Shown piece by piece: positions 1 through 64,000 of a stretch of DNA of 64,000 nucleotides. Origin of the DNA: a bacterium. GTDB taxonomy: Bacteria; UBA8248. The notes under the pieces are model-generated. The model was given only the letters and a program-made list of their open reading frames with translations, was not told where the DNA came from and ran no database searches. The DNA lies in the NCBI GenBank assembly GCA_965200245.1, contig CBDATS010000004.1, positions 416,001 through 480,000 of the forward strand, read 5' to 3'. How positions within the stretch are numbered: position 1 is the stretch's first letter; each line of letters starts with the position of its first letter. A program made the position numbers and the translations under genes.

Positions 1-1014
1 CGGCCGAATGCGCCGGACGCCTATACGCATGATGACGACGTGTTGCGCCAAAAATTCGAGCGCGCAAGGGACTTCGGTGTGCGTGAAATCTGCATGCAGG
101 GAGGGCTGAATCCCCAGGTATCGATCGACCGCTACGAGGAGGTGCTCAGGCTCGCGCGCGAAGTGATTCCCGGTGTTCACATGCACACCTACTCGCCCGC
201 GGAAGTCGACCACATCCAGCGAAAAACCAGGCTGCCGCTCGAAGTGGTGCTCACAAGGCTCAAAGACGCAGGGCTCGGCTCCGTTCCCGGAACGGCAGCA
301 GAGATCCTCGTGGAAAGGGTGAAAAAGCTCATTAGCCCGGGAAGAATCCCCGTCGAGAGATGGTGCGAGATCATCAGAACTGCTCATGCCGTGGGCATCC
401 CGACGACTTCCACCGTCATGTACGGTCACATCGAGAGCAGCGCCGATTTGGCCGAGCACATGGATATTCTCCGTACGATGCAGAATGACTCGCTCAAGAC
501 CGGGGGTGAGGGCCGATTCACAGAGTTCGTTCCCTTGCCCTTTATCCCGTATGACAACAAGATGGGCGAGGAATTCGGCATCGAGGAGATGGCGGATATC
601 GAAACCATTCTTAAACTCCACGCTGTCGCCCGCCTCTTCTTCCGGGAAACGATCACCAACATCCAGGTGGCGTGGCCCAAGATTGGAATCGATGCTGCGA
701 AAAAGGCGCTCTCTCTTGGGGTGAACGACCTAGGCGGAACGCTGATCGAGGAGAACATCTCCAGAGAGTCGGGCTCGGAATACGGGCAAAGCCTGAGCCC
801 CAGACAGTTCAACGACGCTATCCTGGGAGCAGGGCGCATCCCCGTTCAGCGCACGACGACATACGACATCATCCGCGAAGACGACCCGAGATACCGCCAC
901 CCCCGCGCAGACGACGAGGCCCTGCTCGGTGCCGGTTTCTCGGGCGGAAAAAAGGTGGGCGACTTCATCTCGGAAAACCATCTGGGCTTCTCGGGCATCG
1001 AACGCCCCCGCTAA
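1..1014 (+). CDS. cofH: FO synthase subunit CofH (CofH/MqnC radical SAM family), 5' end outside the window
   Basis: Motifs EICMQGG, SVPGTAAEIL, TTSTVMYGHIE, FTEFVPLPF, NIQVAW, NDLGGTLIEENISR; first gene of a cof cluster; frame is open to the window edge. Confidence 0.85.
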   Translation, partial: RPNAPDAYTHDDDVLRQKFERARDFGVREICMQGGLNPQVSIDRYEEVLRLAREVIPGVHMHTYSPAEVDHIQRKTRLPLEVVLTRLKDAGLGSVPGTAAEILVERVKKLISPGRIPVERWCEIIRTAHAVGIPTTSTVMYGHIESSADLAEHMDILRTMQNDSLKTGGEGRFTEFVPLPFIPYDNKMGEEFGIEEMADIETILKLHAVARLFFRETITNIQVAWPKIGIDAAKKALSLGVNDLGGTLIEENISRESGSEYGQSLSPRQFNDAILGAGRIPVQRTTTYDIIREDDPRYRHPRADDEALLGAGFSGGKKVGDFISENHLGFSGIERPR

Positions 1015-1033
1015 TCGGCCGGAGAAAAAAACC

Positions 1034-2476
1034 TTGAACGAACTTCACCACCCCTCCTTCAAAGACATGATGAACGACGTTGTGGACGCGGGCAGTTGCT
1101 GCGAGTGCGGAAGCTGCGTCCTCGTCTGCCCGCATAACGTTATCGAATATATCGACTCCAAGCCCAAGCAGACGGCCAAGGCGAAGGCAGATTTCGATTT
1201 CTGCGGCATCAGCGTGGGGGTGGGCTGCGACGTCTGCGCGTCGGTATGCCCGAGGCTCTGGCCAAGAGAGATTCACTTGAAGGACGCCACCTTCCAGGAG
1301 ACGAGAAGCGAGATATACGAGGGCATCTTCGGCGCCTATCAGCACATCTTCATGGCGAGGACCAAACGCGACGACGTGATGGAACGTGCCCAGGACGGCG
1401 GCATCGTTACGGCGCTCCTGGCATGGGCACTCCAGGCGGGTGTCATCGACGGCGCGGTGGTCTCCGCCGTCGGTGAGGACGACCCGCCTTGTGACCCAAG
1501 CCCAAAGGTCGCCACGACATATGAGGAGATCCGCGCGAGTGCGGGCAGCTGGTACACCTACTGTCCGAACAACCTGGCGCTCGAAGAGGTGCAAAAAAGA
1601 GATCTCAGGAAAGTCGGCTTCGTGGGTGTTCCCTGCCAGGTCACGCCCGTGCGCAAGATGGAGTTCATCGACCCCTCTTTTCTGGTCTCGCACAAGAAAA
1701 GGCCCCAGCACATCCAGAAGCAGCGCGGCTTCCTGAGAGGTTTCTCGGATCGCGTGGCGTTCCAAATCGGCCTGTTCTGCACGGAAGTCTTCACCTTCAA
1801 CCTCATGACGGAGAAAATCGAAAAGGACCTGGGCATCCCTCTCACGGAAGTGGCGAAGTTCAACGTGAAGGGTGAGGTACTCGTCCACAAGAAAGACGGG
1901 GAACTCGTCACCTTCTCACTCCAGGAGGCGATGGAGAACTATCAACGTCCCGAATGCCAGCACTGCGCGGATTTCTCCGCCGAACTCGCGGACATCGCCT
2001 GCGGAGGCGTAGGCACGCGGGGCTGGACCATCGTGGTGCTGCGAACCGAGAAGGGCAAGGAGATCTGGAGCGAATTCGAAAAGGAGGGCCTCGTTGAGAT
2101 TCAGCCGATACAGGAGAACCGGCGGGCATGGAACATCCTGCACATTCTGGCAAGAAGACAGCGCAATCGCGTGCCGACCATGAGCCATAGAAGCGGCACC
2201 CCGGCCGGTCTCCCCCAATACGACCCGTTCGAGGGTGCCAGTTTCGCCTCGCAAAGAATGGCCGACAGTCCCAAGACGCCAGAGGAGTTGGAGAACTGCC
2301 TCGCCACGGCCTATGGGGAAGAGGATCGCCCCGCCGGCATACGCGGCTTCCTGGCGGGTCGGCCCATTCCGAACGACCCGGGAGACCCGCCCCCCGGGGA
2401 GAAACGCAAACTTCCACCACCCCCGAGCCCGGCCGAGGGCGGCGCCCCGCCGGGTTGGACACCTCAAGAGTCATAA
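1034..2476 (+). CDS. FrhB/FdhB/FpoF-family F420-binding Fe-S flavoprotein with N-terminal ferredoxin-like domain and Pro-rich tail
   Basis: CCECGSCVLVCP and CDVCASVCP; QDGGIVTALL; VGVPCQV; IGLFC; CQHCADFSAELADIACG. TTG start at 1034 after GGAGA. Confidence 0.85.
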   Translation: MNELHHPSFKDMMNDVVDAGSCCECGSCVLVCPHNVIEYIDSKPKQTAKAKADFDFCGISVGVGCDVCASVCPRLWPREIHLKDATFQETRSEIYEGIFGAYQHIFMARTKRDDVMERAQDGGIVTALLAWALQAGVIDGAVVSAVGEDDPPCDPSPKVATTYEEIRASAGSWYTYCPNNLALEEVQKRDLRKVGFVGVPCQVTPVRKMEFIDPSFLVSHKKRPQHIQKQRGFLRGFSDRVAFQIGLFCTEVFTFNLMTEKIEKDLGIPLTEVAKFNVKGEVLVHKKDGELVTFSLQEAMENYQRPECQHCADFSAELADIACGGVGTRGWTIVVLRTEKGKEIWSEFEKEGLVEIQPIQENRRAWNILHILARRQRNRVPTMSHRSGTPAGLPQYDPFEGASFASQRMADSPKTPEELENCLATAYGEEDRPAGIRGFLAGRPIPNDPGDPPPGEKRKLPPPPSPAEGGAPPGWTPQES

Positions 2477-2477
2477 G

Positions 2478-3113
2478 TTGGATACCTCCTCCGCCATACA
2501 AAAAAACCAGGCGCTCTCCATTTCACTCAATGAGGCACTGTACAAAAGGCGCTCCATCCGGCATTTCACGACGCAAGCCGTTCCAATGGAAATACTCGAA
2601 ACCGCTCTCGCCGCCGCGTGCCTGGCTCCCAGCCCGCACGGGACGAGCCCCTGGCGGTTTTGCATACTCGATTCCAGGGTGGCGAGAGAAACCCTGGCCA
2701 CCGAAATGGGGAAAAATTTTCTGCGCGACATGGAGGCGGAGGGCGTTTCCGAAGAGGAGCGCACCCGCAGGCATCAGGGGAGTATTCGCCTGCTCACCGG
2801 AGCGCCCGCGCTTATCATGGCGTCGCTCTCCTTCACGGACCTGGACGTTTACAAAGAGCCCGCGAAACAGGCCAACGAATGGATGATGGCCGAACACAGC
2901 CTGGGCGGCGCTCTACAGAACCTGATGCTCGCCTTGGCGGCCCAGGGAGTGGGTTCGGTGTGGCGCTGCGCTCCTTTGTTCTGTCCCGAAACGGCCAGAA
3001 CGGCCCTGGACCTGCCTGCAGACTGGCTGCCAAGGGCTCTCATCGTGGCAGGCTATCCCTCGCAACAGCCCCCTCCCAAAGAAACGCCAAGACCGATGCT
3101 GATCGTCCGATGA
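2478..3113 (+). CDS. Stand-alone nitroreductase similar to the FbiB C-terminal domain (candidate dehydro-F420-0 reductase, FbiE-like)
   Basis: RRSIRHF, APSPHGTSPWRF, GGALQNLMLAL, GVGSVWRCAPLFCP; overlaps the cofD start (ATGA); start uncertain. Confidence 0.8.
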   Translation: MDTSSAIQKNQALSISLNEALYKRRSIRHFTTQAVPMEILETALAAACLAPSPHGTSPWRFCILDSRVARETLATEMGKNFLRDMEAEGVSEEERTRRHQGSIRLLTGAPALIMASLSFTDLDVYKEPAKQANEWMMAEHSLGGALQNLMLALAAQGVGSVWRCAPLFCPETARTALDLPADWLPRALIVAGYPSQQPPPKETPRPMLIVR

Positions 3114-4066
3114 GCTTTTCCGGCCCGGTCGTTGCGCTTGCTGGCGGAGTGGGAGGTGCGAAGCTCGCCGTCGGTCTCGCGCATGCACTTCCCGAGGGGA
3201 CACTCACCGTCGTCGTGAATACGGCGGACGACCTGGTACTTCACGGCCTGCACATAAGTCCCGACATCGACACCGTGATGTACAACCTCGCAGGAATGTC
3301 CAACCCCGAGACGGGTTGGGGCATCAACGGCGACGGGACGAGCGCGCTCGACCTTTTGGGCCGCTACGGGGGGCCGACCTGGTTCCGGCTGGGCGATATG
3401 GACCTGGCGACCCATATTCGTCGAACCCAGCGCCTAGCCGAGGGTGCGCGCCTGACGAAAGTGACGCGCGAACTTGCCGCTTCCCTGGGCATCAAGGCGA
3501 ACATTCTGCCCATGACGGACTCTCCCATCGCCACGCGTGTCAAAACGCCGGAAGGGGAACTCGAGTTCCAAGACTACTTCGTGGCCAGGGGAACCAGGCC
3601 GAGCGTTTGCGGCGTAAGGTTTCAGGGGGCAGACGAGGCGCGCGCCACACCGGAAGTAATGCGTGCGTTCGATGAGGCGCGCGCTATCGTATTCTGCCCA
3701 TCGAACCCGATTGTGAGCATCGGCCCCATTCTCGCGATTTCGGACATCCACAAACGCCTGCGTCGTGCGTCCGTGCCGCGCGTGGGAGTGAGTCCCATCA
3801 TAGGAGGAACAGCCTTGAGGGGTCCGGCCGCCGAGATGCTCAGAAGTCTGGGGCATGACGTGTCGGCCTTGGGCGTCGCCCGGATTCTCAGGGACGTTCT
3901 TGACGGGTTCGTCGTGGACACCGAGGACGAAGCACTGGTCGCGTCCATCGAGGAGTTGGGGCTTGAGAGCATCGCGCTTCCCAGTATCATGTCCAACGCA
4001 GATTCCAAGAAAAAACTGGCGGAGGGCGTTTTGGCGTTCGCCTCATCCGTACGAAAGATGGCATAA
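3110..4066 (+). CDS. cofD: 2-phospho-L-lactate/phosphoenolpyruvate transferase CofD/FbiA
   Basis: LAGGVGGAK, VVNTADD, ISPDIDTVMY, WFRLGDMDLATH, FQDYFV, PSNPIVSIGPIL, VSPIIGG. Confidence 0.95.
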   Translation: MSFSGPVVALAGGVGGAKLAVGLAHALPEGTLTVVVNTADDLVLHGLHISPDIDTVMYNLAGMSNPETGWGINGDGTSALDLLGRYGGPTWFRLGDMDLATHIRRTQRLAEGARLTKVTRELAASLGIKANILPMTDSPIATRVKTPEGELEFQDYFVARGTRPSVCGVRFQGADEARATPEVMRAFDEARAIVFCPSNPIVSIGPILAISDIHKRLRRASVPRVGVSPIIGGTALRGPAAEMLRSLGHDVSALGVARILRDVLDGFVVDTEDEALVASIEELGLESIALPSIMSNADSKKKLAEGVLAFASSVRKMA

Positions 4067-4118
4067 GGAGTTTCAGGTACACTCCAAGATACGATTCCTT
4101 TTCACGACCCCGGGATGG

Positions 4119-4775
4119 ATGATGAGTTTCAAGAGCCCTTACGTCGCCCTGATACCCGTTCGCGATTTCAGAACCGGAAAATCGAGGCTCGCGCAAACGC
4201 TGGACGAGAACACAAGAAATCAGTTGGGTCGATGGATGCTCGAACGCGTCCTAAAGGCCGTCGGGAATGCCGGGCGTATTGATGAGATCGCTGTGTTGAG
4301 CGATTCCGCGGAAGTCCTGACACTCGCCGGGGAATACGGCGCGGTCGGTTTACTCCAGGAATCACGCGGCCTGAACCAGGATCTGGAAATTGGTCGATCC
4401 TGGGCGAGAAGCAGAAACGCCCGTTCGTTATTTGTCGTCCACGGAGATCTGCCGTTTCTGACGACGGAAGAGGTGAACGCTTTTCTGGAAGAACGAAAGC
4501 CGCCTGAAAACGCCGAGTGCGATATACGCATCGCCCGCTCGAAGGATGGCGGTACGACCGCGCTGTTCACCCGGCCGATCGACGCCATTCCCTTTCTGTT
4601 CGGGGAGCACAGCTTCGAGGAACACAACAAGGCCGCGAAGATATCCGGCTGCGAGGCGCAGCCTTTTGAATCGTTTGGCTTCGCGCAGGACATCGACTCG
4701 CCCGAGGACCTCGAATTCCTGCTCTCCCATATTGGGGAAGCGCCGGAGTGGCTCGCTTCCGCTCCCATGAGATGA
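4119..4775 (+). CDS. cofC: Guanylyltransferase CofC/FbiD
   Basis: IPVR..GKSRL, GLNQD, VHGDLP, DGGT, FGEHSF..H, DIDSPEDL. Confidence 0.92.
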   Translation: MMSFKSPYVALIPVRDFRTGKSRLAQTLDENTRNQLGRWMLERVLKAVGNAGRIDEIAVLSDSAEVLTLAGEYGAVGLLQESRGLNQDLEIGRSWARSRNARSLFVVHGDLPFLTTEEVNAFLEERKPPENAECDIRIARSKDGGTTALFTRPIDAIPFLFGEHSFEEHNKAAKISGCEAQPFESFGFAQDIDSPEDLEFLLSHIGEAPEWLASAPMR

Positions 4776-5533
4776 ACAGCGTAGAAATCATCCCAGTCAC
4801 CGGTTTGCCGGAAATCAAGGAGGGTGACGCGCTCGCCCACTTGATCCTGAATGCACTCGAAGCAGACGGTGTGAAAATACAGGATCGGGACATCCTTGTC
4901 CTCGCTCAAAAGATCATCAGCAAGGCCGAGGGCAGGGTTTTGGACCTGAAAAGCATCGAACCTTCCCGGGAAGCGCTGGAAATCGCCAATCGCGACGGGC
5001 GCGACCCCAGACTGGTGGAAGCGGTGCTCGGTGAGTCGAACGAGATCGTCGCCGCTTCTGAACGGGCACTCATCGTCGAGCATCGCTCAGGGGCAGTATG
5101 CGCCCATGCGGGAATAGACCGCTCAAACTTAAGAGGCGGCAAAGATGAGGTACTGCTTCTGCCCCGTGACGCCGACCTCTCCGCCAGGGAACTCCATCAA
5201 GAAATGAAAAGCGCGGCGAACGCATTCGTTCCCGTCCTTATCGCAGACACACAGGGGCGCGCGTTCCGGCGGGGCGTTGTCGGCGTGGCGATAGGGTGCG
5301 CAGGCCTTGAGCCTCTTGTGGACCTGAGAGGAGAGAAAGACCGTAGCGGCCGTATGCTTGAGATTACCATACTCGCGCACGCAGATGAAATCGCGGCGGC
5401 GGCCAGCCTCGTGATGGGACAGGACAAGCAGGGGGTTCCCGCCGTCTTGATTCGCGGGCTGGACTACCATGAGGGCAACGCTCCCGCGCGTTCGCTTTAC
5501 CGAAAGAAAGAAGAAGACCTGTTTCGCCCATGA
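4772..5533 (+). CDS. cofE: F420-0:L-glutamate ligase CofE (no fused nitroreductase)
   Basis: GLPEIKEGD, QKIISKAEGR, AGIDRSN, DTQGRAFRRG, DEIAAAASLVMGQ. Confidence 0.95.
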   Translation: MNSVEIIPVTGLPEIKEGDALAHLILNALEADGVKIQDRDILVLAQKIISKAEGRVLDLKSIEPSREALEIANRDGRDPRLVEAVLGESNEIVAASERALIVEHRSGAVCAHAGIDRSNLRGGKDEVLLLPRDADLSARELHQEMKSAANAFVPVLIADTQGRAFRRGVVGVAIGCAGLEPLVDLRGEKDRSGRMLEITILAHADEIAAAASLVMGQDKQGVPAVLIRGLDYHEGNAPARSLYRKKEEDLFRP

Positions 5534-5563
5534 AACCACAACCTTTCATATGAGGAAACGCCC

Positions 5564-5896
5564 ATGGCTATACTTCACTGGAACGACGTCGAGGAAAGAC
5601 AACTGAACAACATCATCCGGGGCAGAATCGTGAAGACGGACAACGTGATGGCGTGCCGGATTACGGCGAAGACCGGAAGCCCCATCAAAACGCACACACA
5701 CGAGTTTGACCAGATTACGCACATGATTCGCGGAAAGCTGAAGTTCCACTCGGGAGACGAGGATTACCAAGTCGTCGAGGCGGGAGATGTCATGATCTTT
5801 CCGGCTGGAACCCCGCACGGCGGGGAAGTTCTCGAAGAAGCGGAATACATTGACATGTTCTCGCCGCCGAATCCAGATTTTCAGTGGGACAAATAA
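5564..5896 (+). CDS. Cupin domain protein
   Basis: HTHEFDQ...G and GDVMIFPAGTPHG, DMFSPP; RBS GAGGA. Confidence 0.85.
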   Translation: MAILHWNDVEERQLNNIIRGRIVKTDNVMACRITAKTGSPIKTHTHEFDQITHMIRGKLKFHSGDEDYQVVEAGDVMIFPAGTPHGGEVLEEAEYIDMFSPPNPDFQWDK

Positions 5897-5999
5897 CCGC
5901 TTGGCTTGAAAGCGTTTCGGAGCGATCAACCTACCCCACCCTGCCTGCGAAAGACGGTACTCCCCTATCGGAAGGGCTGACTTATAGCTTTTGAATCGT

Positions 6000-6335
6000 C
6001 TGAGGCTTGCATTTTTCCTCTCTCCTGTATTCAGACGCAAGGTTTCTCACCCTTACGTAGATGCCATTGCGCCCGTCTTTCTGGCTCTTGTTCTGCGTGT
6101 CTTCGAAGGCCAGTCCTGAATGAGAAAACTCTACGCCAGCACGAGATCCACGATCGAGTCCGCGACATCTGCAAGACCCAGAACCACTTGGCCGGGGCCT
6201 GGGATATGTGCCTCGGGAATGTTCAGGCCACGCCTGATCAACTTCCACCAGGAAGTGTTCGCTTTTTCACCCGGTCGCAGATGTTGGTGCATGATACATC
6301 CAACAGCACCGCTGCCTGCACAACGGCTATAATTT
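6000..6335 (-). pseudogene. Decayed HTH antitoxin-like gene (Xre/MbcA-type)
   Basis: Spliced frames read QAAVLLDVSCTNICDRVKKRTL / WKLIRRGLNIPEAHIPGPGQVVLGLADV..LVLA*SFLIQDWP; frameshift and stop; family call from memory. Confidence 0.35.
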
Positions 6336-6592
6336 AGGGCAAAATGTCTTGAATACGAGCCGTACTAATAAGAGGAAATGCGTGTTTTGTGTATTTTTAT
6401 GCAGAATTCTGATTTTGTTGATTGTCAAAGTGAAGATAATTCGGTAACATACAGAAAATAATGGGGTTGTGGGCAATGTAGATAACCTTGGCGTCTACAG
6501 GATCCAAACGATTCGCTCACCGGCCCGAAATTTCCCGGATTCGCCGAACGTTACAGACCGCCCTTTCGACAACACGGACCAGGGCTCAACTT

Positions 6593-7879
6593 ATGTGGGG
6601 CGTTACCCAACCGACCTTGAACTTCATCCAGAACTTCTCCTGGAACCATATGATCGATATCGGGTTCATGTGGTTCCTGCTGTATCAGGTTTACATCCGC
6701 TTCAAGGGCACTCAGGCGATGCGCCTTCTCGTGCGTGTGTTCGGAGTGTGGCTCGTCTACCTCGCCTCGCAGGCCGCGGGCCTGCACCTGACCTCGTTCC
6801 TGCTGTGGGCTATCTGGATCGCCGTCCTCATCTTGTTTCTCATCAATTTCCACGGGGAAATCCAGAAGATATTCTTCCAGCTCAACCCGATGCGCAGATT
6901 CTCCACCCTTTTTCGCCGTGCGATGCGCATCCGCCTGCCGGACGAAAGTATCACTACCATCGCCCAATCCGTTTTTTCGCTCGCGGCGAAACAAATGGGC
7001 GCGATCATCGTCGTGGAGCAACGGGATTTAACCGATTCCCTGCTAAGAAGTCCTGGTGAAGAGATTGAAGCGGATATCCAGCTGGCCCTGTTGGAAACCA
7101 TCTTCTTCAAGGGAGCACCCTACCACGACGGTGCCGCCATAGTCCGAAAGAACAAGGTCTCGCGCGTGGGATGTGTTTTGCCCCTTTCCGAAAACCATGC
7201 CCTGCCGGCGGAGTTCGGCACGCGCCACAGGGCGGCAGTGGGTATCACGGAGCGATGCGACGCCCTGGCGATCGTCATATCTGAAGAACGTGGAGAGGTC
7301 ACCTGCGTGGAAGGCGGCCAAATCAAGGCGATGCAGAACAAAGACGAACTCTCCTCCTGGCTTATGGCGCGGCAGCGCGCGGCCCGTGAGGCGGGGCAGA
7401 CGAAAGGGCGCGTATCAATCGGCAATCTTTTCGAGAACTGGCGGCCCAAGCTTGCCGCACTGGCTGCCGTCATATTCCTGTGGTCGCTCGTCGGGCAGGA
7501 ACACCAAAACCCGCAGAACTTCTTCCCGCAACTCGAAAGCAAGGTGGAAGAGGAATTCCGCGTACCAGTGCATTACTACAACATCCCGAACGGGGTCGTC
7601 CTGCCGGCCGATGTGTCGAAAGAAGTCACAATTCGCCTGAGAGGCAGGCGAGATATCCTCAATTACATCGACCCTACACGTCTGCGCGTAAACGTGAACC
7701 TGGCCCAAATGACGCCGGGTGCGCATTCGCGCACGCTCACGGGCCGTGACATCGATCTCCCGAGCGGTCTTGAATTCCTAGGCGCGGAACCGAAAACTGT
7801 GGAGGTGAACCTCGGAGAAGTACCAAAGCCCGAGAAAATGACGAAATCGAGTGCCTCCACCGAGACACCCGATTCCTGA
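6593..7879 (+). CDS. cdaA: Diadenylate cyclase CdaA/DacA fused to a TM helix and a YbbR (CdaR-like) domain
   Basis: Three N-terminal TM helices, GAIIVVE, YHDGA, GTRHRAAVG, ISEERG; C-terminal VPVHYYNIP..VTIRLRG YbbR-like segment; start uncertain. Confidence 0.88.
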   Translation: MWGVTQPTLNFIQNFSWNHMIDIGFMWFLLYQVYIRFKGTQAMRLLVRVFGVWLVYLASQAAGLHLTSFLLWAIWIAVLILFLINFHGEIQKIFFQLNPMRRFSTLFRRAMRIRLPDESITTIAQSVFSLAAKQMGAIIVVEQRDLTDSLLRSPGEEIEADIQLALLETIFFKGAPYHDGAAIVRKNKVSRVGCVLPLSENHALPAEFGTRHRAAVGITERCDALAIVISEERGEVTCVEGGQIKAMQNKDELSSWLMARQRAAREAGQTKGRVSIGNLFENWRPKLAALAAVIFLWSLVGQEHQNPQNFFPQLESKVEEEFRVPVHYYNIPNGVVLPADVSKEVTIRLRGRRDILNYIDPTRLRVNVNLAQMTPGAHSRTLTGRDIDLPSGLEFLGAEPKTVEVNLGEVPKPEKMTKSSASTETPDS

Positions 7880-8130
7880 AGTTTCAAGACTTCTCTTTTC
7901 TCTTCAGATGCCTGAATTTCAAGCGAACCGAGAATTTTCTTTTTTCAGACAGAGAAACCATATTGAAAGAACCGGGCCTACCCCGCCAAGACGTCCAGGG
8001 CGACTAGAGACGCCAATCGGGCAAACCATCTTTGATGGATTGCTGCGTCAACCGAGTGAGGTGGGAGAAGGCGACTCATGAAGTGGCTCCGGTCCGGATT
8101 CTGGAAACCTTTCCAAAGAAGGAGGATGCG

Positions 8131-8220
8131 ATGGCGTCTACGATAAATCGCTTCAGCCGTGCGGAAACGACACCCTCCCCGGCCCCATCGCATTGGCCGG
8201 GCGGGGAGGTATATATATAG
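8131..8220 (+). CDS. Possible 29-aa small peptide
   Basis: Strong RBS AAGGAGGA just upstream of the ATG; MASTINRFSRAETTPSPAPSHWPGGEVYI. Confidence 0.25.
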   Translation: MASTINRFSRAETTPSPAPSHWPGGEVYI

Positions 8221-8290
8221 GCCGATGCCCATTGGAAAGGCGACAAAACGCCTTTTCGGGATGAAAGGAATTCTCATCTCAAAAGGAACA

Positions 8291-8329
8291 AAAAAGAGAG
8301 CGGAGTGTAACGCCCTGCTCTTCTTTTTT
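8291..8329. terminator. Probable bidirectional intrinsic terminator
   Basis: A-tract, imperfect AGAGCGG...CCTGCTCT stem, T-tract; lies at the 3' end of the 8331-8525 ORF. Confidence 0.5.
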
Positions 8330-8330
8330 G

Positions 8331-8525
8331 CTAGCCTTTGGCCTCAAGTTTTCTCATCTCGATTTCGAGTTGCTGCAATCTGTTCTTGATCATGTTGAAG
8401 TCGTACTCAAACCCTTCGGCAAGTAGCACGAGACCTTGATAGAACCGGTGCTTATCCGGCTCTTCTTCCACATTCACCGAATCGAGAATTTCGGCGAAAA
8501 CCTCTCTGGCGTGATGAAAGCTCAA
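8331..8525 (-). CDS. Small hypothetical protein with coiled-coil C-terminus (64 aa)
   Basis: RBS AGGGAG then TTG; SFHHAREVFAEIL...LQQLEIEMRKLEAKG; followed by a terminator. Confidence 0.5.
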   Translation of the reverse strand: MSFHHAREVFAEILDSVNVEEEPDKHRFYQGLVLLAEGFEYDFNMIKNRLQQLEIEMRKLEAKG

Positions 8526-8658
8526 AATCCCTCTCCCTTTATTGAACGAAAACGTACACGAGAAACGGTAAAATTTCGCGGGAAGAAACTCGCCCGTATC
8601 TCTGCTAGAATCCTCCGTATCGACAAATAAACCACAACGCTTACGAGGAGTCATCTTC

Positions 8659-9153
8659 ATGCCGGAAAGACCGAACACGCCGCAAGTTATCCTCCGCCAT
8701 ATCCAGGGCACGCAACTCCAGATGCTCACCACCACGGGAAAGCACTCCTACGTGCTCGACGAACCCGAAACCCGCGGTGGGACTGACCTCGCCGCTACGC
8801 CTTTCGAGTTCTTCATCGCGGGACACGCGGGCTGAGGCCTCTACACGCTGCTGGGAGCAGCGAAGGCCAAGGGCATCCAGATTGACGACGTGGAAGTCCA
8901 CGCGGAGTTCAAGCGCAACATATCTCCCGAATTCCACGCGGATTATCACGCGGACCCCGAACGGAGAAAACTCTCTATCGGCGTTATTCGCACAAACTAT
9001 TACATTCACGGCGACGTGTCCGAAGAGCAAAAGGCAGAACTCCTCGACGAACTCGCCAACTGCCCCATCCACAACACCCTGATGACGCCGCCAAAACTCG
9101 AGGAACGCATCGTCGTTCTGGGCGAGGATGAAACCGCGCCAACAGAAATTTGA
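8659..9153 (+). CDS. OsmC/Ohr-like selenoprotein (164 aa, Sec at codon 59)
   Basis: RBS GAGGAG; DEP..GGTD.AATPFEFFIAGHAG-TGA(8833-8835)-GLYTL continues in frame to NCPIHNTL; TGA occupies the first catalytic Cys position; hairpin follows. Confidence 0.88.
8836..8868 (+). promoter_or_regulatory. SECIS-like hairpin 1
   Basis: GGCCT ctaca CGCTGCT ggg AGCAGCG a AGGCC directly 3' of the TGA. Confidence 0.78.
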
Positions 9154-9187
9154 CTTGGAGAGACAGGAAACCGCTCTTAAATCAGGG

Positions 9188-9661
9188 TCAGTAGGAAACC
9201 TTCTCTTCCATCTGCGCCCACAGATTAAAGGTTTCCAGTGCTTCATCTTTCAGGAGTCGAGTTGCTTCGAGCTTTCTTTCGCCAACCGGCAGGGAGATTT
9301 CCTTGTAGAGAAATTCATCGGAAAACCCGATTGCATCGGCTTCGACGATGGTGTTCCCGTAATACATTTTCTCGATTCTCGCCCAGTAAATGGCGCTCAG
9401 ACACATCGGGCACGGCTCGCAACTTGTGTATATCTCACAACCTGACAAATCGAAATTTTTCAGTTTCGCGCTCGCCGCCCGAATGGCGAGCATCTCGGCG
9501 TGAGCGGTGGGATCGCAAGAAGACGTCACCCGGTTCGCACCTTCGCCGATAATCTCACCGTGCTTGACGACAACGGACCCGAAGGGCCCGCCGTGCCCCT
9601 CCCTCACGTTCTGGGATGCGATCGCTATCGCCCTTCTCATGAAAGATTCCGAATTCGTCAT
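9188..9661 (-). CDS. guaD: Guanine/nucleoside deaminase (cytidine deaminase fold)
   Basis: GGPFG, DPTAHAE, SCEPCPMCLSAIYWA, GFSDEFLY. Confidence 0.85.
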   Translation of the reverse strand: MTNSESFMRRAIAIASQNVREGHGGPFGSVVVKHGEIIGEGANRVTSSCDPTAHAEMLAIRAASAKLKNFDLSGCEIYTSCEPCPMCLSAIYWARIEKMYYGNTIVEADAIGFSDEFLYKEISLPVGERKLEATRLLKDEALETFNLWAQMEEKVSY

Positions 9662-9862
9662 TTTTTCATCTCCCGGTTGTGCCCACCCATACGCTGTCGT
9701 TTTCTTCTCACCGCGGTTTCGGTTTTCCCGGCATCCGTTCCATTATAGCTTGCTTTTTCGGATAGTTTACATTCATTTTGTAAACTCTCCTTTCATAGTT
9801 CCAAAGGGAGCCTGTAGCAAAAGAGACGCCACTGCGTAAAATCCAAAACCGAAAAGGAAGAG

Positions 9863-10768
9863 ATGATGAAAATCGGATTTATCGGACTGGGAAAAATGGG
9901 AGCCGGCATGGCGGCCAACCTCCAGAGGGCGGGCTATGAACTCATCGTCCACGATATCGTGCGTGATGCGGCGGTGGAGCACATCAAGCGCGGCGCGCTG
10001 TGGGCAGAGACCCCCGCAGAGATGGCTCGCGCGTGTGAAATCATCTTCACTTCTCTGCCCGGTCCCACAGAAGTCGAGAACGTAGCCACGGGGCCGAACG
10101 GAATTCTCGAGGGCATCGGCGCACGAAAAGTCTACATCGACCTGAGCACGGGATACCCCGCAATCATCCGCAGAATTCATGAGAAATTCACGGAAACAGG
10201 CGCACACATGCTCGATGCCCCCGTAAGCGGCTCCACCATAGGCGCGAACACGGGGCGCCTGGCCATTATGGTGGGGGGTGAGGAGGAGGTTTTTGAACGC
10301 TGCAAGCCCCTTTTCGATGCCATCGGCGATCAGCCTACCTACACCGGACCGGTCGGAACGGGCACCGTGTGCAAACTCGCGCACAACTGCCTGGGCTACG
10401 GCATTCAGGCCATTGCGGCGGAGTGCTACTCCCTCGGCGTCAAGGCGGGCGCAGCTCCCGAGGTTTTGGCTGAAACTATTCGAAACGGGGCGGTAGGTAG
10501 AGGAGTGCACTTCCACTACATCTTCCCCGACACTTTCTTCAAAGGAAAATTCGACGATCCCCACTTTCCCATCAAGGGCGCGGTGAAAGACGTGAGCCTC
10601 GCGCTCCAGCTCGCTCGTGAGCACGACGTGCCCATGACGATAGGAAACATCGCCCACGGGGAGCTCGTCACGGGCTTGAACCGCGGCTGGGGAGAGGATG
10701 ACGCGAGGCGTGCCATGACGCTACAGGAAGAGCGGGCGGGCGGTGTAAAGATGAGAATTTCAGAATAG
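9863..10768 (+). CDS. NAD(P)-dependent beta-hydroxyacid dehydrogenase (3-hydroxyisobutyrate dehydrogenase family)
   Basis: IGFIGLGKMG, DAPVSG, CKLAHN, KDVSLA. Confidence 0.9.
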   Translation: MMKIGFIGLGKMGAGMAANLQRAGYELIVHDIVRDAAVEHIKRGALWAETPAEMARACEIIFTSLPGPTEVENVATGPNGILEGIGARKVYIDLSTGYPAIIRRIHEKFTETGAHMLDAPVSGSTIGANTGRLAIMVGGEEEVFERCKPLFDAIGDQPTYTGPVGTGTVCKLAHNCLGYGIQAIAAECYSLGVKAGAAPEVLAETIRNGAVGRGVHFHYIFPDTFFKGKFDDPHFPIKGAVKDVSLALQLAREHDVPMTIGNIAHGELVTGLNRGWGEDDARRAMTLQEERAGGVKMRISE

Positions 10769-10780
10769 GAGATAATTCAA

Positions 10781-11791
10781 GTGAAACACGGAATCGCCAT
10801 GCTGCCCCCTGCGCCTGATACCTACGCGCACTGGTGCCGACTCTCCGAGGAAGCAGGTTTTGACGTTATCTGGGTGCCGGACTCGCAGTCCCTCTACCGG
10901 GAACTTTACGTCTCATGCACTATCTGTGCGGCGAACACCACACGCGTCCTCCTCGGGCCGAACGTCACCAATCCGATGACGCGACACCCAGCGACGGCGG
11001 CGAGTGCCATTGCCACAGTGGACGAATTTTCAGGCGGCCGTGCGCTGTTCGGTATCGCGACAGGCGATAGCGCCGTCTTGAACCTGGGTCTACGCCCCGG
11101 TCGTGTGGACGAGATGCGCGATTACGTGCTCGCCATGCGCGGGATGCTCGAAGAGGGAATTGCCCATTACCAGGGAAAACCCTGCACCCTTAAGTGGCAT
11201 CAAAAGCGCATCCCGCTTTACATCGCCGCCGAGGGACCGCGCACCATCCGCCTGGCAGGCGAGATTGCAGACGGCGTCACCATCGGCACTGGCCTTACAC
11301 CTGAGGTGGTGGCGGACTCCCTCACCTGGCTGGAGGAAGGCGCGAGAAAATCGGGTCGAAAGCTGGACGATATCGACATCTGGTGGCTCGCCAAGGTGAA
11401 TGTGCTGGCAGACGGCGAGAGCGCCCGCGAGGAGATTCGCATGGCGTTGGCCGCGAGTGCGCACCATGCCTTTCGTTTCACTCTGGAGGACAAGCGGGTG
11501 CCTTGGGATCTTCGCTCCGCCGTCGAAACCCTCAAAAAGGAATATGCCTTTCATGAGCACGAGATGGTGGACAAGCAGACGAACGCCGAACTCGTGGACA
11601 GGCTCGGCCTTCGCGAATACCTGCTCGATCGCTTCGCCATCGCAGGCGACGCTGCGGAATGCGTGCAACGGCTCCACGAACTCGAAGCGACGGGTGTCGG
11701 GGCCTTGAGAATTGCCGCCCACGTGCACGACAAACCCGCATTTATCCGGACATGGGGCCGCGAGATAATCGGCGCAACCAAACAACCATAG
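10781..11791 (+). CDS. LLM-class (Mer-like), probably F420-dependent oxidoreductase, paralog 1
   Basis: WVPDSQ, VTNPMTRHP, GIATGDSA, AAEGPRT..LAGEIADG. Confidence 0.88.
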   Translation: MKHGIAMLPPAPDTYAHWCRLSEEAGFDVIWVPDSQSLYRELYVSCTICAANTTRVLLGPNVTNPMTRHPATAASAIATVDEFSGGRALFGIATGDSAVLNLGLRPGRVDEMRDYVLAMRGMLEEGIAHYQGKPCTLKWHQKRIPLYIAAEGPRTIRLAGEIADGVTIGTGLTPEVVADSLTWLEEGARKSGRKLDDIDIWWLAKVNVLADGESAREEIRMALAASAHHAFRFTLEDKRVPWDLRSAVETLKKEYAFHEHEMVDKQTNAELVDRLGLREYLLDRFAIAGDAAECVQRLHELEATGVGALRIAAHVHDKPAFIRTWGREIIGATKQP

Positions 11792-11802
11792 AGGACGCCT
11801 TT

Positions 11803-12804
11803 ATGAGACACGGTATTTCGTTCAGACCGCCCGATACGGATTCGTTCTCCCGCTGGTGTAAGTGCGCGGAAAAACTCGGCTTCGATGCGGTGTTCATACC
11901 CGACACACAATCCCTCTACCGGGAAGTCTACGTCTCATGCGCGATATGCGCGATGGAGACGAGCGAGATCATATTCGGCCCGTGCGTCACGAATCCCGTC
12001 ACGCGCCATCCGGCGGTGGCTGCGAGTGCCATCGGCACCATCAGCGAGCTATCGGGCGGGCGCGCCTTCTGGGGAATCGCCACGGGTGACAGCGCGGTGT
12101 TGAACTTGGGGTTACGACCCGCGAAACTTGCCGAGATGCGCGAATACATTCTCGCGGTACGGGGGATGCTCGAAGAAGGAAGCACCGAGTACAAGGGGAG
12201 GCCCAACCGGCTGAGCTGGCATAATTCCCACATTCCGATTCACATCGCTGCAGAAGGCCCCAAGACGCTGCGCCTGGCAAGCGAGGTGGCAGATGGCGTC
12301 ATTATCGGAACAGGCCTCATTCCCGAAGTCATCGCTGACACGCTCTCCTTCATCGACGAGGGTGCCAGGAAGTCCGGTCGAAGGGTGGAGGATCTGGACC
12401 TCTGGTGGCTGGTAGACGCCCACGTGGATGCGGACGGCGAGCGCGCCCGCGAGGACATCCGCACCGCTCTCGCCGCAAGCGCGCATCACTCGTTCGCCTT
12501 CACGATGGAGAACAAGCGAGTCCCCAAAAAACTCGAGGCTGGCATCCGCGCGCTGAGAGATGGATACCAAACCTCCGAGCACGGCTTTATAGACAAATCG
12601 AACAACGCTGCGCTCGTGGACGAATTCGGCCTCAGGGAATATCTGGCAGAACGGTTTGCCATCGTCGGCACGCCCGGAGAATGCCGAAAGAGGATCGAAT
12701 ATTTGGAGAACCTGGGCGTCAAGGGGCTTCGCATCAACAACAACCTGCCCGACAGGACGGCCTTCATGAACACCTGGGCCATGGAGGTGAGAGGAATCGA
12801 ATGA
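11803..12804 (+). CDS. LLM-class (Mer-like), probably F420-dependent oxidoreductase, paralog 2
   Basis: FIPDTQ, VTNPVTRHP, GIATGDSA, AAEGPKT; RBS GAGGA; colinear with paralog 1. Confidence 0.88.
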   Translation: MRHGISFRPPDTDSFSRWCKCAEKLGFDAVFIPDTQSLYREVYVSCAICAMETSEIIFGPCVTNPVTRHPAVAASAIGTISELSGGRAFWGIATGDSAVLNLGLRPAKLAEMREYILAVRGMLEEGSTEYKGRPNRLSWHNSHIPIHIAAEGPKTLRLASEVADGVIIGTGLIPEVIADTLSFIDEGARKSGRRVEDLDLWWLVDAHVDADGERAREDIRTALAASAHHSFAFTMENKRVPKKLEAGIRALRDGYQTSEHGFIDKSNNAALVDEFGLREYLAERFAIVGTPGECRKRIEYLENLGVKGLRINNNLPDRTAFMNTWAMEVRGIE

Positions 12805-12879
12805 GTATCGACACCCAAGCGATGCGAAAAGGCAACACCCGATTCATGAGCAATCGTAATTTACCTATAGAGATAGAAC

Positions 12880-13333
12880 CCCTCGATTCGAGTGCGGCTC
12901 ATGAATCTTATAATCCCGTCAACTCCTCATATTTTGAGAGTTGCGCATCAGACATATGGAATTCCTTCATCTCAGCATAGGTTGCGGTTGTAAAATGCAT
13001 TGCATCCGCAGGCTACAAACTCCATCTCCGAGAGATACCTTTCTCTCATGAGACGCCTGGAATCTCGTTGTAAACGCTCATGCACTTCCACCAAGGTAAC
13101 GGCACGGCGATCCATCCACATCGAATCTATCTTGGCTTCAAGCACAGGGTTCCTGTGCCTGCCCCTTTCTATGGTGTCATACGCCACCTCGGCAATCGAC
13201 CACATGGATGTTACTATTTGACACTCACCTTGACGCGATTCTGACACTAACGCATTCAGGATGGGCAACCTGCTCTCTGCACATCGATATAAGGCAGAGA
13301 AACATCGGCATCCCAATAGTAAGTATCAGCCAT
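12880..13333 (-). pseudogene. Frameshifted PIN/VapC-like toxin gene
   Basis: MADTYYWDADV / ...IVTSMWSIAEVA... / WSL*PADAMHFTTA..EFHMSD; PIN acidic motifs spread over successive frame segments; start overlaps the upstream stop. Confidence 0.7.
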
Positions 13334-14096
13334 CACGCAACCGCCTAATCGTGACTTCTGGCAATTCCGCGTCTGGCTTCAACAGCAGAATTGCGCGCGC
13401 CTTCGTGTAGTCTCCTTCCTCCGAAATTGGTGTGATTTTACTGACTTGCCGAACTGCTATCGGGTGCCCATCGGCCGGGTTGCGATTCACCAGTCCTTCC
13501 ACGATAGCGTGTTTTCCCCAAACTTCCCTCATAATATCCTCTTGGCCTGATTGCAAATAACACGACACCGGCCGGTCAGCCAGAACGTCATAGAGGGTGA
13601 ATCGCAAAACGTTTCGCTTTGTTAATGTCTGGACTTCCCCCTCTACCGCGCCAAAAGCTACGGCCTTTACATTTCCGGGCAGATTTAAACTATTTTTCGC
13701 CGCCCTCGGCTTTCCTCCAGGAGGATTATTCAAGATTACCGTTTCCTCTTGCGTCTCGAACCGGATTCGTTTGACGCCATTTCCAACCAAGCGTCCAAGT
13801 TCCATCGCTGGGCGGGAAATTTTCCGTCCACGACCAATCTGGACATTCTCGCTAAGCGCTCTGCCAACGTCATTGTATCCACGTACTACCCGTTCGACCC
13901 TTTCCGATTGAGGGCTAGACCCTGTAATGGTCACCAATGCGCTCCCAGGCTGCAGGTCTTCGATCCGCCACTCGATACCATCCCCTTCCTCTGCTGTTAG
14001 CGCATGAACGAGGCTATGCAGTGATTTTACTGCGGTAGCGAAAGTCTCAAAGGTGACATCGCCTTCCAGCACCAGTGTAATCGTGTCAGGAGCCAT
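13326..14096 (-). CDS. Hypothetical protein (256 aa), putative partner or antitoxin of the PIN gene
   Basis: Intact ORF in an AT-richer patch, translationally coupled to the PIN remnant. Confidence 0.7.
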   Translation of the reverse strand: MAPDTITLVLEGDVTFETFATAVKSLHSLVHALTAEEGDGIEWRIEDLQPGSALVTITGSSPQSERVERVVRGYNDVGRALSENVQIGRGRKISRPAMELGRLVGNGVKRIRFETQEETVILNNPPGGKPRAAKNSLNLPGNVKAVAFGAVEGEVQTLTKRNVLRFTLYDVLADRPVSCYLQSGQEDIMREVWGKHAIVEGLVNRNPADGHPIAVRQVSKITPISEEGDYTKARAILLLKPDAELPEVTIRRLRDG

Positions 14097-14370
14097 TACT
14101 CGCCCCCATATTGGGTTTCCAGAGGATATGGAATGGATGGATATCCTAACCAGATATCAATATGCCTAAGCCCAAGGTTTTGAAATTGGCGGATCAATTA
14201 CTCAGTTCAGCCTAAAACAACCCCAAAATACAACACTGATTCGAGAAGCGGATGGAGTTGTCGCTGCAAAAACTCCCTATTCCCTTAGGCAAAACCTTCA
14301 GTTAGAATAGCACAAATGCTCGAAAAAATGAATTTGGCCTTCCCGAAAAACCTCGCAAAGGAGGGTGGAC

Positions 14371-14925
14371 ATGAGCGAAATGACGAAGGAGAAACAAAGG
14401 ATTCTCGTCTATGAGCCTGTGGCGGAGGCTTCGGGAGAGAACGCGGCCATGGCTACGCGGCCCGAGAGCCTGAACGGCAAAAGCGTCGGCCTCATCAACA
14501 ATACAAAGGATTTTACGGAAGAGATTTTCGATGTGATGGGTGCCGTGCTTGAAGAACAGTTTCCGGGTGTGCGAGTCGTACGCTACAGGAAGGAATCCGT
14601 GAGCGGTGCATCGCCCTCCCTCATGGAGCAGGTGGAGGGAGAGTGCGACGCTGTGGTCTCTGCGCTCGGCGACTGAGGCTCGTGCACATCGTGGAGTATC
14701 CACGACAGTGTCGCCTTCGAGAAAAGAGGGCTCCCCACGGTCACCATCGTCACCGACGCATTCGAGAACTACGCGAGGCAGCTTACCAGGCTCCACAAGA
14801 TGCGCGATCTTCCGCTCGTTACCCTCCCCCACCCCATTGCGGGCAGAAAGCGCGAGGAAGTGGATGCAATGTCCGCGAAGGCGAGCCCATATCTGATACC
14901 CGCCCTCACGCAGGCGAGCGGCTGA
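14371..14925 (+). CDS. UGSC-family selenoprotein (184 aa, Sec at codon 102, UxxC)
   Basis: RBS AAGGAGG; DAVVSALGD-TGA(14674-14676)-GSCTSWSIHDSVAFEKRGLPTV... open to TGA 14923-14925. Confidence 0.92.
14677..14715 (+). promoter_or_regulatory. SECIS-like hairpin 2
   Basis: GGC..CAC a TCGTGGA gta TCCACGA ca GTG..GCC directly 3' of the TGA. Confidence 0.78.
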
Positions 14926-14932
14926 TTTTTCC

Positions 14933-16033
14933 ATGAGTGAACCAAAGCACGCCCGCCAGATTGCACTTGATGAAGACACAGGAACAATATTCGACCATTT
15001 CTACGAGGAGGGTTGGACGGACGGGCTTCCCATCATCCCGCCGACCGAGGAACGCGTCGCTGAAACCATGCGTTTCACGGATTACGCGCCGCACGATGTC
15101 ATCGCCCACATTCCACCCAGAAACGCACCCGCGACAGTAGAACTCATCGCCATCAACGCCGTGATGGCGGGCTGCAGGCCAGAATACCTGCCCGTGCTTA
15201 TCACTGCGGTGCAGGCCATGACGGAGCCGGCTTATAACCTTTACGGTCGCCAGACGACCACCCATCCGGGTGCGCACATGATGATCGTCCACGGGCCGAT
15301 GAGAAACGAACTTGAGGTCAACTGCCGCCAGAACGTGTTCGGCCAAGGCCAGCGCGCGAACGCGACGCTTGGCCGCGGGGTGAGGCTCCTGATGATGAAC
15401 GTGGGCGGCGGCATCCCCGGTGTGACGGACATGGCCACCCACGGGCATCCTGGAAAATATTCCTACACCATCGGCGAGGATGAGGAAGGAAGCCCCTGGC
15501 CACCCTTTCACACGGGCAGGGGCCTAGCACCCGGGACTTCCGCCGTCACCATGCTCTGCGCCGAATCGCCCCACAACGTGAACGACCTCGTGAGCAAGAC
15601 ACCCCACAAATACCTGGGCACGGCGGCTTCAGCCATGAGCCACCTAGGTGCCAACGGCGTCTACCGAAGCGGGCTTCCAGGCGAGCAGATGCTGGTGCTG
15701 ACCGCCGAAGCTGCTAACTGGCTTTCGGATCAAGGGTGGACGAAGGCCGACGTATCCCAATTCATCTTCGAGAATGCGCGCCAGCCGATTCGCCTCATGC
15801 GAGACCGCGGCGGCTTCGGCATGACACCGCTCGCCCCTTTTGTGAATCTAGAAGAAGACGAGGAGATGGCCCCCATTGTCCCCAGCCCCGGAGGCATCCT
15901 CATCGTCATCGCAGGCGGTCATGGTCGCCACATGCAGGCCGTTCTCACGGCGAGCTACAACCTGAGCGTCACCAAAGCCGTCACCCGCAAAGACGGAACG
16001 CCGATTAAGTCCATGCGGGAGTTCGTGGAGTGA
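14933..16033 (+). CDS. Uncharacterised partner of the UGSC protein (DGLPxxPPT family)
   Basis: GWTDGLPIIPPTEERV, AINAVMAGC.P, RANATLGR, DMATHGHPGKY, EEGSPW; 7 nt after the UGSC stop. Confidence 0.85.
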   Translation: MSEPKHARQIALDEDTGTIFDHFYEEGWTDGLPIIPPTEERVAETMRFTDYAPHDVIAHIPPRNAPATVELIAINAVMAGCRPEYLPVLITAVQAMTEPAYNLYGRQTTTHPGAHMMIVHGPMRNELEVNCRQNVFGQGQRANATLGRGVRLLMMNVGGGIPGVTDMATHGHPGKYSYTIGEDEEGSPWPPFHTGRGLAPGTSAVTMLCAESPHNVNDLVSKTPHKYLGTAASAMSHLGANGVYRSGLPGEQMLVLTAEAANWLSDQGWTKADVSQFIFENARQPIRLMRDRGGFGMTPLAPFVNLEEDEEMAPIVPSPGGILIVIAGGHGRHMQAVLTASYNLSVTKAVTRKDGTPIKSMREFVE

Positions 16034-16069
16034 GGGGGATTACCAGATACCCAAGATATATGAATACCT

Positions 16070-16559
16070 ATGAATCTCTGCCAGATTTTCTTCCGAACCC
16101 ATAACCACCCGCGAACCCGGCTCCCAAGCCTTATAAATCCGTCAAAACAGGTGTTATGAGTTCTTTCGCTCCGAATGTTAAAAACAGCCACGACAAACCG
16201 AAACAAGCCAGCAAAGCGATTACCAAAACCGCAAAACCAAACCATTGACTACGTTTTTGGGGCTTTGTTTGAGAGGCCAATTTCTCTTTGGCGAACTAAA
16301 ACTCGTTCTCATTCCTTTTGCGTGCTCTTTCCAAACCGCTTTTCATGAGATCGTGTCGATCCTGCGGGCTTCAATCTCGCAATATCTCCGGATTAGCCCA
16401 AGGAGGCCCCTGATGTTCAGTGAATCGCAATCCGGGAATGTTTTGAGCCTGAGATATTTCTGCTACAGGATCGGGGTTGGATGGCATCAAGATTCCGGGG
16501 TCTTTGGAAGACTCGTCCGTTTTTTCGGCATCCATGTTTTCAGAGTCGGAATCGGTCAC
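16070..16559 (-). pseudogene. Decayed membrane protein gene (DUF2335-like)
   Basis: Fragments HQGPPWANPEILRD* and SQWFGFAVLVIALLACFGLSWLFL..*GLGAGFAGGYGFGRK broken by stops or frameshifts; AT-rich. Confidence 0.35.
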
Positions 16560-16881
16560 TCACTTCCCTTTCGAATTTGGACACTTCATCAAATGCATAC
16601 ACATCGAACTCGGACTCTGTATCCAGAATGGCTCCGCTCGCCTGCATGGATTCCGAAAAAGCCGCCCAAAGATGATATAGAGCCAATGTGTGCACTTCAT
16701 TTTGGATGGGGTCGTTCTCGCCCAGTTTTCTTTCGAATTCTGAACATAGTTTCTGCAATCTGTTGAGGCTTTCTTCCATCTCATTCAGCGAAGGTCGTCT
16801 TGAGGTTGGATAAAAACGACTGCCGAACATTTCACACTCCTGTATGATTTTTCTTGCCAGATAAACACAGCCTGTATCCAA
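16540..16881 (-). CDS. Hypothetical protein
   Basis: 113-aa ORF in an AT-rich patch; no motif recognised. Confidence 0.35.
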   Translation of the reverse strand: MDTGCVYLARKIIQECEMFGSRFYPTSRRPSLNEMEESLNRLQKLCSEFERKLGENDPIQNEVHTLALYHLWAAFSESMQASGAILDTESEFDVYAFDEVSKFEREVSDRFRL

Positions 16882-17570
16882 AATTTAAAATTAACCAGAA
16901 AGCTCTCCCCTATACATCCACGTTCATACGGAACTGGCCTGCGAGATGAGTGATGAACTTACCTGCGGCATCGCCGCTCTTCCAGCCGCGTGTATCCTCA
17001 GGGAGGGTTATAGTGAGTGAGGCCCTGGAGCCATGATGTGCAATTGCGGGAAAATGCGCACCTGGGCGAAAATCACGCCCCTTGGAAAAAAAAACGCGGG
17101 GCAATCTCTGGCCGCACGTTGACCGCGCCCTTGACTACCTGTAAACCCGTCCGTGAAAAACGATTCAAGTGAAGGCATAGTGTTCGAAATGTTCCTTTTG
17201 GAACCGAGCGCACACTACACACCCCGCATTTCCAGTGATAGGATATGGATTAGCTCATCCAACGCCCAGGATAGTTCTGGAGACGATTGGGGGGTTTCCC
17301 CCGCGAGGAATCCCTGTTTTCCTTGACTGAATAACTGGTTCCGCGCCCTTCGCGGCGCGAAACCATGCAAAGCAGATTGGTGCACGCGTCGGTTCATTAC
17401 GAATATGAAGCCCGAAGAAGTCGGATAAACTTCAACCGGGCACGGCGGGTCAGATGAAATTCCGCCCGCATCTTGAGGACAGCACCTGGTTCGGTGAGCG
17501 GATTATGCCGCAAACCAGAACAAAAACATTTCTCCGATTTTGCTCCAATTTTCAAAGGAGGTTCAAAAAG

Positions 17571-18860
17571 ATGAAACGCTTTGTGTTGGTCCTTTGGGCC
17601 GCGGCGATCATCCTGGCGCCGGGGGCCGCATTCGCGGCCCAGGCTCAGAAGATCGATACCGGAAACACAGCCTGGATTCTGACGTCGACCGCGCTCGTGC
17701 TGTTCATGACGCTTCCGGGCCTCTCGCTGTTCTATGGCGGTCTCGTGCGCGCAAAGAACGTACTCTCCGTGCTGATGCAGTGCTTCGCCATCGCCTGCGC
17801 GGTGTCGATCGTCTGGCTCGTCGTCGGCTACAGTCTCGTGTTCGAGTCGGGTAACGCCTTCATCGGCGGGCTGGGCAAGGCGTTCTTCGCGGGCGTGGGT
17901 GTGGAGTCGCTCTCGGGCAACATTCCCGAGACGGTTTTCGCCATGTTCCAACTCACCTTCGCCATCATCACGCCGGCCCTTATCGTGGGCAGCTTTGCCG
18001 AGCGGATGCGGTTCTCGGCCCTGTTCATCTTCTCCATCGCGTGGGTCATCCTCGTCTACGCGCCAGTGGCCCATTGGGTGTGGGGCGGCGGATGGCTCGG
18101 CGAGATGGGTGCGCTCGATTTCGCGGGCGGCACCGTGGTGCACATCAACTCAGGCATTGCGGCTCTGGTGGCCGCCATCCTCATCGGCCCGAGGCACGGC
18201 TTTCCCACGACGGCCATGCTGCCTCATAACCTGCCTATGGCAGTGACGGGTGCGGGTATCCTTTGGGTCGGCTGGTTCGGCTTCAACGCGGGTAGTGCAC
18301 TGGCAGCCGACGGCGCGGCGGGAATGGCCATGCTCGTGACCCACATGTCCTCGGCAGCGGGCGCGCTCGCCTGGATGTTCGCCGAGTGGATCAAGCACGG
18401 CAAGGCGAGCGTACTCGGCATCGTGACGGGCATGGTGGCGGGTCTAGTCGGCATTACGCCGGCCTCCGGCTTTGTGGGCCCTGTGGGCGCGCTGCTGCTC
18501 GGCGCGATAGCGGGCATTGGTTGCTTTGCAGCCACCAATTACATGAAACAGGTGCTCAAGATTGACGACTCGCTCGACGTGTTCACCGTGCACGGCGTGG
18601 GCGGCATCATTGGCGCGATACTGACCGGCGTGTTCGTCGCCAAGGGATTCGGCGGCGTCGGCCTTGCCGAGGGTGTTGGCATGGGCAAACAGGTTTGGAT
18701 CCAGTTTGTGAGCGTCATTGCCACGCTCGTCTATTCGGGCGTCGTCTCCTTCATCCTGTTCAAAATCGTGGACGCAATGGTGGGCCTGCGGGCCGACGCC
18801 AACGAGGAATCGGGCGGCCTTGACCTCATGATGCACAACGAATCAGCCTATGAACGCTAG
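17571..18860 (+). CDS. amtB: Ammonium transporter AmtB
   Basis: Signal peptide; LVLFMTLPGL, FQLTFAIIT, DFAGGTVVH, WFGFNAGS, DDSLDVFTVHG; RBS AAGGAGG. Confidence 0.97.
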   Translation: MKRFVLVLWAAAIILAPGAAFAAQAQKIDTGNTAWILTSTALVLFMTLPGLSLFYGGLVRAKNVLSVLMQCFAIACAVSIVWLVVGYSLVFESGNAFIGGLGKAFFAGVGVESLSGNIPETVFAMFQLTFAIITPALIVGSFAERMRFSALFIFSIAWVILVYAPVAHWVWGGGWLGEMGALDFAGGTVVHINSGIAALVAAILIGPRHGFPTTAMLPHNLPMAVTGAGILWVGWFGFNAGSALAADGAAGMAMLVTHMSSAAGALAWMFAEWIKHGKASVLGIVTGMVAGLVGITPASGFVGPVGALLLGAIAGIGCFAATNYMKQVLKIDDSLDVFTVHGVGGIIGAILTGVFVAKGFGGVGLAEGVGMGKQVWIQFVSVIATLVYSGVVSFILFKIVDAMVGLRADANEESGGLDLMMHNESAYER

Positions 18861-18876
18861 GCCGCAAAGCGAGTAT

Positions 18877-18900
18877 ACCCCGGGGCCTCGGCCCCGGGGT
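18877..18900. terminator. GC-rich hairpin between convergent amtB and cyclase genes
   Basis: ACCCCGGGGC ctcg GCCCCGGGGT, perfect 10-bp stem; no clear U-tract. Confidence 0.45.
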
Positions 18901-18986
18901 CGCGCACTCCTGCGAAAGCAAAGCTTTCCCGGGCAGGGAACGCAAGTAGAACACTCTGCAACTTCGATTGAAAAGATGATTCCAGC

Positions 18987-20831
18987 TTACGCCGAAGCGG
19001 CGGATTCTCGTATTCGCTCGAAAAACGCCTTGGCGTCATCAGGCAGGGATGTGAAGCGCAGCATCAATCTCGTCCCATTTGCCTCCACGACCTTTGCGTA
19101 GACATCTGAAACGTCGGCCTCACCCACGCGCAGCATGAGGTTCGCGTTCTTCCCGAAGGGGCTCTCAGACTCAAGTTCCATGCAATTCTCGGAAACCCGC
19201 CTGATTTCCGCCCCAGCCGCGTCTTCGGACACCTGCTTGCCCTCGACCGGAAAAATTCGCACGTTCACGGGTGATTCCAGGCACACAAAGGTCTCGGGAT
19301 CAGTTTCAGGCATCTCGCACGCATAAGGCCCTGTCATGCCCCGCACCTCGTAGACGCGAACAGGATATTCCAGACCCTTGAAACGCAAATCCTGTGTCTC
19401 GCCGATTTGTACGAACTCTACCATCTGCTCGTAGGTATCGGCGCTGATGAGCACCTGCCCGCTCACGGTGTAGGACTCGATTCGGTAGGCCATGTTGATG
19501 GGTGTACCCATTGCCCCGTATTTCGTGCGTTTTTCCGAACCGATATTACCGACGATAACCTCGCCCGTGTTGATGGCGATCCCCATGTGAAGGTCGGGCA
19601 TGCCATGCGCGCGCTGTTCTTCGTTGATCCCGACAAGGGCGCGCTGCATCTCCACGGCACAGGCCACCGCCCGGACCGAATCGTCGGGCGCAGCGAGCGG
19701 TGCTCCGAAAAAGGCGAGAATCCCGTCTCCCTGGAACTCGTCCACCGTGCCGTGGTATCTGGTGATAATGTCCACCGTCGGCTCCAAGAAGCGGTTCACC
19801 ACATTGATGACCTCATGCGGCTCAAGGCGTGAGGAAAGCGCGGTAAAACCCCGCAGGTCCGAGACAAGAAAGGTCACCTCGCGCACTTCGCCGCCGAGTT
19901 TCAGCCCGTCTGGTGAACTCAGGAGTTCGTCCACGATCTCCTTGCTGATGTAGCGCCCGAAGGTGTCGCGGATGAAATCGCGCTGCTTCAAGCCCTCGAT
20001 CATGCCTTCGAACGAGGTGGCCAAACGGCCCACCTCGTCGTGGCTCCTTTTCGCGGGAACGGTGACTTCGAGATTTCCCCTGCTCACCTCTTCCGCCGCG
20101 GAGGTCAGTTTCGTGAGCAGACGCAGCATACGTGAAGAGACGAGCCAGAACAGGATGAGACCCAGCGCGATCAAAATGATTGTGAAGCGTAGCAGTTTGA
20201 AGGTATTCGACCCCACCTGTTCGGCCACGGGATTCGCGATCTTGTTCAGCATCAGTATGGCCACCACCTTGCCGTTCAGCTTAAGCGGCGTGTTGAGTTG
20301 CAAGAACTGATCAAATTCCCGGTTCCCTACCTTTCCGCCAAAGAGTCGGGAGCGCATCATCTCGCCCTTGTTCCAGGTGTCGTTCGTTGCCTCATAGGTG
20401 GCAGGAAATGTCCGGTGAAGCTGGACATCCTGACCGATTTGGAACCCACCGTGCGCCGCGGCTACGTACTCGTAGCTGCCGTTGGGGCGTCTGCGCATGA
20501 TGATGGCATTGTCCACGCCCGAGATGCGCTTGATGCGCTGAAGTACAGCAAGTACTTCCCTGTACTCGGCCGTATTCTTGTCGGATTGAAGCCGCAGGCT
20601 GTGGACGGCTTCGGAATCTATCAAAACGGTACCCCGCTCGGCGAAGAACTCAAGCCTGGCCGAGAGCACATTGAGTTCGTAATTGTAACTCGACTGGTAG
20701 TACCTGTAGGACATCGGAACGATGGCGACGATGAGGATGAACAGGACGAGGATGAGGCTCTTGAAAACGATGGAACAGTAAAACCCATGCTTCGCCTGGG
20801 CTCTCGACTCTGGGTTGTCGGATTCGATCAT
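18987..20831 (-). CDS. Membrane class III adenylate/guanylate cyclase with periplasmic sensor, HAMP and C-terminal PilZ-like barrel
   Basis: Two TM helices, HAMP (DEVGRLA..F), SDLRGFT, FQGDG, GNIGSEKR, NMAYRIE. Confidence 0.9.
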   Translation of the reverse strand: MIESDNPESRAQAKHGFYCSIVFKSLILVLFILIVAIVPMSYRYYQSSYNYELNVLSARLEFFAERGTVLIDSEAVHSLRLQSDKNTAEYREVLAVLQRIKRISGVDNAIIMRRRPNGSYEYVAAAHGGFQIGQDVQLHRTFPATYEATNDTWNKGEMMRSRLFGGKVGNREFDQFLQLNTPLKLNGKVVAILMLNKIANPVAEQVGSNTFKLLRFTIILIALGLILFWLVSSRMLRLLTKLTSAAEEVSRGNLEVTVPAKRSHDEVGRLATSFEGMIEGLKQRDFIRDTFGRYISKEIVDELLSSPDGLKLGGEVREVTFLVSDLRGFTALSSRLEPHEVINVVNRFLEPTVDIITRYHGTVDEFQGDGILAFFGAPLAAPDDSVRAVACAVEMQRALVGINEEQRAHGMPDLHMGIAINTGEVIVGNIGSEKRTKYGAMGTPINMAYRIESYTVSGQVLISADTYEQMVEFVQIGETQDLRFKGLEYPVRVYEVRGMTGPYACEMPETDPETFVCLESPVNVRIFPVEGKQVSEDAAGAEIRRVSENCMELESESPFGKNANLMLRVGEADVSDVYAKVVEANGTRLMLRFTSLPDDAKAFFERIRESAASA

Positions 20832-20948
20832 TCTCGCGTCTCCTGCAGCGGCTCCTGCGAAAAGTATACACCACCGGAGCCTGCGAGAAATCCTGGAATG
20901 TGTGTCGGCCCCCCCACTCCCCTGCTTGCAGAGGCGGAAGTAACCGAC

Positions 20949-21959
20949 TTACGCCGTGCGCTTTTTCCCCACGTAGTCGAGCAAAACGGCGAGGATAATG
21001 ATCCCGCCTACGGCCAGCAGTTGCCAGTCTGCGGCTATACCCAAGAGATTCAGGCCGTTTCGGATACAGGCGATGATAAGCGTGCCGATGACGGTTCCGA
21101 TGACGCGCCCCTCGCCACCCAGCAGCGAGGCGCCGCCGATGACAACCGCGGCAATGACGTCCATCAGGTCGAACATGCCCATGATGGCCTGAGCGGCCAT
21201 CAAGCGCGAGGCCATCACCACACCCGCGAGCGCGCCGCAGAAACCGCTGAAAACGAGAACGAACAGCTTGACGGCGAAGACGTTCACGCCCGCGACACGG
21301 GCGGCCTCCTTGTTACCACCCACAGCATAGATGTTCGTGCCCAAAACGGTTCGCGAGAGAATGAGGTGCGCCACCAGAAAGACAACACCCATGATGACGG
21401 CCGCCGAGGGGAATGGGCCGACGTAGCCTTGGCCCATGACGCTGAACGCCTCGGGCAGGCCGAAGATGGACTGCTCGCCCGTCAGAATGAGCGCGCCGCC
21501 GCGAGAGAGACTGTCCATCGCCAGCGTGAGGATAAAGGCGGGAATCGCGAACCAGCCAACGAACAAGCCGCTCACCGCTCCCAGTGCAACGCCGAGGAAC
21601 AGCGTGGCGATTACAGCCGGCAAGATGGGCACACCGTATTCCTTGAGCAAAAGCGCTACGACCACCGCACCCATCGACTGGATGGAGGCTACCGACAAAT
21701 CGATCTCCGCACAGATAATGACGAGCGTGAGACCCGCCGCCATGATGCCGATGTTCGACGACTGGAGGAGGATGTTCATCATGTTCGATACGGTGAAGAA
21801 GTTCTCTGCCGTAATCGAAAGAAAGAGGATCAACAAGACGAGCGCAAGGATGAGACCGTATCTGGAAAAGCAAGACGCGACAAGAGAGGGGATGTCGTAT
21901 CTCCCCTTCCCTTCAGCGGCAGAGTCCCACCCTTTCTTTGACTTCACCTCATCGCTCAT
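20949..21959 (-). CDS. Sugar (CUT2/RbsC-type) ABC permease
   Basis: EIDLSV, IPAFILTL, YAVGGNKEAARVAGV, IAAVVIGGASL.GG. Confidence 0.92.
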   Translation of the reverse strand: MSDEVKSKKGWDSAAEGKGRYDIPSLVASCFSRYGLILALVLLILFLSITAENFFTVSNMMNILLQSSNIGIMAAGLTLVIICAEIDLSVASIQSMGAVVVALLLKEYGVPILPAVIATLFLGVALGAVSGLFVGWFAIPAFILTLAMDSLSRGGALILTGEQSIFGLPEAFSVMGQGYVGPFPSAAVIMGVVFLVAHLILSRTVLGTNIYAVGGNKEAARVAGVNVFAVKLFVLVFSGFCGALAGVVMASRLMAAQAIMGMFDLMDVIAAVVIGGASLLGGEGRVIGTVIGTLIIACIRNGLNLLGIAADWQLLAVGGIIILAVLLDYVGKKRTA

Positions 21960-21984
21960 CGTACCCTCTCCGGCTAACGCCTCC

Positions 21985-23571
21985 TCACGCCGCCGTGCTC
22001 GTCGCATGACGCATGATGGTCTCCGCGTCAGCGTCTTCTCTGAGCACTTCACCTGTGATGCGGCCTTCATTCATCACGATGATGCGGTTGCAGATAGCCG
22101 TGACCTCGGGCAGTTCGGAGGATATCACGATAATTGCCACCCCGAACTGTGCGAGTTCCTCAAGTATGCGGTAAATCTCCACCTTGGCCCCCGCGTCGAC
22201 GCCCTTGGTCGGCTCGTCCAAAATGACGATGCGCGCATCCGTGGAAATACCGCGCGCGAGTAGCACCTTCTGCTGGTTCCCGCCGCTTAACTGGGCAACC
22301 CGATCCGTCAAGGAGGCAACCTTGATCCGTAGCCTCTCCACATAGTCTTGCGAGAGGCTGCCCGCGCCCGCGGCGTTGATACAGCCCGGAAAACGGGTGA
22401 GTCTCCGTGAGCGGCTCTCCCTGCCGAAGTTGAACAGGGTAATAAGCAGATTCTCCAGCACAGAAAGGAGCGGGAACACACCCTGGTTCTTGCGATCCTC
22501 GGTCAAGAAAGAAAGCCCATGGCGAATGGCGTCGCGAGGCTTGAGGATTTTCACCCGCTCACCGTCGATGAACACCTCGCCCCCGTCTGGCTGCTCCAGA
22601 CCGAAGAGCGCGCGAAACAAATCCGTGCGGCCTGCACCGACGAGTCCAGCGAAACCCAGTATTTCGCCCGCCTGAACGCGGAAGCTCACGTCGCTGAACA
22701 CACCCGCCCTCGTGAAATTCCTGACTTCCAAAATTTCATCGCCCACCTTGCCGCTGATCCTGGGGTAGCGTTCGCTGAAGGTGCGTCCCGTCATCATGCG
22801 GATGAGAGTGTCAACGTCTGTATTCTCCGCACCGATTGTCCCGACGTTGCGTCCGTCGCGCAGGACAGAAATACGACCGCCAACAGCCAAGCAGTCCTCC
22901 AGCGTGTGGGAGACGTAGACGATGCCGATGCCACGTGCCTTCAACCTTTCGATGACTTCAAACAGCGCCTCTTTCTCATCGGGACCCAGGGACGAGGTGG
23001 GTTCGTCCATGAGAATGACTTTCGCGTCAAAGGCCACCGCCTTGGCGATCTCGAGAAACTGCATGTCCGATAGACTTAGGGAAGAGACCTCGGTGTTCGG
23101 GTCGACGCTGAGTCCCAACTCGGTGAATATCTCACGGCAACGCCGTTCCATCACCCCCACATCACGAACGCCCAGTTGGCCAAGCAGTCTGTTTTTGCTT
23201 CTCAAGTCGCGGCCCAGAAAGAGATTGCTCTTCACGTCCATCAGCCGCACAAGGCTGAGTTCCTGGTGAATGACGCTGATCCCCATTTCCCGTGCGAGTG
23301 CAGGGGAACTTTTCTCGATCACTTCTCCTTCGAAGGACATCTCGCCGGTATCTTTTTCGACGACGCCCGAGATGACCTTGATGAGCGTCGACTTGCCCGC
23401 CCCGTTCTCTCCCAGAAGTACGTGGACCTCGCCAGGACGCACGTCAAAGTTCACCCCGTCGAGCGCCACGACACCCGGAAACCGCTTGCCGATACCGTGC
23501 ATGTCGAGAATGGGGCGCTCCTCTGCAACCTCAGGCGTGGATTCTGGAAGATGAGAGGGGGATGAGGCCAT
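21985..23571 (-). CDS. Sugar ABC ATP-binding protein (RbsA-type, two ABC domains)
   Basis: GENGAGKST, MDEPT, LSGGNQQK, DEPTKGVD. Confidence 0.95.
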   Translation of the reverse strand: MASSPSHLPESTPEVAEERPILDMHGIGKRFPGVVALDGVNFDVRPGEVHVLLGENGAGKSTLIKVISGVVEKDTGEMSFEGEVIEKSSPALAREMGISVIHQELSLVRLMDVKSNLFLGRDLRSKNRLLGQLGVRDVGVMERRCREIFTELGLSVDPNTEVSSLSLSDMQFLEIAKAVAFDAKVILMDEPTSSLGPDEKEALFEVIERLKARGIGIVYVSHTLEDCLAVGGRISVLRDGRNVGTIGAENTDVDTLIRMMTGRTFSERYPRISGKVGDEILEVRNFTRAGVFSDVSFRVQAGEILGFAGLVGAGRTDLFRALFGLEQPDGGEVFIDGERVKILKPRDAIRHGLSFLTEDRKNQGVFPLLSVLENLLITLFNFGRESRSRRLTRFPGCINAAGAGSLSQDYVERLRIKVASLTDRVAQLSGGNQQKVLLARGISTDARIVILDEPTKGVDAGAKVEIYRILEELAQFGVAIIVISSELPEVTAICNRIIVMNEGRITGEVLREDADAETIMRHATSTAA

Positions 23572-23678
23572 GTGCAAGTCTCCCCGCCGGGTCAGCCCGA
23601 GGATCGGGTGGCACGGACATACGCAGTTTCCGCATCAACCAGAACACGAAAATCCACGTATCCTGCCCGCTCGCGCCG

Positions 23679-24884
23679 CTATATCACCAGCGGCTCTTTG
23701 GGAAAGGCCGTAAAGGAAACGCCGCCCTCTTTCGTGACCTGCACCATATCCTCGTTGCCGAACAGATAGGTGTTATCGACGGCGATGCGCGGCTCGACAG
23801 CGAGTACCATGTTTTCCTGGAGAGGGAGTTTTTCGATTCCCATGTCCGGACGCTCATGGATGTCCCACCCCAGGCCGTGGCCCAGGAACCTGTCCCACAA
23901 ATCGAAACCGGCGTCGCGGGCCATCGCCTCGGCAGTATCGACGAGCTTGCTAGCCACGACACCCGGCTTGGCCTCGTCTATGACCTTGTGCTGAATCTCA
24001 AGAATCGTCTCGTAGGCGCGCCGGTGGATATCCGTCACCGGTCCCATGGCGCGCGTGCGCGAGGAGTCGACCGGATAACCCTCGAAGCGCATGCAGATAT
24101 CCCAGTGTACGACGTTGCCCCGCTCGATGGCCTTGGCCGGGCTGGGCATGTGCAAAAGCGCACCCGCCACCGGATAGCCACTGCAGATGAGGCTCGGCGA
24201 AGAACTGCACGAGTCCTCGTAAATCGGGTCGGCGGAGCGCATTGTGTGCTCGGCGGCGCGGATGAGTTCCAGTTCGGTCGTGCCGACACCCTCCCCACCC
24301 AGGATGGCCGCGACGGTCTCATGTCCCAAATCCGCCACGCGGCCCGCCTTGCGCATCATTTCGAGATCGAAATCGCTCTTCACCATCCGCAGTTCCTCCA
24401 CGATGGTCGAGCGCACGATTTCGATATCCGGGAATATCTCCTTCATCCCTGCGTAGAGCGGGGCCGGGAACTTGTCGAACGTCTCAATGCCGACACGTTT
24501 CACGACGCCCGCATCGCGGATGAGTTTTTCGAGGTTCTCGACGGAGAGACCGTCTCCTTTTTTTGCCGAAAAACCCTCTCCCGCCACGATGCGCGGGACG
24601 CACACCTCGCGTGTCGGCATGAGGCCCGGATCGACCATGAGCGCGGGATCGTCTGCCTGCGTGATGAAGGCCGCCCCCCCGTCGACGATGGAGGTCTCCG
24701 TGCTCGTGAGGCTGATCCATCCAGCCCGGTCGGGAAAGTAGTCGGTAAGATAGCGCAGGCTGCCGGAAAGCTTGTTGTTCCCATAAACGATCAAGGCGTC
24801 ATATTCCCGAACTGCCATCAACCGCCGGGTATTCGCCAGCCGCCTGTCGATTTCGGCCTGGAGTACGTCGCGTGGAATGGGCAT
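23679..24884 (-). CDS. M24 (Xaa-Pro aminopeptidase/creatinase fold) metallohydrolase
   Basis: LRMVKS..E, WD..., DSSRT, GHGLG..HE, VEP, NED metal-ligand set. Confidence 0.88.
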   Translation of the reverse strand: MPIPRDVLQAEIDRRLANTRRLMAVREYDALIVYGNNKLSGSLRYLTDYFPDRAGWISLTSTETSIVDGGAAFITQADDPALMVDPGLMPTREVCVPRIVAGEGFSAKKGDGLSVENLEKLIRDAGVVKRVGIETFDKFPAPLYAGMKEIFPDIEIVRSTIVEELRMVKSDFDLEMMRKAGRVADLGHETVAAILGGEGVGTTELELIRAAEHTMRSADPIYEDSCSSSPSLICSGYPVAGALLHMPSPAKAIERGNVVHWDICMRFEGYPVDSSRTRAMGPVTDIHRRAYETILEIQHKVIDEAKPGVVASKLVDTAEAMARDAGFDLWDRFLGHGLGWDIHERPDMGIEKLPLQENMVLAVEPRIAVDNTYLFGNEDMVQVTKEGGVSFTAFPKEPLVI

Positions 24885-24966
24885 GTCCGTCCCCCTGGGC
24901 GAGCGGACACGCGGAGAGACGGGGTGTCAAAACCCAGCCTTCTTCCGCGGTGCCGCGCCAGAACTC

Positions 24967-25917
24967 TTACTTGATTCCGGCTTTGAGGTTCTTTCCGACC
25001 GCCTGAAGCAGTCTCGTATCGAGCGGAATCGTTCCGGTGTCGATCGTGTATTTGGACTTGTCGTCCTTATCCATTGCCACGTCGACGCCCGTGCGCACGA
25101 GCTGCTTGCCGACGGAATCGCAAAAAGTCAGCACTGTCGCCAGCATGTTGCCACGATAGACTTCCTGCATCGCCTCCTCGACGCCGTTGAAGCCCGTGAC
25201 AATGATCTTGCCGAGCTTCCCGCGCGCCTTTACTGCCTGGAGCGCGCCCAGGGCCATGTCGTCGTTCACGGCGATGATGGCCGAGATATCAGGATGCGCC
25301 GTCAGGATATCTTCGGCTTTCTTGAGTCCCTGCGCGCGGTCCCAATTGGCCGCCCACGTGCCGACCACCTTGATACCCTTGTACTTGGCCAGCGTGTCCC
25401 TGGCACCCCTTTTCCGCAGGATGCTGGACATGTTGCCCGGCACGCCTTCCATGAGCGCGACCTTGCCCTTGCCACCCAACTCCTCGGCGACGGCCCTGGC
25501 GACCGCTGACTGCCCGTAGTACTGATCCGGCCCGACGAAATGCCGCGCCACGCGCTTTGCCAAATCGTCGGAATGGATGAGCACGCGGATACCGTTTTTC
25601 TGTACCTTCTTGACCGTCTGCACCATCGCGTTGGGATCGATGGCGCTGAATGCGAGAACGTGCACGCGCTTCTGGATCAAGTCGTCGATCATCTTGGTCA
25701 CACCGATCAAGTCAGTACCGAGGGCACCGCTCAATACCGTGAGCTTGACGTTGGGATGATTCCTGGCCTCCGCCTCGGCGGAGCGTTTGAGACACGCGAA
25801 ATACGGGTTCCCAAGCGTCTCCACCACAATGCCGATCTTGATCTCCTTCGCGAACACGGGCGACGTGAACCCGGCGAACGCCGCTACTGCTATACTGATG
25901 ACTATCATGCGCTTCAT
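24967..25917 (-). CDS. Sugar ABC substrate-binding protein (RbsB-like)
   Basis: Signal peptide, NPYF, ANWDR, NDDMALGA, GFNG. Confidence 0.92.
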   Translation of the reverse strand: MKRMIVISIAVAAFAGFTSPVFAKEIKIGIVVETLGNPYFACLKRSAEAEARNHPNVKLTVLSGALGTDLIGVTKMIDDLIQKRVHVLAFSAIDPNAMVQTVKKVQKNGIRVLIHSDDLAKRVARHFVGPDQYYGQSAVARAVAEELGGKGKVALMEGVPGNMSSILRKRGARDTLAKYKGIKVVGTWAANWDRAQGLKKAEDILTAHPDISAIIAVNDDMALGALQAVKARGKLGKIIVTGFNGVEEAMQEVYRGNMLATVLTFCDSVGKQLVRTGVDVAMDKDDKSKYTIDTGTIPLDTRLLQAVGKNLKAGIK

Positions 25918-26100
25918 AGACTTACCCTCCTGGTTAGACTATTACCCGGCAAGCAATCGCATCTTCCATGCACATTTTCGAATTTTGGTGATGGAGAAAA
26001 TGATCACACACTGGTCGCGGATCGTCAAGCAAGGAAATCGGCGGCCCCAGTCGGAAGATATGCGTCGGGCCTTCCACACCCACTACCGATGAACGTTTTT

Positions 26101-27846
26101 CTATTTGGACGGGATAACCGGCAAGAGCACGTGGGATGGATGGTCGGGGCCGGTGTGGACCGTCACGTCGCCGCCGAAAACCTCGGGAGGTCTGTTCAGC
26201 GAATCGTTGTGGCGAAACGGTCCCACACCCGAGAAAACGGCGGGCATGTTCGGAAGCCCCGCGGCGACGCCACCTGGATAAACGTAGTCGCACCCCCTGA
26301 TGCTCAACGCGAGACGATACCCCCTCGGTATCACGATGCAGGTCGGCCATATTTCCACGTCGAGTTCGTATATTTCGCCCGGCGTCAAGGGTTGCACCTC
26401 GTCGTGCGCGTGGTAGGGACGGTATGGCAACGTGAGAACTTTATCGAGCTTTCGATGCGAGGCCCTGAGCCATCCCTGAACCACAGGGGTATGCGGGTCG
26501 AGCGCGCCCTGGAAAGTGACTTCCCTGAAGTCGGGCGTGAAGATTCTGAGAACCAGGAACAGATCGGCGTCATCGGACGCAGAGGACACCCACAACTTCG
26601 ACGCCATGGGGCCCGTGATCTCTGTTTCGCGTTTCAAGGGAGACGAGACGAACGTGACGCCGTCGCTCAAGCCTTTGTAGGTGGCAGAACCCGCCTCCGG
26701 GGGCTCAGTTTCGCCGAGGAGGTGTCCTTCTGTATGGAGATACAGCTTCGTCCAGTTCGTGCGCTTGAGGGGCCACTCGTTCTCCGCACGTTCCACGAAT
26801 TTTTCCCCCGGATGGCGCACCTGCAGCAGGACTCTCGGCTGATCTTTCCAGCCCGTGTCCTCGCCTTTCAGGAAGTGGCCAAAGAATTTCTTCTGAAGCG
26901 CGACACCGTAACCGGTGTAAAATTCCGTCCAATGCTCGATGCCGTGGCTCTCCAGCCATTTTTCCTTTGAAGCCGCGCGCATGAATGCCTCGCAGTTTCC
27001 CCTCGGGTGAAGCCCCTGGCCACCCCAGTTGTTGGAAGACAGGAAGGGAACCTCGACTTTTGACCAATCAGGCGTCTTCGCCTTCCAGTATTCATCATCG
27101 AGCGGATGCGCGCGCATCTCCGCGCCCAGAGGGCAGCGATTGGCACCCAATTCTTCTTCGCTCAGCGTATCCGGCCCCGAGACCCAATCGCCCGTCACCC
27201 GGCTCTTGTAACCGCGCTCGCCCAAACCGTGCTGTTTGGAACACGCGCGTCTCGCGTACCAGTTCTCCGTGAACGTGCAGTAGATGCCCCCGTGATAGTT
27301 CATGTCACGGTAGAAATCTGCCGCTCCCTCCCAGGCGCACATGGCGACGAGATGCGGAGGTTTCAGGCACGCGACCTGCCACTGGTTGATGGCGTAATAG
27401 GAGATGCCGTTGGTCCCCACCTTCCCGTTGCTCCAGGGCTGTACGCCTGCCCATTCGATACACTCGTAAAAATCACGCGTCTCGCGCTCCGAGAATGGGT
27501 CCATATATCCCGGCGAGCGGCCAGTGCCTCTTGAATCGACGCGCACGCAGGCGTAGCCGTCCGGTACCCATTTCTCCGGATCCACCACCTCCCAGTTCTG
27601 GTATTTGTTCGAAGAGCCGGCAGCGACATCGGGGTGTCGTTCCACCATGCGGCGCCACTGATCAGGATAACCATCCTCGAAATGGAGCCACTTCCCGTAA
27701 ATCCCGTATGTGATGATCACGGGATAGCGTCCCTCCTGGGCAGGTCGGAAGACATCGCAGCGCAACACGAGGCCATCGTCCATCTCGATGGGAACTTCCC
27801 AGTCGATCCGCATGCCGTCGGCTATTTCCGATTTACGCCCTCTCAT
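26101..27846 (-). CDS. CocE/NonD (S15) family hydrolase, paralog 1
   Basis: DSRG.G.S.G, WSNGKVG..GISYY, HPRGN, GWLRASHR, EIWPT. Confidence 0.92.
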   Translation of the reverse strand: MRGRKSEIADGMRIDWEVPIEMDDGLVLRCDVFRPAQEGRYPVIITYGIYGKWLHFEDGYPDQWRRMVERHPDVAAGSSNKYQNWEVVDPEKWVPDGYACVRVDSRGTGRSPGYMDPFSERETRDFYECIEWAGVQPWSNGKVGTNGISYYAINQWQVACLKPPHLVAMCAWEGAADFYRDMNYHGGIYCTFTENWYARRACSKQHGLGERGYKSRVTGDWVSGPDTLSEEELGANRCPLGAEMRAHPLDDEYWKAKTPDWSKVEVPFLSSNNWGGQGLHPRGNCEAFMRAASKEKWLESHGIEHWTEFYTGYGVALQKKFFGHFLKGEDTGWKDQPRVLLQVRHPGEKFVERAENEWPLKRTNWTKLYLHTEGHLLGETEPPEAGSATYKGLSDGVTFVSSPLKRETEITGPMASKLWVSSASDDADLFLVLRIFTPDFREVTFQGALDPHTPVVQGWLRASHRKLDKVLTLPYRPYHAHDEVQPLTPGEIYELDVEIWPTCIVIPRGYRLALSIRGCDYVYPGGVAAGLPNMPAVFSGVGPFRHNDSLNRPPEVFGGDVTVHTGPDHPSHVLLPVIPSK

Positions 27847-27873
27847 TGCATCCCTATCATCTTTGTTCAGGAA

Positions 27874-29622
27874 TCATACTTCAGGGGGAATCACCGGCAA
27901 CAATACGTGGGATGGATGCGCCAGGCCAGTGTGCAGCGTCACCTTGCCGCCGAACAGATCTGTCGGCCTGTTTTCTTTCAAGTCATGTTTGAAGGGCCCC
28001 ACCCCGTAGTAGACACGGCCCGATACCCTGGGTGCCGTCGGCTCATAGCCGGGCCAGACGTAATCGCGCCCCCTGATGCTCAGCGCCAGGCGGTATTCCC
28101 TGGGGATCACGATGGAGGTCGGCCATATCTCGATGTCGAGTTCGTATATCTCACCCGGTGTAAGCGGCTGTACCTCGTCGTGCGTGTGGTAGGGCCTGTA
28201 GGGGAGCGTAAGGTTTTCATCGATCTTTCGGTGCGAAGCCCTCAACCAGCCGATGGCCACGGGCGTGTGCGGGTCGTTCGCACCCCGGTAGACGATCTCC
28301 GTCATGTCCGGCGTGAATACGCGCAGGGTAAGGAACAGATCCGCGTCCTGGGTATCCGATGAGACGAACAGCTTGGCCGCCACGGGTCCTGCGATCTCGG
28401 TTTCCTCGACGAAGGGGTGCGAGACGTATGTGAGACCGTCGCCCAGGGCGTCGTAGGTCTTCGTCCGCTCGTTCGTCTGGGGTTCGGGCCGGAAGGTGCC
28501 CGAACCCGAATGCAGATAATATTTCGTCCACTGCGCGCGTGCGATAGGCCATTCGTTCTCCGCGCGTGCCACGAATTTCTCTCCCGGATGCCGCACCTGG
28601 AGCAAGACTTTCGGCTGATCCTCCCAGCCGGTGTCCTCGCCCTTGAGGAAATGGCCGAAGAATTTCTTCTGAAGCGCCACGCCGTAATCGGTGTAAAACT
28701 CCGTGAAATGCTCCAGGCCGTGCATCTCGAGCCATTTCTGATCCGTAACCGATCGCACGAAACCCTCCGTGTTGCCTCTGGGGTGCAGCCCGACGCCACC
28801 CCAGTTGCCCGCCGACAAGAGCGGTACGTTGATTTTCGAGTAATCAGGCATGCGTTGTTTCCAGTAATCATCCACGAGGGGATGATCAAGGATATCTCGT
28901 CCGAAGTCGCTTCTGTTCGAAGCGAGTTCCTCCTCGCTCAGGTTCGCGGGACCGGAAATCCAGTCGCCGTTCAGGCGGCTTTTGATGCCGCGTTTTCCCT
29001 TGCCGTGCTGGCGGGGAACGACGGCCTCCCTGTACCAGGTCTCAGAAAACCGGCAGGCGATGCCCCCGTGGTGCGCGAGGTCGCGGTAGAAATCAGCCGC
29101 TCCCTCCCAGACGCACATGGCTGCCAGGTGCGGCGGCTGGAGAGAAGCCACCTGCCACTGGTTCATTCCGTAATAGGAGATGCCGTTCAGCCCCACTTTC
29201 CCGTTGCTCCAGGATTGAACACCCGCCCACTCGATACAGTCGTAAAAATCCCTGGTCTCGCGAGGAGACCATACTTCGAGATAGCCCGGTGAGCGACCCG
29301 CACCCCTTGAATCCACGCGTACACAGACGTAGCCGTCGGGCACCCATTTTTCGGGATCGACGAGTTCCCAGTTCTGGTATTTGTTGGTAGTCCCCATGAC
29401 GGTTTCGGGATAATCGTTCACCATCAGGTTCCACTGGTGGGGGTAGCCATCTTGCAGATGAAGCCACTTTGCATAGGGACCGTAGCTCATGATGACGGGG
29501 TATTCGCCGTCATCATCAGGCCGGTAGATGTCGCAGCGCAGCAACACACCATCGTCCATTTCAATAGGCACGTCCCAGTCGATGCGCATCCCGTCTCTTG
29601 CCTCGCTCTTGTACTCGTTCAT
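27874..29622 (-). CDS. CocE/NonD (S15) family hydrolase, paralog 2
   Basis: Same motifs as paralog 1; tandem duplicate. Confidence 0.92.
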   Translation of the reverse strand: MNEYKSEARDGMRIDWDVPIEMDDGVLLRCDIYRPDDDGEYPVIMSYGPYAKWLHLQDGYPHQWNLMVNDYPETVMGTTNKYQNWELVDPEKWVPDGYVCVRVDSRGAGRSPGYLEVWSPRETRDFYDCIEWAGVQSWSNGKVGLNGISYYGMNQWQVASLQPPHLAAMCVWEGAADFYRDLAHHGGIACRFSETWYREAVVPRQHGKGKRGIKSRLNGDWISGPANLSEEELASNRSDFGRDILDHPLVDDYWKQRMPDYSKINVPLLSAGNWGGVGLHPRGNTEGFVRSVTDQKWLEMHGLEHFTEFYTDYGVALQKKFFGHFLKGEDTGWEDQPKVLLQVRHPGEKFVARAENEWPIARAQWTKYYLHSGSGTFRPEPQTNERTKTYDALGDGLTYVSHPFVEETEIAGPVAAKLFVSSDTQDADLFLTLRVFTPDMTEIVYRGANDPHTPVAIGWLRASHRKIDENLTLPYRPYHTHDEVQPLTPGEIYELDIEIWPTSIVIPREYRLALSIRGRDYVWPGYEPTAPRVSGRVYYGVGPFKHDLKENRPTDLFGGKVTLHTGLAHPSHVLLPVIPPEV

Positions 29623-29804
29623 CTCTCGCCTTTCCATGAAGAAAAATGGAAATCACCGTCGGTGATGTGCTCTAGAGGATACCTGGAATATAACCGAGCG
29701 AAGGTACGGCGTCCAGGGTTGGGAGCTGATGCGGTGAGGGGTCTCCGGCCGTCACAACCTCAGGTTCGTGAACAGTATTTTGCAGGTGAAGATGACAGAA
29801 GGTT

Positions 29805-30143
29805 TCAAAGCTGAAAGGCAATCCAGGCAGAAACCACAGCCCAAGTCGTAAGTTCAGCGATTCCGGTTAATCTGTTATACGTCATCGTGAAATTTTCAGG
29901 AAAAATCCCGCTTGGAAGTGCATGGTGGAATTGTCCCCCGTCAATGAAATCCATGGCGGCGAATCTTCCTTCCGGTGAATAGAGAGTCGACGATTTTCCC
30001 GGCACCATATTGCTCGACCTTCGACCTGCGCCCACGCTTCCTCTCCATTCCAAGTTCCCCACGAGGATGTCCGGGGAGATCGTGATGACACCTTCGCGCA
30101 GGACGCGGGCCGCCAATCTATTCACGATGCGATACCTCCCCAA
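29805..30143 (-). CDS. Hypothetical protein or gene fragment
   Basis: 112-aa ORF with RBS GGAGG; no motif recognised. Confidence 0.25.
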   Translation of the reverse strand: MGRYRIVNRLAARVLREGVITISPDILVGNLEWRGSVGAGRRSSNMVPGKSSTLYSPEGRFAAMDFIDGGQFHHALPSGIFPENFTMTYNRLTGIAELTTWAVVSAWIAFQL

Positions 30144-30363
30144 TAACTTTCATACTGATGCGTCGGAAGCCATTCGACATGATCCAGACCTTTTTCATCC
30201 ACCGAAACACTTCCTCGATGACCAACTCGTCGAAACGCAAAAACCCCGCTCATGGCGGGACATTGGATAATATAGAGGTGCGGATTGGGGGAGTAATTAC
30301 GCGGCCTTCATGTTGAGAAATACGCCTGCGCGCTGCACAATGCCTGGCGAGGAGGACACTTCG

Positions 30364-30771
30364 ATGCGCTTGAGCGCGCCAGCAATCACTATATTCGCCG
30401 TTTTCACGCTTTGGCTGTTTGGACTGCCCGACTCACCGGCCCAAGGCCACGGAGAGGAGGAAATCCTCCTGTTTGCTTATCTCGCGGAGGAACGGAACCT
30501 GCTCAGGATATCAACCGCCATCGTAGGCTGCATCATCCTGGCGATGGGCGTCTTCATCACCCAGCAATCGCGCGCCGAGGCCAGGGAAAGCGCGGGATCC
30601 GAACACCCGCCTTTCAAGGTAATGGCACCGGGGATGCTGGTCACGTGTTTGGGCGTCGCGATATTGTTCACGGCCGCCTTTATCTTGCCCGAACAAATCA
30701 AGATCGTCCACGATCATCCCCTGGAACACATCAAGACGAAAACCACGAGAAACAACGGCAGCCCCCCGTAA
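30364..30771 (+). CDS. Hypothetical membrane protein
   Basis: RBS GAGGAGG; signal-like N-terminus plus two TM helices (APG motif). Confidence 0.65.
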   Translation: MRLSAPAITIFAVFTLWLFGLPDSPAQGHGEEEILLFAYLAEERNLLRISTAIVGCIILAMGVFITQQSRAEARESAGSEHPPFKVMAPGMLVTCLGVAILFTAAFILPEQIKIVHDHPLEHIKTKTTRNNGSPP

Positions 30772-31325
30772 ACCTTCCCCGCGCAACAACTACTCACCGC
30801 GCTTTTCCTGTGAGCTTTTCCACAATGTGTAGCACCGCCAGCACCTGCGCAGGCCTCTCAACGCCGGCACCCACCCCCCGTTCCCGGCCCGTACGCGGAA
30901 GCGATACCGCCCGGATCTGTTACGGAACACCTCTATGGGAAAATGCATCGGGAAATTTACGGCCAACACACGACGCCCCCAGAAAAAACCCAAAAGCACG
31001 AGACATGTCCCCGTGACGGTGAAACACAAAACGGTGCGTTTCCCGACCGCCCAGCACGAAAGCATCGCGTCCGCTCTTTTTTCGAATCCGTTATATTTTG
31101 CGAATGATCCTCCTACCTCTGTATTGGTGGCATCCCGTGCACCTCACGTATGCAGCGTATCTCGACCCTTGGGATTTCAGGCCTTGATCCTTTTCGGTCG
31201 ATGATGGAAGATACGGGTACAGGGGGGATGACGCGCTTTAGACAGAGAGCGCGTGCCTACCCTAGCCTGTTCAATACGACAACGATGCGTAAACCGTGCA
31301 TGCCGCTACTAATAGGAGATGACCC

Positions 31326-31814
31326 ATGAAAAAACTGACCGCCATCGCCCTCGTCGCCGCATTCAGTCTGGGTCTTGCCGGTTGCCGCGCCGATGGAACC
31401 ATGGACAAGCAGACCGGCGGAGCGATCATCGGGGGAATCGCGGGCGGCCTGATCGGTTCGAAGATCGGCAAAGGCCGGGGTCGCCACGTGGCAACTATCG
31501 CGGGGGCTGTTCTAGGCAGCCTCGCGGGCAGTTCCATCGGGAAGCAACTCGACGAACGCGACCGTCTGTTGATGTCGCGCAGCACGCAAAGAACACTTGA
31601 GAGGGGAAAAACGAACGTGGCCAGCACGTGGGTGAACCCCGACACAGGCAACCGGGGCACCATCACACCCCAGCGTACCTACCGGGTCAAGAGAGGCTCC
31701 ACATCAAGTTACTGCCGTGAGTTTCAGCAGACCATTACCGTGGGCGGCAAGACCGAGCGCGCCTATGGTCGCGCCTGCAGAAAACCCGACGGAAGCTGGC
31801 AGATCGTCAACTAG
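31326..31814 (+). CDS. 17-kDa surface antigen-like glycine-zipper lipoprotein
   Basis: Lipobox LAGC, Gly zipper, W.NPDTGN.G, CREFQQ..GRACRKPDGSWQIV. Confidence 0.92.
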   Translation: MKKLTAIALVAAFSLGLAGCRADGTMDKQTGGAIIGGIAGGLIGSKIGKGRGRHVATIAGAVLGSLAGSSIGKQLDERDRLLMSRSTQRTLERGKTNVASTWVNPDTGNRGTITPQRTYRVKRGSTSSYCREFQQTITVGGKTERAYGRACRKPDGSWQIVN

Positions 31815-31940
31815 AGGGGACCGCGCAGAGACTCGCATCATATATCGTTGCCAGTCCTGTCCCGTCAGTTTCCGTATGGGACTCATGATCCCTCGGAGAT
31901 ATAATCCGCATATTGCGGCCTGATCCACGAGAGGCACCTC

Positions 31941-32351
31941 ATGAAGAAGCGGATGTGCGAATACGTGGCTTTCGTTTTTTTGATATCCGGGTGTGCGGGC
32001 TCGGAAATCATGCCCGTGGCACGCCATACCCCCCATGATGAAAAACACTCCTGCACCTTGCTCAAGGCGTAGATAAAGGCCAACGGGAAGGAAATCGAGA
32101 AAAAGACCACCGAGTGGACGAACAAGACATACACAAACCTCATCCTGGGCACCGCAGGCGTATTTTTCATTGTCCCTTGGCTCTTCACGGATTTGAAGGA
32201 CAAGGAAGCAATCGAGATCGAAGCGCTTGAGCAGCGAAACGAAGCTTTACGCCGGCTCGTCGCCGCCAAGGGCTGTGACGAGCCACTCCCCATCGTTACA
32301 ATCCAGAGAAAACCGCAGGAAAATACAGGCGATGTCCACTCGCAAAAATGA
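31941..32351 (+). pseudogene. Lipoprotein gene with one internal TAG
   Basis: MKK..LISGC lipobox; SCTLLKA-TAG(32070-32072)-IKAN...VPWLFTD..ALEQRN..KGC in frame. Confidence 0.7.
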
Positions 32352-32546
32352 ATCAGATATATTTCAGGTTCCGCAGGAGCAGTTCGAAACGCCGCACTCG
32401 ATACGGAAGATGGCAGGAATTCGCGGGGTGGATCGTCCGGGCAAACCGGATTGTTCAAATGATTCCCAAAGATTGTTCATCGTTGATGATTTCAGGAACA
32501 TATTCATTCAAGCGATTGATTCAATACAAATTACATAACTGATGGG

Positions 32547-33431
32547 CTAGTCGAGTTCCCTGCCGAGCAGTTCTATGAAGCGTCTCACGCCGCCGTGTAG
32601 CGGTTTGTCGCGCCTGTGGATGAGGCCCAGCGGCCGGATAATGCGCTCGCCCTCAAAGGGCAGCACCGCCAGCGTGTTCATGGCCCGTTCGTTGTGTACA
32701 GCTGAACTCGGCAGGATACTCACCCAGGTGTCGATGAAAAGCGCCTCCTTTATGCTCTCCACGTTGTCGAACTCCATCACGATGTCCACGCTCACATCCG
32801 CCTTGCGCAAGACCCTGTCTATGGCACCGCGGATCGGGATATCGGCATCGAACGCCACGAAGGGCTCTCCCGCAAGGTCTCCAAGCCTCACCGCGTGGCG
32901 AAAGGCGAGTTGATGCCCCGGATGGGAGACGAAGAACATGGGCTCATCCTTGAAGGGAACGACCCGCAGCGCCTTGTCCCGTGGAGGATAGGAAAGAATC
33001 CCAACATCGGCCGTATCGTCCAGAACCGACCGCACCACCTTCTCGGGATGCAGACACTCCAGGAGAACCCGCGCCTGGGGATACAGTGTGCGGAAACGCT
33101 GCATGTAGGCGCCCATCTGGTGGAGCCCCACCGAGTAAATGGCTGCGACGCGTACCTGACCGTGCACCTCGCCGATGCCGTGCGATATTTCCGCGCAAAC
33201 CTGGTCGAATTCTCCCAGCATCTTGCGGCAAGCCTCATAGAACCGCGCGCCTTCTTCGGTAACGCCGAAAGGCCGCTTGCTCCTGTCGATCAACTCGACG
33301 CTCAAACCCCCTTCCAGTTGCCGAAGCGCCTGGCTCGCAGCGGGCTGGGTGACGCCGTTCAAGGCGGCTCCCTTGGAAAAGCTTCTCTCCTGAATGACGC
33401 GGCAATAGAGTCGCAAGGTTTCTATGTTCAT
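32547..33431 (-). CDS. LysR-family regulator divergent from gltBD (GltC-like position)
   Basis: SFSKGA..VTQPAASQALRQLE HTH; FDNVESIK. Confidence 0.93.
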   Translation of the reverse strand: MNIETLRLYCRVIQERSFSKGAALNGVTQPAASQALRQLEGGLSVELIDRSKRPFGVTEEGARFYEACRKMLGEFDQVCAEISHGIGEVHGQVRVAAIYSVGLHQMGAYMQRFRTLYPQARVLLECLHPEKVVRSVLDDTADVGILSYPPRDKALRVVPFKDEPMFFVSHPGHQLAFRHAVRLGDLAGEPFVAFDADIPIRGAIDRVLRKADVSVDIVMEFDNVESIKEALFIDTWVSILPSSAVHNERAMNTLAVLPFEGERIIRPLGLIHRRDKPLHGGVRRFIELLGRELD

Positions 33432-33444
33432 GAGGAAAGACTAC

Positions 33445-33500
33445 AATATAAGCAACATCAATGCAATGAATTAAATGTTTTAGTTTGCCTTATTTTCAGC
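33445..33500. promoter_or_regulatory. AT-rich divergent control region with a LysR-type T-N11-A box
   Basis: ATAAGCAACATCAAT at 33448-33462, just upstream of the LysR start. Confidence 0.35.
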
Positions 33501-33629
33501 AGCGTGTTATATTTGAAGTCCGTTTCATGAAATCAGCATACGGTATCCATAGGGCACTTTCAGGAATTCCCCATAGAATGTGTGGGGGATTACCCGAGAA
33601 ACTCTCTGAACAAGAAAGTTGGTGAAACG

Positions 33630-36600
33630 ATGAGAAAACCCTTACAAAAACAGGGTCTGTATGATCCTGCCTTTGAACACGACGCATGCGGCGTGGCTTT
33701 CGTTGCGGACATCAAGGGACGCAAGTCCAACGACATTATCCAGAAATCCCTCACCGTCCTCCGCAACCTCTCCCATCGCGGTGCCACAGGTTCCGAGAGG
33801 AATACAGGAGACGGGGCGGGAATCCTGATTCAGTTACCCCACAAATTCCTCCACAAAGTATGTGAGACGGAAAAATTCAGGGTTCCGGCGGAAGGCCGCT
33901 ATGGAGTGGGTTCGGTGTTTCTCCCCAAATCCCCCAACCAGGCGAACGAATGCGAGCAGATAGTCGAGTCCATCGTATATGAGGAAGGTGCCGACGTTTT
34001 GGGTTGGAGGCCGGTGCCTGCCGATCTCTCCACAGTCGGTCCCACAGCGCGCGAGGCCGCGCCGCAATTCCGCCAAGTCTTCATCGGCGGATTCGACGAC
34101 GAGCTCGACGCGATGGGGATCGAACGCAAGCTCTACGTCATCAAAAAGCGGGTAGAACACGCCGTTCGCGAGTCGGACGTGCGTGACAGGGACGAGTTCT
34201 TCATCCCTTCGCTCTCCGCGCGCACGCTGGTTTACAAGGGGATGCTAACCGCGAAACAACTGGAGAAGGTATTCCCCGATCTCAGCGATCCGGACGTGGA
34301 ATCGGCTCTCGCGCTCATCCACTCACGCTTTTCCACCAACACGTTCCCCTCTTGGCCGCTGGCACACCCGTATCGTTGCCTCGCCCACAACGGCGAGATC
34401 AACACCCTGCGCGGCAACATCAACTGGATGCGCGCCAGAGAGGCATTCTGCGAGTCTCCACACCTGCCCGATCTGGAAAAAATCCTGCCTGTCATCATCG
34501 AAGGCGGAAGCGACTCGGCGATTTTCGACAACGTACTCGAGTTCCTCTACATGGCCGGGCGGGAGATGCCTCACGCTGCCCTGATGATGATCCCCGAACC
34601 CTGGGTGGGGCATGAATCCATGAGTCAGGAAAGGAAGGCGTTCTATGAGTTCCACGCGAGCCTCATGGAGCCGTGGGACGGACCAGCCTGCATCACTTTC
34701 ACTGACGGATCGGTTATCGGTGCCGTGCTGGACAGAAACGGACTGCGACCCGCCAGATATTACGTTACACACGACGATCTGCTCGTCATAGCATCGGAAG
34801 TGGGCGTCCTCGATATCGCGCCCGAAAACGTAAAGCTCAAGGAACGCCTCCATCCAGGACGCATCCTGCTCGTAGACACCGAGGAAGGTCGCATCGTCGA
34901 TGACGAGGAGATCAAGTCGCGCTACGCCTCCGAGCATCCATACCGCGAATGGCTGGACACGCACCAACTCCATCTCGACGAATTGCCCGACACCCCGCAA
35001 CTTCCCGAGCCGGATCACGAAACCATCCTCAACAGACAGAAAATATTTGGATACACGCAAGAGGATTTGCGGTTTTTCATCGGCCCGATGGTGAACCAGA
35101 AAAACGACCCCACCGGCTCGATGGGCAACGACGCGGCACTTGCCGTCCTCTCGAACCGGGCACGTCTTTTGTACGACTATTTCAAGCAACTCTTCGCCCA
35201 GGTGACGAATCCGCCCATCGACGCGATTCGAGAGGAAATCATCACGCAGCTATCCTCGACCGTGGGTCCGCAAAAGAACCTCCTGGCACCACAACCCGAT
35301 TCCTGCCGCCAGGTACAACTCGACTCGCCCATCCTCAACAACGAGGACTTCTATAAGCTCGTGCACATTGAGCAGGCCGATTTGAAGGCCGTCACCCTTC
35401 CCATACTTTTTCGGAGCGAAGACGGCCCCGAAGGACTCGAACAGGCGATGGCCGAGTTGTGCCGAAAGGCCAGCCGGGCCATTGAGCAGGGCTACAGTTT
35501 CATCGTCCTGTCGGATCGGGGCGTATCGAAGGAATATGCCCCCATTCCGGCGCTTCTGGCCACCGCCGGCGTCCACCACCATCTCGTGCGCGAGGGAACA
35601 AGAACACGCATCGGACTGCTCGTCGAGACAGGCGAAGCCCGCCAAGTGCACCACATGTGCCTGTTGCTCGGTTTCGGCGCAGCAACCATCAACCCCTATC
35701 TCGTCTTTGAGACCGTCGACGATATGATCCGAAACGGCCTCATCGAAAACATAGACCTGGATACAGCGCACAGGCACTACATCGCAGCCCTCAACAAGGG
35801 CATTCTCAAGGTGATGTCCAAGATGGGCATCTCGACCATCCAGTCGTATCGGGGTGCGCAGATATTCGAGGCTATCGGCCTGAAACGTGATTTTGTGAAG
35901 AAATACTTTACGTGGACGGCTTCGCGCATCGGTGGAATCGGCATCGACGTTGTGGCCCAGGAGACCTTGAAGCGACTTAACAACGCCTTCCCCGAGAGGC
36001 CCGTCGGATCCCAGGAACTCGAAGGCGGTGGAGACATCCAGTGGCGACGGGACGGGGAGTTCCATCTGTTCAACCCCGAAACCGTCTTCAAGCTCCAGCA
36101 CTCGACGATGTCGGGACGCTATGAAATTTTCAAGGAATACACCGACAAGGTGGACAACCAGAACAAGCATCTGGCTACGTTGCGCGGGCTTCTTGATTTC
36201 CGGTGGGCGGAAGACCCCGTACCTATCGACGAAGTGGAGCCGGTCGAGGATATCATGAGGCGCTTCAGCACGGGCGGCATGTCCTACGGCGCCTTGAGTT
36301 CCGAAGCCCACGAAGCGTTGGCCATCGCCCTGAACCGCATCGGCGGCAAGTCCAACTCGGGCGAAGGCGGGGAGGACGCGGACCGCTATACACCCGATGA
36401 GAACGGCGACTTCCGGCGGAGCGCCGTTCACCAAGTAGCTTCGGGACGCTTCGGCGTGACGAGCGAATATCTGGTCAACTGCACGGATCTGCAGATCAAG
36501 ATGGCCCAGGGCGCGAAGCCCGGAGAGGGGGGGCAGCTACCCGGCCACAAGGTCTACCCCTGGATAGCAAAGACCAGGCACTCCACGCCCGGTGTGGGCC

Positions 36601-38186
36601 TCATCTCTCCGCCACCGCATCACGATATCTATTCGATCGAGGATTTGGCGCAGCTTATATACGACCTCAAGAACTCGAATCCTCAGGCCAATGTTCACGT
36701 GAAACTCGTTTCCGAGGTCGGTGTCGGCACCGTTGCGGCGGGCGTCTCCAAGGCCCACGCCGACACTATCCTCATTTCGGGCCACGACGGCGGCACGGGC
36801 GCCTCGCCCATCACGAGCATCCTCCACGCGGGTACCCCCTGGGAGTTGGGGCTGGCGGAAACGCAGCAGGTTCTCGTGCTCAACAGACTGCGCGACCGGG
36901 TGGCCGTGCAGGTGGACGGGCAGATGAAGACGGGTCGCGACGTTATCGTGGGCGCTCTTCTGGGTGCGGATGAGTTCGGTTTTTCCACCGCACCGCTCGT
37001 GGTGATGGGCTGCATCATGATGCGCGTGTGCCACCTGAACACCTGCCCCGTCGGTGTCGCTTCCCAAGACCCGAAGCTGCGCGAAAAATTTGACGGCAAG
37101 CCCGAGTTTGTGGAGAACTTCTTCCGTTTCGTCGCCGAAGAGGTGCGCGAGTACATGGCCAGGCTCGGATTTCACACGATGGAGGCAATGATCGGGCGTG
37201 TGGACAGGCTCGACACCAAAAAGGCGGTGAACCACTGGAAGGCAAAAGGCCTCGATTTCTCGGCCATCCTCCACAAACCCGACGCCGGACCTGACGCAGC
37301 CATCCGCCAAATCACCAGGCAGGACCACGGCCTCGAACGATCACTCGACATGCGGGAACTGCTACCCCGATGCAAGGAGGCGATCGAGAATAAAACGCCG
37401 ATTAGCTTCGAACTTCCTATTCGCAACACGCACCGGACGGTAGGGACCATTACCGGTTCTGAACTGACGCGCAAACACGGGGGCAAAGGCCTGCCGGATG
37501 ACACCATTCGCATCCACTTCACCGGCTCCGCCGGGCAGAGTTTCGGCGCCTTCATCCCCAACGGGATGACGCTATCGCTCGAGGGCGACGCCAACGACTA
37601 CATGGGCAAGGGGCTCTCGGGCGGCAAGCTGATTGCCTATCCCCCCAACGGGGCAGGATTTGCAGCCGAAGAGAACATCATTACCGGAAACGTGGCACTA
37701 TTCGGAGCCACTTCGGGAGAGGCGTATTTCCGAGGCGTGGCCGGCGAGCGTTTCTGCGTGAGAAACAGCGGCACGTACACGGTGGTGGAGGGTGTGGGAG
37801 ACCACGGCTGCGAATACATGACGGGTGGCCGCGTCGTCATCCTGGGCAAGACGGGCAGAAACTTCGCCGCCGGTATGTCGGGAGGCGTTGCCTACGTGTT
37901 GGACGAGGCGGGTGATTTCGCCAAGCGCTGCAACATGGAGATGGTGGACATTGAGCCACTCCAGGCGCCCGACGATGTCGAGGAGGTGAAGGACCTTATC
38001 AAGAAGCACATCGAATATACGGACAGCACACAGGCAAGAGCGATTTTTGACGCCTGGGACGAGAACCAGCCGCGATTCGTCAAGGTGATGCCGCGCGACT
38101 ACAAGCGCGCACTCACCGCTATCGAAGAAGCGAAGGGCAAGGGCATCCCATGGGAGGAAGCCGTCATGGAGGGAGCTCATGGGTAA
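33630..38186 (+). CDS. gltB: Glutamate synthase large subunit
   Basis: [47 protein letters not shown]. Confidence 0.98.
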
Positions 38187-39630
38187 GCCGACGGGTTTTG
38201 TAGAATTCGGAAGAGAAGCGCCCAAAACGAGGCCGGTGGAAGAGCGTGTCCACGACTGGGACGTTGTCTACCTTCCCACGCCACACGAGACCCTCAAACG
38301 TCAAGGCGCGCGTTGTATGGACTGCGGTATTCCCTTCTGCCACCAGGAATGCCCGCTGGGCAACCTGATCCCCGACTGGAACGATCTGGTCTACCGGGAT
38401 TTGTGGAAAGACGCCATCGACAGGCTCCACGCAACGAATAATTTCCCCGAGTTCACCGGCTGGCTATGTCCCGCTCCGTGCGAGGATTCCTGCGTTCTGA
38501 CCATCAACGACTCTCCGGTGACGATCAAGGAGATTGAGAAATCCGTTATCGAGCACGCCTTCGAACAGGGCTGGGTGAAAGCGACCACGCCTGCGGTGCG
38601 CACCGACAGGAAAGTTGCCGTCGTAGGCTCAGGGCCGGCGGGTCTGGCCGCCGCCCAGCAACTCAACTGGGCAGGGCACTACGTCACAGTCTTCGAGCGG
38701 GATGACAAGCTCGGCGGGCTCATGCGCTACGGGATACCGGATTTCAAGATGGACAAGACCTACATCGACCGCCGCACGCAGCAGATGAAGGAAGAGGGCG
38801 TGACGTTTCGCGTGAACGCGAACGTGGGCGTCGACCCAAAGGTTTCCGAGCTACAGGAAGAGTTCGACGCCATCGTGCTGGCCGCAGGTGCTTTGCAACA
38901 CAGGGATTTGCAGATTCCGGGCCGAGAGCTGGAAGGCATCTACTTCGGCATGCGCTACCTCACCATGCAGAACCGGCAGCTCACGGGCGGGAACATGCCG
39001 GACGAGGAAGTCATAACCGCGAAGGACAAGCACGTGGTTGTCATCGGCGGCGGCGACACGGGCGCTGACTGCGTGGGCACAGCCCACAGGCAGGGGGCAA
39101 AATCCGTCCGGCAGTTCCAGTACCACCCGCGTCCCCCTGACAAGCGGAACCCGTTGGACGACCCGTGGCCGAACTATGCGAACATCTTTCGTACAGCACC
39201 CATGTATGAAGAAGGCGGGGAGCGCATCTTTCAGATTCAGACCCGTCGTTTTCTGGGGGAAAACGGCCATGTGCGCAAAATCGACACCGTAAAGGTGGAC
39301 GAATCGCACGATGATTCTGGAAGGGCCGTCTTCACCGAGATTCCGGGCACGGAGGAGGAAATCGATGCGGACCTCGTGCTCATCGCCATCGGTTTTCAGG
39401 GTCCCGACTGCCATCCCTTGCTGGAAGAACTGAATCTCAAGCGCACCGGGCGTGGCGCGGTAAGCCGCGACGAGCGATGGATGACGAACGCACCCGGCGT
39501 CTTCGTGGCGGGCGACATGATGCGTGGTGCATCCCTAGTGGTCTGGGCGATAGCGGATGGACGCTCCTGCGCCCGCGCCGTGGACGAATACCTCATGGGA
39601 GAATCGCACCTGCCCGCCCCGCTGGAGTAG
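38179..39630 (+). CDS. gltD: Glutamate synthase small subunit
   Basis: [32 protein letters not shown]. Confidence 0.98.
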
Positions 39631-39694
39631 GCGACGTTTCCTGAGGTTTGCGTCCTTCTCGATTCATCAACTTTCGAGAAGCTATCCACGAAAC

Positions 39695-39730
39695 AAGCCC
39701 GGCGAAGGGATCCTCCGCCGGGCTTTTGCT
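39695..39730 (+). terminator. Intrinsic terminator after gltD
   Basis: AAGCCCGGCG...CGCCGGGCTT followed by TTGCT. Confidence 0.6.
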
Positions 39731-39773
39731 TCATCACATGGCTGCAGGAACTCCTGAACAACCGGGATTCACA

Positions 39774-40190
39774 CTAGTTCGCCAGCACCTCGTTCCTGAT
39801 GGGCTCGATATCGAAAACTTCGGGCTTCTTCATGTCCACCGTCACCTTGACGGCGTGCATCTGCTTCACGCCGAATACCTGAAGCACAAATATGTTCGGC
39901 GCTTTTTGGAGGAGCGGACGCGTAATCTTGCATTTGTGGCTGTCCCCGTAGATCAGAAAAACCGGCCTTGAACATATCGGCGTGGACCGCGACCACGATG
40001 GCTCTGGCGGCAACCCCTTTCTCGAAACCTGCGTTCAACCAAGCGCCACGAAGGTGAAGGGCTTATTGGCCGAGGCGACACCCGTCGTCAGCGCGAGCAG
40101 CGCAGCCGCGAAGGACAAGGCACCTAGGCATTTTTCCCAAAGTGATGCGGAATTTTCCATCGAACCCATCCAACTGTCCCCCATGTTTAG
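39774..40190 (-). pseudogene. Internally deleted secreted metallophosphoesterase-like gene
   Basis: Signal peptide + FTFVALG, then AIVVAVHADMF in another frame, then PVFLIYGDSH..VFG..MHAVKVTVD; far too short for the family. Confidence 0.5.
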
Positions 40191-40381
40191 GTCAAAGAAA
40201 GTTACGGCCTCTTCCACGAACGAAGAAAATCTTCCGTTCGACGTTCCTGGCCATTGCGGATCTTGGCACTCAATCGGGGGAAATATAAAAAATATCTCGA
40301 GAGGAAAGGTTACGAACAGGTGACGATTCTATGGACTTACGATAAATCGAGGGTAGGTAGATAATATCCCGGCACCCAAAC

Positions 40382-41260
40382 CTAGTTGCGCCAGCCCAGC
40401 CTGTCCACCATGCGCAGGAGGATATCCGAGCGGTTGAGTGCATACACGTGAAAATGCCTGGCGCCCAGTTCCATCAACTCCTGAATCTGAGCCGCCGCAA
40501 GTTCTGCCGACTTTTCCTGAAACGCCTCCGTGTCATCCTGGTGGGGCGCAAGATACTCCACAACGCTCGGGGGCACGCTGGCCCCGCACTTTCCCGCAAA
40601 ACGCTGCACCTGGGCCACGTCGCGCACGGGCAGGATGCCCGGTGCCAGCGGGATCGTAACGCCCCGCCTCGTCATCTGCTCCATGAACCGCTCCCAGACA
40701 GAAGCCTCGAAAAAGAACTGCGAAGCCGCATAATCGGCACCCTGATCCACCTTGCGGGCAAAGTGATCCATGTCTTCGTTCTTGTCGGGCGTTTCGGGGT
40801 GCCCCTCTGGATAGCAGGCCACGCCAATCGAGGAGAGTCCACCCAGGGTTCTGAGCCACCGGACGAGATCCGCAGCGTAGCGGAACTCGCCGGACACCGC
40901 CTCTTCACGCGTCATGCCCTCAGGGATGTCTCCCCGAAGCGCCAGGATGTCATTCACCCCGTTTTCCTGATAGATGGCCATCAGACGCGAAATTTCCGCC
41001 TCGTTCGCGCCCACGCAGGTGAGATGCGCCACCACGCGGCCCGGATAGAGCCTCGAAAGCTCCAGCACGAGTTCGAGCGTGCCCTCCTGCGTGGAACCGC
41101 CCGCTCCGTAGGTCACCGAGGTGAAGGCGACATCCATCGCGTCCTGAATCGCCGCCACCTCGCGCAGGGTACGATCCACCGCCTTTCGTCCCCTGGGCGG
41201 ATAGAGTTCGATGGAAACGCTTACCCTCTCGGAAACAATGCTCTCGGTGATGGCGGACAA
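40382..41260 (-). CDS. metF: Methylenetetrahydrofolate reductase
   Basis: SIELYPP, SVTYGAGGS, AHLTCV, LALRGD, YPEGHP, SQFFF, HVYALN. Confidence 0.93.
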   Translation of the reverse strand: MSAITESIVSERVSVSIELYPPRGRKAVDRTLREVAAIQDAMDVAFTSVTYGAGGSTQEGTLELVLELSRLYPGRVVAHLTCVGANEAEISRLMAIYQENGVNDILALRGDIPEGMTREEAVSGEFRYAADLVRWLRTLGGLSSIGVACYPEGHPETPDKNEDMDHFARKVDQGADYAASQFFFEASVWERFMEQMTRRGVTIPLAPGILPVRDVAQVQRFAGKCGASVPPSVVEYLAPHQDDTEAFQEKSAELAAAQIQELMELGARHFHVYALNRSDILLRMVDRLGWRN

Positions 41261-41373
41261 ACCGCTACCCTTTCCCTCCGCTCTCGGGCGGACATCGGCA
41301 GAATGAGAGACGCAAAAAACGGGCGCGGGGCGAATCCACCCCGCGCCCAGAAGCACAAACCTCAGGAGCAGGC

Positions 41374-41838
41374 CTAGTTCAGACCCTCAAGCGCCGCGAA
41401 GAGCTTTTCATCGTCGGGTTTCTCGGGCGGAGCCGCCGTCTGCTCCATATAGGCGACATTCCCGTCCTTGTTGACAAGAATCACCGCGCGGTTGCTGAAA
41501 CCCTTGTCGTTCAGCAAGCCATAAGCCGCACACGTTTCCTTGCCGAAAAAGTCGCTCAGTAACGGGAATTCGATGCCGTACTTCTCCGCCCAAGCAACGT
41601 GGGCGAACGGGCTGTCCACGCTGATGCCGATGACCTCGCAGTCGGCGGTGTCAAACCTCGCCTTCTCCTGCTGATAGGCGGGCAGCTGTTCGCTGCATAC
41701 GGAGGAGAAATCGAACGGATAGAAGCAAAGGAGCACGTTCTTCTTGCCACGGTAATCGCTCAACTTGATCGTGTCACCTTCTGCGAGAGTTCTCGGCAGT
41801 TCGAAGTCGGGAGCCGCGTCACCTACGCTCAAAGCCAT
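41374..41838 (-). CDS. AhpE-like 1-Cys peroxiredoxin
   Basis: [19 protein letters not shown] (Cys = TGC), ISVDS, LLSDF. Confidence 0.9.
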
Positions 41839-41851
41839 GGAAAAAATCCTC

Positions 41852-42439
<588 letters not shown>

Positions 42440-42685
42440 TTCGTTTTCTCCTTGATGGGAATGGAATGTTCTGATTCACATGGCAAAAATGAAGCTACAG
42501 AGGCCAATGCCCCTAAAACTTATCGAATCTCCGCAACTCGCATGAGCGGCGATGTGAGAAGCTGCGGATGAATTTTCCGTTTAGCGTAAATTTTCTCTCT
42601 GCCCTGGTTCATGAGCGCGCGTATTCTACTTTCAGGGATCGACTGCGTCAAACCACATCCCAAACAGGAACGGCCCACCATTCGG

Positions 42686-43585
42686 CTATTCCGGTGCGTC
42701 CATTTTCTGTATCTGGTCGAAGTCGCGGTAGAGCAGCGTCAGGTCTTCTTCGATCATCCCCCGATCGACGGCCTTCCTTAAAAACGTGAGCGTGTGCTCG
42801 GCAAGTTGGATGTCAGCACCTCGTCTGCGCCCGATGCCGACGGCGAGGCCGACGTCTTTTTGCAGGTTGTAGATGCGCGCCTGTCCGTTCCACGTTCCCG
42901 AAAGGATGTTGTTCGGAAAACGGTGGCGGCTCGCATAGCTGTAGGCCGTCGAGGCGTTGAAGATGTCGATCATGTCCTCGACACGCATCCCAAGTCGTTC
43001 GACCAGGCGCGCACCCTCGCACGTCGCCAGGAACATCGTGTGAAGTACCATGTTGTGGATGAGTTTCATGGTGTGGCCCGAACCCAATGCGCCCAGATGG
43101 AATATGTGACCCACACAGGGTTTCAGGTATTGCCTCGTGCGCTTGAGGAGTTCTTCGTCCCCTCCGATCATGAGGGTGAGCTTCCCCTCCAGGATATTAC
43201 CCGGACCGCCGCTCATGCCTGCGTCGAGATAGCCCAGCCCCGCACGCTCGGCACGCTTCGCAAGGCGCTTCGTCTTCGCCGGGTCTGAGGTCGTGAGGTC
43301 GTAGATTACGAGGCCTTTCTCCGGATTCTTGAGCAGGCCGTCCTTCCCCTTGAAGCAAATCGCGATTTCTTCCGATGAGGGTACGACGAAGAAGACGACC
43401 GCGCAGGTCTCGCCCATCTCGCGTGGCGTGGCGATAGCCACACCCTCTGTTCCCTCGAACGGTTTGCGCCTCTCCTCCGAAATGTCCCAGATCATCAAGG
43501 GCATCTTCGCCTGGATAAACCTTAGCGCCACGGGACCTCCCATGCGACCCAGGCCGATGACGCCTACGCTCTTTCGTTTCGCCAT
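42686..43585 (-). CDS. NAD(P)-dependent beta-hydroxyacid dehydrogenase family protein
   Basis: IGLGRMG, DAGMSGG, MKLIHN, QKDV. Confidence 0.88.
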   Translation of the reverse strand: MAKRKSVGVIGLGRMGGPVALRFIQAKMPLMIWDISEERRKPFEGTEGVAIATPREMGETCAVVFFVVPSSEEIAICFKGKDGLLKNPEKGLVIYDLTTSDPAKTKRLAKRAERAGLGYLDAGMSGGPGNILEGKLTLMIGGDEELLKRTRQYLKPCVGHIFHLGALGSGHTMKLIHNMVLHTMFLATCEGARLVERLGMRVEDMIDIFNASTAYSYASRHRFPNNILSGTWNGQARIYNLQKDVGLAVGIGRRRGADIQLAEHTLTFLRKAVDRGMIEEDLTLLYRDFDQIQKMDAPE

Positions 43586-43623
43586 GAAATACCCCGGAGA
43601 ATCGAGAAAGTGGAGGAATACAT

Positions 43624-43700
43624 TGGAGCCGACGACCGGACTTGAACCGGTGACCTGCTGATTACGAATCAGCTGCTCTACCTGCCTGAGCTACGTCGGC
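43624..43700 (-). tRNA. tRNA-Thr(CGT)
   Basis: GCCGACG acceptor stem, anticodon loop TTCGTAA, GGTTCAAGTCC T-arm, encoded CCA. Confidence 0.95.
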
Positions 43701-43747
43701 TGGAAAAGCATGGAACCCTGGCGAGGCTCACGTTCCCATGAGGAAGG

Positions 43748-43863
43748 TATTGAACACGCCGCCCCCCCCTTCGTCAAGCCAACGACGGCGCGAGCTCAAT
43801 TCGCGCTGCCGCTTTCACGGTTTATCGAACGGCTTGACTTACGCGCCGACGCATCGTAAATCT
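43748..43863. promoter_or_regulatory. Back-to-back sigma70-like promoters of the two tRNAs
   Basis: Plus strand TTGACT-N17-TAAATC; minus strand TTGACG-N17-TTCAAT. Confidence 0.55.
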
Positions 43864-43874
43864 CTTTTCTCTTC

Positions 43875-43950
<76 letters not shown>

Positions 43951-44113
43951 CAAATCACCCCGAATCCGTTCGGGTTTCATACAATACCTCACAGGAACGC
44001 CCGGCCAACGGCAAGTGAGGGCGGGGGAAGGCTGTGCCCCCGTATCGGGGCTGGTTCGCTCGCCTGTGACCGCTCCCTGGTCGATTTCCGCACCTACAAG
44101 ATGGAGACAGAAT

Positions 44114-44497
44114 ATGGACAACGCCGAGAAGAAGGCCTTGATGGATCAGATGGTCGCCGACCGCGGCTGGGTATTGCCGGAACAGGAGTATTATATCGAA
44201 AAGGACCCCGAATACCACGCCAGGCAGAGCGCGGTGTACAATCACGTCCTCAAGCGCGAGGGGGCACTTTCTGAAAAGATGCGCGAGATCATCACCGTCA
44301 CCGCCCTTTGCGTGCGACTGCCTAGCACGGAGGTGGAAACCTACGTTAAAAATCACATCCGGCGTGCGCTGGACCTGGGAGCCACCGAGGATGAAATATT
44401 CGAGGCCGTGCAATGTCTCATCTTCCCGGCCGGCGGCCCCTCACTGATGATGGGCATCAAGTGCCTACGCGCTGTCCTGGAAGAGCGGAAGACTTGA
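44114..44497 (+). CDS. Carboxymuconolactone decarboxylase (CMD/AhpD)-fold protein lacking CxxC
   Basis: GALSEKMREII, HIRRALDLGATEDEIFEA..GGP. Confidence 0.85.
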   Translation: MDNAEKKALMDQMVADRGWVLPEQEYYIEKDPEYHARQSAVYNHVLKREGALSEKMREIITVTALCVRLPSTEVETYVKNHIRRALDLGATEDEIFEAVQCLIFPAGGPSLMMGIKCLRAVLEERKT

Positions 44498-44529
44498 GAT
44501 TATCAATACCCCTCCCTGGGAGACACTAC

Positions 44530-45267
44530 ATGGACAGAAGCATCTGGGCGACCTGGTACGACCTGCCGAAAGAAGACGAGACCGAATACAACGACTGGCT
44601 CCACCACATCCACATCAAGGACGCGCTCAAGCGCCCCGGCTACATGTGGGCGGCGCACTACGAACTCGTGGACAGGGAATCACCCAAATCCAAGAAAAAA
44701 GATCATCTCGCCTACACGGACGATCCCTCCATCCCCAACGGAACGGAGTTTCTGCTGCTCTTCGGAGGAGCGAGCGCGGAGGTTTTCCTGAGCCCCAACC
44801 CCGCACAGCTTGAGGAATTCTACTCCGATGAGACGAAGACGATGCTTGGCAAAAGAATCGGCGAGCGTACGGGCATCTTCACCGAAGTGGACAGGGTGAA
44901 CGGTCCTGACGCCGCCACGCGTGCTCTGGGCGGCGTGCCCGCGCCTGTCATCCAGATGGGGACATTCAACTGTTTCACGCCCGAGGATGACTTTGACCTG
45001 AGTTCGTGGTACGCGCAGGATCGCCTGCCCGCGATGAAGTACATGCGCGGCTGTGTGGGCACGCGCAAGCTGGTCTCGGTGGCAGGATGGGCGAAACACT
45101 CCATCTTCTATGAGTTCTCCTCGTTGGAGAAAGTTCTCGAACACTTCCCGCGTGCGGACAGGCTCTTCCCGGGAGAGAACGACTGGTCGTACCACGTATG
45201 CCAGCGCCTGCTTCACACGCCCGGCTCGCCCACGCGCGGCAAGCGCATCTGGCCCCCCGTAGAATGA
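44530..45267 (+). CDS. Hypothetical protein with two EthD-like dimeric alpha/beta barrel repeats
   Basis: EYNDWLHHIH....RPG and SWYAQDRLP....RG repeats. Confidence 0.65.
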   Translation: MDRSIWATWYDLPKEDETEYNDWLHHIHIKDALKRPGYMWAAHYELVDRESPKSKKKDHLAYTDDPSIPNGTEFLLLFGGASAEVFLSPNPAQLEEFYSDETKTMLGKRIGERTGIFTEVDRVNGPDAATRALGGVPAPVIQMGTFNCFTPEDDFDLSSWYAQDRLPAMKYMRGCVGTRKLVSVAGWAKHSIFYEFSSLEKVLEHFPRADRLFPGENDWSYHVCQRLLHTPGSPTRGKRIWPPVE

Positions 45268-45282
45268 GCAAGGTGGCCAAGA

Positions 45283-45966
45283 ATGAGTTACATGAAACCG
45301 ATACGGGTCGAGGAGGCGGAAGGCGAGGCCGCGAAACTCTTCGCGGGCGTGACGAAGATGCTTGGTCGGGTGGCGAATTCCTTCGCCGTCATGGCCTATC
45401 AGCCCTATGTCGCCAAGGTCATCCTGCCGCTCACGGTGACACTCATGCGCGAGGGACTGGGCACGGTGCTTCCCACCAGGATCAAGGAAATCGCCGTTAT
45501 CAAGACGAGTCACCTGAACGGGTGCGAGTACTGACTCGGACACAACACGGCGCTCGGTCGAGACGCCGGAGTCACCGAGGAACAGGTACACGAAATCTGC
45601 TCGGACGCCTATCTGGACTCCCCAACGATGAGCGCACGTGAGAAGGCCGCCGTCCTGTGGGCGGAGCACGTAACGCGCAACACCGCCAAGACGCGCGACG
45701 ATGTGTTCGAGGAGGTGCGGCGCCACTTCGATGACCGGGAATTCGTCGAACTCACGATGGTCATAACCTACTTCAACATGAGAAACCGCTTTCAGGATGC
45801 CCTGCGCATTCCGCTGGATGAACCGAAAACGATCTCGGACATCACCATAGGGCACAGGCAGGACCCCGAGAACCTCAAAAACTATCTCGCAGGGGTCGTG
45901 GCGACGTGGCCCGAGAGTTTCCCGGGCCCTGCTGCGGAGAATGAACCTGGGGAGCAACGCGAATGA
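45283..45966 (+). CDS. AhpD/CMD-family selenoprotein (227 aa, CxxU, Sec at codon 84)
   Basis: KEIAVIKTSHLNGCEY-TGA(45532-45534)-LGHNTALG..GVTEEQ..SAREKAAVLWAEHVT..ELTMVITYFNMRNR in one frame. Confidence 0.92.
45535..45579 (+). promoter_or_regulatory. SECIS-like hairpin 3
   Basis: CTCGG acacaaca CGGCG CTC ggtc GAG a CGCCG gagtca CCGAG; GGU apical loop. Confidence 0.82.
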
Positions 45967-46406
45967 CCGAAAAACCCGATTTCGTCTGGGAAAATCTCAA
46001 GGTCGATATGACGGTCGGCGAGCGGAGCCTTACGGTGACACAGGAGATGGTGGACACGCACTGCGATGCCGTGGGTGCGGAGCGGGAGTGGTACAAGGGA
46101 GATTCCCCCGCGGGCGGGCCCATCGCGCCGCCTATGATCTTCATCAACGACCTGCTCGCCATTTATGATGAGAACTACAAGCGCTTCGGAACTATCCATG
46201 CAAAGCTTGGCTACCGCTTCCACAAACCCGTGCGAGTTGGCGAGACGGTGCATCAAAAAGTCACGGTGAAGGACCTCTACGTGAAGCGTGAGAAGGGCTG
46301 GATTGTGAGCGAACTCGCCGTTACGAACGAGGCGGGAGAGTTGTTGCTCACCTCTTCTCATACTTCCGTCTTGAGTCTCACGAGAAAGCATGGAGAAAAC
46401 GACTGA
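45963..46406 (+). CDS. MaoC/hot-dog fold protein (likely non-catalytic subunit)
   Basis: GPIAPP, IHAK..F.KPVRVGE; no D-x4-H motif. Confidence 0.8.
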   Translation: MTEKPDFVWENLKVDMTVGERSLTVTQEMVDTHCDAVGAEREWYKGDSPAGGPIAPPMIFINDLLAIYDENYKRFGTIHAKLGYRFHKPVRVGETVHQKVTVKDLYVKREKGWIVSELAVTNEAGELLLTSSHTSVLSLTRKHGEND

Positions 46407-46407
46407 T

Positions 46408-46830
46408 ATGCTGCCTGAAAACCTGAATGTAGGCGACGCCCTTCCCGAACGGACATACAAGGTGGATTGGGAGGATATTCTCAGATTCAACTGCTACGTC
46501 ACAGGTGGCGTGGACACCAAAAATATCCACACTGACGATGAGGTAGCGCGCAAAGCGGGTCTTCCCCGCGCGGTGGCGACGGGCCGCCACCCGGTCTCGT
46601 TCATCACAGAAACCATGGTCGATTATCTGGGGATGGGCTTCATCCTGTATGGTGAGGTGGAGGTTTCCTTTATCAAGCCGATATTCCCGGGCGACGTTCT
46701 GACACTTTCGGCGAGGCTGAAACAAAAAACGCCTGACACGGACGCAACGCACTATCTGTTCGACGTTTCGCTCACGAACCAGGATGACACAGCCGTAACT
46801 ATCGGCACTGCAGGCGGCCGTCTGGGCTGA
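46408..46830 (+). CDS. MaoC-family dehydratase
   Basis: DTKNIHTDDEVARKAGL..VATG, FIKPIFPGD. Confidence 0.85.
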   Translation: MLPENLNVGDALPERTYKVDWEDILRFNCYVTGGVDTKNIHTDDEVARKAGLPRAVATGRHPVSFITETMVDYLGMGFILYGEVEVSFIKPIFPGDVLTLSARLKQKTPDTDATHYLFDVSLTNQDDTAVTIGTAGGRLG

Positions 46831-46840
46831 TATTCGATTC

Positions 46841-48951
46841 ATGTACACGAACGAAAGCCTCAAGAGTCTCTTTCATCCCGAATCTTTCGCAGTGGTGGGC
46901 GCGGCCTCGGACCCGAACCGTCTGGGTGGTATCCCCTTGAGGCTTACGATGCGCTACGGTTTTCCCGGCCCCATCTATCCCATCAACCCGAGGCGTGAGG
47001 AGATCGCGGGCCTTAAGTGCTACCCCGAGATCGCCTCCCTGCCTGAAACGCCCGAGTTCGCGTTGATCTGCACCCCGCGAGAAGACGTGCTGCCCGCCCT
47101 CGCACAGTGCGCGGAACGCGGCGTCAAGGCCGCCGTCGTCATCACTTCGGGTTTTGCGGAAACAGGTGCGGAAGGCGTGGCGCTTCAGGAAAAGATACTG
47201 GAACTCCGCGATACGTCCGGCATGCGCGTGCTCGGTCCCAACTGCATGGGTGTTGTGCACGTGCGTTCGAGGCTCATGGCCACGTTCACGATATCCATCC
47301 GCGACGACGACCCCCTCATACCGGGAGCGGTGGCCATCGTCACCCAGAGCGGGGCGATGGGGGCGTGCATGCTCACGGGCTTTCAGGAGAGCGGCTCAGG
47401 CATCAGCAGCCTCGTGAGCCTCGGCAACGAGGTGGACGTTGATTTTGCCGAATGTGTCGAATACTTCATCGACGATCCGCACACGCGCGTCATCTGCGGA
47501 TATCTGGAATCGGTGCGAGACGGCGAACGGCTGCAGCGCGCTGCCCTGCGCGCAATGGAGTGTGGAAAACCCATCGTGCTACTCAAAGGGGGAAAACCGA
47601 GGAGGGCGCACGCGCCGCGCGCAGCCACACCGCTGCCATCACGAGTTCGAGCGACGTTTTCGACGCTTTCGCCGCACAATACGGGATTCAGGTGCTGGAT
47701 TCGATGGACGAATTCATCGAGATAGCGGATTTCCTCGCGCGCACGAGACCGATTCGGGGAAACGGGGTGGGAATCCTGAGCTTTTCGGGCGGGCTCGGCG
47801 CGCTCGCGGCGGACCTGTCGACCGAGGCAGGCTTTACGCTTCCCATTCTTGCGGAAGGTACACAAGAAAAACTCGCGGGCGTCCTGCCCGATTACGCTCC
47901 CAAGGACAACCCCGTCGACCTCGTATCCCTTATGGTCAGCAAGCCCGAGAGCCAACCGCTCAAGACGGCGGGCGAAGCTGTGGCGGGGGACAAGAACGTG
48001 GACGCCCTGCTATTCCTCATGGGCGTCTACCACCACGTAGGAGAGCAGATAGCACAGGAAGTCAAGGCGCTGTTCAACACCTCGCCTGTGCCCCTCGCAT
48101 TCGCCTGGCTCACCGGTCCGCGAGATCGGATAGAGGCACTCAGGAAAGACTCCGTCCCCGTCTTCGGTGATTACGCAAGGGCAATTCGAGCACTGGAATC
48201 CCTTTTATTTCTCAAAAACGCTCGTGAGGCGTCCTCCTGCCGGTTCCGCGCTATCGCCTCGGCGCGCGCCGAGGCGGCGAGGCTGATCATACATGAAGCC
48301 CCCCGGTCCCCCGATGGTTTTTTGCCGCCGGAAGCTTGCGCCCGGATCCTCGATCTCTACGGCGTCCCAAGACCCAAGGAGGCGCTCGTGGGCACGGCGG
48401 AAGAAGCGCTCAAGGCGTGGAAGGAAATTCAGGCGCCCGTTGCACTCAAGGTCATATCGGATAACCTCTCGCACAAGACCGAAGCGGGTGGTGTGCTCTT
48501 GAACCTCGATACGCCCGACGAAGTCCTCGCCTGCGCCGAGCGGCTGCTCTCGCTCGCTGATGACGCACGCCTTCTCGTGCAGGAAATGATAGAAGGGGGC
48601 ATCGAACTCCTCGTCGGCACATCGCAAGACCCGACATTCGGCCCGTGCGTGACAGCGGGGCTGGGCGGGGTGTACGTGGAAGCACTGAACGACGTGGCCC
48701 GTCTGTTGCCACCCTTCAGTGCCAGGGAGGCCGAAAGCACGCTCTCGAGCCTCCGCTCGCGCGTCATACTGGAGGGTTTCCGAGGCGGGCCAACCATTCA
48801 AATCCCGCACATATCCGATATAATGGTCAGAATTTCGGAATTGGCGACAGAACTCGGAAACGAACTCGCCGAGATGGACTTGAACCCGCTCATCGCCACG
48901 GCGGAAGGCTGCATCGCCGCGGACGTTCGGATAAAGATCAACTCCCAGTGA
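46841..48951 (+). pseudogene. ADP-forming acyl-CoA synthetase (acetate-CoA ligase family), one frameshift near 47590
   Basis: VVGAA, LGPNCMG, TQSG, SLGNE in the first frame; KTEEGARAARSHT, SGG.G, NPVDL, HKTEAGGV, MDLNP in the second; junction at G5A4 run 47588-47596. Confidence 0.85.
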
Positions 48952-48961
48952 GAGGATGCGC

Positions 48962-49396
48962 ATGAGCACGAGAATCACACCTGCAATTCGCGCCTTGGTG
49001 GGGCGAAAGCATGGCCCCTACCGCGTAAGGGTCGAGCAGGGGGCCATCGAGAAATTCGCGGACGCGGTCGGCGATGACAACCCCGCCTACCGGGGAGTCG
49101 GTGCGATTGCACCGCCGACGTTTCCCACCACCTTCCGGCCCATGGACGCCTATCCCGACTTGCCACCTGAATTCGGTGACGTGGGGCTTCACGCCTCCCA
49201 GGTTTACGAGGTAGAGCGGCCCATCCGCGCAGGAGATGAGCTGGACATTTCCTTCACCATCGTGGACATCACCGAAAAATCGGGCCGCACGGGCGACCTC
49301 GTCTTCGTCGAGCGTGAATACGAGTTCCTGGACGCGCGCGACGGCTCACGCGTGGGCGGGGGCAAGTGGGTTTCGCTCCGGCGATTCAGAAACTGA
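48962..49396 (+). CDS. MaoC-like N-terminal/HadA-type hot-dog protein
   Basis: VEQGAIEKFADAVGDDNPAY, APPTF, LHASQ, GDLVF. Confidence 0.85.
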   Translation: MSTRITPAIRALVGRKHGPYRVRVEQGAIEKFADAVGDDNPAYRGVGAIAPPTFPTTFRPMDAYPDLPPEFGDVGLHASQVYEVERPIRAGDELDISFTIVDITEKSGRTGDLVFVEREYEFLDARDGSRVGGGKWVSLRRFRN

Positions 49397-49406
49397 AGGA
49401 GATGCC

Positions 49407-49808
49407 ATGAAATACAAGCAGGGCGACATGCTCCCCGAACTCGTGAAGGAACCCGTATCCCGGACGCAGCTTGTGAAATACGCGGGGGCAAGCGGTGATT
49501 TCAATCCCATCCACTATGACGACGAGGCCGCGCGGGCGGGCGGGCTGGAGGGCATTATCGCCCACGGGATGCTTTCGATGGGCTTTCTGGGGCAATTTGT
49601 CGAAACCGCTTTCGGCGCGGGCAACTACAAAAGGCTTGAGGTGCGCTTTCAGGGCATGGTGAAACTGGGCGAGATCATCACCTGCCGGGGCGTCGTGACC
49701 GATATTGCGGAAGAGAACGGCCAAGAATACGCCACCTGCGATATCAAGGCGGTCGACGCAGGAGGCCGTGTCGTCACAAAAGGCGAGGCGCAGGCCTGGC
49801 TGGACTGA
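49407..49808 (+). CDS. MaoC/HadB-type (R)-specific dehydratase
   Basis: YAGASGDFNPIHYD, IIAHGMLSMG. Confidence 0.9.
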   Translation: MKYKQGDMLPELVKEPVSRTQLVKYAGASGDFNPIHYDDEAARAGGLEGIIAHGMLSMGFLGQFVETAFGAGNYKRLEVRFQGMVKLGEIITCRGVVTDIAEENGQEYATCDIKAVDAGGRVVTKGEAQAWLD

Positions 49809-49856
49809 GCCCATACAACAGCAATTGAATCCATAGAACAGAAAGCGAGGAATTCC

Positions 49857-50600
49857 ATGAGACTGAAAGACAAGAACGCCCTCGTCACCGGAGCCGCGCA
49901 GGGCATCGGACGCTCGGTCTGCCAGCGCTTCGCGGAAGAAGGCGCCAGGGTACTCGTCGTCGACATGAACGAGGAAGGCGGGGAAGAGACGGTGCGCCTG
50001 ATCCGGGATGCGGGCGGCGAGGCGCTATTCCACAAGGCCGACGTGAGCAGCCTTGCGGAAGTCGAGGGTGCGCTCAATGCTTCAGAAGCCGCGCACGGAC
50101 CGATTCACGTCATGGTGAACAACGCAGGCATCGTCCGCGCGGCCATGCTCCACAAGATGAGCGAAGCGCAGTGGGACGAGGTGATCGCCGTGCATCTCAA
50201 GGGCACGTGGACGGGCATCCACGCGGCGGCCAAGCGCATGATTCCCCGCAAGGAAGGCCGCATTATCAACGTTACTTCCGGCGCGGGGCTTCGCGGGACT
50301 ATCGGGCAGATCAACTATTCCTCCGCCAAGATGGGAATCGTCGGTGCAACGCAGAGCGCGGCACGTGAACTTGGCCGCTACAACATCACCGTAAACTGCG
50401 TCTCGCCCGCAGCCATTACTCCCATGACCGAGACGATTCGCACCGATGAACGCTTTGAATCGAAGTATCTCGAGCGCATTTGCCTGGGCCGATGGGGCGA
50501 GCCCGAGGAAATGGCTGCGGGGTTCGTCTTTCTGGCGTCTGATGAGGCGAGCTACGTGACAGGTATTGTGCTCCGAATCGACGGCGGGTTGGGGATGTAG
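49857..50600 (+). CDS. SDR oxidoreductase (FabG-like)
   Basis: TGAAQGIG, NNAG, YSSAK. Confidence 0.92.
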   Translation: MRLKDKNALVTGAAQGIGRSVCQRFAEEGARVLVVDMNEEGGEETVRLIRDAGGEALFHKADVSSLAEVEGALNASEAAHGPIHVMVNNAGIVRAAMLHKMSEAQWDEVIAVHLKGTWTGIHAAAKRMIPRKEGRIINVTSGAGLRGTIGQINYSSAKMGIVGATQSAARELGRYNITVNCVSPAAITPMTETIRTDERFESKYLERICLGRWGEPEEMAAGFVFLASDEASYVTGIVLRIDGGLGM

Positions 50601-50643
50601 ATAGCGGGCAAACCTGCCCTGAGAAGGAACAACTACGGGATCA

Positions 50644-50738
50644 GGACAAACCCAAAGGATTGTACCTACAGTTAGGGCCGTGCGTGAACGATCCCCGCAA
50701 GACCAATAAGCCTCGATTCCGGCATTCGCTGGAATGAT
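50644..50738. repeat. Degenerate REP-like palindromes between convergent genes
   Basis: GGACAAacccaaaggaTTGTACCtac and GATTCCGGCattcGCTGGAATga. Confidence 0.4.
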
Positions 50739-50754
50739 GTCGTCTGATTCTCCT

Positions 50755-52146
50755 TCACTCTCTCGGGCCGATCATGTTCTCGGGTTTGACAGCGGCATCA
50801 AATTCCTCACCCGTCAAGAGGTTGAGCGTAATGGCCGCGTCGCGTAGCGTGCCGCCTTCTGCGAACGCTTTCTTCGCGACCCTAGCTGCGTTGTCGTAGC
50901 CGATGACAGGGTTCAGCGCCGTCACGAGCATGAGCGAGTTCTGGAGATACCCCTCTATCGCGGGTCGGTTCGGTTCGATTCCCATCGCGCAGTGTTCGTT
51001 GAACGAATCGCACGCATCGGCGATCAGGCGCACGGAATTCAGCAGGTTGAAGATCATGACGGGCTTGAAGACGTTGAGTTCGAAATGTCCCGTTGCGCCG
51101 CCCATATTCACTGCCACGTCGTTGCCCATCACCTGGGCGCACACCATCGTCATCGCCTCACTCTGGGTGGGGTTCACCTTTCCGGGCATGATGGAGCTTC
51201 CCGGCTCGTTCTCGGGAATGAGAAGTTCGCCCACACCGCACCTCGGGCCCGAGGCCAGCATGCGGATGTCGTTCGCTATCTTCATCAACGACGCCGCCAG
51301 GGTTTTCATCGCCCCGCTCGCGAATACGACCGCATCGTGCGCAGCCAAGGCCTCGAACTTGTTGGGCGCACTCCGGAAGGGTAACCCGGTCATCTCGGCG
51401 ATTCTGGCAGCAGCCTTCTCTGCAAAGTCGGGGTGCGTATTGAGACCGGTTCCCACCGCCGTGCCACCCAGGGCCAGCTCATAAATGCCGTCGAGCGACA
51501 TCCTGACGCGCACGAGGCCGTTTTCCAATTGCTGCGCGTAGCCCGAGAATTCCTGGCCCAGCGTCAGGGGAACGGCGTCCATGAGATGTGTACGGCCGAT
51601 CTTGATGATCGAATCGAAGGCCTCGGCCTTCTGCGCCAGTGTTGTCTTGAGCGTCTCCACGGCGGAGATGAGTTTTTTCGTCATCTGCTCGCCCGCGGCG
51701 ATGTGCATCGCGGTCGGGAAGGTGTCGTTCGAGGACTGCGCCTTGTTCACGTCGTCGTTTGGGTGGACCGGGTCCTTGGAACCCATCACGCCACCCGCCA
51801 GTTCGATGGCGCGGTTGGCGATGACCTCATTCGCGTTCATGTTCGTCTGCGTACCGCTACCCGTCTGCCAGACGACGAGCGGGAAATGTTCGTCCAGATC
51901 GCCGGCAATCACCTCGTCCGCCACCCGGGCGATGAGCGCGGCCTTCCTGGAATCGAGGATTCCCAATTCCTCGTTCGTCGAGGCGGCGGCTTTCTTCAGA
52001 ATCCCCAGCGCGCGGATGATCTCGCGCGGGAAGCGGTCACCGCCGATCCGGAAGTGAAAGAGCGAACGCGCCGTCTGTGCGCCGTAGTATTTGTCCTCGG
52101 GCACCTCGATCTCGCCCATGCTGTCGGTTTCGATTCGATACGCCAT
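50755..52146 (-). CDS. fumC: Class II fumarate hydratase
   Basis: [32 protein letters not shown]. Confidence 0.97.
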
Positions 52147-52240
52147 GCTGCCTCCCGCGGATGCGTTGGAAATGTTCGGGGGTTTTATGATCTCATCGGC
52201 TCAGTCGCCGTTTAGCGTTGGCAAACCCTTGGCCCGTGCC

Positions 52241-53271
52241 TCACCAGGTGAGCACGATACGTCCCACCGGGTCGCCCGCGCGAAGAGCGGCCAGTGCGTC
52301 GTTGGCATCGGGCATCGGGGCTTCCTCTCGGTGATGACGGCGCGCACGCGGCCATCGTTCACAAGACTCGCGGCGTCGGCCACATCGCGCACCGTGTGGT
52401 TATGCGACGCGATGATCTGGATCCACTTGTACACAAGCTGCGCCGGATCGATTTCCACCTTCTGGCCGAAGGCATAGCCCAAGATGACGAGCCGCCCACC
52501 GGGCCGGAGCAGGTCGATGCACTGCTGAAGCACGGGAGGCACGGCGGCCCCGCCGACGATCTCAAGCGCAATGTCAGCCCCGAACCCGTTCGTAATGTCC
52601 ATCACGGTCTTGACCGGATCGGCTTCCATCGCGTTCACCGTCTCGAATGCGCCCAACTCGCGTGCCTTGGAAAGTTTTTCTTCCTTCACGTCCACGGCGA
52701 TGACGTTTGCCCCAAGGTGGCGGAGGATTTGAAGGGCGTGCAGCCCCAAGCCCCCGACCCCGAAGATGACGGCACACTCGCCGAGCTCGGGCTGTGCCAT
52801 GCGGATGGCGTGGAGCGGGGAGCCAAGCGTCCCGCCGATAAGGGAAGCGGCCGCCAGCGACACGTTGTCCCCAACCTTGGCGATATTCCGATCAGATACC
52901 GCGACCAGCTGGCCGAAACCGCCATCCAGCTCTATTCCCAGACGTCCGGGTGAGTTCAGGCACATCTCCTCATGGCCCGCGCGGCACATCCGGCAGCGCC
53001 CGCAGGTCTGTTTGCTCACGACGACCACGCGGTCGCCGGGGACAACGGACTCGACCTCATCGCCCACCTCCAGGACGACGCCTGAATTCTCATGGCCGAG
53101 CATCAAGGGAATGGGAGCGGTCCTGACGTTTCCGTCCACAATTTTCAGGTCCGTCGCGCAAAGACCGTTCGCCTTCGATTCGACGAGCACCTGGCACAGG
53201 CCGTTTTGGGGCTCGGGCACCTCCTCGTAGACGAGGGGTGCGCCGTATTGTTTGAGGATCATGGCCTTCAT
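52241..53271 (-). pseudogene. Zn-dependent alcohol dehydrogenase (MDR) with frameshift near the C-terminus
   Basis: LCATD, GHE, CGRCRMC..C, GVGGLG; the natural tail PDANDALAALRAGDPVGRIVLTW* lies in another frame after a C-run near 52317-52320. Confidence 0.8.
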
Positions 53272-53365
53272 GGGCGGTTCCTCCATTTGCGTTGTTTACC
53301 GAGGCGAAACTGCGGCGATTCTAGCAGGCCAACCATGGGGGCGCCAAACAGGGAATGGTATCTCC

Positions 53366-54101
53366 GAGTCAGGCTCTGTGAATGCTGGATAATTTTTTGG
53401 CGCACATCTCCGATTGAGATAAGAACGCGGTCGTTTTCTGCCTCGTAGTTTTGGTCCAGTTTGCGTCTCCGGACATCCGTCTGTTGGCACTCCTCCACGA
53501 ACAGCCCTCCAAGAGGTCCGTCGTGCGCACAGTTCGATAATGATTGACCGTTGCCCTGAGGTGCGCGATGCAGGCTTCGAAGTCGTCGCGGGGGCAGGTG
53601 GCGGTGCCGGGCTGTTCAGACTCGCAGTCCCGGATGAATCCCTCGACCAGTTCCCGGCGCCCCATCAATGAACAGATAGTCGACCTCCTGCGCGCCCAAC
53701 TCCCGCAACGTGAACTCTTAGTCGTCTTCCCACAGACACGTACCGAGTTCCGAGAATTCCGTGTGCGAGAGCAGCATACGACCACTCTCGTCGTTGAAAA
53801 CGTCTTCGGACAATCCCGACGACGGCCGTTACAGCAGTCCTAGCCGAGCTTCGCTCCGTGCTCGTAGTGCTCCCGACCAAGAACGTCGCCACTCTCCACC
53901 TTCAACGCTTGTTCCACGATAAGCCGCGTGACTAGTTTCACAAGGTCAGTTCGCGCATCTGGACCCGACAGGCAATCTTCGCACAAGGCACCAAGGGCTT
54001 GGCATGTGTGCATAGACTCCTGTATTCTTTTCTACACGGTTTCGTGACACCTCTGCCGAGAATGCAAACCCCTTCATTATCCAGCAAGTTTAGGACTTGA
54101 A
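53366..54101 (-). mobile_element. Internally deleted IS256-family element remnant
   Basis: Fragments LVKLVTRLIVEQAL..LGREHYEHG, DESGRMLLS..LWED, YLFIDG, RTTDLLE/LFVEE; inverted ends TGCTGGATAA (53383-53392) and TTATCCAGCA (54077-54086). Confidence 0.72.
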
Positions 54102-54288
54102 GGAAAGAAACTAAAGCCAAAACGACTTGCGGATCATGATGAATTGTTTCCGCCGGGAGCAGGAAATACAAGAAGCGAGGCAGTGGAATTTTACGCCGAC
54201 TTCATTGCATGGCAGGAAAAAACGGGGCAAAGCTGAAAATCACGTCGATTACTTATGAGAAACAGGTGGATTAAGTCAAATAGGAAAG

Positions 54289-54297
54289 TGATATAAT
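54289..54297 (+). promoter_or_regulatory. Extended -10 promoter
   Basis: TGaTATAAT, perfect match in AT-rich context. Confidence 0.5.
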
Positions 54298-54305
54298 GAG
54301 CGCAG

Positions 54306-54369
54306 CCCCGACTCCCCGACTCCCCGACTCCCCGACTCCCCGACTCCCCGACTCCCCGACTCCCCGACT
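54306..54369. repeat. Perfect octamer tandem repeat (CCCCGACT)x8
   Basis: Directly visible. Confidence 0.98.
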
Positions 54370-54448
54370 CTAGTAAACTAACCCCCAAAAAATATCGGGT
54401 TGTTTCTCTTTTCTTCGACATAAATACGCCTGAGAAAGGCGTATAGAA

Positions 54449-54625
54449 ATGGCGAACGAGAGGAAGGCGGAAGCGATTGTCCGTAAATTGCTGCGTCAAA
54501 ACGGTTATATGGACGATGGAAACATCGCCATCGAAGAACAATCCTCTGACAATTCTGCAATCAACAATTTATTGAAAAAGGCATCCAGAAGCGGAACTGG
54601 ACAAGGGTATCCCACTTTATTGTAG
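54449..54625 (+). pseudogene. N-terminal remnant of a BcgI-like/type IIG restriction-modification enzyme
   Basis: MANERKAEAIVRKLL..GY..IEEQSSDN..I..LLKKAS.SG.G.GYP, stopping after 58 aa; family call from memory. Confidence 0.55.
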
Positions 54626-54641
54626 TTCTGGAGAGAGAATA

Positions 54642-56099
54642 ATGAATAAAATCGAAGAGATTTTGAAGGAATCCCAACGCGCAAGGCTTATTCCTAGTAT
54701 TGCCGACTCAAAGAAGGAAGAGCGGCTTGTATCTGTTCTGCTCGCAACTTTGTCCGTAGTGCCCCCATTCGCCAAACAGTTCTTAGAACGCTGTGGAGTG
54801 GGGAAAAAACGGGGAAAAACGTCAAAATTACTCTGCCATACGGAGGTCAAATTCCCAACTTCTGACGAAAGCAACCATGATAACAGCCAAGACCGGCCCG
54901 ATGGCGTCTTGACTCTATCGACGGGCAAATCACCCCGGTGGAGAGCGCTATTAGAATGCAAGATTGACAATGTCGAAATTGATCGAGAGCAAGTGCTCAA
55001 GTATGCAGAGATAGCGCACCAATATGGAATCGAAGCAGTTATTACATTGTCGAATCAGCTTACGCCTTTACCAACGCATATTCCGTATTCTTCCATTCCG
55101 AAAAAGCTCAGTAATCACGTTGATTTCTTTCACATTTCATGGGTCAGCGTACTCACCCAAGCGTTATTGATTTTGAAGGACAAAGAAGAAATAAGTATCG
55201 AGCAGACATTTATTCTTGAAGAAATGACGTATTATTTCGAACCTCCCAAGTCCGGGGTCAAACGTTTCGATCAAATGAACAAAGAATGGAAACCACTCGT
55301 CGAAGGGATTAGGAACGGCAAGAAGTTCAATCCATCTTCGCCTGAGATTGAGAATACGATTTCCAGCTGGCATCAGGAAGAACGGGACGTTTGTCTTTTA
55401 TTGAGCCGTCGTATTGGTAAGCACGTCGATATCCCTCTTCCTCAGAAATATAAGAAATATCCTGAGCTTCGATTGCAAGAGGCATGCAATTCGCTGGTTA
55501 CTTCTCATGAACTGCGCTCCAGCTTCAGGGTACCGAATGCCGCCAGCGATATAGATGTAATAGTAAATTTGGAACGTAGAACGATTGCCTGCTCCATGAA
55601 ACTTGATGCGCCCGGCGGCAACAAGAGAGACAAAAGCAGAATTAACTGGCTCTTAAAACAATTGCAAGACGTTGACGGAGATGACGTAAGCGTTCGAGCT
55701 GTAGAGTCTGGAAGAGGAAAGAATCAAAAGAAACAAGAACTTCTATCAAAGGTCCGAAGCAATACTAGTTGTCTTGAAATGGGGCGCCAAAGAGCAACGA
55801 TTGCAACTTTCGAGGTTGTGGTGGTCAAATCCCTCGCAGGCCGCTTCTCTAAGCCACGGAACTTCATCGAAGACTTGGAAAATCTAGTACCGGAATTCTA
55901 CAACCGAATCGGTCAGCGTTTAAAGAATTGGGCTCCATCAGCCCCACAAATCGATAAACACGACCCAATCCAGGAACCCACTATCCGCGAAACGACGGAA
56001 GAGAATAGTCGACACGACTCTCCGCCAACGGAGACAAGCCAGTCTCACAATATGAACGCGCCAAATGATACAAATACATTACCTACGGAAAGTCCATAG
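54642..56099 (+). CDS. PD-(D/E)xK nuclease-like protein, putative defence or stress factor
   Basis: DRPDG...ALLECKI..QVLKY motif set; AT-rich; intact 485 aa. Confidence 0.7.
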   Translation: MNKIEEILKESQRARLIPSIADSKKEERLVSVLLATLSVVPPFAKQFLERCGVGKKRGKTSKLLCHTEVKFPTSDESNHDNSQDRPDGVLTLSTGKSPRWRALLECKIDNVEIDREQVLKYAEIAHQYGIEAVITLSNQLTPLPTHIPYSSIPKKLSNHVDFFHISWVSVLTQALLILKDKEEISIEQTFILEEMTYYFEPPKSGVKRFDQMNKEWKPLVEGIRNGKKFNPSSPEIENTISSWHQEERDVCLLLSRRIGKHVDIPLPQKYKKYPELRLQEACNSLVTSHELRSSFRVPNAASDIDVIVNLERRTIACSMKLDAPGGNKRDKSRINWLLKQLQDVDGDDVSVRAVESGRGKNQKKQELLSKVRSNTSCLEMGRQRATIATFEVVVVKSLAGRFSKPRNFIEDLENLVPEFYNRIGQRLKNWAPSAPQIDKHDPIQEPTIRETTEENSRHDSPPTETSQSHNMNAPNDTNTLPTESP

Positions 56100-56249
56100 A
56101 GGTTTTTTTTCTCGTACAACTGGCAAGAGGACCCAGAAGAAGCTTGAGCGGTCCTACTACCCGCAAAGGAGTGCGCCATGCCGGAAGTCCCCGCAAACAC
56201 TTGATAGTTCACCTATTTCCCTGAAGATTACCGTTGGTCTTCGGGCGTC

Positions 56250-56651
56250 GTGAGAGGAGCCGAGATCAGCGAGATTGATCAGTGGGCAGAGCGACTCAGG
56301 AAAGATGTCGGAAACGACGGGCTTCGGTTCCATAAGTGGGTCCACATGGTGAACATGGTGCTGGCAGTGAAAGAGAAAAAACACCGCTTGAGCACTGCCT
56401 ATCACCACAAACGCGCCGCGATGTACTACCAGATTGGAGAATGCTTTCGCACGCCCAAGGACAAACGGGTGAAAGAAACCTACAAGCTCGCACTCGCCAG
56501 CATCCTGCGTTTCACGAAGCTGACCTATGTTTCAAAGATCGAACGCGTGGAAGTGCCTTTCAAGAACAGCATGAACCTGCCGGGATATTTCTTGCACGCG
56601 CAGAACACGAAAAAGGCCAAATCGCCCGTCATCGACTATTTCGACTGCTAG
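56250..56651 (+). pseudogene. N-terminal fragment of an alpha/beta hydrolase
   Basis: RAAMYYQIGE, IERVEVPF..LPGYF..P; ends before the catalytic GxSxG. Confidence 0.55.
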
Positions 56652-56685
56652 GAGGGTGGGGAATTCAGGGGGGAAGTTTTCGATG

Positions 56686-56758
56686 GCAGGGACAACCTTT
56701 GAGTTGTCCTGTCCATAGTGGCTGTCCTTGTAAAGGACAGGTCGCAGCCTGTACCTGC
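56686..56758. repeat. REP doublet-like palindromic element
   Basis: GCAGGGACAACctttgaGTTGTCC ... GGACAGGtcgcagCCTGTACCTGC. Confidence 0.45.
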
Positions 56759-56781
56759 GGGTGACCCCACGACACCCTCCC

Positions 56782-57825
56782 CTACCTCTCCGCGAACCCC
56801 TCGAACGCCGCGGGTATCGCCTGGATATCGCGGATCAGATCGGGCGGCAGATTCCTGTCTGCCGTTGGGAGCATTCCCGCGTAGAGGGTGTCGACGCCGT
56901 CGCCGAAACGTACCTCGATCGCCTTTTTGATATCCGCGTGCACGCCCACGGCAGCGAAAAGATGTACGAGATCATCCGGAATCTCGCCTGAGAGCGCGTC
57001 CCACTTACCCTCGCGCGTCATTTGTCTCAGCTTGCGCCCCAGATCTCCATGGCCGTGCATCTCGAGCACGGGCCAGTAATCGGGCGTTGAGCCGTAAAAG
57101 CCGAGGCGTACTTTCACCTCGTCCATCCCGCGCCTGACAGCCTCCTCATCGCGCCCCGTGACGATGTAGCCGCCGCCCGTAATCTCGAAGCACTCACGCG
57201 ATATCCCATTCTCCTCAAGTCCCTCCTCAAGTTTCGGCAGGCAGAAATCCTCGAAATACCTTCTGGTGCAAAAAGGGTGGAGCCGCACGCCGTCGCACCG
57301 GCTTCCGGCGACTTTCAGCATGGCGGGCCCCACCGCCGCGATAGTGACGGGTGTCATGGGCTGCCCGCCCGAGGGTGGCGTGAAAGCGGGTGTCATGAGG
57401 CTGAACTGATAATACTCGCCCTGGTAATCGATTTTTTCCCTGTGCATCCACGCGCGCCATATCGCGCGAAGCGACTCCACGTATTCGCGCATCCGTGCGG
57501 CAGGGGCACTCCAGGGCACGCTGAAACGCCGTACGTTGTGTGCGCGGATCTGGGGACCGAGCCCCAGGACGAAGCGCCCCCTCGAAGCGACCTGCAAATC
57601 CCAGCTTGCGCTCGCGCACACCATGGGGCTCCTCGGGAAGGCGATGGCTACGGCGGTCAGAAGTTCCACGCGCTCGGTCTCCACCGCCGCCACCGCCAGA
57701 GGAAGAAACGGATGATGCGCGTTTTCCATGGTCATCACGCCATCATAGCCCGCCGCCTCGACAGCCTTCGCCGCGGGGCCTGCTTTTTTCAAGTCACCCA
57801 TCGGAAGGGTGGTCATTATGCGCAT
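56782..57825 (-). CDS. F420-dependent LLM oxidoreductase (TIGR03617-like)
   Basis: ENAHHPF, IAFPRSP, LGLGPQIRAH..RRF, AAVGP.M, HPFCT, FYGSTP.Y. Confidence 0.9.
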   Translation of the reverse strand: MRIMTTLPMGDLKKAGPAAKAVEAAGYDGVMTMENAHHPFLPLAVAAVETERVELLTAVAIAFPRSPMVCASASWDLQVASRGRFVLGLGPQIRAHNVRRFSVPWSAPAARMREYVESLRAIWRAWMHREKIDYQGEYYQFSLMTPAFTPPSGGQPMTPVTIAAVGPAMLKVAGSRCDGVRLHPFCTRRYFEDFCLPKLEEGLEENGISRECFEITGGGYIVTGRDEEAVRRGMDEVKVRLGFYGSTPDYWPVLEMHGHGDLGRKLRQMTREGKWDALSGEIPDDLVHLFAAVGVHADIKKAIEVRFGDGVDTLYAGMLPTADRNLPPDLIRDIQAIPAAFEGFAER

Positions 57826-57915
57826 CCCGAAATCTCTCCTCGTTCATACCAGAAGTCACCGCCGGTCGACGGCGCGGGGCATGATACACGATCCGACAAT
57901 ACGACACATCGTGAT

Positions 57916-58713
57916 ATGATGAGTCATCCAGAGCATCGGACATTGAGACCCGGGAGGACACTCGTGAGCCAGCCATGCCGTCTCGAATACCGGGGTTTTC
58001 ACCAGTTGGAACTCGTGCGCAAAGGCGGCGAGGAAATCCGCATCGGCGGTCGGCTGCGCACGCTTCAGGACCCCCCACCCAACGTAGCCTCGCGCCCTCC
58101 CGTCGACACGGTACAGTACGTCTACGCGACCTGGGACCCGCGCCGTGAACGCGTGAAGCTCATCGCCTCCACGACCGGGCACGAAACCCTGGACGGTGAA
58201 GAGGTGATGCGCGGTGACTCGGCGGCACTTCTCGTCGGCATGGGTAGACCCTACGAGAACAGGCCCAAACACTACCACTGGGCGGACAGACCCGAGCACA
58301 GGACGCTCATACTGAGCCATCACAACAGAAAGCCTGCGGAATGGAGACGGCGACTGCGCACAGACACGGCAATTTCTCCGGGCGGATGGCGCGAGGTGTC
58401 ACAGGATCTCTGCGTTTCCTTTCTCGTATGGGGCGGGGAGGCGGCGTATCTCACTATCGAGGGTCGGTTACGGTGTACGGAAGCTGCATCTTCACTTGCG
58501 TTGGGTGTCGGTCTCGACGGCGCGCCTCCTGAGTCCACCGAACTGGAAATTACGCCTCACGATGCCTTGCAAGGTTTCAGGCTCTCCGTCGAGAGGCGAC
58601 TCTCCCGCAATGAGGAGGGTTTTCATACGCTGTCCTTATTCGGGCAAACGCAAGATGCCGCCTGGACGATCCTCGGAGTTACAACCGAACTTCGCTTCTC
58701 CACCCTAGGCTAA
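57916..58713 (+). CDS. Hypothetical protein
   Basis: About 265-aa ORF divergent from the LLM gene; no motif recognised. Confidence 0.55.
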   Translation: MMSHPEHRTLRPGRTLVSQPCRLEYRGFHQLELVRKGGEEIRIGGRLRTLQDPPPNVASRPPVDTVQYVYATWDPRRERVKLIASTTGHETLDGEEVMRGDSAALLVGMGRPYENRPKHYHWADRPEHRTLILSHHNRKPAEWRRRLRTDTAISPGGWREVSQDLCVSFLVWGGEAAYLTIEGRLRCTEAASSLALGVGLDGAPPESTELEITPHDALQGFRLSVERRLSRNEEGFHTLSLFGQTQDAAWTILGVTTELRFSTLG

Positions 58714-59706
58714 GGATCAGGACGATCAACGAAGTTCCCAAGACCCAGAAATGCTGAGCAACTTCGGCGTTCGCCACGCCACCAGCGCGCGTATGTGCCA
58801 GATCGTCCCGAGGATCGGGGAGGAACCCCTGCGAAGACAACCATGAAGGATGGGTTGCCCACCATCCCTTCGGCCAGCACAGAAGGCTTGGTCACGCTCT
58901 TGGCCAAAAACACCTCGACCTCGCGCCGGAAGGTGGAACGCAGATGTCCCGTGAAGACGAGTACACGGTCGGCCGTATCGAGCAGCACATAGCGGCCGCA
59001 TCTCAGCACACCCACGAAGGGCGTCTATCCCAAAGTGCTTCGTGCGAATACCTTTGCGCTTGATCCTGCCTCAATGCTTTGTCTCAATTGTTCGCCCAGG
59101 GACATCTCGATGTGGCGTTCAAACTTCTTCATGTAGACACATGGTATACGAAAATTGTTTCTCCCCGGGTCAACCTCTTGCAAAACGCAACCGACCCATC
59201 TGAACGAGCGCCGTGGATTCAAATACCTTGTTCCGCCAAGCCAAAGAGATGAGCCTGTTCCATGGACCTCGCTCCTGCCGGGTGGCAACTTATGCCACCT
59301 TGCCCTGCTGTCATTTTATCTCGAGAGTGTGGCCACCGAATCGCTCACGGACACGGTCGGTACTGACCGCGCCGATATTGTGATGAATCCGCTTTCGTTT
59401 TGATTACGAATTACAGAGGTCGAATTTGAACAAATATTCTAAAAATTAAGGGGAATTGTATACGATCCTACCCACAGCGAAAGTGAGCGGAGTTACACTT
59501 TACCGGAAATGTTGGCGGATTTCAGAATCCCGTTTGCCGTGTGCCTGCTTTTGATATTCGTCGGAATACTCACTTTCTCGTCGCTATCCAATATCTTCCA
59601 TATTTCATGTTCGCTCCCCTTGGCAATCCATGTTTTGAGGGACAATCACAAGGGATTGTCCCTGCAAAAAGAACAGCACAAGGGCAGGCAACCGAAAAGT
59701 ATCCCC

Positions 59707-62418
59707 CTAATCCAGATTCTCGCCGCTCTTCAGGAGTTGCCGCAGCACGTACTGCAGAATGCCGCCGTGCTGGTAGTAGGCCACCTCGTTGGGCGTGTCG
59801 ATGCGCACGATAGCGTCGAAGGCAATTGGTTCTCCGCCGCCCTCCGGCATGGCGATGACACGCACTTCCCTCGCTTCGCCCTGATCCAGCCCCTCTATGT
59901 CAAAGGTCTCGCGGCCCGTTAATCCCAACCCCTCAGCCGAATCTCCCGGTTTGAACTGGAGTGGCAACACGCCCATCCCCACCAGGTTCGAGCGGTGGAT
60001 GCGCTCGTAACTTTCGGCAATAACAGCCCGGATGCCGAGCAAGCTCGACCCTTTGGCAGCCCAGTCGCGCGAGGAGCCCGTGCCGTATTCCTTGCCGCCC
60101 AGGACGATGAGCGGGACTCCCACCTCTTGGTACTGCATCGCTGCGTCATAGATGGGCATGACCTCGTTCGTCGGGAAATAGGTGGTGAAACCGCCTTCGG
60201 TCCCCGGTGCCGCGCGGTTCCGCAGGCGAACGTTCGAGAAGGTACCGCGCATCATCACCTCGTGGTTCCCACGACGTGACCCGTAGGAGTTGAAGTCGGT
60301 GGGCAGCACATCGTTCATCACCAGGAAATGTCCGCCGGGACTGTCGCGCTTGATGGAGCCGGCCGGCGAGATGTGGTCCGTCGTCACCGAATCGCCCAGA
60401 AGCGCGAGGCAACGCGCGCCCCGGATGTCCTCGACCGACTCGGGTTCCGCCTTCATGCCGTCGAAATAGGGTGCCTTCCGGATGTAGGTGGACATGTCGT
60501 CCCAATCGAACAGACCGCCCTCGGGCGTGGGGACACCCTGCCAGCGCAGGTCGCCCCTGAAGACGTCGCCGTAGCTTTTCTGGAACATATCCGCTTTCAC
60601 GTGGTTCATCACCACGTCCTGAAGCTCACTCTGCGTAGGCCAGATGTCTTTGAGATAGACCGGCTCGCCATGCTGATCCTTGTCCAGGGGATCTCGCGTG
60701 ATATCGAGGTCCATGCGTCCGGCGATGGCGTAGGCCACCACCAAGGGCGGCGAGGCCAGGAAGTTCATACGCACCTCGGCGTGGACGCGGCCCTCGAAGT
60801 TCCGGTTCCCCGAGAGGACCGAGCAGGCGACCAGGTCGCCTTCGGCAACGGCCTGAGAGATGTGCGCGGGCAGAGGACCCGAGTTCCCGATACAAGTGGT
60901 GCAGCCATAACCCACGTTATGGAAACCAAACGCCTCGAGGCAGGGAGTGAGGCCCGCGCTCTGAAGATATGCCGTCACCACCATCGAACCCGGCGCAAGC
61001 GAGGTCTTTACCCAGGGTTTGGCTTTCAAACCCCGCTCAGCGGCTTTTTTCGCCACCAGTCCCGCGCCCAGCATCACGGAGGGGTTCGAGGTGTTCGTGC
61101 AACTCGTGATCGCCGCGATGACGACCGCCCCGTGCGTTATTTCGTAAGTCTTCGTTCCGTCCCGCACGGTGACGGCCGCGGGTGCTACCGCCGTGCCGCC
61201 ATCCCCGCCGCCGAGTTCGGTCAGCATCTTGTCGAGTTCACGCTCGAAGGTGGCGCTGGCGTCAGTGAGCGTGATTCGGTCCTGCGGCCGCTTGGGCCCC
61301 GAGATGCTGGGGACGACATCGCCAAGCTCAAGTTCCAGCGTATCGGAGTAGACGGCCTCAGGCGAATCCGTCTCGCGGAACATGCCCTGCGCCTTCGCGT
61401 ATGCCTCCACGAGCGCTATCTGCTCCACAGGCCTGCCTGTAAGTTCCATGTACTTGAGCGTCTCGTTGTCGATGGGGAAAATACCGCAGGTGGCGCCGTA
61501 TTCGGGCGCCATGTTCGCGAGCGTGGCACGGTCGGCAAGCGGCAGGTTGTCGAGACCCGGCCCGTAGAATTCCACGAACTTGCCGACGACGCCCTTTTCT
61601 CTCAGCATCTGCACGACCACGAGCACCAGATCCGTAGCCGTGGCACCCTCTCTCAAATCGCCCGAGAGACGGAAACCCACCACGTCCGGAATGAGCATCG
61701 AGTAGGGCTGGCCCAGCATGGCGGCTTCGGCCTCGATACCGCCCACGCCCCAGCCCAGGACACCGATGCCGTTAATCATCGTGGTGTGGGAATCCGTACC
61801 CACGACGGTATCGGGAAATGCGCGCGTGACCCCTCCTTTTTCGTCCGTACCCACGACCGGGGCGAGGAACTCGAGGTTCACCTGGTGGACAATGCCGGTA
61901 TCAGGCGGTACGGCGCGGAAGTTGTCAAAAGCGTTCTGCGCCCAGCGCAGGAAGGCATAGCGTTCGGTGTTGCGATCGTATTCGAGTTGTGCGTTCGTCT
62001 CGAGCGCCGTCTCGGTGCCGAACTCATCTACCTGTACGGAGTGGTCGATCACTATATCGACGGGCTGCAGGGGATTGATGAGATCGGGATCTCCACCCAA
62101 GTCCTTCATGGCGTCGCGCATGGCGGCCAGATCGACCACGACGGGTACGCCCGTGAAGTCCTGCAGCAGCACTCGGCTCGGCATGAAGCCGATTTCTTTC
62201 GTTTCGCCCTTCTTCGCGTCCCAGGAGGCAAGCGCCTCGATGTCTGCGGCACGCACAGAGCGGCCGTCCTCGTTTCTGAGCAGGTTCTCCAGCAACACCT
62301 TCATGGCGTAGGGGAGCCTTTCGACGTCGCCTTTATCTCTGAGCGCGTCGATTCGGAATATCTCATAGGTTTTCCCGGCGACTTCGAGTTCTGCGCGGGC
62401 ATTGAAGCTATTGGTCAT
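59707..62418 (-). CDS. acnA: Aconitate hydratase A
   Basis: [52 protein letters not shown]. Confidence 0.98.
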
Positions 62419-62650
62419 CTTTCACCTCTTTCGGACGGGAGTCCTGCATCCCGCAAAAGCCATCGAGAAAACAGCCCCCACCCCGTCAAGCGCCCCTTTT
62501 ATCCGAAACGGCGTCAAGGCCGATTCGGCGAAGAAGCTATAACAATTTGAAGCGTATTGAGTTATGGAAACAACGACTTCCAGCTTGTGAGATAATATCA
62601 CAAGTGCACGCGAAGGACGAGGGCGATCCGGGTTCACCCTGAAAGCCGTT

Positions 62651-63076
62651 TTACGCCTCTTTTACAACCATATATGTAGCCGATGCGAAACAGATGAGCC
62701 TTTCCGCATCGTCGATAATCCGAATCTCCCATACCGAAGTCTTGCGCCCCAGGTGCAGGGCCTTCGCCTCGCCCAGGAGGGTTCCCTCCTTCACGGGTCG
62801 GACGAAATTTATTTTCATCTCCACCGTCACCATCTGCGTGCCGACTGGATAGTTCACATAGCTGCCCACGCCGCCCACGGTGTCGGCGAGCGACGCCAGC
62901 GCGCCGCCGTGGATAACCCCGAAGGGCTGATGAAGCCTCGGCTCCACGGGCATTGCAACGCGGGCAAAGCCCTCTCCCGCTTCGAGTACCTCGAAACCCA
63001 TGAGGTCGTTGAAGTTTCCCTGCCAGCGGGCTTGAAACACCCGCTTGACCTCTTCTTTCGTCCATGAGCGATCCAT
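62651..63076 (-). CDS. PaaI/hot-dog thioesterase
   Basis: HQPFGVIHGGALASLADT, EMKINF.RP. Confidence 0.9.
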   Translation of the reverse strand: MDRSWTKEEVKRVFQARWQGNFNDLMGFEVLEAGEGFARVAMPVEPRLHQPFGVIHGGALASLADTVGGVGSYVNYPVGTQMVTVEMKINFVRPVKEGTLLGEAKALHLGRKTSVWEIRIIDDAERLICFASATYMVVKEA

Positions 63077-63665
63077 AATCGTCCTTTCTGACGTGTGCTT
63101 TCTCATTAGGACGATGAACACAAAAACACTTGATCATTCGCCGGAAAACCAACGACGGAATGGAACCATCTCGGAAAGCCCGGGAGAACCTCTACAAAAC
63201 ACCGAGACCTAAGCTGATCTCAAAAGTATAAGGAGTACCGACATGGGTTCGGTCGATTTTTCCAGGCGTTCGGGCGCTATTCCAAACTATGCATGGATTG
63301 CACTAAGCTTCTTTGGATCCCTGACTCTGCGCGATGATTGCATCAAGCGCCTTGTCCCCTTGCCTTTTTCCGGCGGCCGGTGGTGTAGGGCCAAATCGAA
63401 ATACACTACGCGATGCCCATGAGATATTCCGTATTGATCGGCTGGAAATCAATCATCTTTCCACATCCTCCCTTTCCGGATCCTCATCAGGATTATCTCT
63501 TGAACACCAGAACCAAAACGCGGGATGAACGCAAACTCCCAAATTCCTCTTTGTGAACCCACACAATTATGTGAATTCTGAAACAGGGTTTGACCTTTTT
63601 CCCTTCACTCTGTGCCTGGTGCCAATCCCGGCGATACGGGCAAGAATGATACTCCCGAAGCCCGG

Positions 63666-63980
63666 CTAGCCGAAAATCTGCGTCGGCACGCGGCCCCATT
63701 TAGCGGGGTCAGTGAGGATATCGCCATCCTCGCCCTCATAGGAGCAAAAGAGCAGTTCGGTTTCAGTCTTCCTGCCCTTTTTCTCAAGACGCCTCACAGT
63801 GATGGTAGGCACGTGAATGCCGAGTTCGAAGTTTTTGGCGTGGCTCACCGAGACGCTCGCCCCGAACTTGGCAGCGCAGTTCTCGAGTTGTTCCCTCGTC
63901 GTCTTCACCCGGCCGTCCGCGAGGATTTCCCCGCCAAAATTTTCCGTGAGATCGACGAAAAAAATTTCAGGCTCCAGCAT
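63666..63980 (-). CDS. Hypothetical protein
   Basis: RBS AAGGGAG; about 104-aa ORF. Confidence 0.6.
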   Translation of the reverse strand: MLEPEIFFVDLTENFGGEILADGRVKTTREQLENCAAKFGASVSVSHAKNFELGIHVPTITVRRLEKKGRKTETELLFCSYEGEDGDILTDPAKWGRVPTQIFG

Positions 63981-64000
63981 GATGGCGCACACTCCCTTGA

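Follow-up and report, generated by a model that had tools for sequence, protein, structure and literature searches.

Three genes in the 64,000-nt stretch of DNA analysed here (the window) are each split by gene prediction at a single in-frame TGA (positions 8833, 14674 and 45532). The question raised by this locus is whether these codons are read as selenocysteine (Sec) and whether the RNA hairpins that follow them share a signature specific to the lineage, both of which had been proposed in a preliminary description of the sequence. With a probability of roughly 0.9, we consider the three to be genuine Sec-decoding genes, encoding an OsmC-like peroxidase, a UGSC-family protein and an AhpD-like protein of the CMD family. 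The lineage-specific signature was not borne out. All features described below lie on the forward (+) strand.

Three genes with UGA at a redox cysteine

All three TGAs are in frame, as proposed, and each is flanked by coding signal. We scored codon usage after training on the long open reading frames of the window (training mean 0.19); the score was positive throughout, with values before and after the TGA of 0.20 and 0.24 for OsmC, 0.20 and 0.15 for UGSC, and 0.31 and 0.19 for the AhpD-like gene. Family profile matches extend across all three TGAs, and the public predicted proteins of close relatives break exactly at these three codons; for the OsmC and UGSC relatives, the stop codon is deduced from these truncated proteins and not from the relatives' DNA. 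When homologues were aligned, the UGA was paired with Cys in 18/18 (OsmC), 12/12 (UGSC) and 12/15 (AhpD-like) sequences. In each gene, UGA stands in for the codon of a catalytic or redox Cys. All three had been described as known bacterial selenoprotein families, which is correct (published 2005-2008), and the genes are ordinary, fresh members of families already described.

The OsmC-like gene (8659..9153) encodes 164 amino acids and matches PF02566 with 51.6 bits, above the gathering cut-off of 27.5. Its Sec codon (8833..8835) is in frame, and U59 and the resolving Cys135 fall on both conserved Cys columns. U59 is aligned with Cys in all 18 full-length homologues and with a Cys of PDB 9wo1_A, in agreement with the proposed assignment to the first Cys of OsmC. 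Against NF041052, "OsmC-related (seleno)protein," the protein's score of 60.7 falls short of the curated cut-off of 95, and we file it as OsmC-like and not as NF041052. Like the published OsmC-like selenoprotein (PF02566; NF041052), it has an OsmC domain in which Sec takes the place of the first conserved Cys, while the second Cys is kept in the motif C-P-I-H. The UxxT motif given for the published family, with Thr at +3, is not matched; the window protein reads U-G-L-Y-T, with Thr at +4. Among its relatives, P0162 (97% identical) and P0168 have residue 58 as their last, and P0161 and P0165 begin past it. Every close relative recovered is a fragment that breaks at the Sec codon, and no full-length Cys form is more than ∼36% identical. 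The window protein looks like part of a diverged clade made up largely or entirely of Sec forms.

The UGSC gene (14365..14925) encodes 186 amino acids from GTG 14365, although relatives suggest that translation may in fact begin at ATG 14371. Its membership of the family is clear from scores of 144 bits against the equivalog NF041046 (UGSC_fam, cut-off 125) and 163.5 bits against PF24696 (cut-off 25), together with the motif D-U-G-S-C-T-S-W. The Sec codon (14674..14676, U104) lies within D-U-G-S-C, and in all 12 homologues covering the site the residue aligned with it is the first Cys in GDCGSCTSW, as expected for the proposed UxxC. Four relatives that are 80-88% identical (P0003-P0006), as well as P0045, end directly after the Asp that precedes the Sec codon. 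The U-G-S-C motif is common to the window protein and the UGSC-containing selenoprotein family (NF041046, PF24696), and no essential difference separates them; the GOS survey lists 255 Sec members of this family. An AlphaFold model (mean pLDDT 84) has a five-strand alternating α/β fold in which U104 sits at the N-terminal end of a helix, and its PDB matches are generic flavodoxin-like folds only (TM-score ≤ 0.50); the thioredoxin-like fold offered for this family in the GOS paper is presented there as a guess. A gene encoding 366 amino acids (14933..16033) begins 8 nt downstream, outside the recoding, and has no Pfam or NCBIfam match. Its atlas neighbours are automatically named thiol-disulfide oxidoreductase, and in one neighbouring cluster 16% of members carry PF24696. 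This gene is likely a partner of UGSC.

The AhpD-like gene (45283..45966) encodes 227 amino acids with U84 in the motif C-E-Y-U. It belongs to the AhpD/CMD family (PF02627, 42.3 versus a cut-off of 23; TIGR00778, 33 versus 27.8) and is of the "AhpD-like 1" type. The TGA had been placed at the redox Cys of CxxC; this holds, and the position (45532..45534) is specifically the second Cys, giving CxxU. U84 is aligned with a Cys in the solved structure 2ijc_A. Among 15 full-length database homologues, the aligned residue is Cys in 12, Trp in two and Ser in one. In 80 related genomic loci, the codon is TGA in 75 and TGC in five. We read the two Trp residues as TGA translated by a gene caller (the DNA of these homologues was unseen), because identical motifs carry TGA in the genomic loci. 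Other relatives' predicted proteins stop or start at the Sec codon. The AhpD-like 1 family (COG2128, motif CxxU) has 299 Sec members in Table 2 of the GOS survey of 2008 and 27 in the Sargasso Sea survey of 2005. Like that family as characterized there, the window protein has a CMD/AhpD core domain, carries Sec in place of the second Cys of CxxC, and has a SECIS that follows the UGA immediately. It differs in scoring below the more specific cut-offs of the peroxidase-related enzyme TIGR01926 (62.8 versus 81.8) and the YciW-related (seleno)protein NF053654 (77.6 versus 310), and in that its closest relatives have two or three diverged Sec-AhpD paralogues per genome among the loci kept. Directly upstream is a conserved neighbour of ∼250-284 amino acids (44413..45267), which lies outside the recoding and adjoins the AhpD-like gene in 29 loci (tblastn); it has no Pfam match, and its atlas leads are NIPSNAP, DUF4286 and EthD.

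Hairpins downstream of the UGA codons

Folding reproduced the hairpin that had been proposed after each TGA. Hairpin 1 (8836..8868) has a 5-bp lower stem starting at +1, an ACA, a 7-bp upper stem opening with CG, and the loop GGG at +18 (−18.1 kcal/mol for the 39-nt fold). Hairpin 2 (14684..14711; −18.3 kcal/mol) has a 4-bp helix, an ACA, a 7-bp upper stem opening with UCG and the loop GUA at +20, with a z-score of −2.47 relative to dinucleotide shuffles. The lower stem proposed to start at +1 corresponds here to an extra helix (14675-14717) seen in the 45-nt fold only and absent from the 60-nt minimum-energy fold. Hairpin 3 (45535..45579; −20.1 kcal/mol) comprises a lower stem from +1, an ACA, an 8-bp upper stem that opens with CG and has one bulged A, and the loop GGUC at +22, which we take to match the SECIS loop of E. 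coli fdhF.

The bacterial SECIS model, as outlined for bSECISearch and in a 2026 review, calls for a loop of 3-9 nt with G in its first two positions, a spacing of 16-37 nt, a stem of 4-16 bp and an energy of −7.5 kcal/mol or lower. All three hairpins fall within it, with loops of 3-4 nt that begin with G followed by G or U, spacings of 17, 19 and 21 nt, and stems of 7, 7 and 8 bp; nothing beyond the model is required. Neither the ACA nor the CG opening figures in the model as outlined there.

How readily such hairpins arise by chance was gauged in two ways. Among the 1969 TGA trinucleotides of the window (both strands, any frame), 49 are followed by a hairpin of at least 7 bp whose loop, 3-4 nt long, starts with G and lies at +18 to +22. 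In a more stringent control, each site was synonymously recoded 2000 times, and the outcome was less striking: the native 60-nt energy was reached by 69, 178 and 220 of the recodings (sites 8833, 14674 and 45532), and a permissive SECIS-like hairpin appeared in 359, 635 and 961 (18-48%). The hairpin alone is therefore not strong evidence.

The AhpD hairpin is under RNA-level constraint. In the 75 Sec-form loci, synonymous sites within it are frozen (TCG 100%, GGT 88%, CAA 96%, GCG 100%, and Leu encoded as CTT or CTC only), whereas in the window's own codon use GGT supplies 19% of Gly, CAA 23% of Gln and CTT 14% of Leu. The assigned stem pairs form in 90.6% of cells, compared with 20-60% when the partner is slid. 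Covariation is weak (double changes at two pairs, a level that 17 of 500 shuffles reach), because the hairpin hardly varies. A homologous hairpin with the GGUC loop occurs in records titled Nitrospinota, SAR324, Tectomicrobia, Rhodospirillales, Burkholderiales, Acidimicrobiales and Verrucomicrobiales, and is a property of the gene family, not of the lineage.

The ACA trinucleotide and a lineage-specific consensus

The preliminary description had read the shared features as a lineage-specific SECIS consensus: an ACA 5' of a CG-opening upper stem and a G-first loop at +18 to +22, usable for mining new selenoproteins. On this view, the consensus would be read by the SelB of the lineage. With the ACA included, the pattern occurs at 3 of the 1969 window TGAs, which are exactly the three Sec sites. 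In 34 related loci, it matches 21 of 18,757 TGAs, 18 of them Sec codons, and the overall frequency of the ACA trinucleotide is only 1.2%. We nonetheless consider such a consensus improbable. Loop size, initial G and spacing belong to the general model as outlined in print, so finding the loop G at +18 to +22 does not single out this lineage. The ACA itself falls on conserved Thr codons. Thr is found at U+4 in 16/18 Cys-form OsmC homologues, is invariant in the GDCGSCTSW of Cys-form UGSC, and belongs to the H-N-T that AhpD-like proteins keep invariant, where the ACA lies in the Asn-Thr codons. ACA is present in 66/73 Sec-form AhpD loci, but also in 5/5 Cys-form loci and in other phyla. Conversely, the position varies within the lineage (ATA in L001, ACG in L021), and one UGSC relative, in a shifted frame, has Val in place of the window's Ile and so appears to carry ACG rather than ACA. 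The type B Sec-AhpD paralogue of the same genomes has a shifted hairpin without an adjacent ACA, the stem being preceded by CGC, AGC, CAC or TGC; this hairpin is paired in 98.2% of cells, compared with 67.9% in the homologous register, and has one compensatory UA-to-GC change. As a search tool, the strict ACA pattern finds just 18 of the 34 Sec-AhpD sites known from the clade.

In our view, the shared ACA is most likely a by-product of conserved Thr codons and the CG one of GC-rich stems, with no lineage signal. A narrower version, in which an ACA 5' of the CG-opening stem is a real SelB recognition element of the lineage, added to the general SECIS and tolerated via the Thr codons, strikes us as a long shot. 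If it were true, an ACA-based pattern would find unknown selenoprotein families in these genomes.

Decoding of UGA and selenoprotein content

Selenocysteine decoding must also be weighed against simple loss of the reading frame. Gene callers split all three genes, and close relatives are represented in public protein sets by fragments only, as would be expected if the TGAs were nonsense mutations or sequencing errors and the genes pseudogenes or split genes. We regard this as highly improbable, given that each of the three stops coincides precisely with the column of the catalytic Cys, that the stop is kept in relatives down to ∼50% identity (for AhpD across several phyla), that coding signal persists downstream, and that a SECIS-type hairpin follows each stop. 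Use of TGA as a sense codon throughout the organism (Trp or Gly, NCBI tables 4 or 25) can virtually be dismissed despite the Trp at the AhpD site of two database homologues, since TGA terminates 15 of 40 Pfam-supported window genes, including all three Sec genes, a read-through screen beyond the three sites passes only opposite-strand overlaps or same-frame neighbouring genes, and homologues have Cys at the aligned position rather than Trp or Gly.

In bacterial Sec decoding, the apical loop, ∼20 nt past the UGA, is the binding site for SelB loaded with Sec-tRNA(Sec); Sec is delivered in this way, and the ribosome does not terminate. The stem-loop within the coding sequence directly downstream of each UGA would work as such a standard bacterial SECIS. 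Selenium would then be incorporated at the three UGAs, and the three proteins are predicted to work as peroxide or disulfide reductases. A search of the window turned up no selA, selB, selD or tRNA-Sec, and 50 related loci yielded no tRNA-Sec; we infer that SelA, SelB, SelD and tRNA-Sec are present in the host genome.

It is plausible that this genome is rich in selenoproteins, as its closest relatives have two or three Sec-AhpD paralogues among the loci kept. Table 2 of BSepDB gives 54, 50 and 48 selenoprotein genes for three Nitrospinota-labelled MAGs (GTDB UBA8248), so that if the host is selenoprotein-rich, the richness of MAGs so labelled is already in print. One of the three, FO_M_Nitrospinota_01, is represented among our loci by four contigs (L013, L019, L046 and L052), and the AhpD site is TGA in 4/4. 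Its AhpD orthologue is only 66% identical to that of the window; the window's nearest AhpD relatives (88-92% identical) are in other records titled Nitrospinota or "bacterium."

Knowledge of selenocysteine decoding is unchanged by these genes, as the families, the SECIS model and the richness of Nitrospinota-labelled genomes have already been published. Their practical value lies in annotation. The three genes and the public proteins of their close relatives are stored as truncated halves, and peroxide-defence capacity is therefore under-called in these uncultured bacteria. For the AhpD-like selenoproteins, the near-fixed GGUC SECIS hairpin, found in several phyla, is a handy marker for re-annotating the family.

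Reading frames and Cys/Sec pairing

Three open reading frames, all on the forward strand, each carry one in-frame TGA and match a protein family on read-through, which verifies the frames proposed in the preliminary description. The gene for an OsmC-domain protein (8659..9153, +; TGA at 8833, residue U59) scored 51.6 bits against PF02566 (cut-off 27.5). The UGSC-family gene (14365..14925, +; TGA at 14674, U104) scored 144 bits against NF041046 (cut-off 125) and 163.5 against PF24696, and the CMD/AhpD-family gene (45283..45966, +; TGA at 45532, U84; hereafter AhpD-like) scored 42.3 against PF02627 (cut-off 23) and 33 against TIGR00778 (cut-off 27.8). A codon-usage score trained on the long ORFs of the window was equally high 3' and 5' of each TGA. 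A reassigned genetic code was ruled out because TGA has its normal use as a stop here, terminating 15 of 40 Pfam-supported genes, the three Sec genes among them. We consider it highly probable (about 0.9) that the three are selenoprotein genes.

Alignment of homologues placed the TGAs at redox Cys positions, as had been proposed. They are the first Cys of OsmC, the first Cys of UGSC and the second Cys of the AhpD-like CxxC. In UGSC, each of the 12 homologues spanning this position has the first Cys of GDCGSCTSW in the U104 column, and five public predicted proteins that are 46–88% identical (P0003–P0006 and P0045) all stop just past the preceding Asp. AlphaFold models the UGSC protein (mean pLDDT 84, pTM 0.79) as an alternating alpha/beta fold of five strands in which Sec sits at the N-terminal end of helix three. 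A fold search against the PDB returned only generic flavodoxin-like (alpha/beta) matches with a TM-score of at most 0.50, and a UGSC profile found nothing significant among the sequences of solved structures (E 0.26).

For OsmC, a word-indexed search gave two C-terminal fragments only; an exhaustive HMMER search gave 701 relatives. The close relatives are all fragments, terminating at residue 58 (P0162, 97% identical, and P0168) or beginning after it, and as far as seen from these sequences they would all be Sec forms. Cys occupies the U59 column in 18/18 aligned full-length distant homologues and in 9wo1_A, an OsmC protein of solved structure, and the window's protein retains the family's second Cys (C135). 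The gene scored 60.7, under the curated cut-off of 95, with the OsmC (seleno)protein model, and its Thr lies at +4 rather than at the +3 of the published OsmC-like motif UxxT. The gene seems to represent a Sec-form clade that has diverged within the known family.

At the AhpD-like U84 column, 15 aligned full-length homologues have Cys (12), Ser (1) or Trp (2). The two Trp entries, P0082 and P0085 (C-A-Y-W), probably reflect a gene caller rendering TGA as Trp, since identical motifs carry TGA in four genomic loci with relatives of this gene (L043, L053, L030 and L039). The DNA of relatives was examined in the best 80 of 163 matching loci from species-representative genomes; the codon is TGA in 75 and TGC in 5. 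The nearest of these 80 loci (76–92% protein identity) come from MAGs titled 'Nitrospinota bacterium' or 'bacterium', of which at least 14 are represented, and at least 7 of these carry three diverged Sec-AhpD paralogues, named type A (that of the window), B and C. More distant Sec-AhpD forms occur in records titled SAR324, Tectomicrobia, Rhodospirillales, Burkholderiales, Acidimicrobiales, Verrucomicrobiales and others. In one type A orthologue (L021 10523, +), another in-frame TGA stands where the window and other homologues have Arg (R-F-Q-D-S-L-stop-I-P-L); the cause may be mutation of CGA to TGA, a misassembly or decay of this copy.

Hairpins downstream of the Sec codons

Folding of the sequence after each TGA agreed at all three sites with the hairpin architecture described from the sequence alone. 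The hairpins also satisfy the general bacterial SECIS model, whose limits are quoted in the Figure 2 legend of a 2026 review: a loop of 3–9 nt with G in loop position 1 or 2, a spacing of 16–37 nt, a stem of 4–16 bp and an energy of −7.5 kcal/mol or lower. The position of the loop G (+18, +20 and +22) thus fits the canonical pattern and is not lineage-specific. A comparable hairpin follows 49 of the 1969 TGA trinucleotides in the window. Under a stricter null, in which amino acids were held and synonymous codons redrawn, the result was far less impressive: 3.5%, 8.9% and 11% of recodings matched the native energy at the three sites, and 18–48% gave a permissive SECIS-like hairpin. The hairpins thus lend support but do not carry the main weight of the argument.

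Selection at the RNA level is directly evident for the hairpin of the AhpD-like gene. Codons of the stem and loop are near-fixed in the 75 Sec-form loci (TCG 100%, GGT 88%, CAA 96%, GCG 100%) and the Leu codon is only CTT or CTC, whereas the same codons are minor in the window's own genes (GGT 19%, CAA 23%, CTT 14%). Conserved residues farther 3' use three to six synonymous codons each. Of the 73 Sec-form loci counted, 64 have a GGTC loop and 9 a GGCC loop. RNAalifold returned only a trivial 3-bp structure for the AhpD SECIS alignment, and pairing was scored instead on the named 7-bp stem, in which 90.6% of cells are paired, against 20–60% when the partner strand is slid. With so little variation in the stem, covariation is weak.

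The preliminary description took the ACA 5' of the upper stem and its (T)CG opening for a lineage-specific SECIS consensus. An ACA adjoins the stem in 3 of the 49 hairpins, exactly the three Sec sites, but such a consensus is very unlikely. In each of the three families the ACA coincides with a conserved Thr codon: the OsmC Thr at U+4 is present in 16/18 Cys-form homologues, the UGSC Thr is invariant in Cys forms and the AhpD-like Thr belongs to an invariant H-N-T. Across several phyla, ACA stands at the same place in 66/73 Sec-form and also in 5/5 Cys-form AhpD loci, while within the lineage it is replaced by ATA in L001 and by ACG in L021. In the UGSC relative P0007, which is frame-shifted, Val stands where the same frame of the window gives Ile, which would imply ACG for ACA, a single and indirect reading. 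In these genomes the hairpin of the type B paralogue is shifted by three bases (98.2% of cells paired, against 67.9% in the homologous register), with a single compensatory change of a UA pair to GC. G is the second base of its loop, at +26, and the bases 5' of the hairpin are CGC, AGC, CAC or TGC. As a mining tool, the strict pattern proved specific but not sensitive: in 34 related loci it matched 21 of 18,757 TGAs, 18 of them Sec codons, and it recovered 18 of the 34 known Sec-AhpD sites. Among the extras, L059 16011 does not share the frame of the long ORF at that place; the others are L036 10752 (the same hairpin) and L080 18173.

Further Sec genes and the gene neighbourhood

Coding-score and hairpin screens of the window gave only the three sites as Sec genes. 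Other passers were neighbouring genes in one frame (5531, 45265 and 49806) or frames opposite real genes (1918 and 52951). The same 34 loci (648 kb) yielded 47 candidates: the 34 seed AhpD sites and 13 more, which were rejected by eye, having Arg/His-rich, antisense-looking translations or, at L021 10523, a TGA at an Arg column. No convincing additional Sec gene was seen in the 648 kb, a result without weight on genome-wide Sec density because the 34 loci represent only three syntenic regions. We found no sel genes in the window and no tRNA-Sec in the window or in 50 related loci; at gathering thresholds, Rfam gave two tRNAs in the window and nothing else. The OsmC and UGSC proteins had no tblastn match in the 80 AhpD loci.

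The Sec-AhpD gene has a conserved neighbour (44413-45267, +) encoding a protein of ~250–284 aa that matches no Pfam or NCBIfam model. Its homologue adjoins the AhpD-like gene in L001-L012, L017, L021, L024-L029, L034, L041, L042, L044, L046, L048, L065, L067 and L069, upstream of type A and downstream of type B, and in Rhodospirillales records too. The Atlas points to NIPSNAP, DUF4286 and EthD-like clusters (0.88–0.93). Since relatives align only from about residue 34–40, translation probably begins downstream of 44413. Further oxidative-stress genes lie nearby (41374-42439, −, and 44015-44497, +): an AhpC/TSA peroxiredoxin, an Fe/Mn superoxide dismutase and a second, Cys-type CMD-family gene.

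Eight nucleotides past the UGSC stop begins a 366-aa gene (14933-16033, +) without a family match. Neighbours in the Atlas bear the automatic names thiol-disulfide oxidoreductase or thioredoxin, and in one nearby cluster 16% of members carry PF24696 (UGSC). According to the GOS paper, UGSC occurs fused to a conserved but unknown domain, which this gene may represent. L015, the sole one of the 80 loci with a homologue (36% identical), has no UGSC gene adjoining it. The ORFs flanking the UGSC pair (12861-14300, −, and 16245-17400) have low GC3 (0.45–0.55) and no family match.

The window carries a run of coenzyme F420 biosynthesis genes (CofH/MqnC-like radical SAM, FrhB/FdhB-like, CofD, CofC and F420 gamma-glutamyl ligase), as well as three luciferase-like monooxygenase genes; the stretches concerned are 40-5533 (+), 10781-12804 (+) and 56782-57825 (−). 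A 485-aa ORF (54642-56099, +) has a GC3 of 0.47, against about 0.7–0.8 in the other long genes of the window. Neither it nor the adjoining ORFs (about 53.4–56.7 kb) could be assigned to a Pfam or NCBIfam family, and this stretch may be foreign DNA.

Possible selenoprotein richness and known families

Two points favour the suggestion of a selenoprotein-rich genome. Among the best 80 of 163 loci, close relatives carry two or three Sec-AhpD paralogues. In Table 2 of the BSepDB paper, the ten bacteria richest in selenoprotein genes include three MAGs labelled Nitrospinota/Nitrospinae (GTDB UBA8248), which have 54, 50 and 48 such genes, and the paper states that every species in the database has the Sec pathway. 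L013, L019, L046 and L052 are contigs of one of these MAGs, although its AhpD-like orthologue is only 66% identical to that of the window.

That all three families are known to include selenoproteins is borne out by publications from 2005, 2008 and 2026. The 2005 Sargasso Sea study reported AhpD-like (CxxU) and OsmC-like (UxxT) selenoproteins, the 2008 GOS survey counted AhpD-like 1 (299 sequences), UGSC-containing (255) and OsmC-like (5) proteins, and the 2026 review gives NCBIfam or Pfam models for all three. The window genes are new members of known selenoprotein families that use the standard bacterial decoding mechanism, and their novelty is low; selenoprotein richness of the genome, if true, is already published.

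Follow-up and report, generated by a model that had tools for sequence, protein, structure and literature searches.

The analysed window is a stretch of 64,000 nt from a bacterial genome (GTDB lineage UBA8248, contig CBDATS010000004.1). Two genes lie next to each other on its forward strand, the first encoding a selenoprotein of the UGSC family and the second a protein of 366 aa, referred to here as the partner. The features of the locus are as follows.

14360..14364, + strand: GGAGG ribosome-binding site, read from the sequence, 6 nt 5′ of the UGSC ATG
14371..14925, + strand: UGSC-family selenoprotein gene, 184 codons including Sec102; ATG at 14371, stop TGA at 14923-14925
14674..14676, + strand: in-frame TGA at codon 102, predicted to encode U102, the first residue of the U-G-S-C motif
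14683..14685, + strand: Cys105 codon; this Cys closes the UxxC motif and probably serves as its resolving thiol
14687..14707, + strand: SECIS-type hairpin within the UGSC coding sequence, 7 base pairs here, loop GUA, 11 nt after the UGA
14933..16033, + strand: partner gene, 366 aa; ATG at 14933, 7 nt past the UGSC stop (spacer 14926-14932)
15020..15046, + strand: signature motif of the partner, D30-G-L-P-x-x-P-P-T38 (DGLPIIPPT, residues 30-38)
15173..15175, + strand: Cys81 codon of the partner, in the motif M-A-G-C between helices 69-79 and 83-96
15353..15376, + strand: partner motif R141-A-N-A-T-L-G-R148, with Arg148 invariant
15476..15478, + strand: Glu182 codon of the partner, in the motif E-x-E-E-x-S-P-W; invariant

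Every sequence element quoted for this locus in the original prediction is present. Promoter and terminator sites in the region 14050-16500 were no commoner than in shuffled sequences.

The UGSC reading frame contains a single in-frame TGA, giving ...SALGD-U-GSCTSWSIHDSVAFEKRGLPTVTIVT..., and residues 100-109 of the product read G-D-U-G-S-C-T-S-W-S. With Sec at codon 102, the protein scores 144 bits against the family model NF041046 (cut-off 125) and 163.6 bits against PF24696 (cut-off 25), the latter over profile positions 2-171 of 172, and PF24696 was the only match in a Pfam search (E ≤ 0.1). The protein is a member of the UGSC family, being above the cut-offs of both models and having its U-G-S-C motif aligned. 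All seven UGSC copies of the genome carry exactly one TGA, at the Sec column. Among 74 UGSC matches found beside partner genes in other genomes, the same column holds TGA in 64, Cys in five, Gln in one and a gap in four; the motif uGSC occurs in 56 of them, and variants without Cys105 read uGSS (two) or uGTS (one). An alignment of the hairpin from 65 sequences has 83.4% of its cells paired; shuffling lowers this to 75.6%, with none of 500 shuffles reaching the real value, and at one of the pairs a compensatory switch is seen, from C-G in 35 sequences to G-C in 28. The genome also encodes tRNA-Sec, selA, selB and selD. The model scores, the one-TGA column in the seven copies, its conservation as TGA in other genomes, the conserved hairpin and the Sec machinery together point, beyond what chance would give, to TGA 14674-14676 being a Sec codon and not a chance stop.

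Publications on the UGSC selenoprotein family date back to 2007, and one from 2008 mentions a 'UGSC/Unknown_1' fusion. The function of the family is given as unknown in listings from 2007 to a 2026 review. Reviews place it among the redox selenoproteins. The published papers found assign no reaction to it, as the original prediction had stated for the pair; the description of the locus as an undescribed system holds in that respect, but the family itself was already named and one of its fusions already recorded. The evidence for the pairing of UGSC with the partner, and the link to GrdB discussed below, were not found in the literature searches.

Besides the motifs listed above, the partner carries TTTHP (residues 108-112), DMATHGHPGKY and EEGSPW..H. 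Alignment A1 shows no variation at D30, G31, L32, P33 or P37, and D30 is kept in 86 of the 87 partner domains from the loci described below. Arg148 and Glu182 occur in all 87 domains and in 276 of 276 proteins, and Arg141 in 86 of the domains and 245 of the proteins. The sole conserved cysteine of the family is Cys81, present in 84 of the 87 domains and in 265 of the 275 proteins that have a residue at this column. Two pairs in which it is replaced, by Ala in L079 and by Gly in L078, retain Sec in their UGSC protein, which fits Sec acting directly on substrate.

The partner family is large: with E ≤ 0.001 as the limit, 5147 clusters (50% identity) match it. The partner has no Pfam or NCBIfam match (E ≤ 0.1) and no match in the PDB by sequence or by profile, and the 39 members of alignment A5 have no Pfam family in common even at E ≤ 10. 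A search of the named clusters of the ESM Atlas gave no usable match; the Atlas clusters nearest the partner bear the automatic names 'thiol-disulfide oxidoreductase' and 'thioredoxin (fragment)'. The AF2 model of the partner (pLDDT 84.6, pTM 0.87) was compared with solved structures using Foldseek and VIA. No relative stood out, and we do not claim a new fold. The top Foldseek matches are class I fumarate hydratases (E 3.4e-4), with a TM of only 0.29 and an rmsd of about 16 Å. In VIA, 7xky_A (Z 5.2, 185 residues aligned) and 6mso_A (Z 4.7) lie below the level that shows kinship; a CyuA chain is also among the matches, and the best score overall is a Z of 6.2 over 76 residues of encapsulin. 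Any likeness to class I fumarate hydratase concerns the partner only and consists of the Foldseek E value, the 177-185 residues aligned by VIA and the carboxylate-type gene contexts described below. Against it stand the low TM, the large rmsd, the Z scores of 4.7-5.2, the lack of a common Pfam match among the 39 members, and the presence of one conserved Cys where the hydratases have three cluster ligands.

The two genes form a real module. The original prediction had treated them as a two-component unit, and their adjacency proves to be widely conserved: in a set of 79 loci drawn from many phyla, the UGSC and partner genes are same-strand neighbours in 64, and either gene may come first. Adjacent partner domains (69 of 87) have UGSC first in 32 cases and the partner first in 37, with a median gap of 109 nt; the other 18 stand without an adjacent UGSC. 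The two families are also fused, since PF24696 occurs on either side of the partner domain in 49 of the 72 proteins longer than 400 aa among the best 150 partner relatives. One natural fusion, 535 aa long, is encoded at G000:C4:1246524-1248128. Examination of 61 related genomes shows both families in the same 39 and neither in the remaining 22, with 1-19 partner and 2-9 UGSC copies per genome. The host genome itself has seven UGSC and 13 partner copies, and six of the seven UGSC copies adjoin, or are fused to, a partner copy. The 13 partner paralogs share 34-44% identity. Adjacency, fusion in both orders and complete co-occurrence in the 61 genomes all support a two-gene unit, in which UGSC is almost always tied to this one partner family. 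In four of the fused forms (P0129, P0131, P0178 and P0238) the UGSC domain has neither Cys nor Sec, so redox chemistry is not universal in the UGSC family.

A thioredoxin fold was proposed for UGSC in 2008. The AF2 model of the window protein (pLDDT 94.1) has five beta-alpha units in a row, in (beta-alpha)5 order, and U102 lies at the N-terminus of helix 103-118, directly after strand 94-100. The best PDB matches of the model are chains resembling CheY, flavodoxin and cobalamin domains; the matches listed include neither a thioredoxin nor a GrdB or PrdB chain. On this model UGSC is probably a flavodoxin-like (beta-alpha)5 domain rather than a thioredoxin fold, though a missing entry in a match list does not disprove the latter. 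UGSC does present a UxxC motif at a helix N-terminus, a feature of thioredoxin-fold oxidoreductases.

The Sec region of UGSC resembles that of the selenoprotein B subunits of glycine/sarcosine/betaine reductase and D-proline reductase (GrdB/PrdB). An hhalign comparison of UGSC with the four GRDB-family proteins of the genome gave a probability of 75% (E 2.5e-5) over 70 columns, placing Sec on Sec and HP on HP, with the same spacing to the G-(I/L)-P-T-V strand. The real pair scores 38-41, compared with 10.8-10.9 for reversed sequences and a maximum of 31.7 in 20 block shuffles. In both families a strand leads up to Sec, a helix starts there, and an E-x-x-G-(I/L)-P-T-V strand comes next; in UGSC, the Sec loop is followed by the helix and a G-I-P-T-V strand. 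PrdB-like forms, like UGSC, have a Cys three residues past the Sec. Sec is far commoner than Cys in both families (255 against 21 for UGSC and 235 against 110 for PrdB in the GOS survey), and in each case a second, larger subunit is encoded next door. These likenesses suggest that the flavodoxin-like domain of UGSC is remotely related to the Sec-bearing part of GrdB/PrdB.

The resemblance proposed in the original prediction stands for the Sec region of UGSC but does not extend to the rest of the system. The match of UGSC (184 aa) to GrdB is confined to some 70 columns in the C-terminal part of the latter, and UGSC falls below the GRDB Pfam model; the four loci found by a genome-wide search with PF07355 are all distinct from the seven of UGSC. 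The partner is unlike GrdE/PrdA or the N-terminal part of GrdB: hhalign gave a probability of 0.2 against both the GrdE of this genome and the GRDB profiles and, having no Pfam match, the partner is not a pyruvoyl proprotein of the GrdE/PrdA type (PF09338). The canonical GrdE-GrdB pair of the genome is encoded separately from the UGSC loci, at C5:575896-578649. The hosts differ as well. Those of the 79 loci include the cultured proteobacteria Candidimonas, Parapusillimonas and Vineibacter, which are aerobic heterotrophs and not amino-acid-fermenting anaerobes.

Fusions and neighbouring genes connect the partner to electron donors. In other organisms it is fused to AhpC/TSA-redoxin domains with a CxxC motif (P0250, P0261), to the catalytic chain of ferredoxin-thioredoxin reductase (P0205), and to a thioredoxin reductase with the motif CAVC (P0158). 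An operon of Candidimonas nitroreducens (L100) encodes, in this order, the partner, a Cys form of UGSC, a CoA-transferase III and a 343 aa Pyr_redox_2 protein. Thioredoxin-reductase neighbours or fusions are rare overall.

Acyl-CoA and carboxylate genes recur nearby. In this genome, four of nine loci have acyl-CoA genes within 2.5 kb, where 0.94 are expected (203 of 20000 random placements reach four), but none lies beside the pair in the window. The order partner, UGSC, CoA-transferase III is found in L035, L093, L100 and L110 and at L024 of this genome. Counted over the 79 loci, TctC (9) is the most frequent neighbour, followed by SDR (8), CoA-transferase III (7), ECH (4) and ACAD (4). Genes for enoyl-CoA hydratases/isomerases, MaoC dehydratases, an FAA hydrolase, MmgE/PrpD and DSBA-like proteins are also found as neighbours. 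Clustering of 783 neighbour ORFs from the 79 loci gave no conserved third gene, each neighbour family being present at nine of the 79 loci at most. One cluster from 21 loci was taken to be an antisense artefact, its representative lying on the opposite strand over the partner and UGSC genes, and was left out of the neighbour-family counts.

The explanation we favour, though tentatively and at somewhat less than even probability, is that UGSC and the partner are two halves of one thiol- or selenol-dependent reductase. The partner would be the substrate-specific enzyme, with a pocket containing the invariant Arg148 and Glu182, Asp30 and Arg141 (both nearly invariant) and, where a helix begins, Cys81. 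UGSC would be its dedicated redox subunit and would present Sec102 at the N-terminus of a helix, with Cys105 a turn further on. In a possible cycle, Cys81 of the partner or a substrate adduct becomes oxidised, the Sec102 selenolate attacks the oxidised Cys81 or the adduct, Cys105 may then resolve the intermediate to leave a Se-S bond, and this bond would be re-reduced by a donor of the thioredoxin-reductase or ferredoxin-thioredoxin-reductase type. The analysis itself shows the pairing of the genes, their fusions, the signs of Sec decoding, the conserved residues and the local likeness to GrdB; from there we infer the physical contact between the proteins, the direction of electron flow, the part played by Cys81 and the class of substrate.

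A redox role for UGSC is supported by the UxxC motif at the helix N-terminus, the redoxin, ferredoxin-thioredoxin reductase and thioredoxin reductase fusions, and the Pyr_redox_2 operon. That the partner is the enzyme is supported by its higher copy number, by the partner domains that stand without UGSC, and by the conservation of Cys81, Arg148 and Glu182. A small carboxylic acid, or the CoA thioester of one, is the probable substrate, given the acyl-CoA genes near four of the nine loci, the recurring CoA-transferase III order and the neighbour families, and the partner paralogs probably differ in substrate. Several observations sit less well with the reductase pair: Cys81 is not invariant; the bias towards Sec over Cys is one expected of PrdB, in which Sec acts as catalytic nucleophile, rather than of ordinary redoxins; neither residue is present in some fused UGSC domains; there is no conserved third gene, and the thioredoxin reductase links are few; and the window pair itself has no acyl-CoA neighbour.

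The arrangement has parallels among the thioredoxin-dependent single-cysteine reductases that are served by dedicated redoxins, namely the methionine sulfoxide reductases, arsenate reductase and PAPS reductase. As in those systems, there is one conserved, putatively reactive Cys at a helix start and a UxxC/CxxC partner, and the enzyme is found in nature joined to redoxin and thioredoxin-reductase modules. The partner, however, has no sequence relation or clear fold relation to these enzymes, and UGSC models as flavodoxin-like, not as a thioredoxin fold, and has Sec as the rule.

A more far-reaching reading is possible but rather doubtful. Here the pair would represent a new selenoenzyme class. 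UGSC, as a minimal GrdB-like Sec domain, would dock on the partner, a catalytic subunit without a solved fold relative, and form with it a composite site of Sec102, Cys105, Cys81, Arg148 and Glu182. With electrons from thioredoxin reductase or ferredoxin, this site would reduce carboxylates or acyl-CoA thioesters. The reaction might, for example, reductively remove an alpha substituent or reduce a double bond that is activated, by way of a C-Se intermediate. Its hosts would span phyla and include cultured proteobacteria well outside the anaerobes in which the chemistry of Grd and Prd was worked out, with a dozen or more substrate-specific paralogs per genome.

Close to the original prediction is the proposal that UGSC works as GrdB/PrdB do, which we regard as unlikely. 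Sec102 would be the nucleophile on a substrate carbon in the partner pocket and would displace a leaving group, reductively cleaving a C-N, C-S or C-X bond that adjoins a carboxylate or thioester; Cys105 would free the product and form the Se-S bond, the partner would play the part of GrdE/PrdA, and Cys81 would be auxiliary. The Sec-on-Sec alignment with its lower-scoring controls, the excess of Sec over Cys in both our matches and the GOS data, and the retention of Sec in the pairs without Cys81 all agree with this proposal, and the CoA-transferase III and acyl-CoA neighbours could supply activated alpha-carbons. It has to contend with a partner that is unlike GrdE or GrdB and has no Pfam match, with a UGSC protein below the GRDB model, and with the many partner copies that lack UGSC. 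Thioredoxin-fold CxxC domains take the place of UGSC in P0250 and P0261, which is easier to understand if UGSC is a reductant, and the redoxin, ferredoxin-thioredoxin reductase and thioredoxin reductase swaps as a whole favour a dedicated redoxin over C-N or C-S cleavage by Sec.

A non-redox pair, working as isomerase or hydro-lyase with unsaturated or substituted carboxylates or acyl-CoAs as its substrates, is improbable. The selenolate or thiolate would then be a transient Michael-type nucleophile or an acid/base, and the disulfide state of UxxC only regulatory. The hydratase/isomerase, MaoC, FAA hydrolase, MmgE/PrpD and DSBA-like neighbours would suit such chemistry, as would the fumarate hydratase matches of the partner model and the fused UGSC domains without any Cys or Sec. 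Those structural matches are below the level of a shared fold, however, UxxC at a helix N-terminus is the classical redox arrangement, and the fused and neighbouring thioredoxin reductase, ferredoxin-thioredoxin reductase and redoxin modules point to electron transfer.

Less probable again is an antioxidant or thiol-repair role, in which the partner, whether peroxidase-like or an enzyme of protein repair, would rely on UGSC to recycle its one reactive cysteine, Cys81. The AhpC/TSA-redoxin fusions, the thioredoxin-type names of the ESM Atlas clusters and the placing of UGSC with redox selenoproteins in reviews are in keeping with it, but 13 diverged paralogs here, and as many as 19 in related genomes, speak for a range of substrates, the contexts are catabolic and not stress loci, and the invariant Arg148 and Glu182, with the near-invariant Arg141, suggest an anionic small molecule as substrate.

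A composite metal or iron-sulfur site, with Sec102, Cys105 and Cys81 as ligands in the manner of the three Cys of the class I fumarate hydratase [4Fe-4S] cluster and hydro-lyase chemistry, is very improbable: although those [4Fe-4S] hydratases head the Foldseek list, CyuA is among the VIA matches, the pair has exactly three conserved thiol/selenol ligands and the contexts are of the carboxylate/acyl-CoA type, the structural matches are weak, each ligand is missing in some natural pair (uGSS, uGTS, Ala81, Gly81), the 39 family members examined have no Fumerase match in Pfam, and the redoxin, thioredoxin reductase and ferredoxin-thioredoxin reductase fusions would be left unexplained.

The pairing provides the first concrete handle on the role of the abundant UGSC selenoprotein, whose partner is wired to donors of the thioredoxin-reductase and ferredoxin types and to acyl-CoA and carboxylate genes. 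If Sec does act on carbon as it does in GrdB/PrdB, a rare chemistry would be extended well beyond the anaerobes known to have it. The UGSC question is now ready for the bench, with proteins to co-express, residues to mutate, and reductants and substrate classes to try. Natural Cys forms of UGSC occur in the cultured species Candidimonas nitroreducens and Parapusillimonas granuli, making such experiments practical without a Sec insertion system.

The UGSC gene of the window and the gene for its 366-aa partner lie, to the base, where the original prediction had put them, and all of the motifs that it quoted for the partner are present. The features of this region are as follows (window positions; those of the pair were read from the sequence, and the hairpin was found by folding).

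5015-5530, F420-0:gamma-glutamyl ligase fragment, upstream of the pair
6488-7876, diadenylate cyclase gene (DAC + YbbR), upstream
9191-9661, minus strand, cytidine deaminase-like gene, upstream
9863-10765, 6PGDH-type NAD-binding dehydrogenase, upstream
10781-11788 and 11659-12801, two luciferase-like monooxygenase genes with overlapping ORFs, upstream
12975-14096, minus strand, two ORFs of 114 and 256 aa, divergent from UGSC, that separate it from the luciferase-like genes and match nothing in Pfam
14360-14364, plus strand, GGAGG ahead of the UGSC ORF
14371-14925, plus strand, UGSC ORF, 184 codons
14674-14676, plus strand, sole in-frame TGA of the UGSC ORF (codon 102)
14687-14707, plus strand, hairpin inside the UGSC coding sequence, starting 11 nt past the UGA
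14933-16033, plus strand, partner ORF, 366 aa, its ATG 7 bases past the UGSC stop
17454-18857, plus strand, ammonium transporter gene, downstream
18990-20831, minus strand, HAMP-adenylate/guanylate cyclase gene, downstream

With the TGA read as selenocysteine (Sec), the Sec region of UGSC is ...AVVSALGD-U-GSCTSWSIHDSVAFEKRGLPTVTIVT..., and the product scores 144 bits against NCBIfam NF041046, 'UGSC family (seleno)protein' (cut-off 125), and 163.6 bits against Pfam PF24696. All seven UGSC genes of this genome contain a single TGA, in the same column; among 74 UGSC matches adjoining partner genes in other genomes, this column holds TGA in 64, Cys in five, Gln in one and a gap in four. The genome encodes tRNA-Sec, selA, selB and selD, and the last (contig C8:72779-73741) contains one in-frame TGA, selenophosphate synthetase probably being itself a selenoprotein. 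In an alignment of 65 regions, 83.4% of the hairpin cells are paired (shuffles, 75.6%; none of 500 as high), and one pair alternates between C-G (35 sequences) and G-C (28), although the conservation is partly a protein constraint because the region is coding. Sec decoding of the UGSC gene is well supported by these sequence features.

Six of the seven UGSC genes adjoin a partner gene or are fused to one; the natural fusion (C4:1246524-1248128) is a single reading frame of 535 codons with the motif U-G-G-C. After the seventh come two genes for enoyl-CoA hydratases and one for an acyl-CoA dehydrogenase, and an array of four partner genes is 2.7 kb away. Scanning a single genome of each species for the partner gave 566 relatives, from which 79 loci were kept, originating from Beta- and Alphaproteobacteria, Methylomirabilota, Binatia, Chloroflexota, Poribacteria, Entotheonella, Nitrospinota, Acidobacteriota and further groups. 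In 64 of these loci (69 of 87 partner domains) the same strand carries a UGSC match within 1.5 kb, with UGSC first in 32 cases, the partner first in 37, and a median gap of 109 nt. No such match occurs in the other 15; in two of them (L037, L101) the contig or stretch opens with the partner. Among 61 related genomes, which are not independent samples, the same 39 carry both UGSC and partner, and the remaining 22 yielded neither. PF24696 is carried by 49 of 72 proteins longer than 400 aa drawn from the best 150 partner relatives: in about 19 a complete UGSC domain precedes the partner domain, about 25 retain just the portion past the Sec column, as expected when a gene caller restarts after UGA, and four have the partner domain and then the first half of UGSC, ending at the Sec column. 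The proposal of a two-gene system is borne out by this adjacency and co-occurrence, and the two genes, judged from these sequences, are one module.

Directly after the fusion comes a second, separate partner gene (the two together at C4:1245486-1248128; loci L007, L019, L026). The pair at C4:1133816-1135389 (L006, L010, L029) looks degraded: its UGSC reads U-G-S-S, the resolving Cys being lost, and its partner needs a frameshift near the N-terminus, with the DGLP motif and the remainder in different frames. Either decay of the pair or a fault in the assembly could explain this. Another pair (L044, UGSC in the TGA form) is on a contig titled Candidatus Nitrosocosmicus MAG, i.e., binned to an archaeon, and could reflect a binning error or transfer.

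The partner (P0002) has no match in Pfam or NCBIfam at E ≤ 0.1, nor in the PDB by sequence or by profile, and a Pfam run on 39 family members at E ≤ 10 gave no family common to them. Of 8000 candidates scored in the 90%-clustered collection, 7703 match, each of them either without a name or called 'hypothetical'. With clustering at 50% identity, 5147 clusters match to E ≤ 0.001, and 1236 of these reach E ≤ 1e-30. This genome alone has 13 copies, with 34–44% identity to that of the window. Arg148 and Glu182 are present in all 87 domains of the 79 loci, Asp30 in 86, and Cys81, the only conserved Cys of the family, in 84. The corresponding counts among proteins with a residue at the column, many being close relatives of the query and so not independent, are 276/276 for both Arg148 and Glu182, 271/273 and 265/275. 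Foldseek and wide VIA searches with the predicted model (pLDDT 84.6, pTM 0.87) gave no convincing solved relative. Class I fumarate hydratases were the top Foldseek matches (E 3.4e-4 but TM 0.29); the top VIA match reached Z 6.2 over 76 residues, and 7xky_A, an alpha chain of fumarate hydratase, Z 5.2 over 185. We treat this likeness of the model as a lead only. Partner genes also occur in tandem without UGSC, three consecutively at L073:3126-6274 and four in this genome at C4:1230169-1234642, and two partner domains are found in single proteins of about 710 aa (P0127, P0133, P0139, P0191, P0192, P0268).

The AF2 model of UGSC (pLDDT 94.1) has five consecutive beta-alpha units, with Sec102 between strand 94–100 and helix 103–118, and its neighbours in structure searches are CheY-, flavodoxin- and cobalamin-domain-like chains of a generic kind. 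A passage of the 2008 GOS paper proposed a 'likely Trx-like fold', which the predicted beta-alpha order and the neighbouring chains do not appear to match. The suggested resemblance to the active site of GrdB/PrdB, the selenoprotein B of glycine-type and D-proline reductases, holds for one half of the pair. Profile-profile alignment of eight UGSC proteins with the four GRDB-family selenoproteins of this genome, one of which adjoins a GrdE gene, gave a probability of 75% (E 2.5e-5, 70 columns), placing Sec on Sec, H-P on H-P and E-(K/R)-x-G-(I/L)-P-T on E-R-E-G-I-P-T. The score of 38 compares with 10.8 and 10.9 for two reversed controls and a maximum of 31.7 for 20 controls shuffled in 8-column blocks. 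However, UGSC did not reach the GRDB Pfam model and the partner shows no likeness to GrdB or GrdE, so the resemblance is confined to UGSC and the Sec-bearing part of GrdB/PrdB. UGSC probably works like that part, as a distant relative, while the pair as a whole, going by both proteins, is not a Grd/Prd system.

A canonical GrdE-GrdB pair is also encoded by this genome (C5:575896-578649; L020, L032), its GrdB reading U-G-T-G with no Cys past the Sec. Three PrdB-like proteins of about 270–300 aa have U-x-x-C (C8:244819-245787, L021; C4:784596-785606, L022; C4:1532007-1532960, L023), and no GrdE/PrdA gene was found beside their genes.

The published passages on UGSC that we consulted describe a bioinformatically identified selenoprotein of unknown function, in agreement with the earlier statement that no reaction is assigned to the pair, and do not mention gene pairing, a GrdB relation, a flavodoxin-like model or redox-module swaps. 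The 2008 GOS paper mentions, with reference to its Figure S1A, a UGSC fusion to a domain named 'Unknown_1', which may be the partner family. The system described as new is a real finding, but its selenoprotein half is the known UGSC family (NF041046, PF24696). The novelty lies in the argument that UGSC and a large family without a name would form one enzyme system, with an electron path that can be tested and a probable class of substrate; the mechanism is one that we infer.

Fusions in other organisms join the partner domain to AhpC/TSA-redoxin domains that have CxxC (P0250, P0261), to a ferredoxin-thioredoxin reductase catalytic chain (P0205), or to a thioredoxin reductase with a CAVC site (P0158). 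The gene order in Candidimonas nitroreducens is partner, UGSC (Cys form), CoA-transferase III and a 343-aa Pyr_redox_2 protein. Because of these links a redox role would be the most economical reading, and the sequences suggest that an ordinary disulfide reductant may be able to replace UGSC. Direct catalysis by Sec would account for the excess of Sec over Cys at the key column (64 to 5 among the 74 matches) and for two pairs that retain Sec in UGSC with Ala or Gly at partner position 81; a passage of the GOS survey gives Sec to Cys as 255 to 21 for UGSC and 235 to 110 for PrdB. Certain fused forms have a UGSC domain without any Cys, which also counts against the redox reading. Weighing the redox-module links against these observations, we tentatively place first, at a little under an even chance, a dedicated selenoredoxin (UGSC) with its reductase (partner), and second, as rather unlikely, direct Sec catalysis.

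No third gene is conserved across the 79 loci. The commonest neighbours are TctC receptors (9), SDRs (8) and CoA-transferase III (7), followed by luciferase-like monooxygenases, SBP_bac_5 and FMN dehydrogenases (five loci each), and enoyl-CoA hydratases and acyl-CoA dehydrogenases (four each). The order partner, UGSC, CoA-transferase III, with very short gaps, is found at L035, L093, L100, L110 and the C8 locus of this genome. Four of the nine UGSC/partner loci here have acyl-CoA genes no more than 2.5 kb away, against a mean of 0.94 for random placement (203 of 20000 placements reached four). Two loci among the closest orthologs of the window pair have enoyl-CoA hydratase genes alongside, together with TctC (L034) or xanthine-dehydrogenase-family genes (L033). 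These neighbours, the invariant Arg148 and the near-invariant Arg141 point, with low confidence, to small carboxylates or their CoA esters as substrates. The window pair's own neighbours are uninformative, with the two luciferase-like genes upstream past the divergent pair and the ammonium transporter downstream. At L056, L060 and L075, in Binatia and a related MAG, the UGSC-partner pair has immediately upstream, and divergent from it, a gene for a DSBA-like thioredoxin-domain protein (PF01323, about 200 aa).
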